DNA of 64,000 bases from Trueperaceae bacterium (GTDB lineage Bacteria > Deinococcota > Deinococci > Deinococcales > Trueperaceae). The DNA is taken from assembly GCA_965213705.1 (NCBI GenBank), contig OZ243913.1, positions 512,001 to 576,000 of the forward strand, read 5' to 3'. This document shows, piece by piece, positions 1 through 64,000 of this stretch. The notes below the pieces were generated by a model. The model was given only the letters and a program-made list of their open reading frames with translations. It did no database searches and was not told the origin of the DNA. Within the stretch, counting starts at the first letter, position 1. Each line of letters opens with the position of its first letter. The position numbers were made by a program, and so were the translations under genes.

Positions 1-2
1 AG

Positions 3-440
3 TTGGAGGCTATCACCTCGCGCTTCGACCCGAAAAACAAGGAAGCGGTCGCCTACTTGCAACATTTTTTCGCTTCGTTCGGCATCGCCAAACTGCTCAA
101 AAAGGCGGGCGCACAAGACGGCGACGACATCCTGATAGGCGGCGCGCTGTTCGAATACTTCGACGAGGACAAAGCCAAGGCCGCCAAAGCGGCTGAACTG
201 GAAAACGTCGCCGCAGCCGAGGAAAGTTGGCAAGACGACGCCCGGACCGAAGACGAGTCGGTGGCTGCCGACGCGAACGACACCGACCTGGACGATACCG
301 ACCTGGACGATACCGACCTGGATGATACTGACCTGGACGACTCCGACGCTTCCGACGACCTTGGACGTTCCGACGCAAACGAGTCTCGCCGGAACGAGTT
401 CGTCGACAACGACCACGCCGCACGCACCGAAGAAGCTTAG
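3..440 (+). CDS. obgE: GTPase ObgE, C-terminal part (5' truncated by window edge), with acidic low-complexity tail
   Basis: 'RFDPKNKEAVAYLQHFFASFGIAKLLKKAGAQDGDDILIGGALFEY' resembles the Obg C-terminal (OCT/DUF1967) domain; lies upstream of yqeK-LCP-rsfS. Confidence 0.85.
   Translation: MEAITSRFDPKNKEAVAYLQHFFASFGIAKLLKKAGAQDGDDILIGGALFEYFDEDKAKAAKAAELENVAAAEESWQDDARTEDESVAADANDTDLDDTDLDDTDLDDTDLDDSDASDDLGRSDANESRRNEFVDNDHAARTEEA
279..338 (+). repeat. 15-bp in-frame tandem repeat x4 (gayacygacctggay, encoding DTDLD)
   Basis: gacaccgacctggac/gataccgacctggac/gataccgacctggat/gatactgacctggac read directly. Confidence 0.95.
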
Positions 441-634
441 TTCGTGCGGCGAGTACAACGCGTTTGGTGCGGCTCACCCTCGTCCTGGACGTGGAGACGC
501 CCGGTTGAAAGCCGCTCGACGCTCGTGTAAAAAAGTGCAAAAAGTACGCGCCAGACGTATTTTGCGCTATACTGAGCGCAGCTCGAGGCCCGGCCTGAGG
601 TTGGGGTGGCGGTAGCCGCTCCAGGCAAGGTTTC

Positions 635-1255
635 TTGACTTCGCTACGTTTGGGAGTACCGTTGTTCGACCCTATCTTTACAGCCGACAACCCCTGCACG
701 CGCGCAAGCGTGAACGCCTACTGTAGCCGCGTCAAGGCCCTGGTGACGCCGCGCCGCTTCGAGCACATCCTGCGGGTTGCTACTTTGGCCGACACGATAG
801 CGCGCGCCAACGACTTTACCCGGGGTGAAATCCGCGTGACGAACTTAGCCGCCGTACTGCACGACGCCGCCCGCGACTTGCCGGCCGAAGAGCTGTTCGA
901 ACTCGCGCCGCCCGAAACCGACCTGGAGCGCGAACACCCGCTCGCGGTTCACGGCCGGGCCGGTCGCAAGCTCGCCGAGTGCTGGGGCGTGACCGACGAG
1001 CGCGTGTTGGAAGCCGTCGAGGGCCACGTCTTCGGCGTGCCGCACGACAACCGCGTCGGCATGGCTGTTTACGTCGCCGACGTGTCCGAGCCGGGCCGCG
1101 GGGTTAACGACGACATCCGCGAACTCGCCATGACAAACCTGTTCCGCGCGTATCAGCGGGCGGTGCAGTCGAAAGTGCAGTACCTGCGCGCCAAGGGCAA
1201 AGCGGTTCACCCCGCGACGCTGCGCGTCTACCAGGAGTTGCGTGAGCTTACGTAA
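635..1255 (+). CDS. yqeK: HD-domain protein, YqeK-like symmetrical Ap4A hydrolase
   Basis: 'RRFEHILRV', 'AAVLHDAAR', 'VHGRAG', 'YVADVSEPGR'; gene neighbourhood fits; start codon uncertain. Confidence 0.8.
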   Translation: MTSLRLGVPLFDPIFTADNPCTRASVNAYCSRVKALVTPRRFEHILRVATLADTIARANDFTRGEIRVTNLAAVLHDAARDLPAEELFELAPPETDLEREHPLAVHGRAGRKLAECWGVTDERVLEAVEGHVFGVPHDNRVGMAVYVADVSEPGRGVNDDIRELAMTNLFRAYQRAVQSKVQYLRAKGKAVHPATLRVYQELRELT

Positions 1256-2582
1256 CGCTCGAGGCTTGCAAGTCCTGGGCATTCTGTTGGCGCTGGCCGG
1301 GCTTGCGGGCTACTGGCTGAACCGTGACGTTCCGGGCAAAGCCGACCTCAACCCGGAACAGTTGGAAGTGTTGGGCATCGCGCCCGAAGAAAAAAACGAG
1401 GTTTTTCACGCGAGTTTCGTCGTGGCCGGGCGTGACTATGACGCCACGATACCCGCCAGCGATTGCCGAAAAGTCAACGGACAGTGCGTACGTGACCGGA
1501 TAGGCGAGTTCCGCATCAGCAAACGCACCGACACCATCATCTACGTCAACATCATCGGCGACAAGATAACTATGATCAACATCCCGCGCGATATTTACTT
1601 GCCACACCAGCAAACGAAAATCAACGCGATGTACCTTTACCAAGGCGCGGCGGGGCTTGTCAAAGAGGTCGAAGAAATCCTCAACCTGCCCGTGGACTAC
1701 TACGCCATCATCAACATCGACATTTTCAAAGAGATGGTCGACGCGCTGGGCGGTGTCACGGTGACGATTCCCGAGCCGGGCATGTACTATACCGACGCCG
1801 CGGCGGGTTTGAACATCGACTTCAATCCGGGTCCCCGACGTTTGGACGGCGAGGACGCCGCCAAGTTCGTTCGGTTTCGCCACACCTCACGCGGCGACAT
1901 CGACCGTATCGACAACGTCAAAAAGCTCGCCTACGCCTTGCTGGCGCAGGTCAAGGCGCTCAACGTGCGCGCGGCGTTCAAGATGCCCGAGCTGTTCGAC
2001 GCCTTGTTCGGCAACGTCGAGACGAACGCCAGCCCCGCGCTTGTAAGAGAGCTGTTGCCGCGCTTGTCACATTTGCAGCTCACCGCCGCAACTCTACCGA
2101 CCTGCTGCGACCGGCGCGACCCGGTGTTCGGGGACATCTTGGAGATAGAACCGTCCGACGTCGAGGCGTTTTTGGCCGATGCTTTCGGGGGCAAGGCGCG
2201 GGTGTTCACGGCCGCCCCCGAGGCGACGTTGTTGGTAACCAACAGCAGCGGTAAAGCGGGTTTGGAAGACCTCTACAAAGCGCGACTTGTCTCTTTGGGC
2301 GTGCCCGAAGAACGCGTCATGACGCGCGTGAGCGCGCTTGACCCCACGCCGACACGGGTGCTGACGACCGCCCAGAATTGGCAAGACGCTGACTTTTACA
2401 CGAGTTTGTTGCAGACCTCGAAACAACAAGTCGACCGCTTTGCTAAACTGGAAGACCGTGAGATAGGTGTAGAACTCGTACTCGGTGAAGACGCCGCCCG
2501 GTCGGCGCTGTCAAGAGCGGGCTTGACCGAAACGCTCGACCCGCTCAGCGTGGCGGCGACCGATACAGAAAGAGGTGACTGA
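1242..2582 (+). CDS. LCP (LytR-CpsA-Psr) family protein with LytR C-terminal domain
   Basis: N-terminal TM, 'RTDTII', 'IPRDIY', 'KINAMY', 'FVRFRH...GDIDRI'. Confidence 0.9.
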   Translation: MSLRNARGLQVLGILLALAGLAGYWLNRDVPGKADLNPEQLEVLGIAPEEKNEVFHASFVVAGRDYDATIPASDCRKVNGQCVRDRIGEFRISKRTDTIIYVNIIGDKITMINIPRDIYLPHQQTKINAMYLYQGAAGLVKEVEEILNLPVDYYAIINIDIFKEMVDALGGVTVTIPEPGMYYTDAAAGLNIDFNPGPRRLDGEDAAKFVRFRHTSRGDIDRIDNVKKLAYALLAQVKALNVRAAFKMPELFDALFGNVETNASPALVRELLPRLSHLQLTAATLPTCCDRRDPVFGDILEIEPSDVEAFLADAFGGKARVFTAAPEATLLVTNSSGKAGLEDLYKARLVSLGVPEERVMTRVSALDPTPTRVLTTAQNWQDADFYTSLLQTSKQQVDRFAKLEDREIGVELVLGEDAARSALSRAGLTETLDPLSVAATDTERGD

Positions 2583-2937
2583 TATAGATACGCTCACTGT
2601 TCCCCAAGAACTCCAACTCATCGTCGACGCGCTCGACGACAAACGAGCCAAAGACATTACCGTGCTCGACCTGAGCGGCGTGTCCGAGACGCTCTCTTAC
2701 TTTGTCGTCGCCACCGCCGAGTCCACGCTGCAAATCAAAGCTTTGGAAGACGGTGTCAAAGAGCGGCTCAAGGCGAACGGTTTCACGCCCAAGGGGATAG
2801 AGGGGCCTTCGAACCGCTGGATTTTGATGGACTACGGCTATATCGTCGCTCATCTTATGAGCGCGGACGCGAGGGAGTTTTATGACCTCGAGGGACTGTG
2901 GGCCGACGCCGCACGGCTTGACGTAAGCCCCAACTAG
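2575..2937 (+). CDS. rsfS: Ribosome silencing factor RsfS
   Basis: 'ALDDKRAKDITVLDL', 'WILMDYG', 'REFYDLEGLW'. Confidence 0.95.
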   Translation: MTDIDTLTVPQELQLIVDALDDKRAKDITVLDLSGVSETLSYFVVATAESTLQIKALEDGVKERLKANGFTPKGIEGPSNRWILMDYGYIVAHLMSADAREFYDLEGLWADAARLDVSPN

Positions 2938-2963
2938 CCGTTTGCGGGCAGGTCTTTTTTGCC

Positions 2964-3305
2964 GTGCCGCGCCACTGGGCCGAAGCTACCGCCAAAACCT
3001 ACCTGCTGGGTCGCGGCTACACCTTTTTGGCGGAAAACTACACCGTGCGCGGTGGCGAACTGGACTTAGTGATGAGACAAGGCGGGGTTGTCGTTTTTGT
3101 CGAGGTGCGCCAGCGCAAAAGCGACCGTTACGGCAGCGCCGCCGAATCAATCACCGCCGGTAAGCTGCAACGGCTCAGAAAAACGGCGCTGCACTACTTG
3201 GTCAGCACCTTTGAGCGAGACGACCTACCGGTCCGCTTCGACGCGGTGCTCGTCACGGGCACCGAAAAGAACTACCGGCTCGAGCACCTGCAAAATATCG
3301 CTTGA
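2964..3305 (+). CDS. YraN/UPF0102 family PD-(D/E)xK protein
   Basis: 'GELDLVM...VVFVEVRQR...GSAAESIT...RFDAV'. Confidence 0.9.
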   Translation: MPRHWAEATAKTYLLGRGYTFLAENYTVRGGELDLVMRQGGVVVFVEVRQRKSDRYGSAAESITAGKLQRLRKTALHYLVSTFERDDLPVRFDAVLVTGTEKNYRLEHLQNIA

Positions 3306-3967
3306 CCCTTGAAGGAGGAGACGTGCGCGTCAAAATCTGTGGGATTACCAGGGTAGAGGACGCGCTCCACGCCGAGGCGGCCGGGGCCGACGCGGTCGGC
3401 TTTATCTTTGCGCCTGAGTCCAAACGCTTCGTGACGCCCGCGCAGGCCGCGGAGTTGAGCGCCGCGCTGGGGCCTTTTATAGGGCGCGTCGGCGTGTTTG
3501 TGAACAGTCCTGCGGAAGAGGTGCTGGAGGTCGCTCAAACTTTACGTCTCCACGCGGTGCAACTTCACGGCGCGGAAGACGCCGCTTACGCGGCGAGGGT
3601 GCGCCGCGACGTCTTCGTCATCAAGGCTTGGTCGTTTCGCGCCGACCTGTCGCTCGAGGCTTTAAAAGCTTTTCCGGCGGACGCAATTTTTCTCGACGGC
3701 CCGAAGCCGGGCAGCGGTGAACGCTTCGACTGGGCGCAGGCGGCTTTTCTAAAAAACCTGCCGCGACTTATCCTGGCGGGAGGTCTGAACCCGGACAACC
3801 TGAGCGCCGGTATCGCCGCCCTCGAGCCCTACGCCGTCGACGTGTCGTCGGGGGTGGAACTGCGGCCTGGCGTCAAAGACCCGGGCAAGATACAAGATTT
3901 TGTACGACGAGCCAAAGACACAAAGTTATCCACAGTTATCCACAGTTATCCACAAGCCTGTGGATAA
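3302..3967 (+). CDS. trpF: Phosphoribosylanthranilate isomerase
   Basis: 'VKICGIT', 'VQLHG', 'LAGGLNPDN', 'VDVSSGVE...GVKD'. Confidence 0.95.
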   Translation: MTLEGGDVRVKICGITRVEDALHAEAAGADAVGFIFAPESKRFVTPAQAAELSAALGPFIGRVGVFVNSPAEEVLEVAQTLRLHAVQLHGAEDAAYAARVRRDVFVIKAWSFRADLSLEALKAFPADAIFLDGPKPGSGERFDWAQAAFLKNLPRLILAGGLNPDNLSAGIAALEPYAVDVSSGVELRPGVKDPGKIQDFVRRAKDTKLSTVIHSYPQACG

Positions 3968-4128
3968 CTCCAGAAGTGCCGTGCCTGTGCCTTTTCAAGG
4001 ACTTCCAGCTCAAGATTTGCGTCTGGGAGGGCGTTTCTGGAAAAACCGCCGCGCGCAAGCGCTTAACAGAAATGTCACAGGCTTGTCAAGGGGCAAGACT
4101 TATCCACAGGCTCGTACTCTTATCCACA
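3926..4128. promoter_or_regulatory. Cluster of six perfect DnaA boxes (TTATCCACA)
   Basis: TTATCCACA at 3926, 3936, 3946, 4100 and 4120; reverse TGTGGATAA at 3959-3967. Confidence 0.9.
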
Positions 4129-4312
4129 AGCGGACTTCGACTGTAAAAAATGTCGTAAACTAGGGCAAAACCGAGGTTCGAACGGCTGAAAAACGGGCTT
4201 TGTAGGATGGGTCTCGCCAAAAACTTTAGGAGGAGTAGGCTGTGAATTTTTTGTTCGAAACCCGGGCGTGTGCAAGACCTGAAGCGGTCGTTGCCAAAGC
4301 AGTGCCGACACC

Positions 4313-5995
4313 GTGAAAAAAGCTCTCAACGACCTGAAAAGCGACCTGAGCTTAGAAGACAGACGAGTCCGGCCTTTTCACGACAACAAAAAAGCTTGGG
4401 CTGTCAGCGCTCGAGCGCTCGAGGGTGACCGGGCGCAAGTAGCCGCAGGCGGCGGTGAAAAAGCCGTCAAACGTCAGCACGGCAAAAACCGCCTCACGGC
4501 CAGGGAACGCATTCACAAACTCGTCGACGCAGGCTCGGACTTTTTCGAACTCATGACCTTTGCAGGCTGGGACATGTACCCGTCCGAGGGCGGAGCGCCG
4601 GCGGGCGGCGTGGTTACCGGCTTGGGCAGGTTGCACGGGCGAGACTGGTTGATAGTCGCCAACGACGCAACCGTCAAGGCGGGTGCCTTTTTCCCTGTCA
4701 CCGCCAAAAAGGTCATTCGGGCGCAGACCATCGCTTTGGAAAACCGCCTACCGGTCGTCTACCTCGTCGACTCCGCCGGTGTTTACTTGCCCATGCAGGA
4801 CGAAATCTTCCCCGACCAAGACGATTTTGGACGAGTTTTTTACCTCAACGCGCGCCTGAGCGCCGCGGGTATTCCGCAGATGGCGGCGATTATGGGCAAC
4901 TGCGTCGCGGGCGGCGCGTACCTGCCGGTCATGTGCGACACGGTCGTGATGACCGAGGGCTCGGGGCTGTACTTGGCGGGGCCGGCGCTGGTCAAAGCGG
5001 CGATAGGGCAAGAGGTCAGCAGCGAGGACTTGGGCGGCGCGGCCATGCACGCCGAAGTCGCCGGGACGGTGGACTATTTCGAGCCCGACGACGAGCACGC
5101 CTTGGAACGCTTGCGCAACTTGGCCGCGACCTACGCGCCCGGTGACGTCGCGCCTTGGGCGAAAAACCGCTCGGAGCCGCGCCCACCTGCCGAGAGTGAG
5201 CAAGACCTGCTCGGCGTCGTTCCGGCCGAGGGCGGCACGCAACCCTACGACGTGCGCGAAGTTATCGCGCGGCTCGTCGACGCCTCGAAGTTCGACGAGT
5301 ATAAGGTCAAGTACGGGCAAACCCTGGTCTGCGGTACGGCGCGTCTGGGCGGGTACGCCGTCGGCATCGTCGCCAACCAAAAAAAGGTCGTCAAAAGTAG
5401 GGGGCGGCTCGAGGTGGGCGGCGTCATTTACGCCGACGCCGCCGACAAGGCGGCCCGTTTTATCCTCAACTGCAACCAAGCGGGCATCCCGATTCTGTTT
5501 TTGCACGACGTGACCGGCTTTATGGTCGGCAAAGAAAGCGAACGTGAAGGCATCATCCGCAAGGGCGCAAAGATGGTCAACGCGGTGTCGAACAGCGTCG
5601 TGCCGCGCATCAGCCTGATTATGGGCGGCAGCTACGGTGCGGGCCACTACGCCATGAGCGGCAAGGCCTACGCGCCGCGCTTTATTTTTGCCTGGCCGAG
5701 CGCGAAGTACAGCGTGATGGGCGGTCAGCAAGCGGCCAAGACGATTCTCGACATCCAGCTCGCCCAACTCAAGCGCCAGGGTGCCGAACCCGACGACGAA
5801 GCGTTGCAAGAGCTGTACGAAACGGTCAAGGCCGACTACGACAAAGCCCTCGACATTCGTTACGGTGCGGCGCGGTTGTGGGTGGACGAGCTCGTTTTGC
5901 CCCAAGAGACGCGCGCCCGGCTTATACGCGCGCTCGAGGCCTGCGCGCAAAACCCGCACACGGAACCGCTCAGGGTCGGCGTTTTTCAGGTTTAA
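4313..5995 (+). CDS. Acyl-CoA carboxylase carboxyltransferase beta subunit (methylcrotonoyl-CoA carboxylase type)
   Basis: 'ANDATVKAG', 'YLVDSAG..LP.QDEIFPD', 'GGSYGAG.YAM', 'ARLWVD'. Confidence 0.9.
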   Translation: MKKALNDLKSDLSLEDRRVRPFHDNKKAWAVSARALEGDRAQVAAGGGEKAVKRQHGKNRLTARERIHKLVDAGSDFFELMTFAGWDMYPSEGGAPAGGVVTGLGRLHGRDWLIVANDATVKAGAFFPVTAKKVIRAQTIALENRLPVVYLVDSAGVYLPMQDEIFPDQDDFGRVFYLNARLSAAGIPQMAAIMGNCVAGGAYLPVMCDTVVMTEGSGLYLAGPALVKAAIGQEVSSEDLGGAAMHAEVAGTVDYFEPDDEHALERLRNLAATYAPGDVAPWAKNRSEPRPPAESEQDLLGVVPAEGGTQPYDVREVIARLVDASKFDEYKVKYGQTLVCGTARLGGYAVGIVANQKKVVKSRGRLEVGGVIYADAADKAARFILNCNQAGIPILFLHDVTGFMVGKESEREGIIRKGAKMVNAVSNSVVPRISLIMGGSYGAGHYAMSGKAYAPRFIFAWPSAKYSVMGGQQAAKTILDIQLAQLKRQGAEPDDEALQELYETVKADYDKALDIRYGAARLWVDELVLPQETRARLIRALEACAQNPHTEPLRVGVFQV

Positions 5996-6398
5996 ACGGC
6001 GGTTGTCGGGGGCGGCCCACTTTCTTGCGAAGGTTCCCCGCGCGACGGACAACCGGTACAGACCGCCGCACACTGTGTGTCGAGAGCGAACTTGGTGACT
6101 CTCAACCCGTGAGACCATCTCTTGCTCGAGCCTTCAACATTGACCGTGTCAGAACCAAAAGTGCTACTCCGCACAAAGTCCGGTAATCCAGTACCCTTCT
6201 GGATAGACAAAAGATACCTGTTTAGAATTCACGCTTTTGTTTATAGTCGGTGGGTAGGAACGCTTGACCTGACAACTTGTGTGCATAGGTTTGCACAGTT
6301 AGATTTGTACAGTGCAGCTGTTCAGACCAAGCGGAGGCGTAACTGTTTGAACAAGCGTTGGCCTACTTTTATGTGTGGACAAGCGAAAGGAGCGGGGT

Positions 6399-6596
6399 AT
6401 GAACTGGGACACCGTCAAGGGTGATTGGAAACAGCTTTCCGGCAAAGTCAGGGAGCGGTGGGGCGAACTCACCGACGACGAAATCGAACAAGCCAGAGGC
6501 GACCGGGACCAGCTTGCAGGTAAAATACAAGAACGCTACGGGGTCACCAAAGAAGAGGCCCAAAAACAAGTTGACGAGTGGGCCAGCAAACACTGA
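6399..6596 (+). CDS. CsbD/YjbJ family stress protein
   Basis: 'MNWDTVKGDWKQLSGKVRERWGELTDD...GKIQERYG'; AAGGAG SD before ATG 6399. Confidence 0.93.
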   Translation: MNWDTVKGDWKQLSGKVRERWGELTDDEIEQARGDRDQLAGKIQERYGVTKEEAQKQVDEWASKH

Positions 6597-6676
6597 CCGG
6601 CGCGTTCGCACTGAACGTTCGCGCCAAACTACGTCGGCTTTTTGGCTCGGCACCTCTCACTTGAAAGGAAGTAGTC

Positions 6677-6922
6677 ATGAATATCATTTTGTGGATAGTT
6701 TTGGGCGCGCTGGCGGGTTGGATCGCCAGTCTCATCATGAAAACCGAACAGGGCCTGCTCGTCGACATCATCGTCGGCATCGTCGGCGCTTTTTTGGGCG
6801 GTTTTTTGTTCAACACTTTCGGGGCGGGGGGCGTGAGCGGCTTCAACCTCTACAGCATCCTGGTCGCCATCGTTGGCGCAGTCGTGCTACTCGCCATCGT
6901 CAAGGCGGTACGGCGGGCTTAG
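6677..6922 (+). CDS. GlsB/YeaQ/YmgE (transglycosylase-associated) stress membrane protein
   Basis: 'WIVLGALAGWIAS...IIVGIVGAFLGG...SILVAIVGAVVLL'. Confidence 0.93.
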   Translation: MNIILWIVLGALAGWIASLIMKTEQGLLVDIIVGIVGAFLGGFLFNTFGAGGVSGFNLYSILVAIVGAVVLLAIVKAVRRA

Positions 6923-6947
6923 CGGGACAACCGCATTCTGATTTGAG

Positions 6948-6986
6948 AAGTTAGCCGCCCCGTTGCGAGGCGGCTGACTTCCTTTT
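6948..6986 (+). terminator. Intrinsic terminator
   Basis: aagttagccgcc...ggcggctgactt stem followed by cctttt. Confidence 0.65.
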
Positions 6987-7204
6987 GTACCCTTTCCGTT
7001 TCATTCCCTCATTAAATGCGAGCAGAGCGAAAAAAATACGGACTAGCGATAAGGAAGCGAACAACTCTTTCAAGGGGAGCTGTAGTATAGGAGCGTATTA
7101 GCTCGAGCTAAAGATTCTTTGCTGCACTCAAAACGACAATCGCTTCTTAAACTTGCTACTTCCGAAGAGGATAAACAGAACCCCGTTTGTCTCGGTGAGA
7201 CCGT

Positions 7205-8350
7205 CTATCCCGAATACGGCCGGCTGAGCTTGCCCGCGACGACCTCGTGACGCGCGCCGGTCGCGCGGGGCACTGTGTTGGGTTGGCCGAACCGTGCGAA
7301 GTAGGCCATGACCGCAAACGCCAAAGCCTCACGGTCTTTGGCGTGCCAAGCTCTAGCTTCGAAGGTCGTGACGGGTATTTCCAGGCGTTCGCGCAGCATC
7401 CTCAGCAGGGTCCGGTTGAGCGCGCCGCCGCCCGCCACCAAAATATCGTCCAAACCTTTGGGCAGCACAAAGTCCCGGTAGGCCCTCGCCACCGATTCTG
7501 CGGTAAAGGCCGTCAGGGTTGCCAGGAGTGCGTGGGGCTCGAGCCCTGCCAGCAGCCCCCCGGCTTCCAGTTCGCGTAAAGAAAAAACCTCACGGCCCGT
7601 GGTTTTTGGGGGGGGCAGTTTGAAGTAGGGATGTTGCAACAGACGTTCAAGGGTAGCCTCGTCCACCTTGCCCCGCGCGGCCAGCTCGCCGCCCTCGTCA
7701 AAGCTCAGGCCGAAGTACCGCTCCGCCGCCTCGTCGACAAGACAGTTGGCCGGCCCGGTGTCGAAAGCGAACACCGCGTTCGGGTGGGCGTCGCTCGGCA
7801 GATAGGTGAGGTTGGAAATGCCGCCCAGGTTGTGAACCGCCCGCGCCGTGCCGGGTGTGGCGAACAGCTTGGCGTCGCCGAAAGCAACCAGCGGCGCGCC
7901 GCCGCCGCCCGCAGCCATGTCGGCTTGACGAAAGTCTGAAAAAACCTCGACCCTGCAACCTTCAGCCACGAGAGACGCTTCGCCGAGTTGCAAGGTGCTG
8001 GGCGTGCGCCAGCCCTTTTTCGCGTCAAGGCGCGGGATGTGATAAACGGTTTGCCCGGACAACGCGACGAGGTCGACGGGGTGCGAGGTTTGCAGGTGCT
8101 GGACCACCTCTTTGTAAACGTGGCCGACCTCGGCGTGAAGTTGGGTGAGTAAAACCACGTCGGACGTTTCGGGCCGAATCGCCCGGTGAAGCCGCTCCCG
8201 CAAGTCGGGCGCGTAGTCGCGGCTGTGGCGGGCCAAAACGTGCCACTCGAGCCTTTGCGCAGTCTGCTCGAGCCGCACCAGCACCGCGTCGACCCCGTCG
8301 AGCGAAGTGCCGGACATGAGGCCGAGGACGTCGAGGGGTCTAAAGTTCAC
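7205..8350 (-). CDS. anmK: Anhydro-N-acetylmuramic acid kinase
   Basis: 'GLMSGTSLDGVD', 'GQTVYH', 'DFRQADMAAGG.GAPL', 'NLGGISN', 'FDTGPAN', 'KTTGRE'. Confidence 0.95.
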   Translation of the reverse strand: MNFRPLDVLGLMSGTSLDGVDAVLVRLEQTAQRLEWHVLARHSRDYAPDLRERLHRAIRPETSDVVLLTQLHAEVGHVYKEVVQHLQTSHPVDLVALSGQTVYHIPRLDAKKGWRTPSTLQLGEASLVAEGCRVEVFSDFRQADMAAGGGGAPLVAFGDAKLFATPGTARAVHNLGGISNLTYLPSDAHPNAVFAFDTGPANCLVDEAAERYFGLSFDEGGELAARGKVDEATLERLLQHPYFKLPPPKTTGREVFSLRELEAGGLLAGLEPHALLATLTAFTAESVARAYRDFVLPKGLDDILVAGGGALNRTLLRMLRERLEIPVTTFEARAWHAKDREALAFAVMAYFARFGQPNTVPRATGARHEVVAGKLSRPYSG

Positions 8351-9411
8351 CGCGTCTCTCCGAGTGCTTGCACGATTTCGTCGTGAAAAGCCCGCCTTAG
8401 CGCGTGAACGCCCTCACCGCCGAAGCGCGTCGGGTGGACGCGGTTGGTGAGGAGCACGGCGAACCAACCCTGCTCGGGGTCCAGCCACAGACTTGTGCCG
8501 GTAAAACCCGTGTGCCCAAAGGCCGCTTTGCTTGCCAAGCCGCCAGCGCTCGAGCCCGCCCCCGCCAGCTGCCAGCCGAGACCGCGCCGCGTTTTTCCGT
8601 CACCGACCTTCTCTTCAATTGCCTCCCGCAGCAGAGCCTCGTCACCAAGTCTCGAGTCCCAATTCAGCCACGCTTGCGCGTACCGCGCCAGGTCACCAGC
8701 AGTCCCGAACAGCCCGGCGTGCCCGGCGACGTGGTTCATCACAAAGGCGTTCTCGTCGTGGACGATACCCTCCAACACTTGCCCACGCCAACCGCAATCC
8801 TCAGTCGCGGCGACGTTGTCGGGGGAAACGGGGCCGTAACGAGTGTCGTTCATCCCGAGCGGCTCGAAGATATATTTTTTAGCAAAAGCGTCCTGCCGCA
8901 AGCCGGAGACGCGTTCGACAATCGCGCCCAACAGGATAAAGCCGAGGTCGCTGTAGACGAACACCCCGGGCGCGTGCTCTATGCCGGTCTGGAGCACGTT
9001 GGCGACAGCGGTGCGGCGCTCGCTCACGGTGGCGAACAGCGGTTTCCAAGCGGGTAAGCCGGAGGTGTGCGTGAGCAACTGCGTTAGGGTCGTTTCGGCG
9101 AGCGACGGTGTCTGAAACCAGCCCGCGTTGCTGAAAAACTTGCTCACTTGGTCGTCTAAGTTCAACACCCCCTCACTGACCAGCCGGAGGACGCTCGGCA
9201 AGGTCGCGACGACCTTCGTCAGCGAGGCGAGGTCGTAGCGGGTGTCAGCCGAAACCGCCGCGCCGCCGTACCGCTTTACGCCGAGAGCGGCGACCTTCTC
9301 CGAGCGGTCGCGCGTTCCCGCGACCACGACCAGGCCGGGGGTCACGCGGGGCGCCGCTTCGGTACTCAGTGCCTGTTTCAAAACAGTTCGGGCTGCCGCA
9401 AAAGCCGTCAT
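8347..9411 (-). CDS. Beta-lactamase-family serine hydrolase (AmiE-like muropeptide amidase candidate)
   Basis: SxxK 'DLASLTK', 'LLTHTSG', 'YSDLGF', 'GHTGFTG', 'LLTNRVHP'; translationally coupled to anmK. Confidence 0.85.
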   Translation of the reverse strand: MTAFAAARTVLKQALSTEAAPRVTPGLVVVAGTRDRSEKVAALGVKRYGGAAVSADTRYDLASLTKVVATLPSVLRLVSEGVLNLDDQVSKFFSNAGWFQTPSLAETTLTQLLTHTSGLPAWKPLFATVSERRTAVANVLQTGIEHAPGVFVYSDLGFILLGAIVERVSGLRQDAFAKKYIFEPLGMNDTRYGPVSPDNVAATEDCGWRGQVLEGIVHDENAFVMNHVAGHAGLFGTAGDLARYAQAWLNWDSRLGDEALLREAIEEKVGDGKTRRGLGWQLAGAGSSAGGLASKAAFGHTGFTGTSLWLDPEQGWFAVLLTNRVHPTRFGGEGVHALRRAFHDEIVQALGETR

Positions 9412-9486
9412 GGGGCAAACCTAACACGTTTGATTTTAATGGTCTAGCAGTGGTACAGTCCTAACCATCGTGCCAGTGAGAGCGAG

Positions 9487-10233
9487 ATGGACTTAACGGC
9501 GTTGACCATCGACAAGGCCTTGCCCACGCCCGCCTACTTGCAGCTCAAAGACAAGTTGCTTCAGGCCTTCGAGGCGGGGCAGTTGCGGCCCGGCACGGCG
9601 CTGCCCTCGGAGCGTGACTTGGCCGGAGCGGTCAGTTTGTCACGGATGACGGTGCGGCGAGCCTTTGAAGAACTCGTAGCTGCGAACCTCGTCGAACAGC
9701 GGCAGGGCTCAGGCACCTACGTCTTGCCGAAACGCTTGGAGCAGACCGTCGACCGGGTGCTGGGGTTTACCGACGAGGCGCGCACCCTGGGTTTCGAAGC
9801 CGGAAGCCGTATTTTGAGCGCCGAGCACGTTGCCGCAGACCCCGCCGCCGCCGCGGCGTTGCAGGTTGCGGCGAACCTGTCCGTCTTGCGGGTGCGGCGT
9901 TTGCGCACCGCCGACGGCGCGCCGCTGGCCTTGCAAACCGCCCAACTCGCGCCGCGCTTTAGCCGACTGTCGCTCCACCGCCTCGAGAGTTCGGGCAGCC
10001 TTTACAAAACCATCCAGGAGCAGTACGGCGTCACACCGCACGCCGCGCGGCAGACCGTACGGGCGCGGTTGCCGACCCGCACCGAGCAAGACGTGCTGAA
10101 CTTGCACGGCGGCAGCCCGGTCATGGCGATGGAGCGCGTCACTTTCGGCGTCGACGGTGTCCCGTTCGAATTTGTACGCAGCGTCTACCGCGGTGACCGC
10201 TACCAAATGGCCCTGGAGCTGCGCGCTCCGTAA
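9487..10233 (+). CDS. GntR/HutC family regulator with UTRA domain (NagR-like)
   Basis: 'LPSERDLA...SRMTVRRA...GSGTYV'; C-terminal 'YRGDRY'. Confidence 0.92.
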   Translation: MDLTALTIDKALPTPAYLQLKDKLLQAFEAGQLRPGTALPSERDLAGAVSLSRMTVRRAFEELVAANLVEQRQGSGTYVLPKRLEQTVDRVLGFTDEARTLGFEAGSRILSAEHVAADPAAAAALQVAANLSVLRVRRLRTADGAPLALQTAQLAPRFSRLSLHRLESSGSLYKTIQEQYGVTPHAARQTVRARLPTRTEQDVLNLHGGSPVMAMERVTFGVDGVPFEFVRSVYRGDRYQMALELRAP

Positions 10234-10313
10234 CGGGCCGAGAGCGCTTTCGACCCGCTCCGCCTTGCGAAACGAACACTAACTCCTCAACACCCAAAAG
10301 AACGGAAACCGCC

Positions 10314-11180
10314 ATGACCGAACAGAGTGACGACCGGTATCAAGACCTCGACACTTGGCCCTTCGAGCGGACGCTGAGCGCCCTCGTCGAGAGCAACCGC
10401 CGGGCCGTCGCGGCTGTGGCGGCGGCTTTGCCCGCGCTCACGGCGGCGGCGGAGGGCGTGGCTCGAGCCTTGCTAAAGGGCGGCAGGCTCGTCTACGTCG
10501 GCGCGGGTACGTCGGGGCGGTTAGCCCTGCAAGACGCCGCGGAACTGCCGCCGACCTTCGGGTTCGACCGCACCGTGGTCCTGATGGCGGGCGGGGACAG
10601 CGCGGCGGGCCGAGCGCGTGAGGGGGCCGAAGACGACGAGGCGGCGGCGCGCGCGGCGGTCGCCCAGGCCGGGGTCGGCGCGAACGACGCGGTCATCGGT
10701 TTGGCGGCGAGCGGCCGGACACCCTACACCGTCGCGAGCGTTGAGGAGAGCCGGGCCCGGGGCGCATTCACCGTCGGGGTGTCCAACAACCCGGACACGC
10801 CGCTCTTGCGTGTGGCCGAAGTCGGGATTTTCCTCGAGACCGGCCCCGAGGTGCTGGCGGGTTCGACCCGCCTGGCGGCGGGAACCTCGCAGAAAATCGT
10901 GCTCAACGCCCTGTCCACGGCGGTACTGGTGCGTTCCGGCGGCGCTTACGGCAACCTGATGGTGGGGATGAAGCCGCTGAACGACAAACTGCGGCGGCGC
11001 GCCGTCGACATCGTGCGGCAAGCGGCCGAAGTGTCCGAAGCTGAGGCCGAAACAGCTTTGACCGCGAGCGGCGGCCTCATGCGTGAAGCAGTCGTGATGC
11101 TGAAAGCGGGCGTGGGTTTGGACGAGGCGAGGGCAAAGCTCGAGGCCGGTGGCGGGCGGGTGCGGGACGCACTGAGGTAA
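10314..11180 (+). CDS. murQ: N-acetylmuramic acid 6-phosphate etherase
   Basis: 'YVGAGTSGRL..DAAELPPTFG', 'EGAED', 'AASGRTP', 'GPEVLAGSTRL', 'GNLMV'. Confidence 0.93.
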   Translation: MTEQSDDRYQDLDTWPFERTLSALVESNRRAVAAVAAALPALTAAAEGVARALLKGGRLVYVGAGTSGRLALQDAAELPPTFGFDRTVVLMAGGDSAAGRAREGAEDDEAAARAAVAQAGVGANDAVIGLAASGRTPYTVASVEESRARGAFTVGVSNNPDTPLLRVAEVGIFLETGPEVLAGSTRLAAGTSQKIVLNALSTAVLVRSGGAYGNLMVGMKPLNDKLRRRAVDIVRQAAEVSEAEAETALTASGGLMREAVVMLKAGVGLDEARAKLEAGGGRVRDALR

Positions 11181-11283
11181 GAAGTTTGAAGCGTGCTTCA
11201 TTCAGGAACTCATCTGCTGCTCGCGTCGCCGGGCTGAGCTTCAGGCCCTCGAGCTACGGAAGTACCTTGCTAAAATAGTGTTT

Positions 11284-12090
11284 ATGCGCCTCGAGGCTTA
11301 CCTGACGCGCGTGGACTACGAGGGGTCTTTAGCGCCGACCCTGGAAACCCTCACCGCTCTCCACCGCGCCCACTTGACGAGCATCTCTTACGAAAACTTG
11401 GACATCCACCTCGGTCGCCCGTTGGTTTTGAAACCGGAGCGGATTTTCGAGAAACTCGTGTTGGAGCGGCGCGGCGGCTGGTGCTACGAGATGAACGCTT
11501 TGTTTGCGCGCGTGCTCCGCGAACTCGGTTTCGAGGTCACGCTTTTGGGCGGCGCGGTAAACCGGGCGCGGCTTGGCACAAGGGCCGACCTTAATCACCT
11601 CGCCTTACTCGTCTCGTTGGAGCAGCCTTACCTCGCCGACGTGGGTTTCGGAGACGGTTTTCTCGAGCCCTTGCCCCTGCAAGAAGGGCGCTACCGACAA
11701 GGCTTTTTGGAGTTCGGTTTAAGCCGAGTGGGAGAGGTTTGGACTTTTCACAACCACGCGTACGGCGCAGCTCCCGGCTTCGAGTTCAACCTCGTTCCGC
11801 GGCGCTTAAAGGAGTTTGAGGGCCAGTGCCACAGGTTGCAGACCGCGCCCGAGTCGGGCTTTGTGCAGGTCACCGTGTGCCAGCGTTTTAAGGAAAAGAG
11901 TCTGCTGAGTTTGCGCGGTGCGACGTTGAAGACCGTCACGCGGCGCGGCATAGAAACGCGGGTCATCGACACTCGAGACGAGTTCGTAAAGGTTTTGTGC
12001 GAAGATTTCGGGCTGTGTTTTCCCGAGGTGGCTGACTTGTGGCCGCAAGTGTGGGCGAGCCATCTCGCCTGGCAGGCGGCCGGCGCATAA
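11284..12090 (+). CDS. Arylamine N-acetyltransferase
   Basis: 'YENLDI', 'RRGGWCYEMN', 'NHLAL', 'ADVGFG' (Cys-His-Asp triad); TAAAAT 7 nt before ATG 11284. Confidence 0.93.
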   Translation: MRLEAYLTRVDYEGSLAPTLETLTALHRAHLTSISYENLDIHLGRPLVLKPERIFEKLVLERRGGWCYEMNALFARVLRELGFEVTLLGGAVNRARLGTRADLNHLALLVSLEQPYLADVGFGDGFLEPLPLQEGRYRQGFLEFGLSRVGEVWTFHNHAYGAAPGFEFNLVPRRLKEFEGQCHRLQTAPESGFVQVTVCQRFKEKSLLSLRGATLKTVTRRGIETRVIDTRDEFVKVLCEDFGLCFPEVADLWPQVWASHLAWQAAGA

Positions 12091-12126
12091 CCTCTCCTCG
12101 CGCCGTCGTCTGCTAGATTGTAAACC

Positions 12127-12720
12127 GTGAGCCAAGCTGTGAGCAGCCCCCGCGAACCGGTGCCGAGTGACAAGATGCGCGCTCGAGCCGCGGCCGCCAT
12201 CCTTTCGCTGTTGGAGCGCGACGACGTGCTCGTTTTAGACACCGAAACGACCGGCATGGGCAAGACGGCCGAAGTCATCGAGGTGTCGGTCGTCAACACG
12301 CGCGGCGACGTGCTCCTCGACACGCTCGTCAAACCCAAAGTGCCGAGGATGAACCGCTTCGCGCAGCGCGTCCACGGGATTTCGCTGGGCATGTTGGCGG
12401 ATGCGCCGAGTTGGCCCGAGGTGTTGCCCGAGTTAAGTGAGATAGCCGACCGCCGCACGGTGCTCGCCTGGAACGCGCCCTTCGACGCGGGCATGTTGGC
12501 GCAGAACTCGCTCGCCTGGGACTTGCCGCACCCGAAGTGGCTGTTCGTGTGCGCCATGCGCCTGTACGCCAGAGGGCGCGGCATCAAGATACGAGGCCTG
12601 CACAAGTGCGTGGTGGACGAGAATCTACAACATCTTTTAGAAACTCATCAAAGTCACCGCGCGCTTGCGGATGTTGTGTTTACGCTCGAGGTTTTGCGCT
12701 CGAGCGTGAGAAACCGGTAG
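12127..12720 (+). CDS. DEDDh 3'-5' exonuclease (DnaQ-like)
   Basis: 'LDTETTG', 'AWNAPFD', 'HRALAD'. Confidence 0.9.
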   Translation: MSQAVSSPREPVPSDKMRARAAAAILSLLERDDVLVLDTETTGMGKTAEVIEVSVVNTRGDVLLDTLVKPKVPRMNRFAQRVHGISLGMLADAPSWPEVLPELSEIADRRTVLAWNAPFDAGMLAQNSLAWDLPHPKWLFVCAMRLYARGRGIKIRGLHKCVVDENLQHLLETHQSHRALADVVFTLEVLRSSVRNR

Positions 12721-12737
12721 CCCTGTAGCCTTACCCT

Positions 12738-12766
12738 TTGACAATTCCTTCACAAGCATCTATACT
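12738..12766 (+). promoter_or_regulatory. Near-consensus sigma70 promoter of the DEAD-box helicase gene
   Basis: TTGACA(12738)-N17-TATACT(12761). Confidence 0.85.
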
Positions 12767-12932
12767 CGGTGAGTTTGCGTAGACTTGCTACGCCTTGTGT
12801 ACCCCTTAAATATTTGAGCTGTAACGAGTTCTGAGTACGGGTTTGAGCGAGGAAGCAGGCTACTCACTGCAGGTGAGTCAGGCGCCCGCGCGTGCCGAAT
12901 AAAAGACTTGCCTCACCCGGAAAGGAACAGTT

Positions 12933-14507
12933 ATGTTTACCGACTACTCGCTACCCGAGCGGGTGCAACGAGCACTCGCCGACAAAGGCTTCACCACACC
13001 CACCCCCGTCCAGGCCGAGTCGCTGCCGCACGCGCTTTTGGGCAAGGACATTCTCGGCCAGGCGCGCACCGGCACGGGCAAAACCCTCGCCTTTGGCTTG
13101 CCGATTGCGACGCACTTAGAGGCTGATTCTACTAAGGGCCGCGCGCCCCGCGCGCTCGTGCTCACGCCGACCCGCGAACTCGCGCTGCAGGTCTCGAGCG
13201 AGTTGGACTGGGCCGCGCCGCACCTAAAAATCGTCACCGTTTACGGCGGCACCGGTTACGGCAAGCAAGCCACCGACTTAAAGCGCGGCAGCGACGTGGT
13301 CGTGGCGACGCCGGGGCGCGCCATCGACTATCAAAACCGCAAGATTCTCGACCTGGGCCAGGTGCGCGTCGTCGTACTCGACGAGGCCGACGAGATGCTC
13401 AACATGGGTTTCGAAGAGGACGTCGAAACGCTGCTGGGTGCGACGCCGAACGAGCGCCAAACGCTGCTCTTCAGCGCCACCTTGCCCCACTGGGCGAAAC
13501 GGCTGGCGGGCGAATACTTGCGCGACCCCGTCCACGTCAACGTCATGAAAGACGAGGACGTGAGCTATGAGGAAATCGCCGTCGAGACGACGCTGCAAAA
13601 CCGCCTGGGCGTGCTCTCGGACATCTTGCACGCGCACCACGGCGAAAAAGCCATCATCTTCACGCACACCAAGGCCGAGGTCGACCGGCTCGCTCGTGAA
13701 CTCAGCGGACTGGGCCACGGGGCCGAGGCGATTCACGGCGACCTCAACCAGACGCAGCGCGAGCGCGTCATCGGGCGCTTTCGCGCCGGGCAGGTGAGCG
13801 CGCTCGTCGGCACCAACGTCGCGGCGCGCGGCCTCGACATCCCCGAGGTCGACCTGGTCGTCCACTACCGGCTGCCCGTCGACACCGAGGCGTACCAGCA
13901 CCGCTCGGGCCGGACGGGCCGGGCCGGGCGCACCGGCACGGTCGTCGTGCTCTACGGTCCCAAAGAGCGCCGCGACCTAGCCAACATCGAACGCGCGGTC
14001 TCGAGACGGTTCCGAATAAGCGCCCCGCCCACGCCCGAGGCGATTCAGGGTGCGAAACTGAGCGGGCTCATCGGCAACGCTCGAGCCCAGAGCCCGGACG
14101 ACAAAAACGCCTGGCGCGACGTGGCCCAGGGTTTGATCGACGAACAAGACACCGACACCTTGGCGGGCCTCCTCGCAGTCGTGTTGGGCGGCGCACCAGC
14201 GCAGCGCAGCCTGCTCACCGCCGAAGAGGGCTGGACGACCCTCGAACTGGCAGGCGACTTTAGAAACATCGGCCAGGTCGTGCGAGTTCTCAAAGACGCG
14301 GGCGCGGGCGACATCGGCCGCGTCCAGCTCGGGCGGAGCGCCGCCTACGCGGACGTCAAACCGGGTGAGGCCGCGGGCCTGGTGAGAGAAAATTCCGACT
14401 TGCGCAAAGCTGAAACCGTTCCGGTCGAGACCGTCGCGTTGCCAGTTTCCAAACGCAAGTCGCGCAGCGGCGGCAAAACGCGGCGGCGGGCGGAAGCGCG
14501 TTCCTAG
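12933..14507 (+). CDS. DEAD-box RNA helicase, Thermus Hera-like
   Basis: Q motif, 'ARTGTGKT', 'PTRELA', 'DEAD', 'SAT', 'HRSGRTGR'; C-terminal 'RSLLTAEEGW' recalls Hera. Confidence 0.95.
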   Translation: MFTDYSLPERVQRALADKGFTTPTPVQAESLPHALLGKDILGQARTGTGKTLAFGLPIATHLEADSTKGRAPRALVLTPTRELALQVSSELDWAAPHLKIVTVYGGTGYGKQATDLKRGSDVVVATPGRAIDYQNRKILDLGQVRVVVLDEADEMLNMGFEEDVETLLGATPNERQTLLFSATLPHWAKRLAGEYLRDPVHVNVMKDEDVSYEEIAVETTLQNRLGVLSDILHAHHGEKAIIFTHTKAEVDRLARELSGLGHGAEAIHGDLNQTQRERVIGRFRAGQVSALVGTNVAARGLDIPEVDLVVHYRLPVDTEAYQHRSGRTGRAGRTGTVVVLYGPKERRDLANIERAVSRRFRISAPPTPEAIQGAKLSGLIGNARAQSPDDKNAWRDVAQGLIDEQDTDTLAGLLAVVLGGAPAQRSLLTAEEGWTTLELAGDFRNIGQVVRVLKDAGAGDIGRVQLGRSAAYADVKPGEAAGLVRENSDLRKAETVPVETVALPVSKRKSRSGGKTRRRAEARS

Positions 14508-14535
14508 TAAGCCGATGGCCGAAAACAAATGAACG

Positions 14536-14568
14536 AAAAAGCGGAGGCTGAGGCCTCCGCTCTTTTTT
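14536..14568 (+). terminator. Intrinsic terminator
   Basis: aaaaagcggaggc-tgag-gcctccgct followed by a T-run. Confidence 0.85.
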
Positions 14569-14676
14569 GTGGGGCTGGGCTGAGCGTCCTCGAGCCGGTG
14601 GTCGGCGCAGCGGCCTTGTTCGGTGAAGCGCTTTTCATACACGCGCCTTCGCCTCTCCCGTAAAGTGAACAGACCC

Positions 14677-15456
14677 ATGCCCAAACGCCCAACCCTCCTC
14701 TTCGTCCTGCTGAGTTTTGTGCTGGGTTGCCGCGCCGCGTGGGCGCAGGACGCGCCCGTGTGGCGGCCCGCGCCGGGGACGAGTTGGCAGTGGCAGCTCA
14801 GCGGCGAGTTGGACACCTCTTTCAGTGTCGACATGTACGACCTCGACCTGTTCGACACGCCTGCTGCGACGATTGCCGCTTTGAAGGCGGACGGCCGCGT
14901 CGTGGTCTGCTACTTCAGCGCGGGCAGCTTCGAGGCGTGGCGACCGGACGCGGGCGCTTTTCCAAAAACGGTCAAGGGCAAAAAAATGGCGGGCTGGGAC
15001 GAGCGCTGGCTGGACGTGCGGCGTTTAGACGTGCTGGGTCCCGTCATGGTTGCCCGGCTCGACCTGGCCGCCGCGAAGGGCTGCGACGGGGTCGAGCCGG
15101 ACAACGTGGACGGCTACGTCAACGCGACGGGCTACCCGCTGAGTTACGCGGACCAACTCGCCTACAACCGCTTTCTCGCCGCCGCGGCGCACGCGCGCGG
15201 TTTGTCGATAGGGCTCAAAAACGACCTCGCCCAGGTCGCTGACTTGGAGCCCCACTTCGACTGGGCGCTCAACGAGCAGTGTTTCGAGTTTGGCGAGTGC
15301 GAGTCTCTGCTTCCCTTCGTCCGGGCCGGCAAGGCGGTGTTCGGCGTCGAGTACGCGCTCGAGCCGGAACAGTTTTGCGCCCGGGCAAACGCTTACGACT
15401 TCGACTGGCTGCACAAGCGGCTCGAGCTGGGCGTCTACCGGCAAGCCTGCCGCTAG
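14677..15456 (+). CDS. Secreted endo-alpha-1,4-polygalactosaminidase (GH114, Ega3-like)
   Basis: signal peptide; 'WQWQL', 'CYFSAGSFE.WRPD', 'GCDGVEPDNVD', 'GLKND', 'ALNEQC', 'FGVEY'. Confidence 0.9.
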   Translation: MPKRPTLLFVLLSFVLGCRAAWAQDAPVWRPAPGTSWQWQLSGELDTSFSVDMYDLDLFDTPAATIAALKADGRVVVCYFSAGSFEAWRPDAGAFPKTVKGKKMAGWDERWLDVRRLDVLGPVMVARLDLAAAKGCDGVEPDNVDGYVNATGYPLSYADQLAYNRFLAAAAHARGLSIGLKNDLAQVADLEPHFDWALNEQCFEFGECESLLPFVRAGKAVFGVEYALEPEQFCARANAYDFDWLHKRLELGVYRQACR

Positions 15457-15462
15457 CTCGGT

Positions 15463-16587
15463 TTAGGGCGTGTAGGTAAAAGGTTGTATCGTCGAGGACG
15501 TGTCGAAGCTACCCAGGTCGAGCGCCAAGGTTTTCGTCTCGGAGTCACCCAGGACGAGGTCGGAACTGAACGCGACAACGGTGACTTGGTAACGTTTGCC
15601 GGTAGTCAACGAACTTTTCAGCTGCAAACTCGTCGCTTTGGTAAAGTCTTGAACGTACACGCGAGCAGCCTGCCCGTTCAAACCGGCTGCCGAGTTGGCC
15701 GCTGCCTGGGGCACAAGCTCGTCGCTCGGGTCGGTCACGACCGCGTAGTACGCCTTGGCCCCCGGTACGGGCGTCCAGGCGACCGCAACGCCCCCGGCCT
15801 CCGGCGTCACCGTGACGTTTTTGGGGCTTTTGACCAGGTGGCTCGGGTTCAGGTTGAGGTTTGCCGCATAGCTGTCGCCCCGGTCAGTGGTCGCGGTGAG
15901 GTGGTAGCTACCTTGTGGCGGACGCGACTCGTCGGTGAGCAGGTCGTAAGTCCACACGTCTTCGCTCGGCGCGTCATCTTCAAAAGTGGGGCCGGGCAAA
16001 ACCAAGCGCCGCGGCGCGCCGCCGTTCCAGCCCGGCGGCCCCGTGAGCGTGACGGTGACGGTCGTGGGTTGCAAGTAACGAAAACCCACCAGCAAAGACG
16101 AGCCCAGTGCGCCGGCGTCGTCTGCGGCCCAGTTCCAGGTGCCCAGCGCTGCGACGAGGCCTTCTTCGCCGGGGGCGAGCGCGTCCTTACAGGTCAGGGT
16201 GACCTGGGTCGTGGCGTTGGGCCGGTCGGGGGCGTCGGACGTCGTGTTGAGCGTTGTCTCGAGGTTGCCGGCTGTTTCGGGGCAATGCGCCGCAAAGGTG
16301 ACCCTGGCAACCTCACCGGCCGCAAGCCGACCCGCCTTGTCGCCGGTAAGGCTGAGCCAGTTCGCCGACGTTGACGCGTCGGTTGTGACGGCAACCTCGT
16401 AGGTGAGCGGTGAACCGCCCGCGTTGCTTACCTCGAAAAAGCCCTGGCGCACCTGTCCGACCTGGGCCGACACCTGCAGGTCTTGGGGCACGTGGAGCCT
16501 GGCCCCTGGGGCGGTGCAGGCGTTCAGCACCAAACCTAAAGTGACGAACGAAACCAGCTTGGTTGTCTTCATATTGGTTGTCTTCAT
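15463..16587 (-). CDS. Lipoprotein with Ig-like/FN3-like beta-sandwich modules, function unknown
   Basis: lipobox 'LNAC'; 'VSNAGGSPLTY...WLSL' (BACON-like); 'PKNVTV...VAWTPVPGAKAY...GKRYQVTVVA' (FN3-like). Confidence 0.7.
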   Translation of the reverse strand: MKTTNMKTTKLVSFVTLGLVLNACTAPGARLHVPQDLQVSAQVGQVRQGFFEVSNAGGSPLTYEVAVTTDASTSANWLSLTGDKAGRLAAGEVARVTFAAHCPETAGNLETTLNTTSDAPDRPNATTQVTLTCKDALAPGEEGLVAALGTWNWAADDAGALGSSLLVGFRYLQPTTVTVTLTGPPGWNGGAPRRLVLPGPTFEDDAPSEDVWTYDLLTDESRPPQGSYHLTATTDRGDSYAANLNLNPSHLVKSPKNVTVTPEAGGVAVAWTPVPGAKAYYAVVTDPSDELVPQAAANSAAGLNGQAARVYVQDFTKATSLQLKSSLTTGKRYQVTVVAFSSDLVLGDSETKTLALDLGSFDTSSTIQPFTYTP

Positions 16588-16588
16588 A
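16559..16588. repeat. Perfect 15-bp tandem duplication covering the start codon (MKTTN-MKTTK)
   Basis: ttggttgtcttcata x2. Confidence 0.9.
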
Positions 16589-16696
16589 CTTTCCTTTCTG
16601 GGTAGTTCCGGGCTGAGTCCAACCCTTGCAGGTTGACCCGAGAGAAGTGGCTACGGAGAGTGTCGTCGGGCGTCCATAAGGTTGCTGCGGACCAGC

Positions 16697-17413
16697 TCAA
16701 AAACGCGTCAAGTCGCGGTTGCTGACGAGCGAGGCGAGGCCGTGGCGGCGCGCGCGGCGGCGCGCAAACGTTGCCAGTTCACTCTCTTGGCAGGCCTGTG
16801 GACAATAGTCGAGGGCGTAGGCGGGGACGTCGAGCGTGCGCAACTTGGCGGCCTGGGCCGAGGTCCACTTCAGTTCGTCGGCGCTGAGGGCGGCGTACCC
16901 GCCCTCCGGCAACCAGCGCGTTGAAAACGCCTCGAGCACCACGCCGTCGACAAGCTGGGCAAGCTCGGGCAGCAGTGTGAAGCCGCGGTTGGCGAGCAGT
17001 GGGCGCGGACCGAGTTGCCTGCTCAGCACGCTGAGCAGCTCGAGCAGTGCCCCCCGGTCCTCCGGAAACAGGTCGACGGCGTCCAACGTGTCCGTAAACA
17101 CGCCCCCAAACCCCTTGGACAGGGCGGCTTCGACCTGGTCTATTAGGTGCCTTTGCCAGCGCGGGTCACCGACGTATACGTACGCGGTGCGCCAGTCGGT
17201 GTTGGTTTGCGGGCGCTGCCAGGGTGCGGCCGGCCCGGCATCCTCGCCGAGGCTTAAGTAGGCCAGCGGCGCGACCCCGCGCTGTTGCAGCCAGGTGAGG
17301 TCGGGAGCGCTGTAGTGCCCCGGCTGCAAGACGGCGCGCTGAAAGTGGGCCAGGTCGTGCAAACGGCCGCGTCCGTAATAGATGACGAGCGGTTTAGAGG
17401 ACCTGGACGCCAT
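16697..17413 (-). CDS. PelA-hydrolase-like (GH114/GH166-type) glycoside hydrolase without signal peptide
   Basis: 'IYYG', 'LAYLSLGE', 'GFGGVFTDTLD', 'LANRGF', 'VVLEAF', 'ALDY'. Confidence 0.8.
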   Translation of the reverse strand: MASRSSKPLVIYYGRGRLHDLAHFQRAVLQPGHYSAPDLTWLQQRGVAPLAYLSLGEDAGPAAPWQRPQTNTDWRTAYVYVGDPRWQRHLIDQVEAALSKGFGGVFTDTLDAVDLFPEDRGALLELLSVLSRQLGPRPLLANRGFTLLPELAQLVDGVVLEAFSTRWLPEGGYAALSADELKWTSAQAAKLRTLDVPAYALDYCPQACQESELATFARRRARRHGLASLVSNRDLTRF

Positions 17414-18722
17414 AGCTTTCCAACTCGCGCAGGTGAACGAGCAGACCGAGGGACAAGCAGGTGACCAGCAAGGCCAGCGCGTTCACCAGGGGAAAACCGA
17501 GCAGCACGGCCGCCGCTGTCAGTGCGAAAGCAAAACTCGGAAGGCTCAGGTTGGTCAAGTTGAGCAGGGTGAGCCCCAAACCCAAACCGAGCCCGAGGAG
17601 CAAAAAGCTGTAAACCGCCGCCCCGTAGGGCAGCTGACCTTCGTGGGTCGCGATGAACAACACGGGTAGCAGCAGTACCAGCAGCCACAAAGTGGTGGCG
17701 CGGCGCGCGCGCCGCTGATAGCTGTGCAGGGTGGTCGACGACCACAGGGCTCGCGCCAACACGTGCGCCAGGCCGTTCGCGGCCCACTCGAGCCCGACCA
17801 GCACCGCGGCGAGTAGGACCGTGCCGAGCAGTAAATAGTCGCTTTCGGTCTGGAGCAGGCTTACCAACAAAAAGCCCTGCCCGCCGCCGTAAAGGGCGAG
17901 CAGCAGGAGCTGGCGCGGCGGCGTGACGAGGTGACGCCACGCGTCCAGTTCCAAGCGCCTGTGGCGGCGCGCCACGCCGAACAAACTGGTGCACAGCGCT
18001 ACGGCGGCGCTGCTCCACAGGGGTAAGGGCGCACCCATCAGCGTCGCGACCAGTACGGCCCCCACACCCGCCAAGGGCAGCGAACAGGGCAGCAGCGAGC
18101 GCTCGCCCTGGTCTTGAGCGCGGACCTGCGCCGACCACAGGTTGCCGGTCAAGTTCCACCACAGCAGGCTCACGGTAACTTCCGCCCAAGAAAACTGGTG
18201 CACGGGCACGCTGACGAGCAAACCCGCCAACCCGACCCCCAACAGGGCGCCGATGACGGTTTGCTGATGGTCGTCGGTTTCGGCGCTCAGGTGCCCGACC
18301 ACGCCGCTGCCGACGACCGACCACACGATAAGCCAGAGCACCGCCTCGAAGCCGGTCGGTGCGGCGGTACTTTGCAGCAGCAAGGTGATAACAAAGGTAA
18401 GTAAAACGGCTAAGTGCCGCTGCCACACAAACCCGGTGTTGTCGGCGCTGAGCCGGTCGCCCAGAACGCGGCGCGGAACTTGGGCGTAGAGGTGTTCGGC
18501 AAGTTCGAAGGGACCCGCCAATCCAAACTCTTGCCGTACCCGGTAGCGGTTGTAGCCTACCGACTCCAGGTACGCGGCGACCTCGAAAGGGTCGACGGCC
18601 GCCCGGCACACGGGCTCTAAGCGGCGTCCCAGCTGGTTGAGGGGGTCCGAACTGCGGCGTTCCGCAGCGCGCCACGGCGCTTTGGGGGAGGGGAGTTTGG
18701 TGTACCGGCCAGCTTCGCTCAT
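17394..18722 (-). CDS. Polytopic membrane protein, putative polysaccharide export/synthase partner
   Basis: soluble N-terminus 'AVDPFEVAAYLES.GY...FELAEHLY' then about 11-12 hydrophobic segments; abuts the GT4 gene. Confidence 0.7.
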   Translation of the reverse strand: MSEAGRYTKLPSPKAPWRAAERRSSDPLNQLGRRLEPVCRAAVDPFEVAAYLESVGYNRYRVRQEFGLAGPFELAEHLYAQVPRRVLGDRLSADNTGFVWQRHLAVLLTFVITLLLQSTAAPTGFEAVLWLIVWSVVGSGVVGHLSAETDDHQQTVIGALLGVGLAGLLVSVPVHQFSWAEVTVSLLWWNLTGNLWSAQVRAQDQGERSLLPCSLPLAGVGAVLVATLMGAPLPLWSSAAVALCTSLFGVARRHRRLELDAWRHLVTPPRQLLLLALYGGGQGFLLVSLLQTESDYLLLGTVLLAAVLVGLEWAANGLAHVLARALWSSTTLHSYQRRARRATTLWLLVLLLPVLFIATHEGQLPYGAAVYSFLLLGLGLGLGLTLLNLTNLSLPSFAFALTAAAVLLGFPLVNALALLVTCLSLGLLVHLRELESYGVQVL

Positions 18723-20279
18723 CTAGGCGACCATCTTTTCTCTAAGTTTGCGGCGGGTTTGAGGCCGTAAGGGGGCGGCCGGGGTGGGTTGCGGTGTTGG
18801 CAAGGGCGCCGGGACTACGCCCGTTTTTGCGTAAAGGTCGCGGTGGGCGTTCAACATCGTCTCGAGCGTGAAGTTTTCCAGGGCACGTTCCCTGGCGCGT
18901 TCGCCGAGCGTCTGGCGCAACGTGGGGTTGACGAGCAGCGCGGTGAGCGCGTCGCCCAAGGCCGTTGGGTTTTGGGCGGGAACCAGCGCGCCCGTGTTGC
19001 CGACCGCTTCGCCGACGCCGCCGACCCGCGTCGCCACGACCGGTTTGCCGCACATCATCGCCTCGATAACCGTGTAAGGAAAACCCTCGGACACGCTCGA
19101 GAGGGCGACGACGTCGCCCGCGTGGTAGGCCGTGTGGATGGGTTTGACCGGACCTTCGAACGTCACGTGGGTCGTCAGCTGCAAAGTAGCGACGAGTTCC
19201 GTCAAACGCGCTTTATAAGCCTCGTTGCCGCGCGGTACCGGGCCGTAAAGGCGCAACTGCGCCGTGGGCAGGGTTTGGACGACGTGTTTGAACGCCGCCA
19301 GAAGCGTTTCGACGTCTTTGAGCGGGTCGACCCGGCCGACCCACACGACCGTCGGTACGGCCTGGGCGGTTTTGGGCGCTTCGGGGAAACTCTGCGGGGC
19401 GACGCCGTTGGGAATAACGTGGGTGCGCGCCGCGGCGCTGCCCAACTCGAGCTGCCACTGGCGGTTGAACTCGCTGACCGAAGCCACGCGGTCCGCTTTG
19501 GCGTAGATAAGCAGGGCGAGCGTTTTGTAAAAGGCCGCCCGGAACCTCTTAAGAGCGGGTGAGTCCGCCTCGCTGGCAAAAGCTAAATAACGTTCGCGCA
19601 AATAAACGCCGTGCTCGGTCAACACCAGCGGCGCGCGGTGCAGTTGGGCGGCCGCAAAGGCGGGCAGCGCGCTCAAGCCGTTGGACACCACGTGGACCAG
19701 GTCGGTTTTGGGCGGCGTAAAGAGCAGCGGGCCGACCGCGCTCTGCAGCCAGTTGACGCACAAAAAAACCTCGGCCAAAGAGGGCGCTCTAGCCTGCCCC
19801 CGCGCCAAGCGGTTCAGCGCGAGCGAGGTGACGAACGTGCGTTTGAATAAGGGCCACAAGTCGTAGCGGCTTCCCAAACGTGCCAGGCTCAAGACGCCTT
19901 TTGCAAACCCCCCGGTGTCGTCCGTTACAAAGCCCAGTAAGTCGACGAGGGCTTCTTCGAAGGCTCGAGCCACCTGTTCGTCCGCCCGGCGTACGTTGGG
20001 GCGGGGCCGCCAAATCGGTACGGGCTGAACCGCCTCTACGTTGGCCGGGTAGTCGTAAAGGGGCGGGGCCGCTTTGGGTCCGACCACGGGCATGACCACA
20101 AAACGGTGTTCGTTTAACCCCCGGATGAGCTGGTCGCTCCAGGTACTCACGCCGCCCACAACGTAAGGGTACGTGCCTTCGGTAACAAAGAGGATGCGCA
20201 ACGTTTTGGTCCTTTCCGGGAAGTGACTGGCGGCTGCGCGCTCACGCACTTCGGCTCGGTACGGAAAGGCCCGGTACAA
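18723..20279 (-). CDS. pelF: GT4 glycosyltransferase, PelF/Gtb3-like (DUF3492 + GT-B)
   Basis: 'EGTYPYVVGGVSTW', 'LTEHGVYLRER', 'GRVDPLKD', 'SVSEGFPYTVIEAM'; true start may be TTG 20201. Confidence 0.88.
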   Translation of the reverse strand: MYRAFPYRAEVRERAAASHFPERTKTLRILFVTEGTYPYVVGGVSTWSDQLIRGLNEHRFVVMPVVGPKAAPPLYDYPANVEAVQPVPIWRPRPNVRRADEQVARAFEEALVDLLGFVTDDTGGFAKGVLSLARLGSRYDLWPLFKRTFVTSLALNRLARGQARAPSLAEVFLCVNWLQSAVGPLLFTPPKTDLVHVVSNGLSALPAFAAAQLHRAPLVLTEHGVYLRERYLAFASEADSPALKRFRAAFYKTLALLIYAKADRVASVSEFNRQWQLELGSAAARTHVIPNGVAPQSFPEAPKTAQAVPTVVWVGRVDPLKDVETLLAAFKHVVQTLPTAQLRLYGPVPRGNEAYKARLTELVATLQLTTHVTFEGPVKPIHTAYHAGDVVALSSVSEGFPYTVIEAMMCGKPVVATRVGGVGEAVGNTGALVPAQNPTALGDALTALLVNPTLRQTLGERARERALENFTLETMLNAHRDLYAKTGVVPAPLPTPQPTPAAPLRPQTRRKLREKMVA

Positions 20280-20356
20280 GGCTTCCGCTCGAAACGAAGC
20301 AACTCAGCGCAAAGAGGTTTGGCAAAAAGCGCAGCGTGCAGACGCGCGACCAACTA

Positions 20357-20385
20357 ATAAGGAGCGCTTTAGTGGCGCTCCTTAT
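20357..20385. terminator. Hairpin between the deacetylase and GT4 genes
   Basis: ataaggagcgc-tttagtg-gcgctccttat. Confidence 0.6.
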
Positions 20386-20450
20386 AGTTAACAAGTTGAG
20401 GGCTTACAGAACTCTTACAGAAAACTTGCCGGCGGCTTTTTCAGCTGCTC

Positions 20451-22556
20451 TCAGCGAGCCGCTACCCGGTAGGTGCGCACTTCGCCCGGCGCGAACCTGC
20501 GCTGCGCCAGGGTGTCGCCCGCGTAAAGCTCGCGGCTGCCAAAAGCGACCCCGGTTGCGAGCACGTACCCGCCGTTTGCCGAGCTGAGGGTGACCCGGCC
20601 GCTGGCCCGGTCCCAAACCCCCGCCGCGCCCGCCTCGGCGAACGAGGTGCGCCGGTCGACGCTTCTAGCGAGGTCGTCCCACTTCATGGTGACTAAAGGC
20701 ACGGCGCTCAAGTCGCTGTAGCGCGCGGCCAGGCGCTCCAACCAGTCGTAAACGAGGCTGCGACCGGCGGCGTATTCCCTGAGGTTCGCCTGGTGAAAAA
20801 AGTGCGGGTAAGGGCTGTAGCTGAGCAGGTGGTAAAGCGCGATGTCGGTCTCAACGTCCAGGTACTCGTCGTAGTTGAGGTCGTGACTCCAGTAAGGGGA
20901 AACGCCGCCGGGGCCGTAGATGTAGTTGTACTCGCTCAGCGCTTCGTCGGGCGTGGTGACGTTGTAGAACACGTTGGTCGGGTAGCGGGGCAGCAGCATA
21001 ATTCCGGGTTTGAGCGGGTGCCGAACGCCGCAGCTCGAGCAGGTGCCGCGGTTGCTGAGGAGCGAGTAGTTCGAGCCCATGTAGCGCACGCCGGAAGCGT
21101 AAGCGGCGTCCAGCAGCGCCTGGTTGGACGCCCTCAAGCCGCCTTCGACCCACTTGCCCTGCGCGGCGTCGTAGTAGTAACCGAGGCCGGAGTGCCCACC
21201 CGTCAGGAGCGAGCGGCTTTTGTAGGTGCCCACCGCGTTCAGACCGAGACCCTTGGCGACGTTGTTGTTGCTGACGATTTCGCGTTTGGAGGTGGTGTAG
21301 CTGCTAAAGTCCATGTCGTCGTGGTGGTAGGTGTGGTTGAGCCAGTAGGTGTCGGCGGCCATGCAGCGCGTCACGCTCGTCAGTGGGTCGGGGCTTGGGG
21401 CGTTCGGGTCGCAATTCAAGGGTGCGTTTGGGTCGGCGTAAGCGCCGTTGAAGGCTTGCACGTAAGCGAAGTCGCGGGCTAAGGGGAAGCGGTTGCGCAG
21501 GGCGGTTTGCTGCGTCAGGGTCGCGAGGGCGTCGCTCGCCGACATGCGGAAAACGTCTTCGTCGTTTGCGCGCGTGGCCGGGTTCCAGCGGTCGCTGGTG
21601 CTGAACCAGTCGTCTATGTCGACTTGCAAGTAGGCTTTGCGCTGGCCCAAAAAGACACCTTGCGTCACCCAGTCGACAAGGTCGTAGCCGAGCAGTTGGG
21701 TATGGAGCAAGTAAGGGCTTTGCGCCACCGTGAGGACCAAACGCTCGCGCCCGTCCGGGCTGGGCGACAAGGCGGCGACCGCGTTGCCGCCCGCGTCTTG
21801 GAGCAGCGGCGTGGCCGTGATGCCGGTTGAACCCTCGAGCCCCGCCAAATACGTGTAAGCGTGGCGCAACGGCACCTGGGCCGTCGGCTGCACCGACTTG
21901 AACACGTCCCGGCCGGCACTCGTCAACGCGACCGGGTAGGGGGCGGCGGTCGTGTCCTGATACCCCGCCAGGCGCAAGCCGTAGTCCTCGGGGTGGGTGC
22001 CGGGAAAAGTGTACAGCGTGAGCTGGCGCACCTTGAACGCCCGTTCGTACTCCCAGAGCAAGTTCCATTCGTCGTCGTTGAACGCGCTCACCCACTTGTC
22101 GCCACTGAGATGCCCGAGCCCGCCTTCGGTCAGCACGACGCCCTGAAAGCGCCCGTCGCCGTTGGCCGCGACGAGGCGCGCTTCGGTCAGGGTGTCCTCT
22201 TCGGCCAACAGGGTCTCAAAAGGCAACCCCATCGTGTCGAGCAGCGTGGTCACGGCGCTCAAAGAGGGGTCAGAGGCGCTTGCGCTGACGACGAGCAAAC
22301 GCAGCTCGACACGGTTGCTGGGCGCGACGGAAAGCGTGCTGAACCGCGGCGCAATCGTGCCTTTTAGGGAGGGCAAGGGCTGCTGAACCGCAGGTGTGGG
22401 CAAGGCCGGCGTACCGAGGTTGAGGTGGCCCAACACGTGGGGGTCGAGCGGCGGCGTGGACTGGGCGGGTGTTTGCAGCGGCACCGAGCAGCTTGCCAAC
22501 ACCGTAAGCAACGCGGACACAACAACAAGGCGAAGTAGGGCGTAGCGGTTGGGCAT
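20451..22556 (-). CDS. Agd3-like (CE18-type) polysaccharide deacetylase lipoprotein
   Basis: lipobox 'LASC'; 'WEYERAFKVR' in the N-terminal region; 'LQVDIDDWF', 'NHTYHH', 'LPRYPT', 'HFFHQAN' fit Agd3-type catalytic motifs as recalled. Confidence 0.75.
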   Translation of the reverse strand: MPNRYALLRLVVVSALLTVLASCSVPLQTPAQSTPPLDPHVLGHLNLGTPALPTPAVQQPLPSLKGTIAPRFSTLSVAPSNRVELRLLVVSASASDPSLSAVTTLLDTMGLPFETLLAEEDTLTEARLVAANGDGRFQGVVLTEGGLGHLSGDKWVSAFNDDEWNLLWEYERAFKVRQLTLYTFPGTHPEDYGLRLAGYQDTTAAPYPVALTSAGRDVFKSVQPTAQVPLRHAYTYLAGLEGSTGITATPLLQDAGGNAVAALSPSPDGRERLVLTVAQSPYLLHTQLLGYDLVDWVTQGVFLGQRKAYLQVDIDDWFSTSDRWNPATRANDEDVFRMSASDALATLTQQTALRNRFPLARDFAYVQAFNGAYADPNAPLNCDPNAPSPDPLTSVTRCMAADTYWLNHTYHHDDMDFSSYTTSKREIVSNNNVAKGLGLNAVGTYKSRSLLTGGHSGLGYYYDAAQGKWVEGGLRASNQALLDAAYASGVRYMGSNYSLLSNRGTCSSCGVRHPLKPGIMLLPRYPTNVFYNVTTPDEALSEYNYIYGPGGVSPYWSHDLNYDEYLDVETDIALYHLLSYSPYPHFFHQANLREYAAGRSLVYDWLERLAARYSDLSAVPLVTMKWDDLARSVDRRTSFAEAGAAGVWDRASGRVTLSSANGGYVLATGVAFGSRELYAGDTLAQRRFAPGEVRTYRVAAR

Positions 22557-22895
22557 GTTTTCCTCACAAAGAATGACGTTTCACCCCAAACACAGAGTGA
22601 AGGTTGAACTTACGGACTGTTACGGTGGTGTTTCGAGCGGCGGCCTGTTATAGCTCGGGGGACTTTACAACTTCGCGAACTCCTTTCCCCCCGCCCCTCT
22701 ATGAGAGGCTTCTAAGAAAAGAATAAGTTATTTCCGTTGCGCGCGGTCCGTAAACGTCACACCTTCGGTACTGCAGTACCAGGGCGCACGGCGGCCGGGT
22801 TCGGCTCGGTGCTCGAGCCGGTCTAAAAAGTTATTCGGGTATAAAATTTCGCTTGGAACCCGATTCGCTTGAAACCCGGGCGGACCCCGGCACGC

Positions 22896-24470
22896 CTAAA
22901 TTTCCCCGTCGCCCAGCCGCTCCAACAGCAGCATCACCGCGGCGGTCAGGAGCATCAGCAAAAACGAAAGCGCCAGGGCCGAGCCGTAGTTGGCCGCGCC
23001 GGGCCGCCCCAGGCGGTCGAAAATGGCGACCGGCAGCGTCGCGTGGCGTACGCTCTGGAGGGTGAGGGTTGCACCGAACTCGCCCATCGAAATCGCGAAC
23101 GCGAAGCTCGCCGCCGCGACCAGTGACGGCACCATGAGCGGCAACTCGACGCGGCGCAAAACGCCCCAGGGACTTGCGCCGAGGGTCCGGGCGGCGGCGA
23201 GCAAGTTCGGCGGCAGCCCGCGCAACGCCGGCAGCAGGCTCCGCGTGACGAAGGGAAACGAGACGAGCGCGTGCGCCAGCGTCAAACCCCAGGGCGTGGC
23301 GCGCAGCGTGGGAAACGCGAGCAGGTACCCGAAGCCCAACGTCACCGCGCTCGTCGCCAGGGGCAGCAAGCTGAGGCCGTCGAGCCAACGCCAACCGCCC
23401 CGCACCACGGCGTAGGCGAAGGCGAAACCGACGACGAGGGCGAGCGCGGTACTCTGCGCGGCGAAGCGCAGCGAGTTGAACGTCGCGCGGCCCGCCCCGG
23501 CGAAACCAACGGTGCGCGGGGCGTCCAGCAGCGTTGCGAAGTTGCGCAAGCTCGGCCCGCCGCCCCCCGGCCAGAACGTGCTGTAGGCCAGCGCGGCGAG
23601 AGGTGACAAAATGAGGGCGAAGGCCACGACTAAGTTCAGTCCCAGCACCAGCCGCGCCGCGCCCGTCGGCGTGGGCAGCGGCCGGCGGCCGGTGAGCGTT
23701 ACGGCCAGCCGCGCCTGCAAACGGGTATAAACCAGGGTGAAACCGGTGACGACCACAAGCTGCACGAGCGCGAGCAGCCCGGCACTGCTCAAGTCCAGCA
23801 GGCGCGAGGTCAGGCGGTACACTTCGACCTCCAGGGTAGCGAACCGCGGCTCCGGCGCGAGAACGAGGATGACCCCAAAGCTCGTAAAGGTAAAAATAAA
23901 CACGAGGGTGGCGGCGGCGACCAGGGCGGGCGCGGCCAGCGGCAGCGTGACCCGGAAAAAGGTGCGCGCCGGCCCGGCCCCCAGCACCTGCGCCGCCTCG
24001 TAGAGTCGCGGTCCCACCGCTTCCAGATAACTTCCCACCACCCGCACGACGATGGCGTAGTTGTAAAACACGTGGGCCAGCAAAATCAACGAAAGCGTGC
24101 CGCGCAAGTCGACGCCCAACAGCCCGCGCGGCCCGACGAGCGCCAAAAAACCGGTGGCCGCCACCACCGTCGGCATCACGAACGGCAAGGTGAACAAGCT
24201 GCGCAACAGGCGCTTGCCCCAAAAATCGTAGCGGGCGAACAACACAGCGCCCGGCAAGCCTAACAGCACGGTCAGCAGGGTCGAAAGCAACGCCTGCCAC
24301 ACCGTAAACCACAGCCGTCCCCAGTAGTAAGGGTTGCTCGCCACCGCCGCCACCGCGTCCCAACGCTCGAAGCTGCGACCCAAAATAACCGCCAGCGGGT
24401 ACAGCAAAAAGACGAGCAAGAAGAGGGTCGCCAACCCTCCGAACACATGGGGGAGCCAAGCTCGTTTCAC
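22896..24470 (-). CDS. ABC transporter permease, ThiP/FbpB type (fused double TMD)
   Basis: two EAA loops 'EAAQVLGAG' and 'AAARTLGAS'; 'GEFGAT'; TACACT 7 nt before GTG 24470. Confidence 0.88.
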   Translation of the reverse strand: MKRAWLPHVFGGLATLFLLVFLLYPLAVILGRSFERWDAVAAVASNPYYWGRLWFTVWQALLSTLLTVLLGLPGAVLFARYDFWGKRLLRSLFTLPFVMPTVVAATGFLALVGPRGLLGVDLRGTLSLILLAHVFYNYAIVVRVVGSYLEAVGPRLYEAAQVLGAGPARTFFRVTLPLAAPALVAAATLVFIFTFTSFGVILVLAPEPRFATLEVEVYRLTSRLLDLSSAGLLALVQLVVVTGFTLVYTRLQARLAVTLTGRRPLPTPTGAARLVLGLNLVVAFALILSPLAALAYSTFWPGGGGPSLRNFATLLDAPRTVGFAGAGRATFNSLRFAAQSTALALVVGFAFAYAVVRGGWRWLDGLSLLPLATSAVTLGFGYLLAFPTLRATPWGLTLAHALVSFPFVTRSLLPALRGLPPNLLAAARTLGASPWGVLRRVELPLMVPSLVAAASFAFAISMGEFGATLTLQSVRHATLPVAIFDRLGRPGAANYGSALALSFLLMLLTAAVMLLLERLGDGEI

Positions 24471-24714
24471 GGGGGCAAGTGTACCAGCACGTCCGAGAAA
24501 AACGTTGCCGTCATGACTTTTGTAGACAGCTCGGCTCGGGCAGCCCGGCTTAGGCGGTACGTCTCGGGCGGTCCGGCTCGGACCGTGGTGCCGCTCGAGC
24601 CGCAAAGAGTTCGCCAAGCCCCGCCCGCGCGGCTCGTCCCAAAACCTCCGCGCCGTCCTGGGTATTGCGACCCACTCGCGTTGTCAGCGACAGCCGAACG
24701 TTTTAGACTCTAAA

Positions 24715-26955
24715 TCAGTTGAGAATTTCGCTGAACTCGAGGGCTTCGGCCGCCAACACGAACGCCGTGGTGGGCAGGTCGGCGGTTCTGGCACTCAAGT
24801 CACGGTAGTAGTCCACGTAGCCGTCGCCCTCCGGCGCGCGCATACCGAGCAGGACTAAGTCGGCACCCGCCGACGAGTCGCGCAAAATCGTGTCGAAAGC
24901 CCTGCCTTTGGCGACCAGCACTTCGGCCACCGCGCCGGTGCGAAAACCGCCGATGAGAGTTCGCAGGTTCATTTCCGCGTCCTCGACACCTGTGGGGTCG
25001 TCGATGACGATTTTGACCCGCACCTCGGCGTCGCGCCAGGCCAAGCTCGTCTTGAGGAGGTAAGCGAGCGTCATCATCAGTCCGCCGTTGCCTTTTAAGC
25101 CGCCCCACCATAGGTCGATGCGCTTTCTCTCGCCGAAGCCCCGCTCCGGGTCGGCCTTGACGACTATTAAGTTGCGTTTGGCCCGGTAGATGTGAGCCAG
25201 CAGACCGGTAAAGCGCGCCAACCGCTCGGCCGTTTCGCTGTGACCGAGGACAATCGTGTTGGGTTGCAGCGAGCCGAGGCCGTAGGCGTCGATGAGCATT
25301 TCTTGACCTGCGAAGGGGTCGGCCGCCTTGGTAACGCGGAGCAGGGCCTGCACGCCGCGCTGCTCTAAGTAGTCGCTCAGGGTCGTTTCCAGGGCGGCCT
25401 GACGTTCGGCCGAAAGCGAGGTGTCGGTGACAATCGTCGCCACGCTCAGCAGCGCCCGGTTGTGGGTGATGGCGTTGGCGAGGTCGATGAGGTGCCACCG
25501 TTTCGTCGGCGCGCCTGACATCACCAGCATGTGCGGCCGCCAGTTTTTCGCGTCGGGCTCGTCGCGGAGTTGCAGCAGCCCGGCGCGCGTCACCGCCATC
25601 CACAGCCCCTGGCGCACGTCGCCCCAGGCGGTCTGCAATTCGCGGCGCTCGAGCCACACGTAAATCCCCAAAATCACTATGACGGCGACCAGGGTCGCAA
25701 GCCAGTTGATAAGGACCATCACGAACACGCAACCCGCCGCGCCCAAGAGCGACAAGCTCCAGTGAACCCGGAACGTCGGCCGGAACGAGGGGCTGCCCAA
25801 CAGCCGCTCGACGGCCGAGACGACGTTCACCACGCCGTAGGTGGTAAGAAAAAACATCGTCAGAATCGGCGCGATGAGGTTCAGGTCGCCCAGCGCCACC
25901 GCCGTCAAGGCCACGGCGAGAGTGATGAGCGTGCCGATGCGAGGTTCGTCGGCGGGACCGCTGCCGCGCCCCAGCACGCGCAGCGGGCGCGGCAACACCC
26001 CGTCACGCGCTAAAGCTTGCAGGATGCGCGGCGCGCCCAGGATGCTGCCCATCGCGCTCGAGAGCGTCGCGCCCCACACCCCTAACAAAATCGCGTCGCC
26101 CCACAGCGCCATCTTGCGCATGATGAGCGGGTCTTCGATGAGAGTCAGCGCGTCGGCGCGCAGGCCCAAGAAAATAGGCAGCGTCATGTAGATCACGTAG
26201 CCGACGCCAATCGCCGCCATCGTCCCAATCGGAATCGACTTTTGCGGGTCTTTGAGGTCGCCTGACAAGTTGACCCCGGCCATAATTCCGGTCACCGCCG
26301 GGAAAAACACCGCGAACACCGTCCAGAAAGGTTCCGAGTTGCGCGGGGCCGCGCCGAACAGCTCGAGCGAGGTCGGCTCCAACCCGTGTCCGAAATAAAA
26401 CGACAGCAGCGACACGCCGATAGCCGCCATAATGACGTACTGGCTGCGAATCGCCGTTTTCGCCGAGACGAGCGCCAACCCGGCGACGAGCACCGTCGTG
26501 ATAATTCCGACCGTGCGCTGGTCGAAGTTCGGAAAAATGGCGACGAGGCTCTCCGCAAAGCCAATCGTGTAGAGCGCGACGGAGAGCGCCTGCGCAAAGT
26601 ACAAAGGAATTCCCACCGCGCCGCCCGCCTCGATGCCAAGTGAGCGGCTGATCATGTAGTACGCGCCCCCGGCCCGCACCCGCTGGTCGGTGGCGATTTG
26701 CGAAATCGACAACCCCGTCAAAAAAGTTATCGAGGTCGAAATGGTCACGATGAGGAGCGTGCCCACCAGTCCGGCGTTGCCGACTACCCAGCCGAAGCGC
26801 AGGTACATGATGACGCCCAGAATCGTCAGGATGGACGGCGTGAACACCCCGCCGAAAGTTCCCAAGCCCGCACCCGACGACGCCACGACCGCTTGCGGCG
26901 CGGGCGGCGCGTTATCCCCGCCAAACCGAGAGAACAGTGATTTAAGAGGCTTCAT
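24715..26955 (-). CDS. Cation-chloride cotransporter (SLC12-like, APC superfamily)
   Basis: 'GVFTPSILTILGVIMYLRFGWVVG', 'GGAYYMISRSLG', 'FAVFFPAVTGIMAG.N.SGDL', 'KNWRP', 'IDLWW'. Confidence 0.9.
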   Translation of the reverse strand: MKPLKSLFSRFGGDNAPPAPQAVVASSGAGLGTFGGVFTPSILTILGVIMYLRFGWVVGNAGLVGTLLIVTISTSITFLTGLSISQIATDQRVRAGGAYYMISRSLGIEAGGAVGIPLYFAQALSVALYTIGFAESLVAIFPNFDQRTVGIITTVLVAGLALVSAKTAIRSQYVIMAAIGVSLLSFYFGHGLEPTSLELFGAAPRNSEPFWTVFAVFFPAVTGIMAGVNLSGDLKDPQKSIPIGTMAAIGVGYVIYMTLPIFLGLRADALTLIEDPLIMRKMALWGDAILLGVWGATLSSAMGSILGAPRILQALARDGVLPRPLRVLGRGSGPADEPRIGTLITLAVALTAVALGDLNLIAPILTMFFLTTYGVVNVVSAVERLLGSPSFRPTFRVHWSLSLLGAAGCVFVMVLINWLATLVAVIVILGIYVWLERRELQTAWGDVRQGLWMAVTRAGLLQLRDEPDAKNWRPHMLVMSGAPTKRWHLIDLANAITHNRALLSVATIVTDTSLSAERQAALETTLSDYLEQRGVQALLRVTKAADPFAGQEMLIDAYGLGSLQPNTIVLGHSETAERLARFTGLLAHIYRAKRNLIVVKADPERGFGERKRIDLWWGGLKGNGGLMMTLAYLLKTSLAWRDAEVRVKIVIDDPTGVEDAEMNLRTLIGGFRTGAVAEVLVAKGRAFDTILRDSSAGADLVLLGMRAPEGDGYVDYYRDLSARTADLPTTAFVLAAEALEFSEILN

Positions 26956-27261
26956 CGTAGTTGGGAAAAAGATATAGGTTGAGAGGGGGCATAGGCAGAA
27001 AGACATTGTAACGTCCTCAGCGCTTCAACATGACGGGCTGCTTGACGAGGTTTCCGGCTGAGGCGTTTTTCGCAGGCGAAGGTCTCGGATCTGTTTCGTG
27101 TTACGCAGCGCTGAAACAAAGTACCGAGTGGAAAGTGCCGAGTACAGAGTCAAAAACAATAAGAAGTGTCGTTCGTTTTTGTAGTTCGTAAAGACTAAAA
27201 ACCAAAAACTTTAGCTTCCCTGCTCCGGCTTCCCGCTAAGCTTGCATGGTAGCCTTGACTT

Positions 27262-28806
27262 GTGGCGGTAACTTTCCCCTTCAAAACGTATCGCAAGGGC
27301 CAAAAAGAAGCGATTGAGGCAGCTCGAGCCGCCTTTTCTCGGGGCAAACGCTTTGTGGTGCTCGAGGCCCCGACGGGCTCGGGCAAGTCGGCCATCGCGG
27401 TGACGCTGGCGCGCGAAGCTACAAGCGCCTACGTCCTGACCGCCCAAAAACTGCTCCAAGACCAGTACCTCCGCGACTTTCCCGACTTAGCGCTCATGAA
27501 AGGCCGCAGCAACTACCCCTGCCTCGTCGCGCCGACCCACGCGGCCGCCGCGCCCTGCATCGCCGGGCGCAAGTTCCCCGAGTGCGACGACTGTCCCTAC
27601 TTCAGCGCCAAAGACACGGCGATGGCGGCGAGCGGCACCATCCTCAACTACGCTTATTACCTCGCCGAACTGAACTATTCGGGCGGCTTCGGCCCTCGTG
27701 ACCTCCTCATCCTGGACGAGGCCCACAACGCGGAGGCCGCGCTGATGGGCTTTATTCAAATCACCCTGTCCGACACGGCCATGATGCGCGTCGGCATTCC
27801 CGAGCGCTTGCCCACGGCGATTGACGACTTGGAGTATTTTGACTTCGCCGAGGACGTTATGCCGCTGCTCGGCAGCCGCAGCCGCGAGATTGAGAAACAG
27901 GTCAAAAAGGATAACCTGACGGGCGATTTAGCCCTGGCGCAGATGCAGAACAAGCAGTATTTAGACAACCAACTCAAGCGGCTCGAGCTGCTCAAATACA
28001 GCCGCGATGAGGACTTCGTCGAGTGGGTGGTCGAGCGCGGGCGCGGCGGTGACGGCCAGTGGATTTCGTTCAAACCCGTCAAGGTAGCTTCGTTCGCCGA
28101 GCCGCTGCTGTTCGGTTTCGCCGACCGGGTGCTGATGCTCTCGGCGACGATTTTGGACGCGCCCACCTACTTGCGGAGCCTCGGCATCGAACCCGACGAG
28201 GCCGAGGTTATCGGCGTCGCTTCGGACTTTCCGCCAGAGAACCGGCCCATCTTTTTGCGTCCGGTGGCGCGGCTGACCTGGCACAATTTAGAAAAAGACC
28301 TACCCAAACTCATGAAAGAAATCGTCGACCTGTTCGAGGCACACCCGAACGACAAAGGCGTCATCCACGCGCACTCGTACAAGATTTCGGGCTACATCGC
28401 CAAACACCTGCCCAAGCCGTACCAAAAACGCCTCGTCACCCACTACAGTTCGGACGGGCGCGACGCGGCGCTGGAAAAACACACGACCAGCCGCGAGCCC
28501 ACCGTCCTCCTCACCCCCAGCATGACCGAGGGCATCGACTTAGCCGACGACCTGAGCCGCTGGCAAGTCATCTGCAAGATTCCTTACCCGTACTTGGGCG
28601 ACCCGCAGGTCAAACGCCGCAAGGAAATAGACGCCGCCTGGTACGACTGGCGCACCTGTTTAACGGTCGTGCAAGCCTATGGCCGCAGCGTGCGGAGTGC
28701 CGACGACTTCGCGGTGACTTACGTGCTGGACGCGGACTTTCCGGCGTTTTTGAAGCGGCAGAAGAAGCGGTTGCCGGGGTGGTTTTTGGAGGCGGTTCAC
28801 GAGTGA
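27262..28806 (+). CDS. DinG/XPD-family SF2 DNA helicase with a putative Fe-S Cys cluster
   Basis: 'EAPTGSGKS', 'KGRSNYPC...C...C..CPY', 'DEAH', 'LSAT', 'EGID', 'QAYGRSVRS'. Confidence 0.88.
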   Translation: MAVTFPFKTYRKGQKEAIEAARAAFSRGKRFVVLEAPTGSGKSAIAVTLAREATSAYVLTAQKLLQDQYLRDFPDLALMKGRSNYPCLVAPTHAAAAPCIAGRKFPECDDCPYFSAKDTAMAASGTILNYAYYLAELNYSGGFGPRDLLILDEAHNAEAALMGFIQITLSDTAMMRVGIPERLPTAIDDLEYFDFAEDVMPLLGSRSREIEKQVKKDNLTGDLALAQMQNKQYLDNQLKRLELLKYSRDEDFVEWVVERGRGGDGQWISFKPVKVASFAEPLLFGFADRVLMLSATILDAPTYLRSLGIEPDEAEVIGVASDFPPENRPIFLRPVARLTWHNLEKDLPKLMKEIVDLFEAHPNDKGVIHAHSYKISGYIAKHLPKPYQKRLVTHYSSDGRDAALEKHTTSREPTVLLTPSMTEGIDLADDLSRWQVICKIPYPYLGDPQVKRRKEIDAAWYDWRTCLTVVQAYGRSVRSADDFAVTYVLDADFPAFLKRQKKRLPGWFLEAVHE

Positions 28807-29180
28807 AGATGGGCTCGAGCCGCTTCTATAAAGTCTTCTGCGCGATTGAGAGTATCGTTCAGCTCGTCCAGGTCGGTTTGTGCGTAGAAATCATAGTCGC
28901 CCTCGAGCCGTAAGCCTTCTGCACTGATTAAACTCCGGTGATGAACTTGCCAGCTTTTGTCGTCTTTGGCAAATTCCCGCCCGAAGGCAGCTATGACGGC
29001 GCTGTGCCGCTTGAAGGTCAAACCTTTACTCAGCAGCAATGCAGTAGCTGCATAAAACATAGCGTAGTACACCCTAGACGCGGCAAACTCAGGAAACGTG
29101 TCTCGAAGCTCCCTAGCTGCGTCTAAACTTTGCTGCGCTTTTCGTAACGCTGCTTGTTCCGGTGACAGAGGTGGAGTCAC
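28797..29180 (-). CDS. HEPN domain protein (toxin of an MNT-HEPN pair)
   Basis: 'AASRVYYAMFYA', 'HSAVIAAFG', 'RLEGDY'. Confidence 0.88.
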   Translation of the reverse strand: MTPPLSPEQAALRKAQQSLDAARELRDTFPEFAASRVYYAMFYAATALLLSKGLTFKRHSAVIAAFGREFAKDDKSWQVHHRSLISAEGLRLEGDYDFYAQTDLDELNDTLNRAEDFIEAARAHLHS

Positions 29181-29485
29181 AAAGCGATGGCGTCTCTACG
29201 CACGTTCTCGGTGAAAGGCGTGTTCCACCCCCACCGTTCCCCGTCCATCACAACGACGCTGATGTAAGGTGCGCCTTCGCAGACAAGATTTGAAACGATT
29301 TCGGCGGAAACCTTTCTCACCGCGCGGCGTAACTCGGTGCGGGTCACAACAAGAACGTCAGCGTCCGAGTCGGCCGCCGCGTCGCCCCTGGCCCTCGAGC
29401 CGTAGAGAAAAACAGCCTCGACGCCCGCGCCGAAGCGTGCGAGAAGCGCACCTTTAAAGCTTTCCAGGGCGAGGTCGGTGGACAT
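29177..29485 (-). CDS. Minimal nucleotidyltransferase (MNT antitoxin)
   Basis: 'LYGSRARGDA..DSDADVLVV'; 4-bp overlap with the HEPN gene. Confidence 0.9.
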   Translation of the reverse strand: MSTDLALESFKGALLARFGAGVEAVFLYGSRARGDAAADSDADVLVVTRTELRRAVRKVSAEIVSNLVCEGAPYISVVVMDGERWGWNTPFTENVRRDAIAL

Positions 29486-29509
29486 AAGTCAATGTAGCAG
29501 TTTTTGAGG

Positions 29510-30349
29510 TCACAAAAAAGTAAACACCGGCGTCTCACCGACCACGGCAAAGCCCAACTCGGTATAGAGCCCAAGCGTCTCCTCACCGGCGTGAGCGTTG
29601 ACGGTCCCCAGCGGCGCTTGCTCGCTCATTTTTTCCAGGGCGTAAAGGAGCAGCGGGCGCAATGAGGCCAGCTCTCCGCTGCTTATGACGATGTTGAAGA
29701 CCGTTTCGTCCATCCTGGGCCTGGCGGGTTGGTTGACGGCGACGAGCGCGCTGAAGTCCTCGTCGGCCAGCCACAACTCCGGTACAAACGTTCCGCCGCC
29801 CCCTCCCTTCACCGCGTCCCAAGGCCAAGGGTGAGGCGTCAACGACTGGTAAAGGTTCTTGAACATCTTGTCCAAGCTCTCGGTCCAGCCGACGACTTTT
29901 TGCGCTGAGTGGACGGCGGCGGCGTTCAGCAGGCTCGAGGACATCTCAAAGTCCGTCGTTCTGGTATAGGAAAGGGCCTCGAGCACCGCCTCCAGACTTT
30001 TCCTCACGCTGGGTCGGTACGGCCCGAAATGGACGCCGTGCGGAACGCCTTCACGTTGCAGACCCGTGAAAAGCTTTTGTAGATGTCCGGTGTCGCTGAA
30101 GAAAATGTCCTGCAACCAGCCGCCTTCGTAGACAAAGCAGCCCGCTTGAAAACCGTCGGCGTCGCAGACGACGCGAAAGTCTGCGACGAAGTCCCGCAAG
30201 TCCTCGTCCGAAAACCCGCTCAGCCTCTCATGAGCGTATTGAACGGGGTCGGCCTGGTTTAGAAACCTGCCGTGAGCCTCGAGGTAGCCCCGTATTTCGG
30301 CTGTGTCGTTTAAACGTTTGTAAGTTGGGGTGCTCGGCATAGAGGTCAC
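29510..30349 (-). CDS. Hypothetical protein, possibly a degenerate GNAT fold
   Basis: 279-aa ORF with natural composition; C-terminal 'LGLYTELGF' resembles GNAT motif B. Confidence 0.6.
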   Translation of the reverse strand: MTSMPSTPTYKRLNDTAEIRGYLEAHGRFLNQADPVQYAHERLSGFSDEDLRDFVADFRVVCDADGFQAGCFVYEGGWLQDIFFSDTGHLQKLFTGLQREGVPHGVHFGPYRPSVRKSLEAVLEALSYTRTTDFEMSSSLLNAAAVHSAQKVVGWTESLDKMFKNLYQSLTPHPWPWDAVKGGGGGTFVPELWLADEDFSALVAVNQPARPRMDETVFNIVISSGELASLRPLLLYALEKMSEQAPLGTVNAHAGEETLGLYTELGFAVVGETPVFTFL

Positions 30350-30431
30350 TTTATCTCGGCAAGCCCCTCACTTTTTCAGATGAGAACAACCAGTTTAGCG
30401 AACTCCCGACTGCCGCGCCTCAACGTTTCGC

Positions 30432-30761
30432 CTAAACCAACTGTAACAGCCACAGCGCCCCCATCCCCACCAAAAGCGTCAACAAAATACTTCTGCTCCG
30501 CCAGGCGACGACGAGGGCGATCAAACCCGCCACGAGCCGGTCGTTTGACGGGCTCAAAAACAGCTCGCCGCTCGGGTAAACGAGGGCGGGCAACACAAGT
30601 GCCGACAACACCGCCGCCGGGACGAACCGCAGCGCGCGGCGCAGGGCGGGGGGCAGCTCGAGCCGTCCCGACAGCGCGATAAACGAGTAGCGCAGCCCGA
30701 AGGTGATAGCGCCCATGCCAAGGATGGTGAGCCAGACGGTACCGGTACTCAGGTCGGTCAC
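30432..30761 (-). CDS. azlD: AzlD family branched-chain amino acid exporter small subunit
   Basis: 'LRFVPAAVLSALV', 'VAWRSRSILLT'; GTG overlaps the azlC stop. Confidence 0.88.
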   Translation of the reverse strand: MTDLSTGTVWLTILGMGAITFGLRYSFIALSGRLELPPALRRALRFVPAAVLSALVLPALVYPSGELFLSPSNDRLVAGLIALVVAWRSRSILLTLLVGMGALWLLQLV

Positions 30762-31504
30762 GCGGCGCGGGCCTCTGTCAGCAACCCCGCGCCGATGCCC
30801 GCGAACGCGCCCAAAACGAGCCCTAAGTTGTTCGGCAAAGGATAGGCCAGCACCGCGACGACGCCGCCGACGAGCGCCGCGGCCGCCGTGGGGCGGTCGG
30901 TGACGTTGGGAAAAACCATCGCCATAAAAATGAGGGGCACGGTAAACCCGAGGGCGAGGCTTGCGGGCAGTTGCGCCCCGGCGAACACGCCCACCGCGCT
31001 GCTCAGCACCCACACTATCCAGGCGGGCGCGGCGACGCCCAGGTAGTACAGGCGGCGGTCCGGCGGCTCGTCTTTTTGAAAGCGCAGCAGGCTGAAGGCG
31101 AAGGCCTGGTCGGTGAGCAGGTAGGCGACGAACATCTTCCAGGGGTTCGGCAGGGCGCGCACGTGCGGGGCGAGAGTGGCGCTGTACATCATCATGCGCA
31201 GGTTGATCATCAGCGTGCCGAGCCAGATGACGGCGACGGGTGCGGACAAGCCGATAAGTTGCACCGCGGCAATCTGCGACGCGCCCGCGAAAACGACGAA
31301 CGACATGGCGAAGGCGGGCAGCGTACCCATGCCGACGCTCGCCGCAGCTACGCCCGACACCAGGCCGAAGGGCAAAATACCCAGCAGCGTGGGCGCGATG
31401 TCGCGCAGGCCCATAGCGAGGCTGGTGCGGGCCGCAGGTGTCAGGCGACCGTTTGTCCAGACTGAGTTGGCAAGGTTCAGGGTTTTGCGCCGACGCCGGC
31501 TCAC
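30758..31504 (-). CDS. azlC: AzlC family exporter
   Basis: 'PFGLVSG', 'FAGASQ', 'INLRMMMYS', 'LTDQAFA'. Confidence 0.9.
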   Translation of the reverse strand: MSRRRRKTLNLANSVWTNGRLTPAARTSLAMGLRDIAPTLLGILPFGLVSGVAAASVGMGTLPAFAMSFVVFAGASQIAAVQLIGLSAPVAVIWLGTLMINLRMMMYSATLAPHVRALPNPWKMFVAYLLTDQAFAFSLLRFQKDEPPDRRLYYLGVAAPAWIVWVLSSAVGVFAGAQLPASLALGFTVPLIFMAMVFPNVTDRPTAAAALVGGVVAVLAYPLPNNLGLVLGAFAGIGAGLLTEARAA

Positions 31505-31983
31505 TCGAGCGTCGTCGGGTCTGGGGTTGGGGCGAAAGGCAGGTGCGTGGGGCGCTCGAGGCTTGTCCTCAGCACCATCGTCGTCTGGGTGCGCTCGACG
31601 CCGTCCAGTACCACCAGGCGGTCCAAAAAGGCGTCCAGTTCCTGCGTGCTGCCGACCCGCACCTTGGCGACGTAACTGTAGTCGCCCGCGACCGCGTGCA
31701 ACTCCTCGACCTCGGGCAGGTTGACGAGGCGCTCGACGAGGTTCGCCCCAGGGTTGCGGGGCTGCGGGATGATGGCGACGAAGGCGCAGATGGGTAAACC
31801 CAGCGCGTCCGGGTCGAACACCGCGCGGTAACTGCGGATGACGCCCCCCTGTTCCAGTTTGCGCACCCGCTCGCCCACCGCCGGGGCCGACAACCCGACC
31901 GCCTTGGCGATGCCTGCGTGCGAGGCGCGGCCGTCGGCGCGCAAGATGCTCAAGATGTGTTGGTCGACGGCGTCGAAGGTCAT
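31501..31983 (-). CDS. Lrp/AsnC family regulator
   Basis: 'DGRAS...IAKAVGLSAPAVGERVRKLEQGGVIRSY'. Confidence 0.93.
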   Translation of the reverse strand: MTFDAVDQHILSILRADGRASHAGIAKAVGLSAPAVGERVRKLEQGGVIRSYRAVFDPDALGLPICAFVAIIPQPRNPGANLVERLVNLPEVEELHAVAGDYSYVAKVRVGSTQELDAFLDRLVVLDGVERTQTTMVLRTSLERPTHLPFAPTPDPTTLE

Positions 31984-32167
31984 GGGGTCAAGTATACGAA
32001 CATCCGGCTCAGGGCGCGTCTCGGCCGCTCGAGCAGGGTGCTTTTTGGGTCGGGTTGAATCTGAATGTAATTGATTGTCGGTAGTCAGTAGCTACGAACT
32101 CTACTGAACTACCGAATTTTTGACCGCTGAATTTTTGACTACCGACTTCTGACTCCTGCCACCCACC

Positions 32168-32854
32168 TCAGCGTTCGTCGATAAGTTCGGCGTCGTTGGG
32201 AATGTAGGTGACTTCGCCCGCGTCCAAACCCTGGTCGCGGGCGAAGTCCTCCAGGGTGAGCTGGGCGAGGACTGTGTCTTCCGGGCTGTAAAACGTCAGG
32301 ATGTAGGGCCGCCATTCGGCCTCGACGATTGAGGTGTCCACGTAAGCGACGAGCGCGTCCGGCTCTTCGTTGACGAAACGCATGTTGTAGACGTTGCCGA
32401 CCGGGCTGTCGCTGTAACCCGTCACGCTCGCCGTCCAGCCGCGAAACAGCTGCTCGGGGTTGAAGGTGAAGTCGAAACCCTGGTCGACGTTGCCGCCCGG
32501 AAACAGTCCGCCCAACGCGTCGGGGTCGTCGGTGGGGAAGATGGTGGCTTGGTTGGTCAAAAACACGTAGTTGTACACCGCGTCGCCGTCCAGCACGACA
32601 AAGTTGTCGGCCAGCGCGTCGGGCTGGATAAATTCGGCTCGAGCCGCCTCGACGTCGGGGATGACCTGCACCTGGACTTCCAGGGCGATTTGCGTGCCGT
32701 CCGGGTCGGTGAGGTTGCCGGTCAACAGAAAGCTCGCGTCTTGCAGCGTTTCGGCGGCGGTTTTGAGGTTCGCCAGCACCTCGTCGCTGCTCAGTTGGGC
32801 GTGGCTCAGGCCCGCCAGGGCGACGACCAGCAGGGCGTAGAAAAACTTTTTCAT
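32168..32854 (-). CDS. Exported LolA-like fold protein
   Basis: signal peptide; 'RAEFIQPDALADNFVV.DG...YNY.F.TNQ'. Confidence 0.7.
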   Translation of the reverse strand: MKKFFYALLVVALAGLSHAQLSSDEVLANLKTAAETLQDASFLLTGNLTDPDGTQIALEVQVQVIPDVEAARAEFIQPDALADNFVVLDGDAVYNYVFLTNQATIFPTDDPDALGGLFPGGNVDQGFDFTFNPEQLFRGWTASVTGYSDSPVGNVYNMRFVNEEPDALVAYVDTSIVEAEWRPYILTFYSPEDTVLAQLTLEDFARDQGLDAGEVTYIPNDAELIDER

Positions 32855-33110
32855 TGGACTCCTTAGTAAACGGTTTGGGTGAACGGGTTGAGAAAACGAC
32901 GGGTGCGACCGGCTCCGGCAATGATACCTTTGCGCGCGTCCGCGGGCGGTTGCGGTGACGTGTTTGTAAGTATCGCTCGAGATTTTCAGGTGCCCGGTGA
33001 GAGGACGGAAAACCCGTTCTTCACGTTCTCATGAAGGTGAAGAGACTTTTATAAACTCCACACTTGTTTTTGCGGGCGCGTGCTACCTTGGCGTTCAGAA
33101 AGGGGACGAA

Positions 33111-34349
33111 ATGAAAAAGTTACTCAGTTTGTTGTCTTTGGTACTGCTTTTCAGCGTTGCGTCCGCCCAAGAAAGCGTCGTCATCAGCCCTCAGTCGATT
33201 GTCGTCAACCCCAAGCCGTCGTTCAACGTCGAGGTGTTTACCGACCGCGACACCTCGGGCGAGGGCATTCCCACTTATCAAATCGGTGAGCAAATCACCA
33301 TCGGCGTGCGGGTCAGCTCGGCGGCCTACATCTACTTGTTCAACATCAAGTCGAACGGTGAGATTCAGCAGATTTTGCCGAACCGCTACGACCAGCAAGG
33401 CCAAAACAACTTCTTGGAGGTGGGCCAAACGCGCTATTTTCCGCGTCCCGACGCGCCCTACACCTTTGACATCGCGGGGCCGCGCGGCCTCGACAAGGTT
33501 ATCGCGGTCGCCAGCAAGGACCCGATTGACACCTCGCAACTCGCCAACTTCAGCCAAGACCCCAACTTCGCCTCGAGCAACGCGGGCGAACAGAGCTTCG
33601 CGCAGAGCTTGAGCATCGTCGTTCGTCCCAAGCCGCAAAACAGCTGGGTCACCGACACCGCGCTGCTCTACGTCGGCTCGGCTCCGGCCACGCCCGTTTA
33701 CGGCACGCTCAACATTACCTCCAGCCCATCCGGCGCGGAAGCCTTCGTCGATGGCCAGTTCGTCGGTTACACGCCGGTGCGCTACGGCACCCAGGCCGGC
33801 AGCCACGAGGTGCGCGTGCAACTGAGCGGCTACAACACCTTTACCAACGACGTGAGTCTGGGCGGCGGCCAGAGCCTGCGCGTCGACGCGTCGTTAAGCG
33901 CGGTGCGGCGTACCGGCTCGGTGAGTTTCAGCAGCCAGCCGCGGGGCGCGCAAGTCTACGTCAACGGCTCGCTCATCGGCACCACGCCGACCGCCGCCAC
34001 CACGCTCGACGAGGGTAGCTACCAGGCCCGCTTCAGCTTGGGCGGTTACAGCGACGCGACGACCAACTTCACCGTCAACGCCAACACCTCACAGTCGGTG
34101 TCGGGCAACCTGCAACCCCTGTCGGGGACGCTTGTTATCAGCGCCAACGTGGGCGGCGCGGCGGTGCTCATTAACGGCCAACAGGTCGGCATTATTCCCA
34201 GCGGCAGCGGCCGCCTGACGGTGCCCGAATTGCCTGTGGGCAGCCACGAACTCGTGGTCGCCGCGCCCGGTTTCAGGACCTTTATGACCGAATTTCAAAT
34301 CGACCCCGGTCAGACCACCGAAATTCGCGTCCAACAGTCGCGGCGCTGA
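33111..34349 (+). CDS. S-layer-associated DUF4384 + PEGA-repeat protein
   Basis: signal peptide, 'SPQSIVVNP', 'YIYLFNI...ILPN', three PEGA repeats such as 'TSSPSGAEAFVDG..VG.TP'. Confidence 0.88.
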   Translation: MKKLLSLLSLVLLFSVASAQESVVISPQSIVVNPKPSFNVEVFTDRDTSGEGIPTYQIGEQITIGVRVSSAAYIYLFNIKSNGEIQQILPNRYDQQGQNNFLEVGQTRYFPRPDAPYTFDIAGPRGLDKVIAVASKDPIDTSQLANFSQDPNFASSNAGEQSFAQSLSIVVRPKPQNSWVTDTALLYVGSAPATPVYGTLNITSSPSGAEAFVDGQFVGYTPVRYGTQAGSHEVRVQLSGYNTFTNDVSLGGGQSLRVDASLSAVRRTGSVSFSSQPRGAQVYVNGSLIGTTPTAATTLDEGSYQARFSLGGYSDATTNFTVNANTSQSVSGNLQPLSGTLVISANVGGAAVLINGQQVGIIPSGSGRLTVPELPVGSHELVVAAPGFRTFMTEFQIDPGQTTEIRVQQSRR

Positions 34350-34375
34350 ACAGAGTCTACAAGCCAGTGTTTGCA

Positions 34376-34416
34376 AATCAGCAAAGACGCCCCGCAACGG
34401 GGCGTCTTTGCTGATT
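34376..34416 (+). terminator. Long perfect hairpin after the PEGA gene
   Basis: aatcagcaaagacgccccg-caa-cggggcgtctttgctgatt. Confidence 0.8.
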
Positions 34417-34532
34417 GGTTGTTCGCAGTTCGTTTTTCGTTGTTCACAATCGCTGCCGAACAACCGGCCCAAACACCAGACGAACGACAAAAAAGTAACG
34501 ATGAACTACCCCGCAGGTATAGAATCAGTTTC

Positions 34533-35294
34533 GTGGACGCTACCGAACCCCTCGTCGCCGCCGTCGTGCTTGGGGGCGGCGCAGCCGAAGACGCCCTGGC
34601 GCGGGCGGCGGGGGTGGCAACCAAGGCGCTCGTACCGCTGGGCGGTAAGCCGCTGGGCGCGTACGTGTTGGCGGCGTTGCGGGAAAGTTGCCTTATAAAA
34701 CACGTAACTTATGTCGGGGCGTGCGCCGGGCTCGAGCCTTTCGACGTTTGTGTTCCGGCCGGGCGAACGCTCGCTCACAGTCTGGCGCTGGGTCTGGGGT
34801 CCGCGCTCGCGCAGCGACCCGCGCGGCTCCTCGTCTTGTCTGCAGACACTCCCTGGATAACGCCCCAGGTGCTCGACCGCTTCGTTGCGGACGCGCCCGC
34901 CGCCGACCTCGTCTATCCGGTGATTCCGCAGGCGGTCGCCGAGGCGCGCTTTCCGGGTCAAAAACGCACCTACGCGGCGGTGCGCGAAGGCCGCTTTACC
35001 GGCGGCAACATGACGCTGCTGACCCCGGCGGCGGTGGGCGCGCTGCTCACCTTTATCGACCGGCTTTACGGAGGCCGCAAAAACCCGCTGGCGCTGGCCG
35101 CCATTTTCGGTTTCGACACGGTCGTCAAGCTGATGTCGGGACGAATCACGATTCCCGAACTCGAGGCTAGAGCTACAAAACTGCTGGGCGTCTCGGCGCG
35201 TGCCTACGTCAGCCCCGACGCCTCGCTCGGCGCGGATATCGACAAGCTGGAGCACCTTCGGGCGGCGGAGTTGGCAGTACCGAGGACCGAGTAA
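34533..35294 (+). CDS. MobA-like NTP transferase domain protein
   Basis: 'AVVLGGG', 'KALVPLGGKP', 'SADTP', 'TGGN', 'DIDK'; TAGAAT 7 nt before GTG. Confidence 0.8.
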   Translation: MDATEPLVAAVVLGGGAAEDALARAAGVATKALVPLGGKPLGAYVLAALRESCLIKHVTYVGACAGLEPFDVCVPAGRTLAHSLALGLGSALAQRPARLLVLSADTPWITPQVLDRFVADAPAADLVYPVIPQAVAEARFPGQKRTYAAVREGRFTGGNMTLLTPAAVGALLTFIDRLYGGRKNPLALAAIFGFDTVVKLMSGRITIPELEARATKLLGVSARAYVSPDASLGADIDKLEHLRAAELAVPRTE

Positions 35295-35325
35295 AAAGTA
35301 CCGAGTGAGAGCTTCACCTTGGGAC

Positions 35326-36147
35326 TCAGTTCTCGGCACTGTCCAGCAGCTTTCGCAACCCGGTCAGGTCCTTTTTCAGCACGGCTTTTTCGCTGCGCCA
35401 TTCGAACGGCGCGCCGACGCCGCCGTACTCGAACGCGACCGTTTCGGGGGTGGCCCAACGTCCGGTGCGAATGTGTTCAAAGGCCCGCGCCATAACTTTC
35501 CAATCCGACCCGGTAAAGCCGAAATGGTCGCGCACCCGTTCTTCAAAAAAGAGGATGCCGGTGAGGTGCAGTTCGGCGAGGCGGTGCAGGGGCAAGGCCT
35601 CGAGGTAGTCCCACAGCGCCACGCCGGAACTTTCAACCGCCAGGTAGTGCGCGGCGATGCGGGCGTGCGACAGGTCGAGGAGCATTCCGCAGCCGGTCTC
35701 GGCGACGACGGCGCTCACCACTTCGGGCAGCGCGGCGGGGCGCAGGGTGTTCAGGGTGTGGCCGCGGTAGATGAGGTTTTCTGCGATGACGCGTTTCCCG
35801 AAGTGACCGGTCAAGCGCGCGACCTCTTTGATAAGCCAATCGGTGACCTGCTGGACGTCGTGGGGGGCTCGAGTGTCGAGCTTCATGTCCGGGAAGTTTT
35901 TGGGTGTCGCCTTCAAGTGGACGTTGACGTGAGGCGTGTCGGTCTTGTCCAGCAAGGTTTCGACCCTCGCTAAGTCGGCGTCTTGCAGCTCGCCCGTGAC
36001 GAGGGGGAAGTGGACGTAGACGGGCGCGACGCTTCCAGCCTCCTCAATCAAACCGTCCCAGTCGGGACACTTGAACAGGTCGACGTTGACGGCTCCGGCG
36101 CGCAGCAGTTCGGCGGCTTGCGGAGAGTAGTTGACGGCGAGCTTCAC
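35326..36147 (-). CDS. DUF692-family (multinuclear non-heme iron) protein
   Basis: 'HVNVHL', 'IAENL', 'MLLDLSHARI', 'ELHLTG', 'DH', 'FEYG' metal-ligand pattern. Confidence 0.7.
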   Translation of the reverse strand: MKLAVNYSPQAAELLRAGAVNVDLFKCPDWDGLIEEAGSVAPVYVHFPLVTGELQDADLARVETLLDKTDTPHVNVHLKATPKNFPDMKLDTRAPHDVQQVTDWLIKEVARLTGHFGKRVIAENLIYRGHTLNTLRPAALPEVVSAVVAETGCGMLLDLSHARIAAHYLAVESSGVALWDYLEALPLHRLAELHLTGILFFEERVRDHFGFTGSDWKVMARAFEHIRTGRWATPETVAFEYGGVGAPFEWRSEKAVLKKDLTGLRKLLDSAEN

Positions 36148-36280
36148 GAGTCGAGTCTACCTCGCACCCGTATTTGTAAGGGCGCGTAAGCTGAGGATGT
36201 TTTTGACGGGGTGAAGCGACTTAGACTTACCTTGTGAACAACCGGCCCAGGCTCGAGCCCCCTCTACTCAAGAGAAACGC

Positions 36281-37444
36281 GTGAACATCGCTATTCTTCT
36301 CCACGGCGGCGCGGGCGGCAGCGGCGTGGTCGCGACCGAACTCGGGCTGTGTTTTGCCGCCAAGGGCGACAACGTCCACTTCGTCGCCGACCGGGTGCCG
36401 TTTCGACTCACCGAGTTGGGCCTGCCGAACGTGTATTACCACCAGGTCGAGCGGATGACCTACCCGCTGTTCGACGCGCCGCTGACCACCCTCGCCGAGG
36501 CGTCGAAGCTGGCCGAAATTATCGAACAGTTCCACATCGACGTGATTCACGCCCACTACGCGGTGCCGCACGCGACCGCCGCGATTTTGGCGAGGGACAT
36601 GGTCAAAACCGTGCCGCGCCCGGTCGTGGTGACGACGCTCCACGGCACCGACGTGACCTTAGTCGGCCTGGACCGGGCTTACTTGCGCACCACGCAGTAC
36701 TCTATTGAGAACAGCGACCTCGTCACGGCGGTGAGTCGCTACCTGGCCGACTACACAAAGCTCGAGATGGGCGTGACGCGCGACGTCGCGGTGATTCCCA
36801 ACGCCGTCGACCACACCCGCTTTACCCCGCGGGACCAACCCGAGTTGCGCCAGCGCTACGCCCACAAGGACGAAAAACTGCTCATCCACATCTCCAACTT
36901 TCGCCCGGTCAAGCGCGTGACCGACGTAGTGCGGGTGTTCGCCGCAGTGTCTGGGCGTATGGACGCGCGCCTGCTCATGGTCGGCGACGGCCCCGACCGG
37001 CACGAGGCGTTCGAGTTGGCCTCTGACTTGGGCGTAAGTGGTCGCGTGTCGTTCTTAGGGAGTTTTCCGCGCATCGAGGACGTGCTCGCGGTCTGCGACC
37101 TGTTTTTGCTGCCGAGCGTCAAGGAGTCGTTCGGTTTGTCCGCTTTAGAGGCGATGGCGAGCGGCGTCCCGGTCGTTGCCAGCCGCACGGGCGGCGTCCC
37201 CGAAGTCGTCGCGGACGGCGTAACCGGCCTTTTGTGCGCCGAGAAAGATGTCGAGGGCATGGCGGCAGCGGCGCTGAAACTCCTCACCGACGAAGCCCTG
37301 CACGCGCGGTTCGCTCGCGCCGCCAGGAAGCGCGCCGTGACTGAATTCAGCGAGGGTAAAATCGTCCCCCAGTACCGACGCGCTTACGACGAGGCGTTGT
37401 CGAGCAGGTCGGACTTTCTCAGGCCGGCGTCGAGCGGCAAATAA
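36281..37444 (+). CDS. bshA: N-acetyl-alpha-D-glucosaminyl L-malate synthase
   Basis: '[11 protein letters not shown]', 'HAHYAVPHA', 'TTLHGTD', '[10 protein letters not shown]', 'ESFGL'. Confidence 0.95.
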
Positions 37445-38412
37445 GGCTTCGCGCCGACCGTCCAGTCGGAGGGGGCGCCGAGGTTGTGACCCGCGGCCAG
37501 CGCAACCATCGCGCCGTTGTCGGTGGCTAAACTGAGGGGCGGAAAGTAGGTTTTCAAACTCGTCGCGGCAAAGCGCTCGCGCAAGCGCCGGTTGGCGGCG
37601 ACGCCCCCGGCGACGACGATGTTTGAACGACCCGTCGCCGTAGCGGCGCGCAGGGTGACGGACAGTAAACTCTCCACCACGGTCTTCTCGAAACTCGCCG
37701 CCACGTCTTCCCGGACGGCTTGCGGCTCCTTTTGAAGCAGCGTCGCGACCGCCGTTTTCAAGCCGCTGAACGAGAAGTCGAAGCCGTCTTGTCCGCGTAG
37801 CGGCACCGTGAACCCATAAGCCGCGTCGTTGCCGGTCGCGGCCAGCGCGCTCAGCGCCGCGCCGCCCGCCGACAAGCCAAGCAACCGCGCGACCTTGTCG
37901 AACGCTTCCCCGGCGGCGTCGTCGCGGGACTTGCCGAGTTCCGAATAGTCGCCCCAGGCCCTGACCTCGAACAGGCTCGTGTGGCCGCCCGACGCGATAA
38001 GGCACAAAAAGGGCGGTGACGGTTCTCCTGCCGTCTCGCTCGCTGCCAAGCTCGAGGCGATGTGACCTTCTAAGTGATGCACCGGAACGAACCTTCTGTC
38101 GAGCGACCAGGCCAACGCCTTGGCGTAGGTCAGCCCGACGAGCAGCGCCCCGACCAAGCCGGGTCCGTAGGTTGCGGCGACTATGTCGACGTCACTCAGG
38201 GTCACACCCGCCGCTCGAAGCGCCCGCTGCAAAACCTCGTCGATGACCGTCAGGTGCTCGCGGCTCGCCGCTTCGGGCATCACGCCGCCGTAGCGCGTAG
38301 CGAGCGCCGTTTGCGAGGCGACCACGTTGGCGAGCACCGCGCCGCCCCGCGTTATACCGACGCCGGTATCGTCGCAAGAGGTGTCGATGCCGAGGATGAG
38401 GGGCGCGTTCAC
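37384..38412 (-). CDS. tsaD: tRNA N6-adenosine threonylcarbamoyltransferase
   Basis: 'LGIDTSCDDT', 'HHLEGH', 'SGGHT', 'DDAAGEAFDK', 'FSFSGLKT', 'TDNGAM'. Confidence 0.96.
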   Translation of the reverse strand: MNAPLILGIDTSCDDTGVGITRGGAVLANVVASQTALATRYGGVMPEAASREHLTVIDEVLQRALRAAGVTLSDVDIVAATYGPGLVGALLVGLTYAKALAWSLDRRFVPVHHLEGHIASSLAASETAGEPSPPFLCLIASGGHTSLFEVRAWGDYSELGKSRDDAAGEAFDKVARLLGLSAGGAALSALAATGNDAAYGFTVPLRGQDGFDFSFSGLKTAVATLLQKEPQAVREDVAASFEKTVVESLLSVTLRAATATGRSNIVVAGGVAANRRLRERFAATSLKTYFPPLSLATDNGAMVALAAGHNLGAPSDWTVGAKPYLPLDAGLRKSDLLDNASS

Positions 38413-38635
38413 GGTTCCAAAGTAGCACGCGAAAAACGACCGAGGCGTGCCGAGGTTTCTTGCGTTCCGAATGCGGTGCGGCGAAAGGAGTCTTTTTACC
38501 GTAGTGCCCGGAGATTTCTTCGCATACGTTCAAAACGACGCACGAGACGGGTGACTGCGTTCGTCCCCGACTTTTTGAGTATTGTTCCAGGGCTCGAGTC
38601 GGGTTTGCTCGCGACGTTACCGGTACACTGACAGC

Positions 38636-39775
38636 GTGACGTTCGACGAAATGCTGCAGCACTATCACAACCTGGAGCCTCGAGCCCTCAACGGTCGTAC
38701 CGTGTTTACCAAACCGGGTGTGCGCGCTTACCCCGAGCTTCATCCGGCCGCCGAGCTGTTCGTAAAGGCCGAGGTCTCAGGCGGGGCCTTGCTCGACGCC
38801 AGCGGTTCCGCGGGCGCGGCGGCGCTGGCGGTTTTGGACGTTTTTGACAAGGCCGGATTGGACAAGGTCGGAGCGGTGACGGTGCTCGAGCCCTCCCGCG
38901 CCGCCCTGCGCTGCGCTCAAAAAACTTTTAGCGCGCCCAACGTCGTGCTGGCCGCGGGCGCGGTTTGGGACGCGCCCGCGGCCAAAGCCGACACGGTCTT
39001 GCTGACCCCGGCGACCGACCGGGGAAATGTGCGCGTCGCCGCGGAACTGGCGGGCGCGCACGCCGCGCTGCGGGACGGCGGCGCGGTCTACGCCGCCATG
39101 CACAAAGACCAGGGGGCGAAGCGGTACGAACAGTTGCTGGCGGCACGGTTCGGCAACGCCGAGATTCTCGCCAAAAACGGCGGCTGGCGGCTGGCGGCAG
39201 CCTACAAAAAAGGCGGCGAAGCGCCAGCCCTGAACCCGGTAAAGTTCGGGGCCGCCGGGCTCGAGCTGGTCGCGGAACCGGGCGTGTACGCGGCGGGCAA
39301 GCTCGACCCCGGCACGGCCCGGTTGCTCGAGGCCTACGACTTCGAGCACACGGCCGGCAAACGCGTCCTCGACCTTGGCTGCGGTTACGGCCTGCTGGCG
39401 CTTAAGGCCTCGCTCGCCGGGGCCGAGGTCACCGCGCTCGACGACGACCTCGCGGCGGTGCGCAGCACCTACCGGAACGCCCAAGCCTACGGCCTCGACC
39501 TGCGTCTGCTCCACTCGGACGTGAATTCAGAATTGAAAGAGGACGAGCGCTTCGACACTGTGCTGACGAACCCGCCGTTTCACGTCGGCAAGGGCGTACG
39601 GCTCGAGCTGCCCCACGCGTTCATCGCCGCGGCGTACAAACACCTTCGACCGGGCGGCGAGATGGTGTTGGTCGCCAACCGGGCGCTCGCCTACGAGTCC
39701 TTGCTGGCGCGTTTCGCGTACTGGGAAACGCTTCATACGGCGGGTGGCTTCAAGGTGCTGCGGGCGTTGCGGTAG
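38636..39775 (+). CDS. Class I SAM methyltransferase, RsmC-like
   Basis: 'PGVY...LDPGT', 'LDLGCGYG', 'TNPPFH', 'VANR.L.YE'. Confidence 0.85.
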   Translation: MTFDEMLQHYHNLEPRALNGRTVFTKPGVRAYPELHPAAELFVKAEVSGGALLDASGSAGAAALAVLDVFDKAGLDKVGAVTVLEPSRAALRCAQKTFSAPNVVLAAGAVWDAPAAKADTVLLTPATDRGNVRVAAELAGAHAALRDGGAVYAAMHKDQGAKRYEQLLAARFGNAEILAKNGGWRLAAAYKKGGEAPALNPVKFGAAGLELVAEPGVYAAGKLDPGTARLLEAYDFEHTAGKRVLDLGCGYGLLALKASLAGAEVTALDDDLAAVRSTYRNAQAYGLDLRLLHSDVNSELKEDERFDTVLTNPPFHVGKGVRLELPHAFIAAAYKHLRPGGEMVLVANRALAYESLLARFAYWETLHTAGGFKVLRALR

Positions 39776-39897
39776 TTCTCGAGGGCAAAGCCCATTTTTG
39801 TTTGCACCTCACCGCAAGCCGAGACGGTCATCTTCAACTGTAACTTTCCGAGTTGTGACTGCTGAATTTCGAACTGCTGCGCCCTGGCTCCCGTCCT

Positions 39898-41352
39898 TCA
39901 GCCCAAAGCCAGCCGCGCCAGGCGCAGCAGCCGCGGCAGCGGGGTTTTGGGGAGCAGTTGCCAGGTGTGGCGGTGGCTTTTCGCCGCCCGTTCGACGCGG
40001 TCGAACATCTCCTCGAACAACGCGTCGGGCAGGTTGAGGGCGGGCGTCAGGCGGACGGTTTGAGAAGCGTTCAGGGTGAAGCACACGTGGACGCCGTGGA
40101 GGTGCAGCGCGCGCATGGCGAGGGCGCTGCCGAGTTGCTTGACCAGTTCGGTTTGGCCGGGCGCGAACCGTGACGCGACGACCGGGCGCAGTTGCAGCGC
40201 GAACAGCATCCCGGCCCCGCGCACCTCCTCGACGAAACCGGGGTAGCGCGCCTGAATCTCCCTGAGCCGCGCCAAACCGCGCTCGCCGAACACGCGCGAA
40301 CGCTCGACCAACCCTTCTTCGTGAATGATTTCCAACGACTTGAGTCCCACCGCCATCGCCAGCGAGCCGCCGCCGAAGGTGTTCGAGTGGCGTTTGCTCT
40401 CCAAACCGCCCAGGGCTTGTTTGACGATTTTTTTGCGCGCAATTGTCGCGCCGACGGGGACCAGACCGCCACCCAAGGGTTTGGCAAGCGTGATGATGTC
40501 CGGCTCGAGCCCGCCCGCCAAGGACGCGAACCAGTGCCCGGTGCGCCCCAAGCCCGACTGGATTTCGTCGGCAACGACGAGGAGGTCGTGTTTTTCGGCG
40601 AGCGCCTGCACCATCGGCAAAAACGCCTTGGGCGGCGTAATCACGCCCGCCTCGCCCTGGACGGGCTCCAGGATGATAGCGGCGATGTTGTTCGGCCCCA
40701 GCTCTCGCACCGCCCGCGCCAGCGCGCCCGCGTCGCCGTAGGGCAGCGTCTTCACGCCGGGCACCATCGGTCTGAACACGTGTTGATACTCCTCGTTGGG
40801 CGTCAGGCTCAGCGCGCCCAGGGTTTTGCCGTGGTAGGCCTTGGTAAAGTTCAGCAGGTAGCGCGCCCCCGGCCGCGCGGCGCGGGCGAACTTGACGGCC
40901 GCCTCGACGGCTTCCGCGCCGCTGTTTGAGAAAAACACCTGGCTGTCCGCGTGGCTCGGCGCTTCTCTTGCCAGCAGCGCAACGAGGTTGGTCTCTAAGG
41001 CCGCCCGCCACGCCGACGCCGACTGTTGCGGCAGGCTCATGGCAGTGTTCGCCTCCAAGTACCCCTTGATAAAACTCACCAGCGGTTCGTACCTCTCGCC
41101 GAACGGCAGCGCCGCGTAACCGCCCGCGTTGATGAGGTGCCGCCCGCGCTCGTCTTGAAGCTCCCAGGGGCTTGTCACCGTAAACGGTCCGCCGATGCCC
41201 AAAATGTCCAGTACCTTGATGAGGTCGCCGTTGCCGTACGCGGTTTCCAACTCGACGGTGCGTTGCGGGGGTAGGCCCGCCAATACGTCGGCCACGCTGA
41301 CGGGCAGGCCGGGGCGGGGTCCGGGCGCGGGTAAAGAGGGTTTGTCTGTCAA
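39898..41352 (-). CDS. Class III PLP aminotransferase (PatA/ArgD-like)
   Basis: 'NSGAEAVEAA', 'YHGKT', 'EPVQGEAG', 'DEIQSGLGRTG', 'AKPLGGG'. Confidence 0.9.
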   Translation of the reverse strand: MTDKPSLPAPGPRPGLPVSVADVLAGLPPQRTVELETAYGNGDLIKVLDILGIGGPFTVTSPWELQDERGRHLINAGGYAALPFGERYEPLVSFIKGYLEANTAMSLPQQSASAWRAALETNLVALLAREAPSHADSQVFFSNSGAEAVEAAVKFARAARPGARYLLNFTKAYHGKTLGALSLTPNEEYQHVFRPMVPGVKTLPYGDAGALARAVRELGPNNIAAIILEPVQGEAGVITPPKAFLPMVQALAEKHDLLVVADEIQSGLGRTGHWFASLAGGLEPDIITLAKPLGGGLVPVGATIARKKIVKQALGGLESKRHSNTFGGGSLAMAVGLKSLEIIHEEGLVERSRVFGERGLARLREIQARYPGFVEEVRGAGMLFALQLRPVVASRFAPGQTELVKQLGSALAMRALHLHGVHVCFTLNASQTVRLTPALNLPDALFEEMFDRVERAAKSHRHTWQLLPKTPLPRLLRLARLALG

Positions 41353-41948
41353 GGGAGCGGCTGGCTGGTCATGTTGCCGGCGCGGTCCTCCGCGGTGACG
41401 GTCGCGTCTTGCGCAGCGTCTACGTCGACGCTGAACTTGTACTCGCTCGTCGCCACGAACGCCAGCGCTTGGCCGGCAACGGTTATCAGCTTGACGAGGT
41501 CGTTGTCACGCGCTACGCCCCGCACCCGGACCCGCCCGCCGCCAAGGTCGGTAGGTTCTTGCACCTCGACGGTGGGGGGAACGGTGTCGAGTTGCAGTTC
41601 GTAAGTGTATTCGGTGACGCCTCCGGAGGTATCCGTCGCCACGATGGTCGAGGTAAAACGGTTTTTGTCGTCGGGCGTTATCCCAAACGCGAACTCGACC
41701 AGCTTTTTGCCCGCCTCACCTTGCAAGGTGGGATAGGTCAGGAGGTCTTTGCCGTTGACGACGATAGACGCCACACCCTCGTCGTCGAGCGCGTAGCCCC
41801 GAACCTCTAAGTTTTCGACCCTGCGGACCGCCCCGCTCGGCGGGTCGACAATGGTGATGATAGGCGCCATTTCGTCACCTCGCAGCAAACACCCCGTCAA
41901 GCTGAAGCTGACGACCAAACACAGTCCAAAAAGTGACAAGCGCCGCAC
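41349..41948 (-). CDS. Lipoprotein with Ig-like repeats, function unknown
   Basis: lipobox 'LTGC'; 'DTVPPTV', 'AEDRAGN'; TAAAGT 7 nt before GTG 41948. Confidence 0.7.
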   Translation of the reverse strand: MRRLSLFGLCLVVSFSLTGCLLRGDEMAPIITIVDPPSGAVRRVENLEVRGYALDDEGVASIVVNGKDLLTYPTLQGEAGKKLVEFAFGITPDDKNRFTSTIVATDTSGGVTEYTYELQLDTVPPTVEVQEPTDLGGGRVRVRGVARDNDLVKLITVAGQALAFVATSEYKFSVDVDAAQDATVTAEDRAGNMTSQPLP

Positions 41949-42399
41949 GGCTTGCACTTTACCCCACGCGTCGTTCGCGGTGTGTGAGTTCGCGGTTTGT
42001 ACGAGTTTGCAGTGTGTGCTTGTAATATGCAAGCTCACAAGGACGTGGGTCTGAGCGAGAAGCCTGTTCAACGCAACGTCTCAGGCGAAGCAAGACCCAC
42101 GAAAAAAAGGCGCGCCCTTTTTTAAGGGAGCGTGAACACCTTTCTCAAAGAAAACTTGTGCGCCGGGCTTGTCAGGCGTATATAATAAATTTCACTGATG
42201 ATTGTGCGCTGACGTTTCTCGAGTAGGCAGTTTCGTCCGGAAGCCCGACCGAGCCCCGTCGCCTGGTGCGCACATCATCCACGGAGCGCACACCGCGCTT
42301 ACACTCATGAAAGGGGTTCTACCTGGGGGCCACACCGTTGTCTTGCACCCACCGTTTTGTAGCCGTTCGTACCACTTACATCCTTGTCAAGGAGGCTCA

Positions 42400-44151
42400 A
42401 TGAAGAAGTTAGTTACGCTGCTCGCCGTTCTAGGCTTCGCCTACGCGGTCGCCCAGTCCAACACGTACGTCGAACAAGCTTTCGGCGACGTCGACACCCT
42501 CGACCCGGTTCAAGCCTACGACAGCGCCTCGGGTCAAATCATCGAAAATGTCTACGAAGGTCTCTACGGTTACTTAGGCGACAGCGTCACCGAGTACGAG
42601 CCGCGCCTGGCGACTTCATACGAAGTTTCCGACGACGGTCTGACCTACACGTTTAACCTGCGTGAGGGCGTCACCTTTCACAGCGGTAATCCCTTTACCT
42701 GCGCAGACGTCGAGTACTCGTTTCAGCGCGCGCTCGTTACCAACCCGCCCGACTCGGGTGCTTGGATCCTGATGGAGCCCTTGACCGGCTACTACAGCGA
42801 CGTCACCACCGAACTCGGTGAAGACGCGACCGACGAGCAGTACGCCGAAGCCTGGCAAAAAATCGACAGCGGCGTCGAGTGCTTGGACGACCAAACGGTG
42901 CAGTTCAACCTCGTCCAGCCCGACCCCGCCTTTTTCGCCAAGACCCTCTTTTATGCCGGTGCCATCGTCGACAGCCAGTGGGCGATTGACAACGGCATGT
43001 GGGACGGCACCCAAGCGACCTGGCGCGACTGGATAGCCGTAGACTTGCGCGACCACTACTTGCAAACCAACATGAGCGGCACCGGCGCTTACCAGCTCGT
43101 TGCCTGGGAACCGGGTGTGCGCGTGGTAGCCGAAGCCTACCCGAACTACTGGGGCGAAGCGCCCGTTATTCAGAACGTGGTTTTGCAACAGGTCGAAGAC
43201 GAAGCGGCGCGCATCCAAGCCCTCAAAGCCGGTGACGCCGACAACATCGCGCTCGGGTCACGTGCCAGCTTGCCGCAAGTTGAAGGTCAGCCGGGCGTCA
43301 AAGTCTACGACGCGGCTAAAGACGAGAGTCTGGACTGGTCGTCCGTCTCGGTCGGCGCAGCCTTTTTGAACCAAGCCATCAACCCGACCGACAACCCCAA
43401 CATCGGCTCCGGCAAGCTCGACGGCTTGGGCATTCCGCCCGACTTTTTCACCGACGTCCACGTCCGCAAGTGCTTCAACTACGCTTACGACGTCGACACT
43501 TACATTCGTGACGTTTTGCAGGGCGAGGGTGAGCAAATCACGATGGCCCTGCCGCCTTCTTACCTCGGTTACGACCCGGAAGTGCCTACCTACTCGCTCG
43601 ACTTGGAAAAAGCCGAAGAAGAGTGCAAACTGGCCTGGGACGGTCAACTGTGGGAAAACGGCATGTACATGACCATTTCCTACAACACCGGCAACAGCGG
43701 GCGGCAAACCTCGGCCGAAATTCTCAAGTCGAACCTGGAATTTTTGAACCCGAAATTCAAAATCGACGTACGGGGCATCCAGTGGTCGGACTTCTTGAGC
43801 GAGCGTCGCGCCAAAAACCTGCCGGTCTCCATCGTGTCCTGGATTCCGGACTACGCCGACCCCGACAACTACATCCACACCTTTTACGCTTCGCAAGGGT
43901 ACTACGCCAGTGACAGCGCTTACAGCAACGCTGCCATCGACGAACTCGACAACGAGGCTCGCACTTCGTTGGACACGGCGCAGCGTGAAGACCTCTACAG
44001 CCAAATCGGTCAAGCGGGCTACGAAGACGCTCCCTTTATCCTGCAGCCCGTGGGCATTCCTTTCATCGTGACGAGCGAAAACCTTCAGGGTGTTTACCGC
44101 AACCCCATGTTGAGCGGTGCCTACCTCTGGAAGGACCTTTCTAAAAACTAA
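42400..44151 (+). CDS. Peptide/nickel ABC transporter substrate-binding protein (family 5)
   Basis: AGGAGG SD; 'TLDP..AYD', 'YTFNLREGVTFHSG', 'GTGAY', 'W.PDYADP'. Confidence 0.93.
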   Translation: MKKLVTLLAVLGFAYAVAQSNTYVEQAFGDVDTLDPVQAYDSASGQIIENVYEGLYGYLGDSVTEYEPRLATSYEVSDDGLTYTFNLREGVTFHSGNPFTCADVEYSFQRALVTNPPDSGAWILMEPLTGYYSDVTTELGEDATDEQYAEAWQKIDSGVECLDDQTVQFNLVQPDPAFFAKTLFYAGAIVDSQWAIDNGMWDGTQATWRDWIAVDLRDHYLQTNMSGTGAYQLVAWEPGVRVVAEAYPNYWGEAPVIQNVVLQQVEDEAARIQALKAGDADNIALGSRASLPQVEGQPGVKVYDAAKDESLDWSSVSVGAAFLNQAINPTDNPNIGSGKLDGLGIPPDFFTDVHVRKCFNYAYDVDTYIRDVLQGEGEQITMALPPSYLGYDPEVPTYSLDLEKAEEECKLAWDGQLWENGMYMTISYNTGNSGRQTSAEILKSNLEFLNPKFKIDVRGIQWSDFLSERRAKNLPVSIVSWIPDYADPDNYIHTFYASQGYYASDSAYSNAAIDELDNEARTSLDTAQREDLYSQIGQAGYEDAPFILQPVGIPFIVTSENLQGVYRNPMLSGAYLWKDLSKN

Positions 44152-44164
44152 GCGTAGGTGTTGA

Positions 44165-44194
44165 GGGAGGGAAACGAACTTCGTTTCCCTCCCC
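44165..44194 (+). terminator. Intercistronic hairpin after the substrate-binding gene
   Basis: agggagggaaacg-aactt-cgtttccctcccc followed by tttt. Confidence 0.65.
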
Positions 44195-44209
44195 TTTTAG
44201 GAGACCGCC

Positions 44210-45235
44210 GTGGCCGCTTTTATCGTCAGACGCATTTTGTTTTTGCCCATCGTTTTTTTTGGCGTCAGCATTTTTATTATTTTGCTCATGCAACTTCTCA
44301 GCCCGACCCAGCGGGCGTCGACGTACGTGCGCAGCGAAGCGCAGTTGCGCAACATCGGCGCGATTATCGAGCAGTACGGTTTGGACAAAGGGCCGCACAT
44401 TCAGTATTGGAACTGGCTGAAAGAGGTCGGCCGGGGCAACCTCGGATTCTCGAGGGCCTCGGGTGAGCCGGTGCTCGACGCTTTCAAGCGGCGTTTCCCA
44501 AATACTTTGGAACTGGCTTTGTTGTCGTTTATTCCGACCATCGGGTTGGGGGTTTGGTTCGGGTCTATGGCGGCGCTCAACCGCGACAGGTTTCTCGACC
44601 AACTGTCGCGCGTCAGCTCTATCTTTTTGTGGTCGCTGCCGACGTTTGTGCTGGCGATTTGGCTGCTGGTCGTTTTTTACGGGGGTTTGGGCTGGTTCGG
44701 ATTGGGGCAACTGACCACCGCCCACAGTCTCGAGGTCATCCGTTCCGGCTTCACCCGCTACACCGGCTTTATGACCCTGGACGCGCTCTTAAACGGCCGC
44801 TTTGACATTTTTCTCGACGCGCTCAACCACCTCGTGTTGCCTATCGTTACCCTGGTCGCCATCCAAAGTGCTCAAATCGTCCGGGTGATGCGTTCGTCGC
44901 TGCTCGACACCTTGTCCCAGGACTACGTGCGCACCGCCAGGGCCAAAGGCTTGCGCGAAGGGGTCGTCAACCGCAAGCACGCGCTGCGCAACGCGCTCAT
45001 CCCCATCGTCACGCTGTCGGGTTTTGCCATCGTAGGCCTGCTCAACGGCGTCATCATCACGGAGACCGTTTTCGCCTACCCGGGTTTGGGCAAGTGGCTG
45101 GCGGACGCGGCCGTGCAACTCGACACCGCCGCGGTCCTGGCGGGAGCCGTGTTCACAGGTATCTTGGTCGTCCTCGCCAACTTGCTGGCGGACGTTTTAT
45201 ACGCGGTCGTCGACCCGCGGATAAGGTACAGCTGA
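44210..45235 (+). CDS. Peptide ABC permease (DppB-like)
   Basis: 'DYVRTARAKGL', 'HALRNALIP', 'ETVFAYPGLG', 'DPRIR'. Confidence 0.93.
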   Translation: MAAFIVRRILFLPIVFFGVSIFIILLMQLLSPTQRASTYVRSEAQLRNIGAIIEQYGLDKGPHIQYWNWLKEVGRGNLGFSRASGEPVLDAFKRRFPNTLELALLSFIPTIGLGVWFGSMAALNRDRFLDQLSRVSSIFLWSLPTFVLAIWLLVVFYGGLGWFGLGQLTTAHSLEVIRSGFTRYTGFMTLDALLNGRFDIFLDALNHLVLPIVTLVAIQSAQIVRVMRSSLLDTLSQDYVRTARAKGLREGVVNRKHALRNALIPIVTLSGFAIVGLLNGVIITETVFAYPGLGKWLADAAVQLDTAAVLAGAVFTGILVVLANLLADVLYAVVDPRIRYS

Positions 45236-46284
45236 TGGACAACGCCGTAGGCAGTCAAGATTTAGCGCAACCCGGCAACGTGACCCGCTCGAGTTCAGGG
45301 GGCTGGTGGAACTCCAAGGCGATGAAGCGCTTTCGGCGCAACCCGCTCGGCCTGCTGGGTACAGGCATTCTCACGCTGTTTTTGCTGGCCGCCGTGTTCG
45401 CGCCGCAACTTACCTCGACCCAGCTCATCAACTACCGCAACAACTGCGTTCGCGACTTAGGCCTCGGGCGCGAAACCGTGGCCGACGTTCGCAACCCGCT
45501 CAAACCCGTGTTCTGGCGCGCCATCGTGGCGCCGCCCGGAAGCTGTTACAGCATTCCCAGGGCGAGCTTTTCCGACGTTCCCACCCCGCCGTCCGAACTG
45601 TCGATTCTGGGCACGACGAGCGGCGGCTACGACATTTTCTACGGGCTCATCTGGGGCATTCGCACGGCTTTTCTGGCCGCTTTCGCCGTGACGGGTTTCG
45701 GGCTCGTCGTCGGGGTCATTGTAGGCAGCATCTCGGGCTACTTCGGCGGCTGGATAGACAACGTGCTCATGCGCATGGTCGATGTCATCTTCGCTATCCC
45801 AAGCCTGATTTTGGCGATGGTCATCGTGACGGTGTTGGGCCAGAGCCTGCGCAGCGTCATCATCGCTTTTATGGTGTTCGCCTGGGCGGGTTACGCAAGA
45901 TTTTTACGTGGCGAAATTTTGCAGGTGCGCGAGTTGGAGTTTGTCGACGGTGCCCGCGCCCTCGGGGCGCGCAGCCCACGGCTCATCTTCAAGCACATCC
46001 TGCCCAACTCGTTCACCTCGCTCCTTATTCTCGCCAGCCTGGACATCGGCTCGGTCGTTCTCGGGGTGGCGGCGCTGAGCTTCTTGGGTTTGGGTGCGCC
46101 GCCCGGTTTTGCCGACTGGGGGCAGATGGTCAACTTCGCCCGCGGCTGGCTGACCGGTTTGCCGGGGCAACCCTTCGCCTACTGGTACGTCATCTTTTGG
46201 CCGAGCTTTATCATCGTGCTGTTCGTACTGGGTTGGAACTTGCTCGGCGACGCGGTGCGAGACGTGTTCGACGTGCGCGGCTGA
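45235..46284 (+). CDS. Peptide ABC permease (DppC-like)
   Basis: 'LGT...GYDIF', 'GARALGA', 'HILPN', 'LSFLGLG', 'NLLGDAVRD'. Confidence 0.93.
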   Translation: MDNAVGSQDLAQPGNVTRSSSGGWWNSKAMKRFRRNPLGLLGTGILTLFLLAAVFAPQLTSTQLINYRNNCVRDLGLGRETVADVRNPLKPVFWRAIVAPPGSCYSIPRASFSDVPTPPSELSILGTTSGGYDIFYGLIWGIRTAFLAAFAVTGFGLVVGVIVGSISGYFGGWIDNVLMRMVDVIFAIPSLILAMVIVTVLGQSLRSVIIAFMVFAWAGYARFLRGEILQVRELEFVDGARALGARSPRLIFKHILPNSFTSLLILASLDIGSVVLGVAALSFLGLGAPPGFADWGQMVNFARGWLTGLPGQPFAYWYVIFWPSFIIVLFVLGWNLLGDAVRDVFDVRG

Positions 46285-46287
46285 GCT

Positions 46288-46824
46288 TTAGCGCAGCGTC
46301 ACTGCCGCTTCGTTGTCCGCGCCCAGGGTTAAACCCTCCGGCAGCAGGCCGTTGACCTCGAGCAAAAACGCCGTAACGTCTAAGTATTCCTCGTCGCTCA
46401 GCGTGCCGGGTGCGTAGCGGGGCATGGCGGCGCGAAGATAGGCGTGCAAGGTGGCGGCGTTGGCAAAGTGGGCCAGCACCCCGTCACCGCGCAGGGCGGG
46501 CGGCTCGCCGATGTTAAACGAGTTTTTTTCGGAAAGTTTGGTGTTTGCCTTGGTGGGGGCGTTGAACGTTTTGTGACAGCGTTCGCAACGCTGGTGCGCG
46601 GGGTCGAACGACGCTCTACCTTCGGCAATACCCAGCCCCGAATCCCCGTGACAGTCCGAGCAAACGAGGTCGTAGGTCTCAGCGCCGCGCAAGACTTGGG
46701 GGCTCGAGCCCGCGACGAACTCGGCGGGACTTGTCGGCTTCTCCGTCTTCATACCTTGCGCCAACGCCACAAAGACAACGCCCAAAAGCAAGCTGACAAA
46801 CGTGATAGGTATAAAGCGCTGCAC
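46288..46824 (-). CDS. Exported c-type cytochrome with two CxxCH motifs
   Basis: 'CSDCHG', 'CERCHK', distal 'AMP'; TACACT 6 nt before GTG 46824. Confidence 0.8.
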   Translation of the reverse strand: MQRFIPITFVSLLLGVVFVALAQGMKTEKPTSPAEFVAGSSPQVLRGAETYDLVCSDCHGDSGLGIAEGRASFDPAHQRCERCHKTFNAPTKANTKLSEKNSFNIGEPPALRGDGVLAHFANAATLHAYLRAAMPRYAPGTLSDEEYLDVTAFLLEVNGLLPEGLTLGADNEAAVTLR

Positions 46825-46920
46825 CCCACGAGTGTAACAGGCGGCGTAAGCCCCCGAGGTTTTCCACCGGCGTAGATTCACCCGGCACGCTTCATCAAAC
46901 GTTCCGAGTCCAGGCCTCGC

Positions 46921-47475
46921 TCAGCGCGCCAGCTTCACTTCGAAGTTGTTGGAGTATCCTGCCGCGTCTACCAAGAAACATCTCAAGTCCTCTTCGGGAC
47001 AAATCTGCACCTGGTAGATTAAGTAAAACTTGCCCTCGAGCACGCCGAAAGGAACACCTGTTTCACCGTCAAAAGCATTGGACCCCCGAACGTGAAGCGT
47101 GTCGGTTCGCGTCTCTCCGGGAAGCACCTCGATGGCCTCGTCATGCCCTACGCAGGCCGAGACTGTGTCGTACGCGGACTCTCCTTCGCCTCTGGGAGCG
47201 ATCAGCCGAACGCCGTAAATAGGCGTCGGGCTGTCCGGGTAGCACCGGGCGAGGTACAGGGGACGGTCCGTGCGGTTTTCGTAGCTCGCAACCACGGTGA
47301 ATCCGTAAGCACAGTTCGGCGCGGTACACGGGAACAACGGCCGCGCCGTGTAAGCCGTTCGGTCTGTCGTCACGGGATAATAATTGTCGACAGGGGCAGG
47401 AGAAGGACCGCACCCGCTCAGCAACAGGCCCACCAAAAAGAGACTGGTAATGCCGGAAAAACCGGACCGGCGCAC
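46921..47475 (-). CDS. Cys-rich hypothetical lipoprotein
   Basis: lipobox 'LSGC'; SD GGGGAGG. Confidence 0.7.
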   Translation of the reverse strand: MRRSGFSGITSLFLVGLLLSGCGPSPAPVDNYYPVTTDRTAYTARPLFPCTAPNCAYGFTVVASYENRTDRPLYLARCYPDSPTPIYGVRLIAPRGEGESAYDTVSACVGHDEAIEVLPGETRTDTLHVRGSNAFDGETGVPFGVLEGKFYLIYQVQICPEEDLRCFLVDAAGYSNNFEVKLAR

Positions 47476-47492
47476 GGCGACCTCCCCTAAAG

Positions 47493-48098
47493 CTAGCTCT
47501 TAGTGTCTTCGTCCTCGTCGTTTGCTGCTAAGTCCTCGGCAAGGTCGTCCATCTTCTTAAACCCGCTCGTGTCGACGTCGTAGTCGACCGGCTCGGCGTC
47601 GTCAGCCCGTGTCTCGACCACGCGCTCGCTGCCGGGCGTGTCTTGAGTGACGGGCGGGGTGGTTTGGGTTGCGGAGGCCGCGCCGGTTTCAAAGGTGTCG
47701 GCGTCGTAAGAGGACGCGGGCCGCGCGGCGATGTCGGGGTCGACGCGTACCGTCGGGGCTGGCGGCGGCGTCGTGATGCGCTCCGGGGCCACGGACGGCG
47801 TGACCGGCACCGACGGGCTCGTCGCCGGTCCGGACACCGTCGGGCTGTAAGTCGTTTTGGTGCTCGACTTCTTCTGCTGATTCGTCACCAGGCGCACAAT
47901 CAGGTAAACGATACCCGCGACGATGGCGATGGGGATGATGAACCTGAGCAGCAACCAGATAAAGCTGCCCACGAGCCGCAACAGCCAGCCCAAAAAGGTG
48001 AACACCCACCCCGCCCCCCACAGGAGCAACATACCCACGATAAGGGCGACGAGTCCGATGACGACTAATTCAAGAACCTCTTGCACTGAGCGTTTCAT
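47493..48098 (-). CDS. Hypothetical membrane protein with a Pro/Thr-rich acidic tail
   Basis: N-terminal hydrophobic helices; TATACT 6 nt before ATG. Confidence 0.7.
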   Translation of the reverse strand: MKRSVQEVLELVVIGLVALIVGMLLLWGAGWVFTFLGWLLRLVGSFIWLLLRFIIPIAIVAGIVYLIVRLVTNQQKKSSTKTTYSPTVSGPATSPSVPVTPSVAPERITTPPPAPTVRVDPDIAARPASSYDADTFETGAASATQTTPPVTQDTPGSERVVETRADDAEPVDYDVDTSGFKKMDDLAEDLAANDEDEDTKS

Positions 48099-48178
48099 GG
48101 GGCGAGTATAGCAAGTCTGAGGCGCGGGTAAGAGACCTTAAAAAAGCGCCGCTTTAAAAAGGCTGGTAAGCTTTGACG

Positions 48179-49411
48179 ATGCTCGAGACCCTTCACTTGG
48201 ACAAGATGGTTCACGGTGGCCGCGCCCTGGCCCGGTTGCGGGACGGCCGCGTCGCCCTGGTGCGGGGCGGTTTGCCGAATGAGCGGGTAGAGGCCGAACT
48301 GTTCGAGCGTAAGGGCGTGCTGCAAGGTTGGGTCACCGAAGTTTTAGAGGCAAGTCCCGACCGAGTCGAGCCGCCAAAGCACCCCGGTTTGGACTACGGC
48401 TTCGTCGCCTACCCGCGCCAGTTGGCGCTTAAACGCGAGGTTGTTGCGGACGCGCTCGAGCGCAGTTTGAAAAGAGGGGTCGAAGTGCCCCAGGTTCGGC
48501 CCGCGCCGCAACCCTGGCACTACCGGAGCGCGGTGCAGCCCGTCGCGGTGCGCGCAGGGCTCGGCTACCGCCTGCCGGAGAGCCACGAGGTCGTGTTGCT
48601 GGCGCGCGACCCCGTCGCCAACCCCGCCATCGACGTGGTGTGGAAGCGTTGGCCGGATTTGGACGCGCCCAAAGGCGTGCGCGAGGTCGTTTTTCGGGGC
48701 AACGACCGGGGCGAGGTGTTGGCCTCGCTGGTCGCGACGACCTCGGCCAAAAACCTCGTCTCGTTTGCTCACGAACTGCTGAACGTCGGCGTCGTCGGCG
48801 TGAGTTACGCGCCCTTCGACGCGCGCGGCCGTTTTCGGCAAGGCAGCGAGAAGTTGGCCGGCGAAAAGACGATTTTGCAAAACTACGGGTCTTTCACCGT
48901 CAGCGTGAGTGCGACCAACTTCGCCCAGCCGAGCCCTGCGGCGGCCTCGCAAGTTTACAAAGCCCTGGTCGACCTCGCGCCGGGGGGCAAACTCGCCCTC
49001 GACCTGTACGCGGGCAGCGGCATCATCGGGATGCACCTGCTGAGCAAGTACGAGCGCGTCGTCGCCCTCGAGATAGACCGGGGCAGCGTCGTCCGGGGAA
49101 AAAGGGACGCTGAAAGATTGGGGTTGACGGGCATAGAGTTCGTCAAAGCCGACGCCAAACAGGTCGAGATTCCGCCGAACACCGACCTCATTATTGTAGA
49201 CCCACCGAGGGCGGGCCTGAACAAAGACCTGCGCGAAACTTTGACGCAGTCTGGTGTCAAACGGCTCATTTATGTCTCCTGCGACGTGGCGACTTGGGCG
49301 CGCGATGTGGCCGACTTTGAAGAAAAAGGCTGGCGTTTGGAAAGGTTCGAGCCGTTCGACTTTTATCCGCACACCCACCACATCGAACTGTTGTCGAAGC
49401 TGGTGCGGTAA
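48179..49411 (+). CDS. TRAM-domain RNA m5U methyltransferase (RlmD/TrmA family)
   Basis: 'DLYAGSG', 'VDPPRAGL', 'YVSCD', 'FDFYPHTHHIE'. Confidence 0.92.
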   Translation: MLETLHLDKMVHGGRALARLRDGRVALVRGGLPNERVEAELFERKGVLQGWVTEVLEASPDRVEPPKHPGLDYGFVAYPRQLALKREVVADALERSLKRGVEVPQVRPAPQPWHYRSAVQPVAVRAGLGYRLPESHEVVLLARDPVANPAIDVVWKRWPDLDAPKGVREVVFRGNDRGEVLASLVATTSAKNLVSFAHELLNVGVVGVSYAPFDARGRFRQGSEKLAGEKTILQNYGSFTVSVSATNFAQPSPAAASQVYKALVDLAPGGKLALDLYAGSGIIGMHLLSKYERVVALEIDRGSVVRGKRDAERLGLTGIEFVKADAKQVEIPPNTDLIIVDPPRAGLNKDLRETLTQSGVKRLIYVSCDVATWARDVADFEEKGWRLERFEPFDFYPHTHHIELLSKLVR

Positions 49412-49480
49412 CGAATCGTGCGGTTTCGTAGAGGTACAAACCCGCCCTTTTGGCGTCGGTGGTTCTATACTGAAAGGCCC

Positions 49481-50476
49481 ATGAACCGCTACGACGACCG
49501 CGCCCGGTTGGTGTTCCACTTCGCCCGCGAAGAAGGCTCGAGGCTCGGGCACGCGATGATCGGCCCCGAACACCTGTTGCTGGGACTCATGCGCGAAGGC
49601 GGCACCGCCAGCAAGGTGCTGGGTGACTTCGGCGTCACGCTCGAGGACACGCGCCGCCACGTTTTAGAACTGCTGGGCCGCGGCGAGGGCCTACCGCGGA
49701 ACGAAACCGCCTCGATTACCCCGCGCACCCGCCGCGTGATGGAACTCGCCGGCAGCGAGGCGCGCAGTCTCGGGAGCAGCGTTATCGCCACCGAGCACAT
49801 CTTGCTCGGCATCATCCGCGAGGGTGACGGCGTCGCTTACCGCATCTTGCAGCAACTTACCCGCGACCCGGACACGGTGCGCTGGCGCATCCTAAGCATG
49901 TCCGAGCACAGTCGAGAACCTGAAGCGAGTGACCGGACACTGCGCCTGGGCCGTATAGAAGACCACTTTTTAAGGCTCGAGCACAACTTTTTGCAATTGC
50001 GTGAAGAACTGACCCTGCTCAGACAACTCGCCACGACGCAAGGTTGGGCCAACCCCGCACGACATCCGAAACCCAAAACCCTCTACTACGGCGTCAAGTA
50101 TTTCGAAGACGGGCTCAACAACGCGGTGACCAAACGGCGGCTCGAGGCGCTCGAGGCCCTGGGCTTTACAACCCGCTGCGCCCTGCGCGATTTGGAAGAC
50201 TGGGGCACGGTCACGCTCGAGCCCGCCGAACTCATGAGGCTCGCCTTCGACCTTATCGACGGAAGTGACCTGATTCTTTTAGACCTCACCGAAAAAGGCG
50301 TCGGCCTCGGCATCGAAGCGGGCTACGCGCACGCGCTCGGTAAGCCCGTCGTCACCGTCGCCGAGCAGGGCGCAGACCTGTCGACGACGCTGCAGGGCAT
50401 CTCCGAGCGAATCCATCTTTACAAAGACGAAGACGATTTAGCCGCGTTTTTCTCGAGCCTCCGAAACACCCCTTAA
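49481..50476 (+). CDS. Clp-N (double Clp repeat) domain fused to a nucleoside 2-deoxyribosyltransferase-like domain
   Basis: '[12 protein letters not shown]...EHLLLGL...[11 protein letters not shown]...TEHILLGI', then '[32 protein letters not shown]'. Confidence 0.8.
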
Positions 50477-50492
50477 CTGCTATGCTTTGAAG

Positions 50493-51272
50493 GTGTTAGC
50501 CAAACGCATCATCCCCTGCCTGGACGTTCACAACGGCCGCACCACCCGCGGCCAGCAGTTCGGCCGCGCTGAACGGGGCGAGCTGAACGACATAGGCGAC
50601 CCGGTCGAACTCGCGCTGCTCTACAACGAGCAGCGCGCGGACGAACTCGTCTTTTACGACATCACCGCGACGAGTGAAGGACGGGCTTCGATGCTCGAGG
50701 TGGCGACGCGCGTCGCAGAGCAGTGTTTCATGCCGTTGACCGTCGGCGGCGGCGTGCGCACGCTCGAGGACTTTCGCGCCCTCTTTTTGGCCGGAGCGGA
50801 CAAAGTTTCCATCAACTCGGGCGCGGTCGCCCATCCGCAGGTCGTTCGTGAGGCGTCCGACCACTACGGCGCGCAGGCGGTGGTCTTTTCCATCGACTTC
50901 AAAACCCGCGCGGACGGTTTGGGCTGGGACGTGTACGTCGCCGGGGGACGCAAGAACACGGGGCTGGACTTGCTCGAGTGGGCCGTCCGGGGCCAAGAAC
51001 TGGGCGCGGGTGAACTCGTCCTGAACAGCATCGACGCCGACGGCATGAAAACGGGCTACGACCTAGCCCCGACGCGGGCGGTGGCGCGGATGGTCGACAT
51101 CCCCGTCATCGCCTCCGGCGGCGCGGGCCGGGCCGAACACCTGCGCGACGTGCTGGTGCAGGGCGAGGCCGACGCGGCCCTCGCCGCCGGGATTTTTCAC
51201 AGCGGGCAGACGACGGTAGGGGAGGTCAAGAACGTTCTGGCTGCGGCGGGGGTTCACGTGCGGTTGGTTTGA
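50493..51272 (+). CDS. hisF: Imidazole glycerol phosphate synthase subunit HisF
   Basis: '[11 protein letters not shown]', 'GDPVELA', '[11 protein letters not shown]', 'SIDADG', 'IASGGAG'; TATGCT 6 nt before GTG 50493. Confidence 0.96.
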
Positions 51273-51354
51273 AGGAATGAGGCTCGAGCGCTTCACTCTT
51301 TTGTTTGTTGCTCAAAATCAACTCGGTTAGCGTGTGCCAACTCAAGTCACGCGG

Positions 51355-51708
51355 TTAAAGCTTGGAGCGAATGCGTACCGAACTGTGCGAGACAACCGTG
51401 AAAGCATTTGTCATGTCGGCACCGTGCGCCTGAACAGTCTCGCTGACAATTTTTGCCTTCAACTCAGGACTTAAACCGTAAAGCCTGAGCAAAACCACAC
51501 CTCTGTGAATGCGCCCAAGCCGAAACACCAGTTCACCAAAATCTTTATCTGCCGTCAGAAGCAACGCCTGCTCAGCATTCGCCCTATCTAAAACTTCATC
51601 ATCGGTTATACCGGGGGACATCTCGACGACATAAAGAACCTTGTGGTTTTCGTCTCTCAACTTTTCAACAACGGCACTGTCTACACCCTCGTCAGCGACA
51701 AAGGTCAC
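51355..51708 (-). CDS. DUF5615 PIN-like toxin
   Basis: 'FVADE', 'DDEVL', 'LLTADKDFGEL', 'GVVLLR'. Confidence 0.88.
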   Translation of the reverse strand: MTFVADEGVDSAVVEKLRDENHKVLYVVEMSPGITDDEVLDRANAEQALLLTADKDFGELVFRLGRIHRGVVLLRLYGLSPELKAKIVSETVQAHGADMTNAFTVVSHSSVRIRSKL

Positions 51709-51950
51709 GCGGCCTTGCCCGGCGCGGGGTAAATCACGTCGGCACGAAGCGCCTGAGCAGCGAACGCCAAGGCCGCGTCGACGGCTTCTCGGGTCAGCCT
51801 GGGATGGGCGGAAAGAAGCTGTTCCCTCGTTTCACCGCTGGCGAGCTTTTCTAAAATGGACTCTACCGTAATGCGCGTACCCGCTATGACAGGTTTGCCC
51901 ATCATGATGTTTGGGTCTGATTGGACGAGAGACACTGTTGATTCGTTCAT
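51705..51950 (-). CDS. DUF433 antitoxin
   Basis: 'DPNIMMGKPVIAGTRITVE.IL..LA.G...HP.LT'. Confidence 0.92.
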   Translation of the reverse strand: MNESTVSLVQSDPNIMMGKPVIAGTRITVESILEKLASGETREQLLSAHPRLTREAVDAALAFAAQALRADVIYPAPGKAA

Positions 51951-51995
51951 CTTGATACCATCCTACACGAGTAAGGGAAGTTGTATAAAGGCCTA

Positions 51996-52849
51996 GAGCG
52001 TGTTATGAACTAGCCGGAAGAGTTAAAAAAGGGGCTAAGCGTTTAAGCATGAGCATAGAGAAAGCTAAGAAATGCAGCCCAGCAAGGGTTTCAGGCAGTC
52101 GTTCATAGTCACGGGCTAAGCGCCTGAGTCGGGATGTCCAGGCAAAGGAACGCTCTACGACCCAGCGTCTGGGTAGCAAAACGAAGCCTTTCTTAGCTTC
52201 TTCGTGTTTAACAACGAAGAGCCGAATGCCTTGGCTTTTAGCCGCCTCGGCTGCGTCGTCACCTGTGTAGCCCTGGTCTACAAACGCAACCTCGACGGAT
52301 TCTCCAGTTATGGTTTGAACTTGCTCGGCAAGCGCTTCAACCTGATGGCGTTCTTGTTCGTTTGCAGGTGTAACGACAAGGGCTAAGAGTAGACCCAAGG
52401 TATCGACTGCCAGATGGACTTTAGAGCCTTTCTTACGCTTGTGTCCGTCATAGCCCGCACGTTCGCCACTCTCAGGCGTACTTTGTAAGGTGCGTCCATC
52501 AAACACCGTCGCTGTTGGGTTTTCTCCTCGTCCTTTCAGCCGTCTCAGCAGGCTTCGTAGGTCGTGGGTCATCTCCTCGAACACGCCTGCTTTTAACCAC
52601 CTTTGGCTTTGCTGATATACCGCTTCCCAAGGTGGGAAGTCACCAGGTAAATAGCGCCAAGGTGAGCCTGAGCGAACCATCCATCTCAAAGCATCAAACA
52701 CCTCTCGTAGGTCATAACTTCGTTGTGGGGCGTCTTCTCTGATTAAGCTCAAGTACGGTGCTACAAAAGCCCATTCTTCATCGCCGACATCACTCGGATA
52801 ACCTTTCCTTGTCATTCTTTAGTTTAGCGATTGAGTTCATAACACCCTC
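51996..52849. mobile_element. Complete IS5-family insertion sequence (854 bp)
   Basis: 16-bp terminal inverted repeats gagcgtgttatgaact / agttcataacaccctc (1 mismatch), each flanked by TA; lower GC than flanks. Confidence 0.92.
52003..52815 (-). CDS. IS5 family transposase (single ORF, IS1031-like)
   Basis: 'YPSD...EEW', '[10 protein letters not shown]', '[18 protein letters not shown]', 'DQGY', '[19 protein letters not shown]'. Confidence 0.95.
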
Positions 52850-52940
52850 TAAGTTTAGGGCTCGAGCTTACCGAAGTCCGGGCAGACGTTTAGCGGCTGA
52901 GTTTGCATCCCTCGCAGTAAACGAAAAACCCATTCACGCT

Positions 52941-53327
52941 TTAGCTCGAGGGGGGATGTAAGCTGAGGTTGGCAACACCCTCAAAATCAGAAACGTTGAA
53001 AGTGACGAGCGTGATGTCGTGAACGAGTGCAGTCGCAGCGATGATGGCGTCGGGAACGAGCACGGGACGGTTGACCTTTTTGCCCTGAGCGATAATTTCG
53101 CCGGCTTTATCGGCAACTGAGCTGTCCAGGTCGAGGTTTACAAAGCGTGACAGCAGTTTTTGCGTGACGGCTTGTTCGCTTTCATGCGCGCCCGCCCTGA
53201 CCTCGAGCCCGGTCACCGTAACGATACAAAGGCGGTTGGTTTTTCCCAAACCGCGCAGCAACTGTACGGCGCTTTTTTGCCTCTGCAGATGGCGTATGAG
53301 CAGGCCCGTATCGAGCAAATAGCGCAA
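52941..53327 (-). CDS. vapC: PIN-domain VapC toxin
   Basis: 'YLLDT', 'E...G', 'PDAIIAATA', 'LVTFN..DF'. Confidence 0.9.
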   Translation of the reverse strand: MRYLLDTGLLIRHLQRQKSAVQLLRGLGKTNRLCIVTVTGLEVRAGAHESEQAVTQKLLSRFVNLDLDSSVADKAGEIIAQGKKVNRPVLVPDAIIAATALVHDITLVTFNVSDFEGVANLSLHPPSS

Positions 53328-53335
53328 GATTATTT

Positions 53336-53578
53336 TCAGTTCTGGCGGGATTTTTTAAGCCACTCGTCTATGCCCCGGTCGTCTTGCAACGTAGGATGGT
53401 TTTCTAAAGACCACGTCCCCGCCGTCTCTTCCAAGGCTGAAGCTTGCTCGAGGAGGTCGAGGTGTTCTTCGATAGCTTGGGTAATAAAGAGGCTGCGCTT
53501 CCGACCGGGCACCGTCCGGTTCAAACGCTCGAGCAGCCTTGTGGACAACGTCATTGTGACTTTTTTATGTAAAGACAT
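53336..53578 (-). CDS. Ribbon-helix-helix antitoxin (VapB-like)
   Basis: 'KVTMTL...LERL...RSLFITQAIEEHL...AGTW'; AGGAGG SD; directly upstream of vapC. Confidence 0.8.
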   Translation of the reverse strand: MSLHKKVTMTLSTRLLERLNRTVPGRKRSLFITQAIEEHLDLLEQASALEETAGTWSLENHPTLQDDRGIDEWLKKSRQN

Positions 53579-53663
53579 CCGGCAAGACCTCCTGTCAGCC
53601 ATCCAGTTTACTGTATGTCGGTCTAAAGTTGGTAGAACAACAAAAGTTGCCGTTTAAGCTTTA

Positions 53664-55358
53664 TTATCCCACCGCCGCCAACCAGTGGAACCCGTAGGGC
53701 GGCAAAACGACGCTGTTGTCGCGGCAAGTTAGGGGGCGCTCGAGCATGTCGAAGTCCGGGCAGACCGTCAGCGGCTTGGGCAGAGGAACGCTCATTTCCT
53801 CACTGGAAAGATTCGCCAGCACCACAACTTCTTGACTGCCGAAGCTGCGCAAGTAGGCCAAAACTGCGGGATTGCCGACCTCCAAAAAGCTCAAACTGCC
53901 GCGCGAAAAGGCAAGGTAGTTGCGGCGGTTGCGGAGCATTTGCCGGAGCGGGTAAAAAATCTTTGCAGTGAGGCTGTCCGAGTCTTGCAAATCGCGCTCG
54001 GCCTGTTCCCAGTCGATAGGGCCACGAACGAGGTAACGCGAGTCCTGGTAGCCACTCTGCTCGACCATTTTGTCGTAATAGGCGCGGTCGTTTCCCTTGG
54101 CGAGTTCGTCGCCGTAGTAGACCACGGGCGTACCGACTAGGGTGAGTAAAATCGCGTTGAGCAGGTTGATTTGGCGTGGGTCTTCTTTGAGGAGCGTTGC
54201 CAAGCGTGCCGAGACGCCCTCGCCCTCGCGGAAGTCCCAGAGCGGGTCTTGAACGTAGTGGTCGTAAATCGAGGCACGTTCTTCGCGCGTGACCATCTCG
54301 AGCGTCAACTCGTCGTGACAGCGCAAAAACGAGACCCACTGGCAGTTCTCGGGAATCGGCGGGGTAAAGCTCGGTTGGAGCGTGTCTTGAATCGCCGTGG
54401 CATTCCCTTCGGCGAGGGCGCGGTAGATGCGCGGCATGAGCGGGAAGTGATAGGCGGCCAAGCACTCGTCGCCGTCACCGAAATACTTGGCGACTTCCAA
54501 CGGCGGCTGGTTCGCTTCGGCGAGTAAAATGCTGCCGGGGCGCAGATAATCCATCGCCGCGCGGAAGATTTTGACGATTGCATGCGTTTTGGGCAGGTTT
54601 TCGCAGTTCGTACCGGCCTCTTTCCAGAGGTAGGGAATCGCGTCGGCGCGAAAGCCGTCCACGCCGCGCACCAGCCAGCGCATGAGCATCAGCGTCATTT
54701 CAACAAGCACGTCGGGGTTGCGGTAGTTCAGGTCGGGCTGGATGTCGAAAAAGCGGTGGAAGTAAAACTGGTCGCCGTGAATCGTCCAGTTGCTGTCCAT
54801 CATGCCTTTGAAGATAACTCGAGCCTCTTTGTAAAGCTCGTTGCTGTCGCTCCAGATGTAATAATCGCGGTGCTCCGAGGTTTTGTCGTCTTTCGAAGAC
54901 GCGAACCACTCGTGCTCCTCGGAACTGTGGTTGAGGGCGATGTCGAACAGGATGTAAATGCCGCGCGCGTGCGCCGCCTCGACGAATGCGTCGAAGACCT
55001 CGCGCGTGCTCTTTTCCGTGGACGTAACGAGGTCGTCGCGCACCTTCGTGTAGTCGCGGATGTCGAAGCCCGCGTCGCGCATGGGCGAGTCGAGAATCGG
55101 CAGCAGCCACAGCGCGGTGACGCCCAAGTCTTGCAGGTACTCGAGCTTGTCTGTCAGCCCTTCGAAACTCTCGTTGAACAGGTCGACGTAGAGCGAGTAA
55201 ACGACCACGTCCTTGTACCACTCGGCGGGCAGCGCGGGCAGGGTGTGCTCGGTTTTGAGGGTTTTGAGTTCGTTCAGGAAGGGCTCGAGCTTGTCTTCGT
55301 ACCCTCCGTCGTAAAGTTCCGTCCATAAGCTGCGAATGCGCTCCAGGGGTTCGTTCAT
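53664..55358 (-). CDS. GH13 alpha-amylase family, trehalose synthase (TreS)-like
   Basis: 'LGVTALWLLP', 'NHSS', 'QPDLNY', 'GFRADAIPYL', 'LAEANQ', 'LRCHDELTLEMV'. Confidence 0.85.
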   Translation of the reverse strand: MNEPLERIRSLWTELYDGGYEDKLEPFLNELKTLKTEHTLPALPAEWYKDVVVYSLYVDLFNESFEGLTDKLEYLQDLGVTALWLLPILDSPMRDAGFDIRDYTKVRDDLVTSTEKSTREVFDAFVEAAHARGIYILFDIALNHSSEEHEWFASSKDDKTSEHRDYYIWSDSNELYKEARVIFKGMMDSNWTIHGDQFYFHRFFDIQPDLNYRNPDVLVEMTLMLMRWLVRGVDGFRADAIPYLWKEAGTNCENLPKTHAIVKIFRAAMDYLRPGSILLAEANQPPLEVAKYFGDGDECLAAYHFPLMPRIYRALAEGNATAIQDTLQPSFTPPIPENCQWVSFLRCHDELTLEMVTREERASIYDHYVQDPLWDFREGEGVSARLATLLKEDPRQINLLNAILLTLVGTPVVYYGDELAKGNDRAYYDKMVEQSGYQDSRYLVRGPIDWEQAERDLQDSDSLTAKIFYPLRQMLRNRRNYLAFSRGSLSFLEVGNPAVLAYLRSFGSQEVVVLANLSSEEMSVPLPKPLTVCPDFDMLERPLTCRDNSVVLPPYGFHWLAAVG

Positions 55359-55420
55359 GTCTTTATCTTCTCACGATTCGGTGGGGCGTGCGGCGGGGCA
55401 TCGTGATACGCTCTCAAGCT

Positions 55421-56566
55421 ATGAAAGAGGACGCCAAGCTCGAGACCCTCGCCATTCACACCGCCGCCGAGCCCGACCCGGCCACGGGCGCAGTGACCGC
55501 GCCGATTCACCTGTCCACCACCTTCGAGCGTGAGGCTGACGGCTCGTTCCCGCACGGCTACATCTACACCCGCACCGAGAACCCGAACCGGCTGGCGCTC
55601 GAGGAAATATTGAAAACTTTGGAAGACGGCGCAGCTGCCGCCGCCTTCTCGTCGGGCTCGGCGGCGGCGGGCGCGGTGTTTCGGGCGCTGCGACCCGGCG
55701 ACCACGCGGTGATTCCGGACGACATGTACCACGGGCTCCGCAAGTTGTTGAACCAGGTATTCGTACCGTGGGGGCTCGAGCTTACCCCCGTGGACATGAC
55801 CAATTTGGACGCGCTGAAAGCGGCTTTGCAACCGAACACCAAACTTGTCTGGATTGAAACGCCGTCCAACCCCATGCTCAAAATTACCGATGTGGCTGCG
55901 GTCGCCGAGCTTGCCAGGAGCGTCCATGCGCGGGTCGCCTGCGACAACACTTGGACGCCGCCGCGGTTGCAGCCTGTTTTTGATTTGGGGGCCGACCTCG
56001 TGATGCACGCCACGACGAAGTACCTCGCCGGCCACAGCGACGTGCTCGGCGGCGCGGTCGTAGCGAGGAAAAAAGACGAGTTTTGGGAGCGTGTCACTTT
56101 TGTGCAAAAGATGGAGGGTGCCGTACCCTCGCCCTTCGACTGCTGGCTCACCCTGCGCGGCATCCGCACGCTGCCCTACCGGATGCGCGGCCACTGCGAA
56201 AACGCTTTAAGAGTCGCCGAGTTTTTAAACGAGCATTCGCAAGTAGAAAAGGTGTACCATCCCGGCCTGCCGTCTCACCAAGGCCACAGCGTTGCCAAAA
56301 AGCAAATGAACGCCTACGGTGGAATGCTCTCGTTTCAGGTCGAAGGTAGCGAGTTTGAAGCGATGCGGGTGGCGGCGGGCGTCCGGATTTTCACCCGCGC
56401 GACGAGTTTAGGCGGGGTGGAGAGTTTGCTAGAGCACCGCGCCAGCATCGAGGGACCGGATTCAATGACGCCCAAGAACTTGCTGCGGGTGTCGGTGGGC
56501 CTCGAGCACCCGGACGACCTGGTGGCAGATTTGGAGCAAGCGCTTGATAAGGTATTCAAGACTTAG
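55421..56566 (+). CDS. Cystathionine gamma-synthase/lyase family PLP enzyme
   Basis: 'YTRTENP', 'ETPSNP', 'DNT', 'HATTKYLAGHSD', 'SLGGVESL', 'RVSVGLE'. Confidence 0.92.
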   Translation: MKEDAKLETLAIHTAAEPDPATGAVTAPIHLSTTFEREADGSFPHGYIYTRTENPNRLALEEILKTLEDGAAAAAFSSGSAAAGAVFRALRPGDHAVIPDDMYHGLRKLLNQVFVPWGLELTPVDMTNLDALKAALQPNTKLVWIETPSNPMLKITDVAAVAELARSVHARVACDNTWTPPRLQPVFDLGADLVMHATTKYLAGHSDVLGGAVVARKKDEFWERVTFVQKMEGAVPSPFDCWLTLRGIRTLPYRMRGHCENALRVAEFLNEHSQVEKVYHPGLPSHQGHSVAKKQMNAYGGMLSFQVEGSEFEAMRVAAGVRIFTRATSLGGVESLLEHRASIEGPDSMTPKNLLRVSVGLEHPDDLVADLEQALDKVFKT

Positions 56567-56625
56567 CCACGCCGTAAAAGTCCACCCTTCGTACTAAAGG
56601 CATTTGTGTCGAGAAAGGCAATTCG

Positions 56626-57558
56626 GTGAACCGTACCGACCGGCTGTTGGCGATGGTGCTCGAGCTGCAAGGCCGGGACCGAGTGACCGCCACAGAACTC
56701 GCCCGCACCTTCGAGGTCACCAAGCGCACCATCTACCGCGATATTGCCGCGCTGAACGAGTCGGGCGTGCCGGTAGTATCGATGGCGGGTCAGGGCTACT
56801 GGCTTATGGAAGGTTACTTTTTACCGCCCGTGTCACTAAGCCCCGAAGAAGCGATTATGCTGACGTTAGGCAGTCAGGCGATGGCGCACAGTTTCGACGC
56901 GCAGTACCGCGCCGCTGCCCAGTCCGGCGCGCGCAAAATTGAGGCAGTGCTAAACGAGGCTGTGGCTGAAGAAGTCGCCTATTTAAAAAACAACATCCGC
57001 TTTATTCAAGCGGCGGGCGCGGCAGACACCTCGGAATTATTGCAACTGGCGCGGCGGGCGATTCTCGAGCGGCGCTGTTTACGCCTTCATTACGCTAAAC
57101 GTGTCGCTAGCGAACAAGAACTGAGCGAACGCACTGTGAACCCGCACGGGCTGGTCCACTTTAACGATACCTGGATGCTTTCCGCCTTTTGCCAGTTGCG
57201 CGGGGACATGCGCGTATTCAGGCTGAACCGCATCCAGGGTGTAAACCTGCTGGACGAAACCTTCGCGCGGCAAAAAGATTTTAGTGTCCATCATTCACAG
57301 AGATTGCAAGCGGAACCCATCACCATCGAGCTACTTTTTCAGCCCGGCATGACGCCCTGGGTCAAAGAGCGAAGCGCCTATTTCGTCCACGCTTACAAAG
57401 AAACGCCAGCGGGCTTGCAGGTCACGCTTCAGGTAGGGCGTTTTGACGAAGCCTTTGCCTGGATTCTGGGTTGGGGTAGTAGCGTCACTGTGCTAAGCCC
57501 GGAGAGTTTTAAGAAGAGGGTAAAGCAGGAACTCGAGGCTACTCTAAAAGCCTACTGA
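56626..57558 (+). CDS. YafY-type HTH-WYL-WCX transcription factor
   Basis: 'MNRTDRL', 'ELARTFEVTKRTIYRDI', 'WMLSAFCQLRGDMRVFRLNRI', 'V.SP'. Confidence 0.93.
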   Translation: MNRTDRLLAMVLELQGRDRVTATELARTFEVTKRTIYRDIAALNESGVPVVSMAGQGYWLMEGYFLPPVSLSPEEAIMLTLGSQAMAHSFDAQYRAAAQSGARKIEAVLNEAVAEEVAYLKNNIRFIQAAGAADTSELLQLARRAILERRCLRLHYAKRVASEQELSERTVNPHGLVHFNDTWMLSAFCQLRGDMRVFRLNRIQGVNLLDETFARQKDFSVHHSQRLQAEPITIELLFQPGMTPWVKERSAYFVHAYKETPAGLQVTLQVGRFDEAFAWILGWGSSVTVLSPESFKKRVKQELEATLKAY

Positions 57559-57612
57559 CACAAAAGCAGGAACGGGGAATGGAAAAAGCTTTTTCCCATT
57601 CCTCGTTCTCCC

Positions 57613-57633
57613 TACTGACATAACGTTGTCACT
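57613..57633. promoter_or_regulatory. Putative WYL-regulator operator upstream of the VOC gene
   Basis: tacTGACA-taacgt-TGTCAct inverted repeat resembling DriD/YafY-type sites. Confidence 0.6.
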
Positions 57634-57708
57634 CGCCTACCTTAAATTTATAGGTGGATGGGCAAGAGCAAAAGAAGCTCTAAACCTTCCCCATCCCGGA
57701 GGATAAAC

Positions 57709-58080
57709 ATGACAAACGCACTCAACTGGTTCGAGATTCCTGTAACCGACATCGACAGGGCAAAAGCCTTTTACGGCGAGGTACTGGGCAGCGAGCTGAA
57801 GGCTTTTGCTATTGATGAACTGGGCGGCAGAACTGAAATGATGTTGCCCTACCAGGACGGTGTCGGCGGCGCGCTGGTGCAGCACGACGACTACATTCCC
57901 AGTCAAGAGGGAAGCGTCGTTTACTTAAACGGCGGCGACGACCTGAGCGTGCCTCTCGGCAAGGTCGAGGCAGCAGGAGGCAAAGTCCTGGCGGACAAGA
58001 TGAGCATCGGCGAGAACGGTTTTATCGCTTTCTTTCTAGATACCGAGGGCAACAAGGTCGGCTTGCATTCGATGAGCTGA
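57709..58080 (+). CDS. VOC/glyoxalase family protein
   Basis: 'NWFEIPVTDIDRAKAFY', 'AAGG', 'F.DTEGN.VGL'; GGAGG SD. Confidence 0.93.
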   Translation: MTNALNWFEIPVTDIDRAKAFYGEVLGSELKAFAIDELGGRTEMMLPYQDGVGGALVQHDDYIPSQEGSVVYLNGGDDLSVPLGKVEAAGGKVLADKMSIGENGFIAFFLDTEGNKVGLHSMS

Positions 58081-58098
58081 AAAACTTCTTCAAATGAG

Positions 58099-58132
58099 TC
58101 CCCGCAGTCTTTCGTTAGGCTGCGGGATTTTT
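58099..58132 (+). terminator. Intrinsic terminator
   Basis: cccgcagtct-ttcgtt-aggctgcggg followed by attttt. Confidence 0.7.
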
Positions 58133-58209
58133 ATGCCATCGTTCGCGTGAGAGAGACTATTTGGGTAAGTGAGTGCGCTAAACTGGCGAGAATTAGCGGA
58201 GGAGAACCT

Positions 58210-59187
58210 ATGTCAACAAGCCCTGTCAGCCAGTTTTTAAAACGCCACTATCGCCACTTCAACGCCGCCGCCCTCATTGACGCCGCCGCAGCGTACACGA
58301 CTCACTTGGACAACGGCGGCAAAATGATGGTCACGCTCGCCGGGGCCATGAGCACTGCCGAACTCGGGCTGTCGCTGGCCGAGATGATTCGCCGGGACAA
58401 GGTTCACATCATCTCTTGCACCGGGGCGAACCTCGAGGAGGACATCTTCAACCTCATCGCGCACGACTATTACGAGCGCCTGCCGAACTGGCGCGACCTA
58501 ACGCCGCAGGAGGAGCAGGGTTTGCTCGAGCGCCACATGAACCGCGTCACCGACACCACCATCCCCGAAGAAGAAGCGATGCGCCGCCTCGAGAAAGCCC
58601 TCGTGGACGAATGGGCGAAGGCTGATAAAGCAGGAGAGAGCTACTTCCCGCACGAGTTTCTTTACAAACTCATCCGCTCGGGCGCGCTAAAAGAACACTA
58701 CCAAATTGACCCCCAAGACTCTTGGATGGTCGCCGCGTGTGAAAAAAACCTGCCCATCGTCGTGCCCGGTTGGGAGGACTCGACCACCGGCAACATGTAC
58801 GCCTCGCACTGCATCACGGGTGAAGTCAAAAACGTCCACACCGTCAAAACGGGCATCCAGTACATGATTGAACTCGCCGACTGGTACACGCAGACCGCCG
58901 GGGAGAGCAGCGTCGGCTTTTTTCAAATCGGCGGCGGCATCGCCGGGGACTTCCCGATTTGCGTCGTGCCGATGCTCCATCAGGACTTGCAGCGTGACAA
59001 CGTGCCGATGTGGGGCTACTTTTGCCAAATCAGCGATTCGACCACGAGCTACGGCAGTTACTCGGGCGCGGTGCCGAACGAGAAAATCACCTGGGGCAAG
59101 CTGAATGTGGACACGCCGAAGTACATCATCGAGTCGGACGCGACGATTGTTGCGCCGCTGATGTTTGCACTGATTTTGGGGGAGTAA
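58210..59187 (+). CDS. Deoxyhypusine synthase-like protein (probable homospermidine synthase, SpeY-type)
   Basis: 'HFNA', 'LAGAMSTAELG', 'CTGANLEED', 'IGGG', 'GSYSGA.PNEKITWGK', 'SDATI'. Confidence 0.88.
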   Translation: MSTSPVSQFLKRHYRHFNAAALIDAAAAYTTHLDNGGKMMVTLAGAMSTAELGLSLAEMIRRDKVHIISCTGANLEEDIFNLIAHDYYERLPNWRDLTPQEEQGLLERHMNRVTDTTIPEEEAMRRLEKALVDEWAKADKAGESYFPHEFLYKLIRSGALKEHYQIDPQDSWMVAACEKNLPIVVPGWEDSTTGNMYASHCITGEVKNVHTVKTGIQYMIELADWYTQTAGESSVGFFQIGGGIAGDFPICVVPMLHQDLQRDNVPMWGYFCQISDSTTSYGSYSGAVPNEKITWGKLNVDTPKYIIESDATIVAPLMFALILGE

Positions 59188-59308
59188 GAGACAAATTTTA
59201 GTTTGCTGACAGGTTTAGTGCAAGGATAATAAGGTTATTTTCACCATAAAGGCATTCCAGGTCTCATGAGATGATATGAGTTTATATAAGAAATAGCTAG
59301 GAGTTTGT

Positions 59309-60106
59309 ATGTCCTATCAAGCCACCGTGATCAACATCATGATTGCCTCACCAGGTGATGTTACAGATGAAAGACAAAAGATTCGTGATGTTGTTTTTGA
59401 GTGGAATGTCACACACGCTGAGGACAAAAAGTTGGTACTCATGCCAGTCGGATGGGATTCGCATTCTACTCCTGAAATGGGTAGAAGACCTCAAGCGATT
59501 ATTAACGAACAAGTATTGAATAGGTGTGACTTGTTAGTTGCGGTTTTTTGGACGCGACTTGGTAGTCCTACAGGTGAATCAACCAGTGGTACTGTTGAGG
59601 AAATTGACAGACACCTAGAAGCGGGAAAACCGGCAATGCTTTATTTCTCAAACACCCCTGTCCGACTTGATAGTGTGGTGGATGAACAGTATCATGCTCT
59701 GAAAGCATTTCGTAAAAATTGTGAAAAACGCGGTCTTATTGAAACCTATGGATCCATTCAAGAATTTCATGACAAATTTACTCGACAACTTACACAAAAA
59801 GTTAATCGTATGTTTGCTGGACCTGTTGAAATACCCAAACTATCGGATGAAGCTCGAACATTACTACTGGAGGCGTCTCAGGACAATGGAATCATTTTCT
59901 GTCTCCTTACAATGGATGGTTTGGATATTCAGGCAAATGGAAAGCAGATGACTGAGGCAGGCAACGCACGTTCCGAGGCAAAGTGGAAGTCTGCTCTCGA
60001 AAATCTACTTCTGTTAGGGCTTATCGAATCGAAGGATAGTATGGAAGAGGTTTTTGGACTGACTTATGAGGGCTTCGAAGTAGCGGATAGTTTTGCTGAG
60101 TTATGA
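59309..60106 (+). CDS. DUF4062-domain protein with a C-terminal winged-helix-like region; low GC
   Basis: 'IMIASPGDV..ER', 'RPQ.IIN', 'CDLLVAVFWTRLGSPT...SGT.EEI'; AT-rich codons. Confidence 0.8.
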   Translation: MSYQATVINIMIASPGDVTDERQKIRDVVFEWNVTHAEDKKLVLMPVGWDSHSTPEMGRRPQAIINEQVLNRCDLLVAVFWTRLGSPTGESTSGTVEEIDRHLEAGKPAMLYFSNTPVRLDSVVDEQYHALKAFRKNCEKRGLIETYGSIQEFHDKFTRQLTQKVNRMFAGPVEIPKLSDEARTLLLEASQDNGIIFCLLTMDGLDIQANGKQMTEAGNARSEAKWKSALENLLLLGLIESKDSMEEVFGLTYEGFEVADSFAEL

Positions 60107-60268
60107 CACGACTATCTTGCATGATGGGTAGAACAAAGAAAATCATTGTTGACTTGTTGGGCTTCTACGACCTCGAGCCCTCCATCCTTCTCACTCCGCG
60201 AGCCTTGCCGTCAACCTGCTTCGCTCATGCTTCTTCCCCGGTACAATAGATTCAAAAGGAGGTTGCCG

Positions 60269-60487
60269 ATGACACGCCTTTTGGAAAAAGCCTTCGCAGA
60301 AGCCTCGCGTTTGCCCGAGCGCGAGCAGGACGCCATCGCCGAAATCGTGTTGGCCGAACTTGCCTCTGAAGAGCGTTGGAACGAGCTTTTTGAAAAGTCG
60401 CAGAACGCCCTTGCCGAACTCGCGGAAGAAGCCTTGGCCGAGTACCGGGCGGGAAAAACCAAGCCCCTCAACGTTGACGATTTGTGA
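60269..60487 (+). CDS. Putative antitoxin
   Basis: 'MTRLLEKAF..A..LP..EQD.IA...W...F..S...L..LA.EA..E'; AGGAGG SD; overlaps the toxin start. Confidence 0.8.
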   Translation: MTRLLEKAFAEASRLPEREQDAIAEIVLAELASEERWNELFEKSQNALAELAEEALAEYRAGKTKPLNVDDL

Positions 60488-60750
60488 ACCGAACGACTGA
60501 CAAATTTTGGAAGCTGTACGCGCGGCTGGACAGGACGACGAAAGAGCAAGCTCGAGCCGCTTATCGGTTACTTGAGCAAAACCCTCAGCATCCGAGTTTG
60601 CAGTTCAAAAAAGTTCATGGCAAACTGCCCGTCTATTCAGCGCGAATCAACCTGAACCACCGCGCTGTAGGGATTCGTGAAGGTGAAGACATCATCTGGT
60701 TCTGGGTTGGCCCGCATGACGAGTATGAGAAGCTGCTTGCTCGACTTTAG
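60484..60750 (+). CDS. RelE/ParE-like toxin
   Basis: 'FWKLY', 'NPQHPSLQFKK', 'SARI', 'WFWVGPHDEY'. Confidence 0.85.
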   Translation: MNRTTDKFWKLYARLDRTTKEQARAAYRLLEQNPQHPSLQFKKVHGKLPVYSARINLNHRAVGIREGEDIIWFWVGPHDEYEKLLARL

Positions 60751-60783
60751 CAAGCTAAATCATGCAGCGCCGTCAACTGAGGA

Positions 60784-61275
60784 CTACTTTTGCACCTCAT
60801 AACTTTTTGAACCCTCGAGCACTTTCTCCAAAGCAAACAACAACTCGTAAAGCTTTTCTAAACGCTCGCTCCCAAAAGCCTCTTCTATTTCTGAATAGCG
60901 CGCCTCGAGCCGCGGCATAATTTCTCTTGTAAGTTCGCGTGCTTGGTCGCTTAAAGAGATGAGCGAACTGCGCTGGTCTTGGGTGTTGGCGTCCCGCTGC
61001 ACCAGACCTCGAGCCTCGAGCCGCTTGACAATGCCCGACATGCTCGGCAGCAAAATGTGACACCGCTGGGCAAGGGTCGAAATGTCGAGCGCGTCGGCGT
61101 CGTTTAGCGCGCGGACGACCCGCCACTGCGGTTCGGTAAGGTCGTATTCGGCCAAGAGCGGGCGAAACCGGGTCATGGCGGCGTCTCGTGCGCGTAACAA
61201 CGCCATCGGCAACGAATTATCGAAGGTGGGAAGCGTGGGCCGCATCGGTTTCGGTAAGGTAACGGTTTCAGGCAT
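60784..61275 (-). CDS. hpaR: Homoprotocatechuate operon repressor (MarR family)
   Basis: 'SLPMALLRAR.A.M..FRP.L...LTE.QWRV.RAL', 'ILLPS..GI..RLE'; divergent from hpa genes. Confidence 0.9.
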   Translation of the reverse strand: MPETVTLPKPMRPTLPTFDNSLPMALLRARDAAMTRFRPLLAEYDLTEPQWRVVRALNDADALDISTLAQRCHILLPSMSGIVKRLEARGLVQRDANTQDQRSSLISLSDQARELTREIMPRLEARYSEIEEAFGSERLEKLYELLFALEKVLEGSKSYEVQK

Positions 61276-61319
61276 AGCGAGACTCCTCGAGCGAGCCTCT
61301 ACAAAAGGGGTCTGACCCA

Positions 61320-61356
61320 TTGACAGGGGCGGCGCAACTATTTAACATGTTAACTA
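61320..61356 (+). promoter_or_regulatory. hpa promoter overlapped by a palindromic operator (likely HpaR site)
   Basis: TTGACA(61320)-N17-TAACAT(61343); palindrome TTAACATGTTAA at 61342-61353. Confidence 0.75.
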
Positions 61357-61389
61357 TAAGCTAACACAGCCACCGACACGTCTGCAACG

Positions 61390-62307
61390 ATGGAGGAGAA
61401 AATGCGTTTACCCAAAGGTTCCCTGGTCCCCTTACCGACCCCGTTCACCGGCTCCGACAACCGCATCGACGAGGCGGCGCTGGGCGAGATTATCGAGTTC
61501 CAAATCCGTGAAGGCTCCCACAGCCTCGGCTGCACGGGCACGACGGGTGAGCCGTCATCGCTCTCATTAGACGAGCGCAAGCACGTCACCGAGTTCGTGC
61601 TTCAAACCGTGAATGGCCGCGTCCCGGTGATGCCGGGGACGGGAACGACGAACTTCGACGAGACGTTGGAGCTTACCCGCCACGCCGTTCAAGCGGGCGC
61701 GGACGCGGTGCTCGTCATCAGCCCGTACTACATCAAGCCGAACCAGAACAATTTGCTCGAGTATTTTACGGCGGTTGCTAAGAGCGTTCCCGACACGCCC
61801 GTGATGCTCTACAACATTCCGGGCCGCACCGCGGTCAACATCGAGCCCAAAACCATCGGGCGCTTGCGCGAGGCGTGTCCGAACATTTTGGGCGTGAAAC
61901 ACGCGACGAAGAACTTGGACGACGTGAGTTACACCTTCGTCTATGCCGGGCGCGACTTCGGCGTGTACTGCGGCGCGGAGACGATGACCTATCCGATGCT
62001 CGCTTTGGGCGGCGCGGGCCACGTGAGCGCGACGGGCGTGATTGCACCCAAAAAAATCGCCGAGCTTTACAACCTCGCCGCGGCGGGCGAGTGGGACAAG
62101 GCGAGAGACCTGCACTTCGAGATGCTCGAGCTGAACGACATCCTCTTTATCGAAACGAATCCGGTGCCGCTGAAAACCGCGCTCGCGATGATGGGTTTGT
62201 GCGAAGCGCAGTGGCGGCTGCCCCTCGGCCCGATGCTCCCGGAAAACGAGGCGCGGCTCAAAAAGACGCTGGCGAAGTACGGGATTCTCGAGCGGGTGGC
62301 GGCGTGA
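61390..62307 (+). CDS. hpaI: DapA-like 2,4-dihydroxyhept-2-enedioate aldolase
   Basis: 'GTTGEP', 'PYYIKPNQ', 'YNIPGRT', 'ETNPVP.K'; hpa context. Confidence 0.8.
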   Translation: MEEKMRLPKGSLVPLPTPFTGSDNRIDEAALGEIIEFQIREGSHSLGCTGTTGEPSSLSLDERKHVTEFVLQTVNGRVPVMPGTGTTNFDETLELTRHAVQAGADAVLVISPYYIKPNQNNLLEYFTAVAKSVPDTPVMLYNIPGRTAVNIEPKTIGRLREACPNILGVKHATKNLDDVSYTFVYAGRDFGVYCGAETMTYPMLALGGAGHVSATGVIAPKKIAELYNLAAAGEWDKARDLHFEMLELNDILFIETNPVPLKTALAMMGLCEAQWRLPLGPMLPENEARLKKTLAKYGILERVAA

Positions 62308-63101
62308 AGCGGGCGCGGTTCATATCAAAAGGGAGAGAACTCGAGGGCGTGCTGCAAGACGGCCGCCTCATCGACCACGCGGGCGAGGCGCACGACCCCG
62401 AGGCGGTGACGTGGCGCTTGCCGGTCACGCCGGGCAAGGTCATCGCGCTGGCGCTGAACTACCGCGACCATGCGGCTGAACTCGAGCTTGCCCAGCCCGA
62501 AGACCCCGCGCTGTTCTGGAAACCCAACACCTCGCTGCTGCCGCACCGGGGCACCGTCATCTACCCGCAGGGCGCACAGTTCATGCACTACGAGGTCGAA
62601 CTCGCGGTCATCATCGGCCGCAACGCGCGGCGGGTGAAAGCGAAGGACGCCTACGACTACGTCGGCGGCTACAGCGTCGCTAATGACCTCGTCGTGCGCG
62701 ACTACGTGACGAACACCTACCGCCCGCCGATTCGCGGCAAGGGGTGGGACACCTTCGGGCCGCTCGGGCCTTACTACGTGAGCACGGACGAAGTGACAGA
62801 CCCCGACAACCTCACCCTGCGCGCTTTTGTGAACGACGAACTGCGCCAGGAGGGCAACACGAGCGACATGATTTACAAGATTCCCGAACTGCTCGAGTAC
62901 ATCAGCCGCTTTATGACCCTCGAGAAAGACGACGTGCTCCTCACCGGCACGCCCAAGGGGATTTCGCACGTGCATCCGGGCGACACCATGCGCTTGGAGG
63001 TCGAAGGTTTGGGCGAACTCGTCAACGATGTGATGATGGAAACCGAGGATGCCGAGCCGCTACTCGGGCGCGAAGGGAATCGACAAGAGGTGAAAGCATG
63101 A
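62304..63101 (+). CDS. Fumarylacetoacetate hydrolase family isomerase/decarboxylase (HpaG-like)
   Basis: 'ALNY..H', 'HYEVELAV', 'AND', 'KGWDTFGPLGP', 'TGTPKG'; GTG 62304 overlaps the upstream stop. Confidence 0.88.
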   Translation: MKRARFISKGRELEGVLQDGRLIDHAGEAHDPEAVTWRLPVTPGKVIALALNYRDHAAELELAQPEDPALFWKPNTSLLPHRGTVIYPQGAQFMHYEVELAVIIGRNARRVKAKDAYDYVGGYSVANDLVVRDYVTNTYRPPIRGKGWDTFGPLGPYYVSTDEVTDPDNLTLRAFVNDELRQEGNTSDMIYKIPELLEYISRFMTLEKDDVLLTGTPKGISHVHPGDTMRLEVEGLGELVNDVMMETEDAEPLLGREGNRQEVKA

Positions 63102-64000
63102 GTGTCGTGACGATAACGAAAGCCGGAATTGCGCAGGAGAGGGCTCGAGGCTACCTGGACAAACTTGCTGAAAAAGGCATCCGCCACCTCATCGACGGCG
63201 AGCACGTCGGCTCGGTCTCGGGGGAGACGTTCGACAACGCGACGCCACTCGACGATTCGACGCTGTGCAAGGTCGCCTCCGGTGGCGCTGAAGATGTCGA
63301 TAAAGCTGCGCAGGCGGCCCGCGACGCCTTCCCCGCCTGGCGCGACCTGCCCGCGACAGAGCGCCGCGAACTGCTCCACCGCGTCGCCGACCTTATAGAA
63401 GCACACGCCGAAGAAATCGCCCTTTTAGAAGTCCTCGACACCGGCCAGCCGATTCGTTTTATGAGCAAGGCAGCCTTGCGCGGCGCGCAGAACTTCCGCT
63501 TTTTCGCCGACAAGTGCGAAGAGGCGCGCAACGGCCTGAGCCTGCCGACCGAGGAGTTTTTGAACTACACGCTGCGCCAACCCATCGGGCCGGTCGGGAT
63601 TATCACGCCCTGGAACACGCCCTTTATGCTCTCGACCTGGAAAATTGCCCCAGCGCTCGCCGCGGGCTGCACCGTCGTCCACAAACCCGCCGAGTTCAGC
63701 CCGGTCACGGCGTTGCGGCTGCACGAAATCATGCTCGAGGCCGGGATTCCCGCAGGCGTCACCAACCTCGTCAACGGCTACGGCGAAACGGCGGGCAAGG
63801 CCCTTACCGAGCACCCCGACATCAAAGCGGTCGCTTTTGTCGGCGAAAGCCTCACGGGTTCGCACATCATGGCGCAGGGTGCGCCGACGCTGAAGCGGGT
63901 TCACTTCGAACTCGGTGGCAAGAATCCGGTGGTGGTGTTCGAGGATGCGGACTTGGAGCGCGCCCTCGACGCGGTCGTTTTCATGATTTACAGCCTCAAC
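63098..64000 (+). CDS. hpaE: 5-carboxymethyl-2-hydroxymuconate semialdehyde dehydrogenase (3' truncated by window edge)
   Basis: translated by hand from ATG 63098: 'DTGQPIRFM', 'ITPWNTPFMLSTWKIAPALA', 'FELGGKNP', 'IYSLN'. Confidence 0.9.
   Translation, partial: MSVVTITKAGIAQERARGYLDKLAEKGIRHLIDGEHVGSVSGETFDNATPLDDSTLCKVASGGAEDVDKAAQAARDAFPAWRDLPATERRELLHRVADLIEAHAEEIALLEVLDTGQPIRFMSKAALRGAQNFRFFADKCEEARNGLSLPTEEFLNYTLRQPIGPVGIITPWNTPFMLSTWKIAPALAAGCTVVHKPAEFSPVTALRLHEIMLEAGIPAGVTNLVNGYGETAGKALTEHPDIKAVAFVGESLTGSHIMAQGAPTLKRVHFELGGKNPVVVFEDADLERALDAVVFMIYSLN

Follow-up and report, generated by a model that had tools for sequence, protein, structure and literature searches.

Why a single six-base palindrome should recur at intervals averaging some 480 bases, both within genes and between them, is the question raised by this stretch of a Trueperaceae genome (64,000 nucleotides, analysed as a whole and referred to here as the window). 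The first-pass annotation had estimated 135–140 CTCGAG sites, with about 20 expected by chance; the exact count is 138, and the computed zero-order expectation is 21.1 (Table 1). Five sites that it had placed between genes (582, 7102, 22812, 36252 and 52861) are all real and lie outside called genes, and its view that the word extends to several frames, including one with a CGA codon, and is not confined to Leu-Glu pairs, was borne out by 14 NCT-CGA-G and 17 NNC-TCG-AG sites. Rfam gave no match within the window.

Table 1. CTCGAG copies, examples of their contexts, and two control elements in the window.
Feature	Position	Strand	Remarks
Dispersed CTCGAG copies	582..63739		138 copies, 46 of them GCTCGAGC; flanks mildly biased towards a preceding G and a following C
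Intergenic CTCGAG, example	7102..7107		21 of 138 outside called genes (intergenic or uncalled)
In-frame Leu-Glu CTC-GAG, example	2887..2892	+	86 of 138
NCT-CGA-G with rare Arg codon CGA, example	4410..4415	+	14 of 138
NNC-TCG-AG, example	8549..8554	-	17 of 138
IS5-type element (DUF4096 + DDE_Tnp_1)	51996..52849	-	854 bp; no CTCGAG; control
DUF4062 gene	59309..60106	+	798 bp; 42.6% GC; no CTCGAG; control

The whole genome (G000) contains 8,868 copies (2.09/kb), present in all 425 bins at 8–39 per 10 kb. CTCGAG is the top hexamer genome-wide, with an observed/expected ratio (O/E) of 3.69 under a second-order Markov model, compared to 1.67 for the next-ranked palindrome, and it ranks highest again under a maximal-order model (O/E 1.47, z=52). 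Synonymous shuffles left an excess of 2.57, 18.5 and 3.74 in the three reading frames and 4.9 in spacers, and conditioning codon choice on the next base gave 2.2, 51 and 4.4 by frame. The signal remained after these controls, and the refutation set out in the first-pass annotation (loss of the enrichment once dicodon usage and TCGA frequency are controlled for) did not come about. Genome-wide, arginine in NCT-CGA-G contexts is encoded by CGA in 72% of cases, versus approximately 5% elsewhere. CGATCG has an O/E of 0.03, and GATC is avoided in G000 (O/E 0.10). Among aligned CTCGAG sites, 1,189 of 1,616 were kept in genome G001, and in spacers compared between sister species CTCGAG was kept at 78%, versus 48% for control words. 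Over-represented whatever the frame, in spacers as well, and conserved from one species to the next, CTCGAG is a highly iterated palindrome. Our literature searches found no description of its over-abundance.

HIP1 (GCGATCGC), with alternate HIPs, is the cyanobacterial example of such a word (Elhai 2015, PMC4390886; Xu et al. 2018, PMC5861425; PMC13756078); it has no copy in the window. As HIP1 is described in the available text of these sources, CTCGAG resembles it in being a short palindrome that ranks first among words and occurs in every frame and in spacers, with conserved positions, in its density (2,088/Mb, within the HIP1 range of 300–2,700/Mb), in having a core with preferred flanks and orphan methyltransferases, and in the lack of the enzyme from the densest genomes, an observation that Elhai made for S. 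elongatus (PMC4390886). It differs from HIP1 in phylum (Deinococcota, not cyanobacteria) and sequence, in a lower fold-enrichment (3.7-fold, second-order), in showing, by our test, no periodicity of the 10–90 kb kind seen in part of the cyanobacteria, in having three interchangeable enzyme families, and in its mark, which in relatives was measured as m6A and not the m5C of HIP1, G000 being without a C5 enzyme. The reason for HIP1's existence has been in question for three decades, and the same phenomenon in a second phylum, where many gains, losses and flank changes can be compared, bears on it. Thermus is, in addition, genetically tractable and naturally competent.

Distribution across the phylum was quantified by R, the CTCGAG count divided by the mean of CTCGAC on both strands, which is blind to enrichment as an 8-mer (G018) and inflated where TCGA is avoided (groups g21 and g45); with G254 left out of every count, 95 of 260 genomes were enriched. 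The motif is thus spread over much of the phylum, and its description as lineage-specific does not hold. All 96 Deinococcus-like genomes (g19) were depleted (R 0.02–0.52), all 22 genomes of group g24 were enriched (R 3.8–19), and the densest were those of f5 (seven genomes, 4.6–6.5/kb) and G241 (7.0/kb). Flanks differ by lineage: GCTCGAGC is preferred in G000, while in all 30 Thermus-like genomes (g21) CCTCGAGG makes up 73–92% of CTCGAG, and CTCGAC has only 5–70 copies.

Three unrelated families of solitary adenine methyltransferase (A, B and C) replace one another across these genomes. G000 carries a family C enzyme with intact motifs beside dnaG (genome positions 1,135,936-1,137,615), which bears PF22837 and is 23–26% identical to families A and B. 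The first-pass annotation had suggested seeking an orphan XhoI- or TaqI-like methyltransferase; matches to A (M.TaqI-like) and B (XhoI-like) in G000 were only weak ones to other methyltransferases. Of families B and C, every g24 genome has one and only one (B in 5, C in 17); in G211 an integrase/IS insert carrying a family B gene interrupts the family C gene. From this exchange, CTCGAG is the predicted target of the G000 enzyme, for which Pfam and PADLOC name no target. The family C gene of G001, at the same dnaG locus, is 42% identical, and its neighbours are 94–96% identical. Six plasmid stretches and eight loci were covered by an avoidance test, and plasmids carrying distant homologues showed no avoidance of CTCGAG (53 seen versus 67 expected). 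No nuclease ORF lies beside the family C gene and no TaqI nuclease was found in G000; a search for the XhoI nuclease family had no match anywhere, controls included. CTCGAG is enriched in G000, not avoided as a type II restriction site for XhoI or TaqI would be. In three relatives, Marinithermus hydrothermalis, Meiothermus ruber and M. chliarophilus, active orphan CTCG(m6A)G enzymes have been measured (PMC4752239 table S3); the same paper lists no CTCGAG enzyme for M. silvanus. These enzymes (M.Mhy14884I, M.Mru1279II and M.Mch9957IV) act on the word studied here and come from the same phylum; they are set beside the G000 enzyme irrespective of family, and none has a listed cognate nuclease; the available sections of PMC4752239 make no mention of a genome-wide CTCGAG excess in their hosts. 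In Nocardia, an orphan enzyme for the same hexamer is a cytosine methyltransferase accompanied by Vsr, and its sites cluster near dnaA (PMC4752239), whereas CTCGAG here is spread evenly.

Both mutS and mutL are intact in G000; a nicking motif (DQHAAHER, CPHGRP) is present in MutL itself. No MutH tied to CTCGAG was found, the only MutH-like gene lying in a separate methyltransferase cassette. Among 42 tested genomes of family f1, 15 of 18 with mutL were enriched, compared to none of 24 without it. Subdivided, R>=2 occurred in 14 of 16 genomes with both mutL and a methyltransferase and in one of two with mutL only, and enrichment was absent from all nine with a methyltransferase only and all 15 with neither. 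G018, of the same family, is enriched as an 8-mer (81% GCTCGAGC). This restriction of over-abundance to sampled family members in which mutL was found suggests that methylation-guided repair likely writes CTCGAG. Exceptions occur in both directions, as G240 and G222 have mutL and are unenriched, and mutL was not found in two enriched genomes, G241 (R 86; 91% complete, in 640 contigs) and G203 (R 3.05; 91%). Independent losses are few, approximately 2–5, comprising 1–3 in f1 (counted on a tree of ComEC alone, whose deep support is 13–73) plus g20 and G203. The pattern is no proof that repair writes the word, because mutation rates rise when repair is lost, and a motif maintained only weakly would decay in any case.

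We consider it quite possible, if a little short of probable, that a methylation- or sequence-directed bias in mismatch repair builds up and keeps CTCGAG, as in the MutS/MutL ratchet that Elhai proposed for HIP1 (PMC4390886). The solitary methyltransferase would mark CTCGAG, MutS and MutL would resolve mismatches by restoring the sequence of whichever strand reads CTCGAG (the direction of this bias is one that we infer), and a putative factor would couple the mark to MutL and read 8–10 bases. Protection of approximately 9,000 sites against XhoI- or TaqI-type nucleases from outside would be a further effect of the enzyme, and CTCGAG-rich genomes would be expected to resist XhoI and TaqI. CTCGAG itself need not serve any function. 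In E. coli, Dam and MutH carry out methyl-directed mismatch repair, with an orphan m6A enzyme acting on a palindrome and coupled to MutS/MutL. G000 likewise has a solitary m6A enzyme, predicted to act on a palindrome, together with MutS and MutL, their coupling being our proposal, but it avoids GATC and its MutL has a nicking motif of its own.

The ratchet is supported by the enrichment of f1 genomes having both mutL and methyltransferase and never of those without mutL, by the g19 genomes, all depleted and without a strong match to A or B (one weak match, 28%, to C), the three tested having mutL, by the consistent pairing of enrichment with B or C in g24, and by the active orphan enzymes of three relatives (PMC4752239); the first-pass likening to HIP1, with its link to methylation and repair, is strengthened by the same enzymes, by the solitary m6A methyltransferase of G000 and by the co-occurrence with mutL. 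The ratchet is further supported by the divergence of Leu-Glu codon pairs, for which uniform selection on the site is rejected: 17 CTCGAG/CTCGAA pairs were observed and 146 expected, and the AIC was 12102, compared to 11675–11872 for position-specific models. Depletion of CTCGAA (to 0.23) and TTCGAG (to 0.29) is confined to contexts in which the substitution is synonymous. The low site density of the best codon-adapted genes and the near-random spread, both given below, count in its favour as well. Gain and loss rates were model-dependent (gain x10 and loss x0.6 in one model, gain x1.4 and loss x0.03 in the other), and both models under-predict multi-step changes. The ratchet is weakened because a 6-base methyltransferase does not explain 8-base flanks, and because no match to any of the three families was found in the densest genomes (f5, seven genomes; G241; likewise G191, the four g41 genomes and G013). 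The lack of a listed enzyme for M. silvanus and the plasmid result also count against it. Searches for an enzyme shared by the densest lineages (PF07669, PF02384, PF00145, PF01555 and PF02086; 5–33 genomes each) returned type I, IIG and mobile systems and no candidate common to them; a C5 enzyme occurs in both G022 and G241 (59%), next to a nuclease-like gene in the latter, but G258 has nothing closely similar.

Extended to all Deinococcota, the proposal is a more doubtful one: an adenine mark may direct MutL-dependent repair to write CTCGAG strongly enough to reshape codon choice, with three unrelated methyltransferase families alternating and a putative 8-base reader setting the flanks (GCTCGAGC, CCTCGAGG). 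If true, this would constitute a MutH-independent route of methyl-directed repair, showing how methylation can serve mismatch repair in MutH-less bacteria, and the ratchet model of highly iterated palindromes would gain its first loss-of-function evidence from nature. We found no contrast between mutL presence and absence reported for HIP1 in the available sources; the contrast described here makes Elhai's model directly accessible to experiment.

An unlikely but serious alternative is that CTCGAG is the binding site of a putative protein for chromosome organisation, replication or recombination, kept by selection. Methyltransferases would then be later recruits that shield the many thousands of copies, and mutL-less lineages would lose enrichment only because mutation outruns weak selection. 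The graded preference over 8–10 bases favours this explanation, with C as the next base in 54% of spacer copies against a background of 26%, and conservation rises from 63% to 72% and 82% with zero, one and two matching flanks. The lineage-specific flanks, the dense lineages without a recognisable methyltransferase and the swapping of roles among unrelated enzymes also fit. However, uniform selection was rejected for Leu-Glu pairs, no reader protein was identified, local clusters did not exceed 7 per 500 bp, and the sites show no spacer preference (2.6, 2.6 and 2.9/kb in divergent, tandem and convergent spacers) and no periodicity beyond control words (strongest Fourier peak 7.9, versus about 6.7 by chance and 6.1–8.5 for controls, by a method different from that of Xu et al.).

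Less probable still is biased uptake, in which CTCGAG, possibly methylated, favours uptake or integration of DNA during natural transformation and so rises in frequency, a mechanism also put forward for HIP1. Uptake sequences show enriched near-matches, and DUS and USS are non-palindromic 9–10-mers concentrated in terminators. One-off neighbours of CTCGAG in spacers are depleted or neutral (0.63–1.11), and convergent spacers hold no excess (2.9/kb versus 2.6/kb). G000 has ComEC, as do 75 of 80 genomes, but depleted and unenriched ones have it equally, so the uptake route suggested at first pass gained no support. Methylation-dependent gains in transformation have been cited for HIP1 (PMC13756078).

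Very-short-patch repair, in which a C5 methyltransferase and Vsr would turn TTCGAG into CTCGAG by correcting T:G at the first C, is most improbable. TTCGAG and CTCGAA are the most depleted neighbours, and CTCGAG enzymes accompany Vsr in Nocardia and Rhodopseudomonas (PMC4752239 table S3), but PF00145 (C5 methyltransferase) and PF03852 had no match in G000 (98% complete), and the 51-fold NCT-CGA-G excess needs changes at positions 2 and 5 that Vsr would not supply. That the excess merely reflects codon pairs, amino-acid use or TCGA content is ruled out for practical purposes, for although 4,982 of the 8,868 sites (56%) are Leu-Glu and that dipeptide is 1.25-fold over-represented, the excess persists through every control, in all three frames and spacers, GAG is the Glu codon after CTC in 94% of cases versus 44–61% after six other codons, and spacer copies rank 4 of 713 hexamers in conservation. 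An AddAB/Chi role was also considered; PF12705 matched in five of five genomes tried and is not discriminating, because depleted G027 was among them. One spacer compared with phages had no match.

The first-pass annotation had also described CTCGAG as missing from foreign DNA and potentially useful in dating acquisitions. Alien-looking genes do have half the usual density, yet five times that expected by chance (0.98/kb in 62 low-GC uncalled ORFs, versus 0.19), and codon-atypical called genes are not depleted (1.75–2.75/kb), so that CTCGAG is a poor clock for gene acquisition. Its absence from the IS5-type element, which has seven identical copies in the genome, and from the DUF4062 gene is real but no evidence on this point, because each expects only about 1.7 sites (probability of none, 0.17 and 0.19). 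The lowest density occurs in the best codon-adapted genes (1.53/kb), and placement is almost random (variance/mean 1.04 at 2 kb), as expected from a weak, genome-wide pressure.

CTCGAG occurs 138 times in the window, 46 of them as GCTCGAGC, against 21 expected from base composition, in good agreement with the first-pass annotation, which had estimated about 135–140 sites against about 20. By our own gene calls, 86 sites read CTC-GAG, 14 NCT-CGA-G and 17 NNC-TCG-AG, and 21 lie outside called genes. The Markov comparison of palindromes suggested in that annotation, run across the source genome G000 (4.25 Mb, 60.9% GC, single contig, 98% complete), ranked CTCGAG as the top hexamer, with 8,868 sites (2.09/kb) and an observed/expected ratio (O/E) of 3.69 under a second-order model and 1.47 (z 52) under the maximal-order model. 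Other palindromes are mostly avoided (O/E 0.10 for GATC, 0.04 for GAGCTC, 0.12 for GGCGCC). Spacing is near random (variance/mean 1.04 at 2 kb), with no periodicity above control words in G000 and no bias toward divergent, tandem or convergent spacers, and the hexamer is absent from all 43 tRNAs and the 16S gene. There is a soft flank preference, the base after a spacer CTCGAG being C in 54% of cases vs 26% in the background. GC skew in this genome is very weak (cumulative range -1,974 to +5,836 over 4.2 Mb), and Leu TTG use, at 22%, is high for 61% GC.

A codon effect can be excluded as the cause by the excess in three frames, in spacers and after control for the next base. Synonymous shuffles of 3,465 genes gave O/E values of 2.57, 18.5 and 3.74 across the frames, confirming the earlier view that Leu-Glu pairs do not explain all sites, and conditioning codon choice on the next base gave 2.2, 51 and 4.4. 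Density in 2,442 short spacers was 2.69/kb (O/E 4.9). GAG makes up 94% of Glu codons after CTC vs 44–61% after six other codons, and CGA 72% of Arg codons in NCT-Arg-G contexts vs about 5% in most others.

Foreign DNA is poorer in CTCGAG sites, yet not free of them, so that the earlier statement that the motif is missing from such DNA holds for its density only. The IS5 element (seven identical copies in G000) and the DUF4062 gene do contain zero sites, as first noted, but each expects only about 1.7 (P0 0.17 and 0.19). In 62 low-GC ORFs that the native gene model had not called, density was 0.98/kb where chance would give 0.19, and windows below 48% GC had 1.02/kb. Codon-atypical called genes had 1.75–2.75/kb and the best-adapted genes 1.53/kb.

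Across the phylum, we scored 260 of 261 genomes (G254 left out) by R, the CTCGAG count divided by the mean of CTCGAC on both strands, and found enrichment (R at least 2) in 95. By family-level group, these were 21/72 in f1, 61/61 in f4, 4/13 in f3, 7/7 in f5 (4.6–6.5 sites/kb) and 2/107 in f2, the last being G241 (7.0/kb) and G191. We infer that f1 is Trueperaceae and that the genus-level groups g21, g24 and g19 are Thermus (from TaqI genes), Meiothermus (from names) and Deinococcus. Matches to a helicase encoded in the window carry mainly Trueperaceae names, followed by Oceanithermus and Meiothermus, with one match at 90% bearing a Chloroflexota label. CTCGAG is depleted in all 96 g19 genomes (R 0.02–0.52), the opposite of their relatives. 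In all 30 g21 genomes CCTCGAGG accounts for 73–92% of CTCGAG sites and CTCGAC is nearly gone; R is inflated there because TCGA is avoided, surviving almost only as CCTCGAGG (e.g. L034, L148, L149). The GCTCGAGC share of CTCGAG reaches 81% in G018 and 69% in G013.

The survey of methyltransferases in G000 and relatives (METHYLTRANSFERASES) found three unrelated solitary adenine methyltransferase families, A, B and C, at least one of which is present in 79 of the 95 enriched vs 21 of the 165 other genomes. The XhoI/PaeR7I- or TaqI-like enzyme anticipated in the first pass exists in relatives (families B and A), but G000 itself carries family C, a 559-aa gamma-class m6A methyltransferase (PF02384, PF07669, PF22837); neither a C5 methyltransferase nor Vsr was found in G000. 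The gene lies tail-to-tail with dnaG, as in G001 (a same-genus relative), G196, G221 and G207, and a divergent subclade occupies the usual locus in G001 and G079. CTCGAG is the presumed target of the G000 enzyme; a plasmid site-avoidance test for this target was negative. Family A, M.TaqI-like by PDB match, occurs in all 30 g21 genomes, both g45 genomes and G024; its gene had the same locus in three g21 genomes inspected, and only 8 of the 30 have a TaqI nuclease gene. Family B, which we take to resemble M.XhoI/M.PaeR7I, was found in 15 genomes. All 22 g24 genomes carry exactly one of families B and C (B in 5, C in 17). In G211 the family C gene is split by an 8-kb insert which, judging by its genes, appears to be a replacement of C by B caught in the act. 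According to the accessible part of PMC4752239, Marinithermus hydrothermalis, Meiothermus ruber and M. chliarophilus have active CTCG(m6A)G enzymes for which no cognate nuclease is given, and no such enzyme is listed for M. silvanus. A 2026 preprint (10.64898/2026.06.24.734251), in its accessible portion, reports CTCGAG and TCGA methylation common to one host-phage group and a fixed motif set in Deinococcota.

G000 also carries mutS and a 540-aa mutL with nicking motifs. A PF01119 search of 80 chosen genomes found mutL in 18 of the 42 f1 genomes tested, 15 of them enriched (R for G001 being taken from a 1.2 Mb sample), whereas none of the 24 without mutL was (R 0.70–1.80), including nine that retain family C. 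Five of these nine were included in the family C tree, on long branches, as are G002, G017 and G221, which have mutL. All three g20 genomes (f3) lack mutL and have R of 1.35–1.76; mutL was found in 12/12 f4 and 6/6 f5 genomes tested. It is also present in 11 of 13 f2 genomes, mostly unenriched, and is therefore not sufficient. Counter-cases are G241 and G203, enriched with mutL not found (both 91% complete), and G240 and G222, unenriched with mutL. ComEC, used as a control, was found in 75 of the same 80 genomes. The f1 genomes without mutL fall into three groups, lacking settled mutual relations, in a ComEC tree built from 41 genomes, and the contrast thus rests on about 2–5 independent losses. 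Several mutL-less f1 and g20 genomes are assembled in one or two contigs, and many have long ComEC branches.

Our leading but tentative explanation for the excess is a repair ratchet, in which methylation would mark the CTCGAG site and MutS/MutL repair would settle mismatches in favor of the CTCGAG strand. In f1 the ratchet is consistent with three features: a requirement for both genes (methyltransferase and mutL), a weak, even pressure that gives way to codon selection, and the failure of plain site selection. It leaves unexplained the 8-base flanks and the densest lineages, in which no enzyme was found.

An alignment with G001 (778 kb at 87% identity, from 1.2 Mb fetched in 60 stretches) showed 1,189 of 1,616 aligned CTCGAG sites to be retained, the share being 63%, 72% and 82% with zero, one and two matching flanks. 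Spacer copies of CTCGAG were retained at 78% and those of other hexamers at 48%, which places CTCGAG fourth among 713. Such conservation might reflect selection for a protein-binding site, with the methyltransferases being protective, but we consider this less likely than the ratchet: for Leu-Glu pairs in which either genome reads CTCGAG (704 identical; 65, 114 and 36 with one, two and three differences), uniform site selection predicts 146 CTCGAG/CTCGAA pairs and 17 were observed, and this model was worse than position-specific models by more than 200 AIC units. Where change is silent, CTCGAA and TTCGAG stand at 0.23 and 0.29 of expectation, other neighbors at 0.41–5.2. Rates vary with the model (gain x10 and loss x0.6 vs gain x1.4 and loss x0.03), and neither fits fully. 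Uptake-biased drive, for which the accessible part of PMC13756078 makes a case with respect to HIP1, with Thermus and Deinococcus unmentioned there, seems improbable.

A repair ratchet has also been proposed for HIP1, the cyanobacterial highly iterated palindrome. As first proposed, CTCGAG works like HIP1, but it is not HIP1. The available text of Elhai 2015 (PMC4390886) puts forward a methyl-dependent MutS/MutL ratchet for HIP1, whose density it gives as 300–2,700 per Mb, and contains no mention of CTCGAG, Meiothermus or Deinococcus; it also reports the enzyme missing from the densest HIP1 genomes, a likeness to CTCGAG. According to the part of PMC5861425 available, HIP1 is periodic and under selection; CTCGAG in G000 is not periodic beyond control words. 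TCGA is unmentioned in the available part of PMC3235269, and our literature search, which mostly did not cover subscription journals, found no description of over-abundant CTCGAG or CCTCGAGG in Deinococcota.

Outside Deinococcota (L275–L284), a nuclease-like ORF of 250–280 aa with no Pfam or PADLOC match comes after the family C gene and probably represents an unnamed type II restriction family. The Dam-like/MutH-like cassette of G000 fits the strong avoidance of GATC (O/E 0.10). The window also holds an Agd3-type deacetylase, a family first described in fungi.

Coordinates and content of individual loci
Location	Positions	Feature	Details
Window	20451-22556	Agd3-type deacetylase	CBM87 domain (PF25115, PF25116)
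Window	51996-52849	IS5	
Window	58147-59187	Deoxyhypusine synthase family gene	PF01916; adjoins glyoxalase gene and low-GC DUF4062 gene
Window	59309-60106	DUF4062 gene	
G211:C4:626000-645999 (L131)	5409-15567	Family C gene split by 8-kb insert	Insert with integrase-like genes, transposases, intact family B (XhoI-like) methyltransferase
G000:C1 (L002, L285), outside the window	4,058,495-4,061,800	Cassette	Dam-like D12 methyltransferase, MutH/Sau3AI-like nuclease (PF02976, E 1e-4), split N4/N6 methyltransferase
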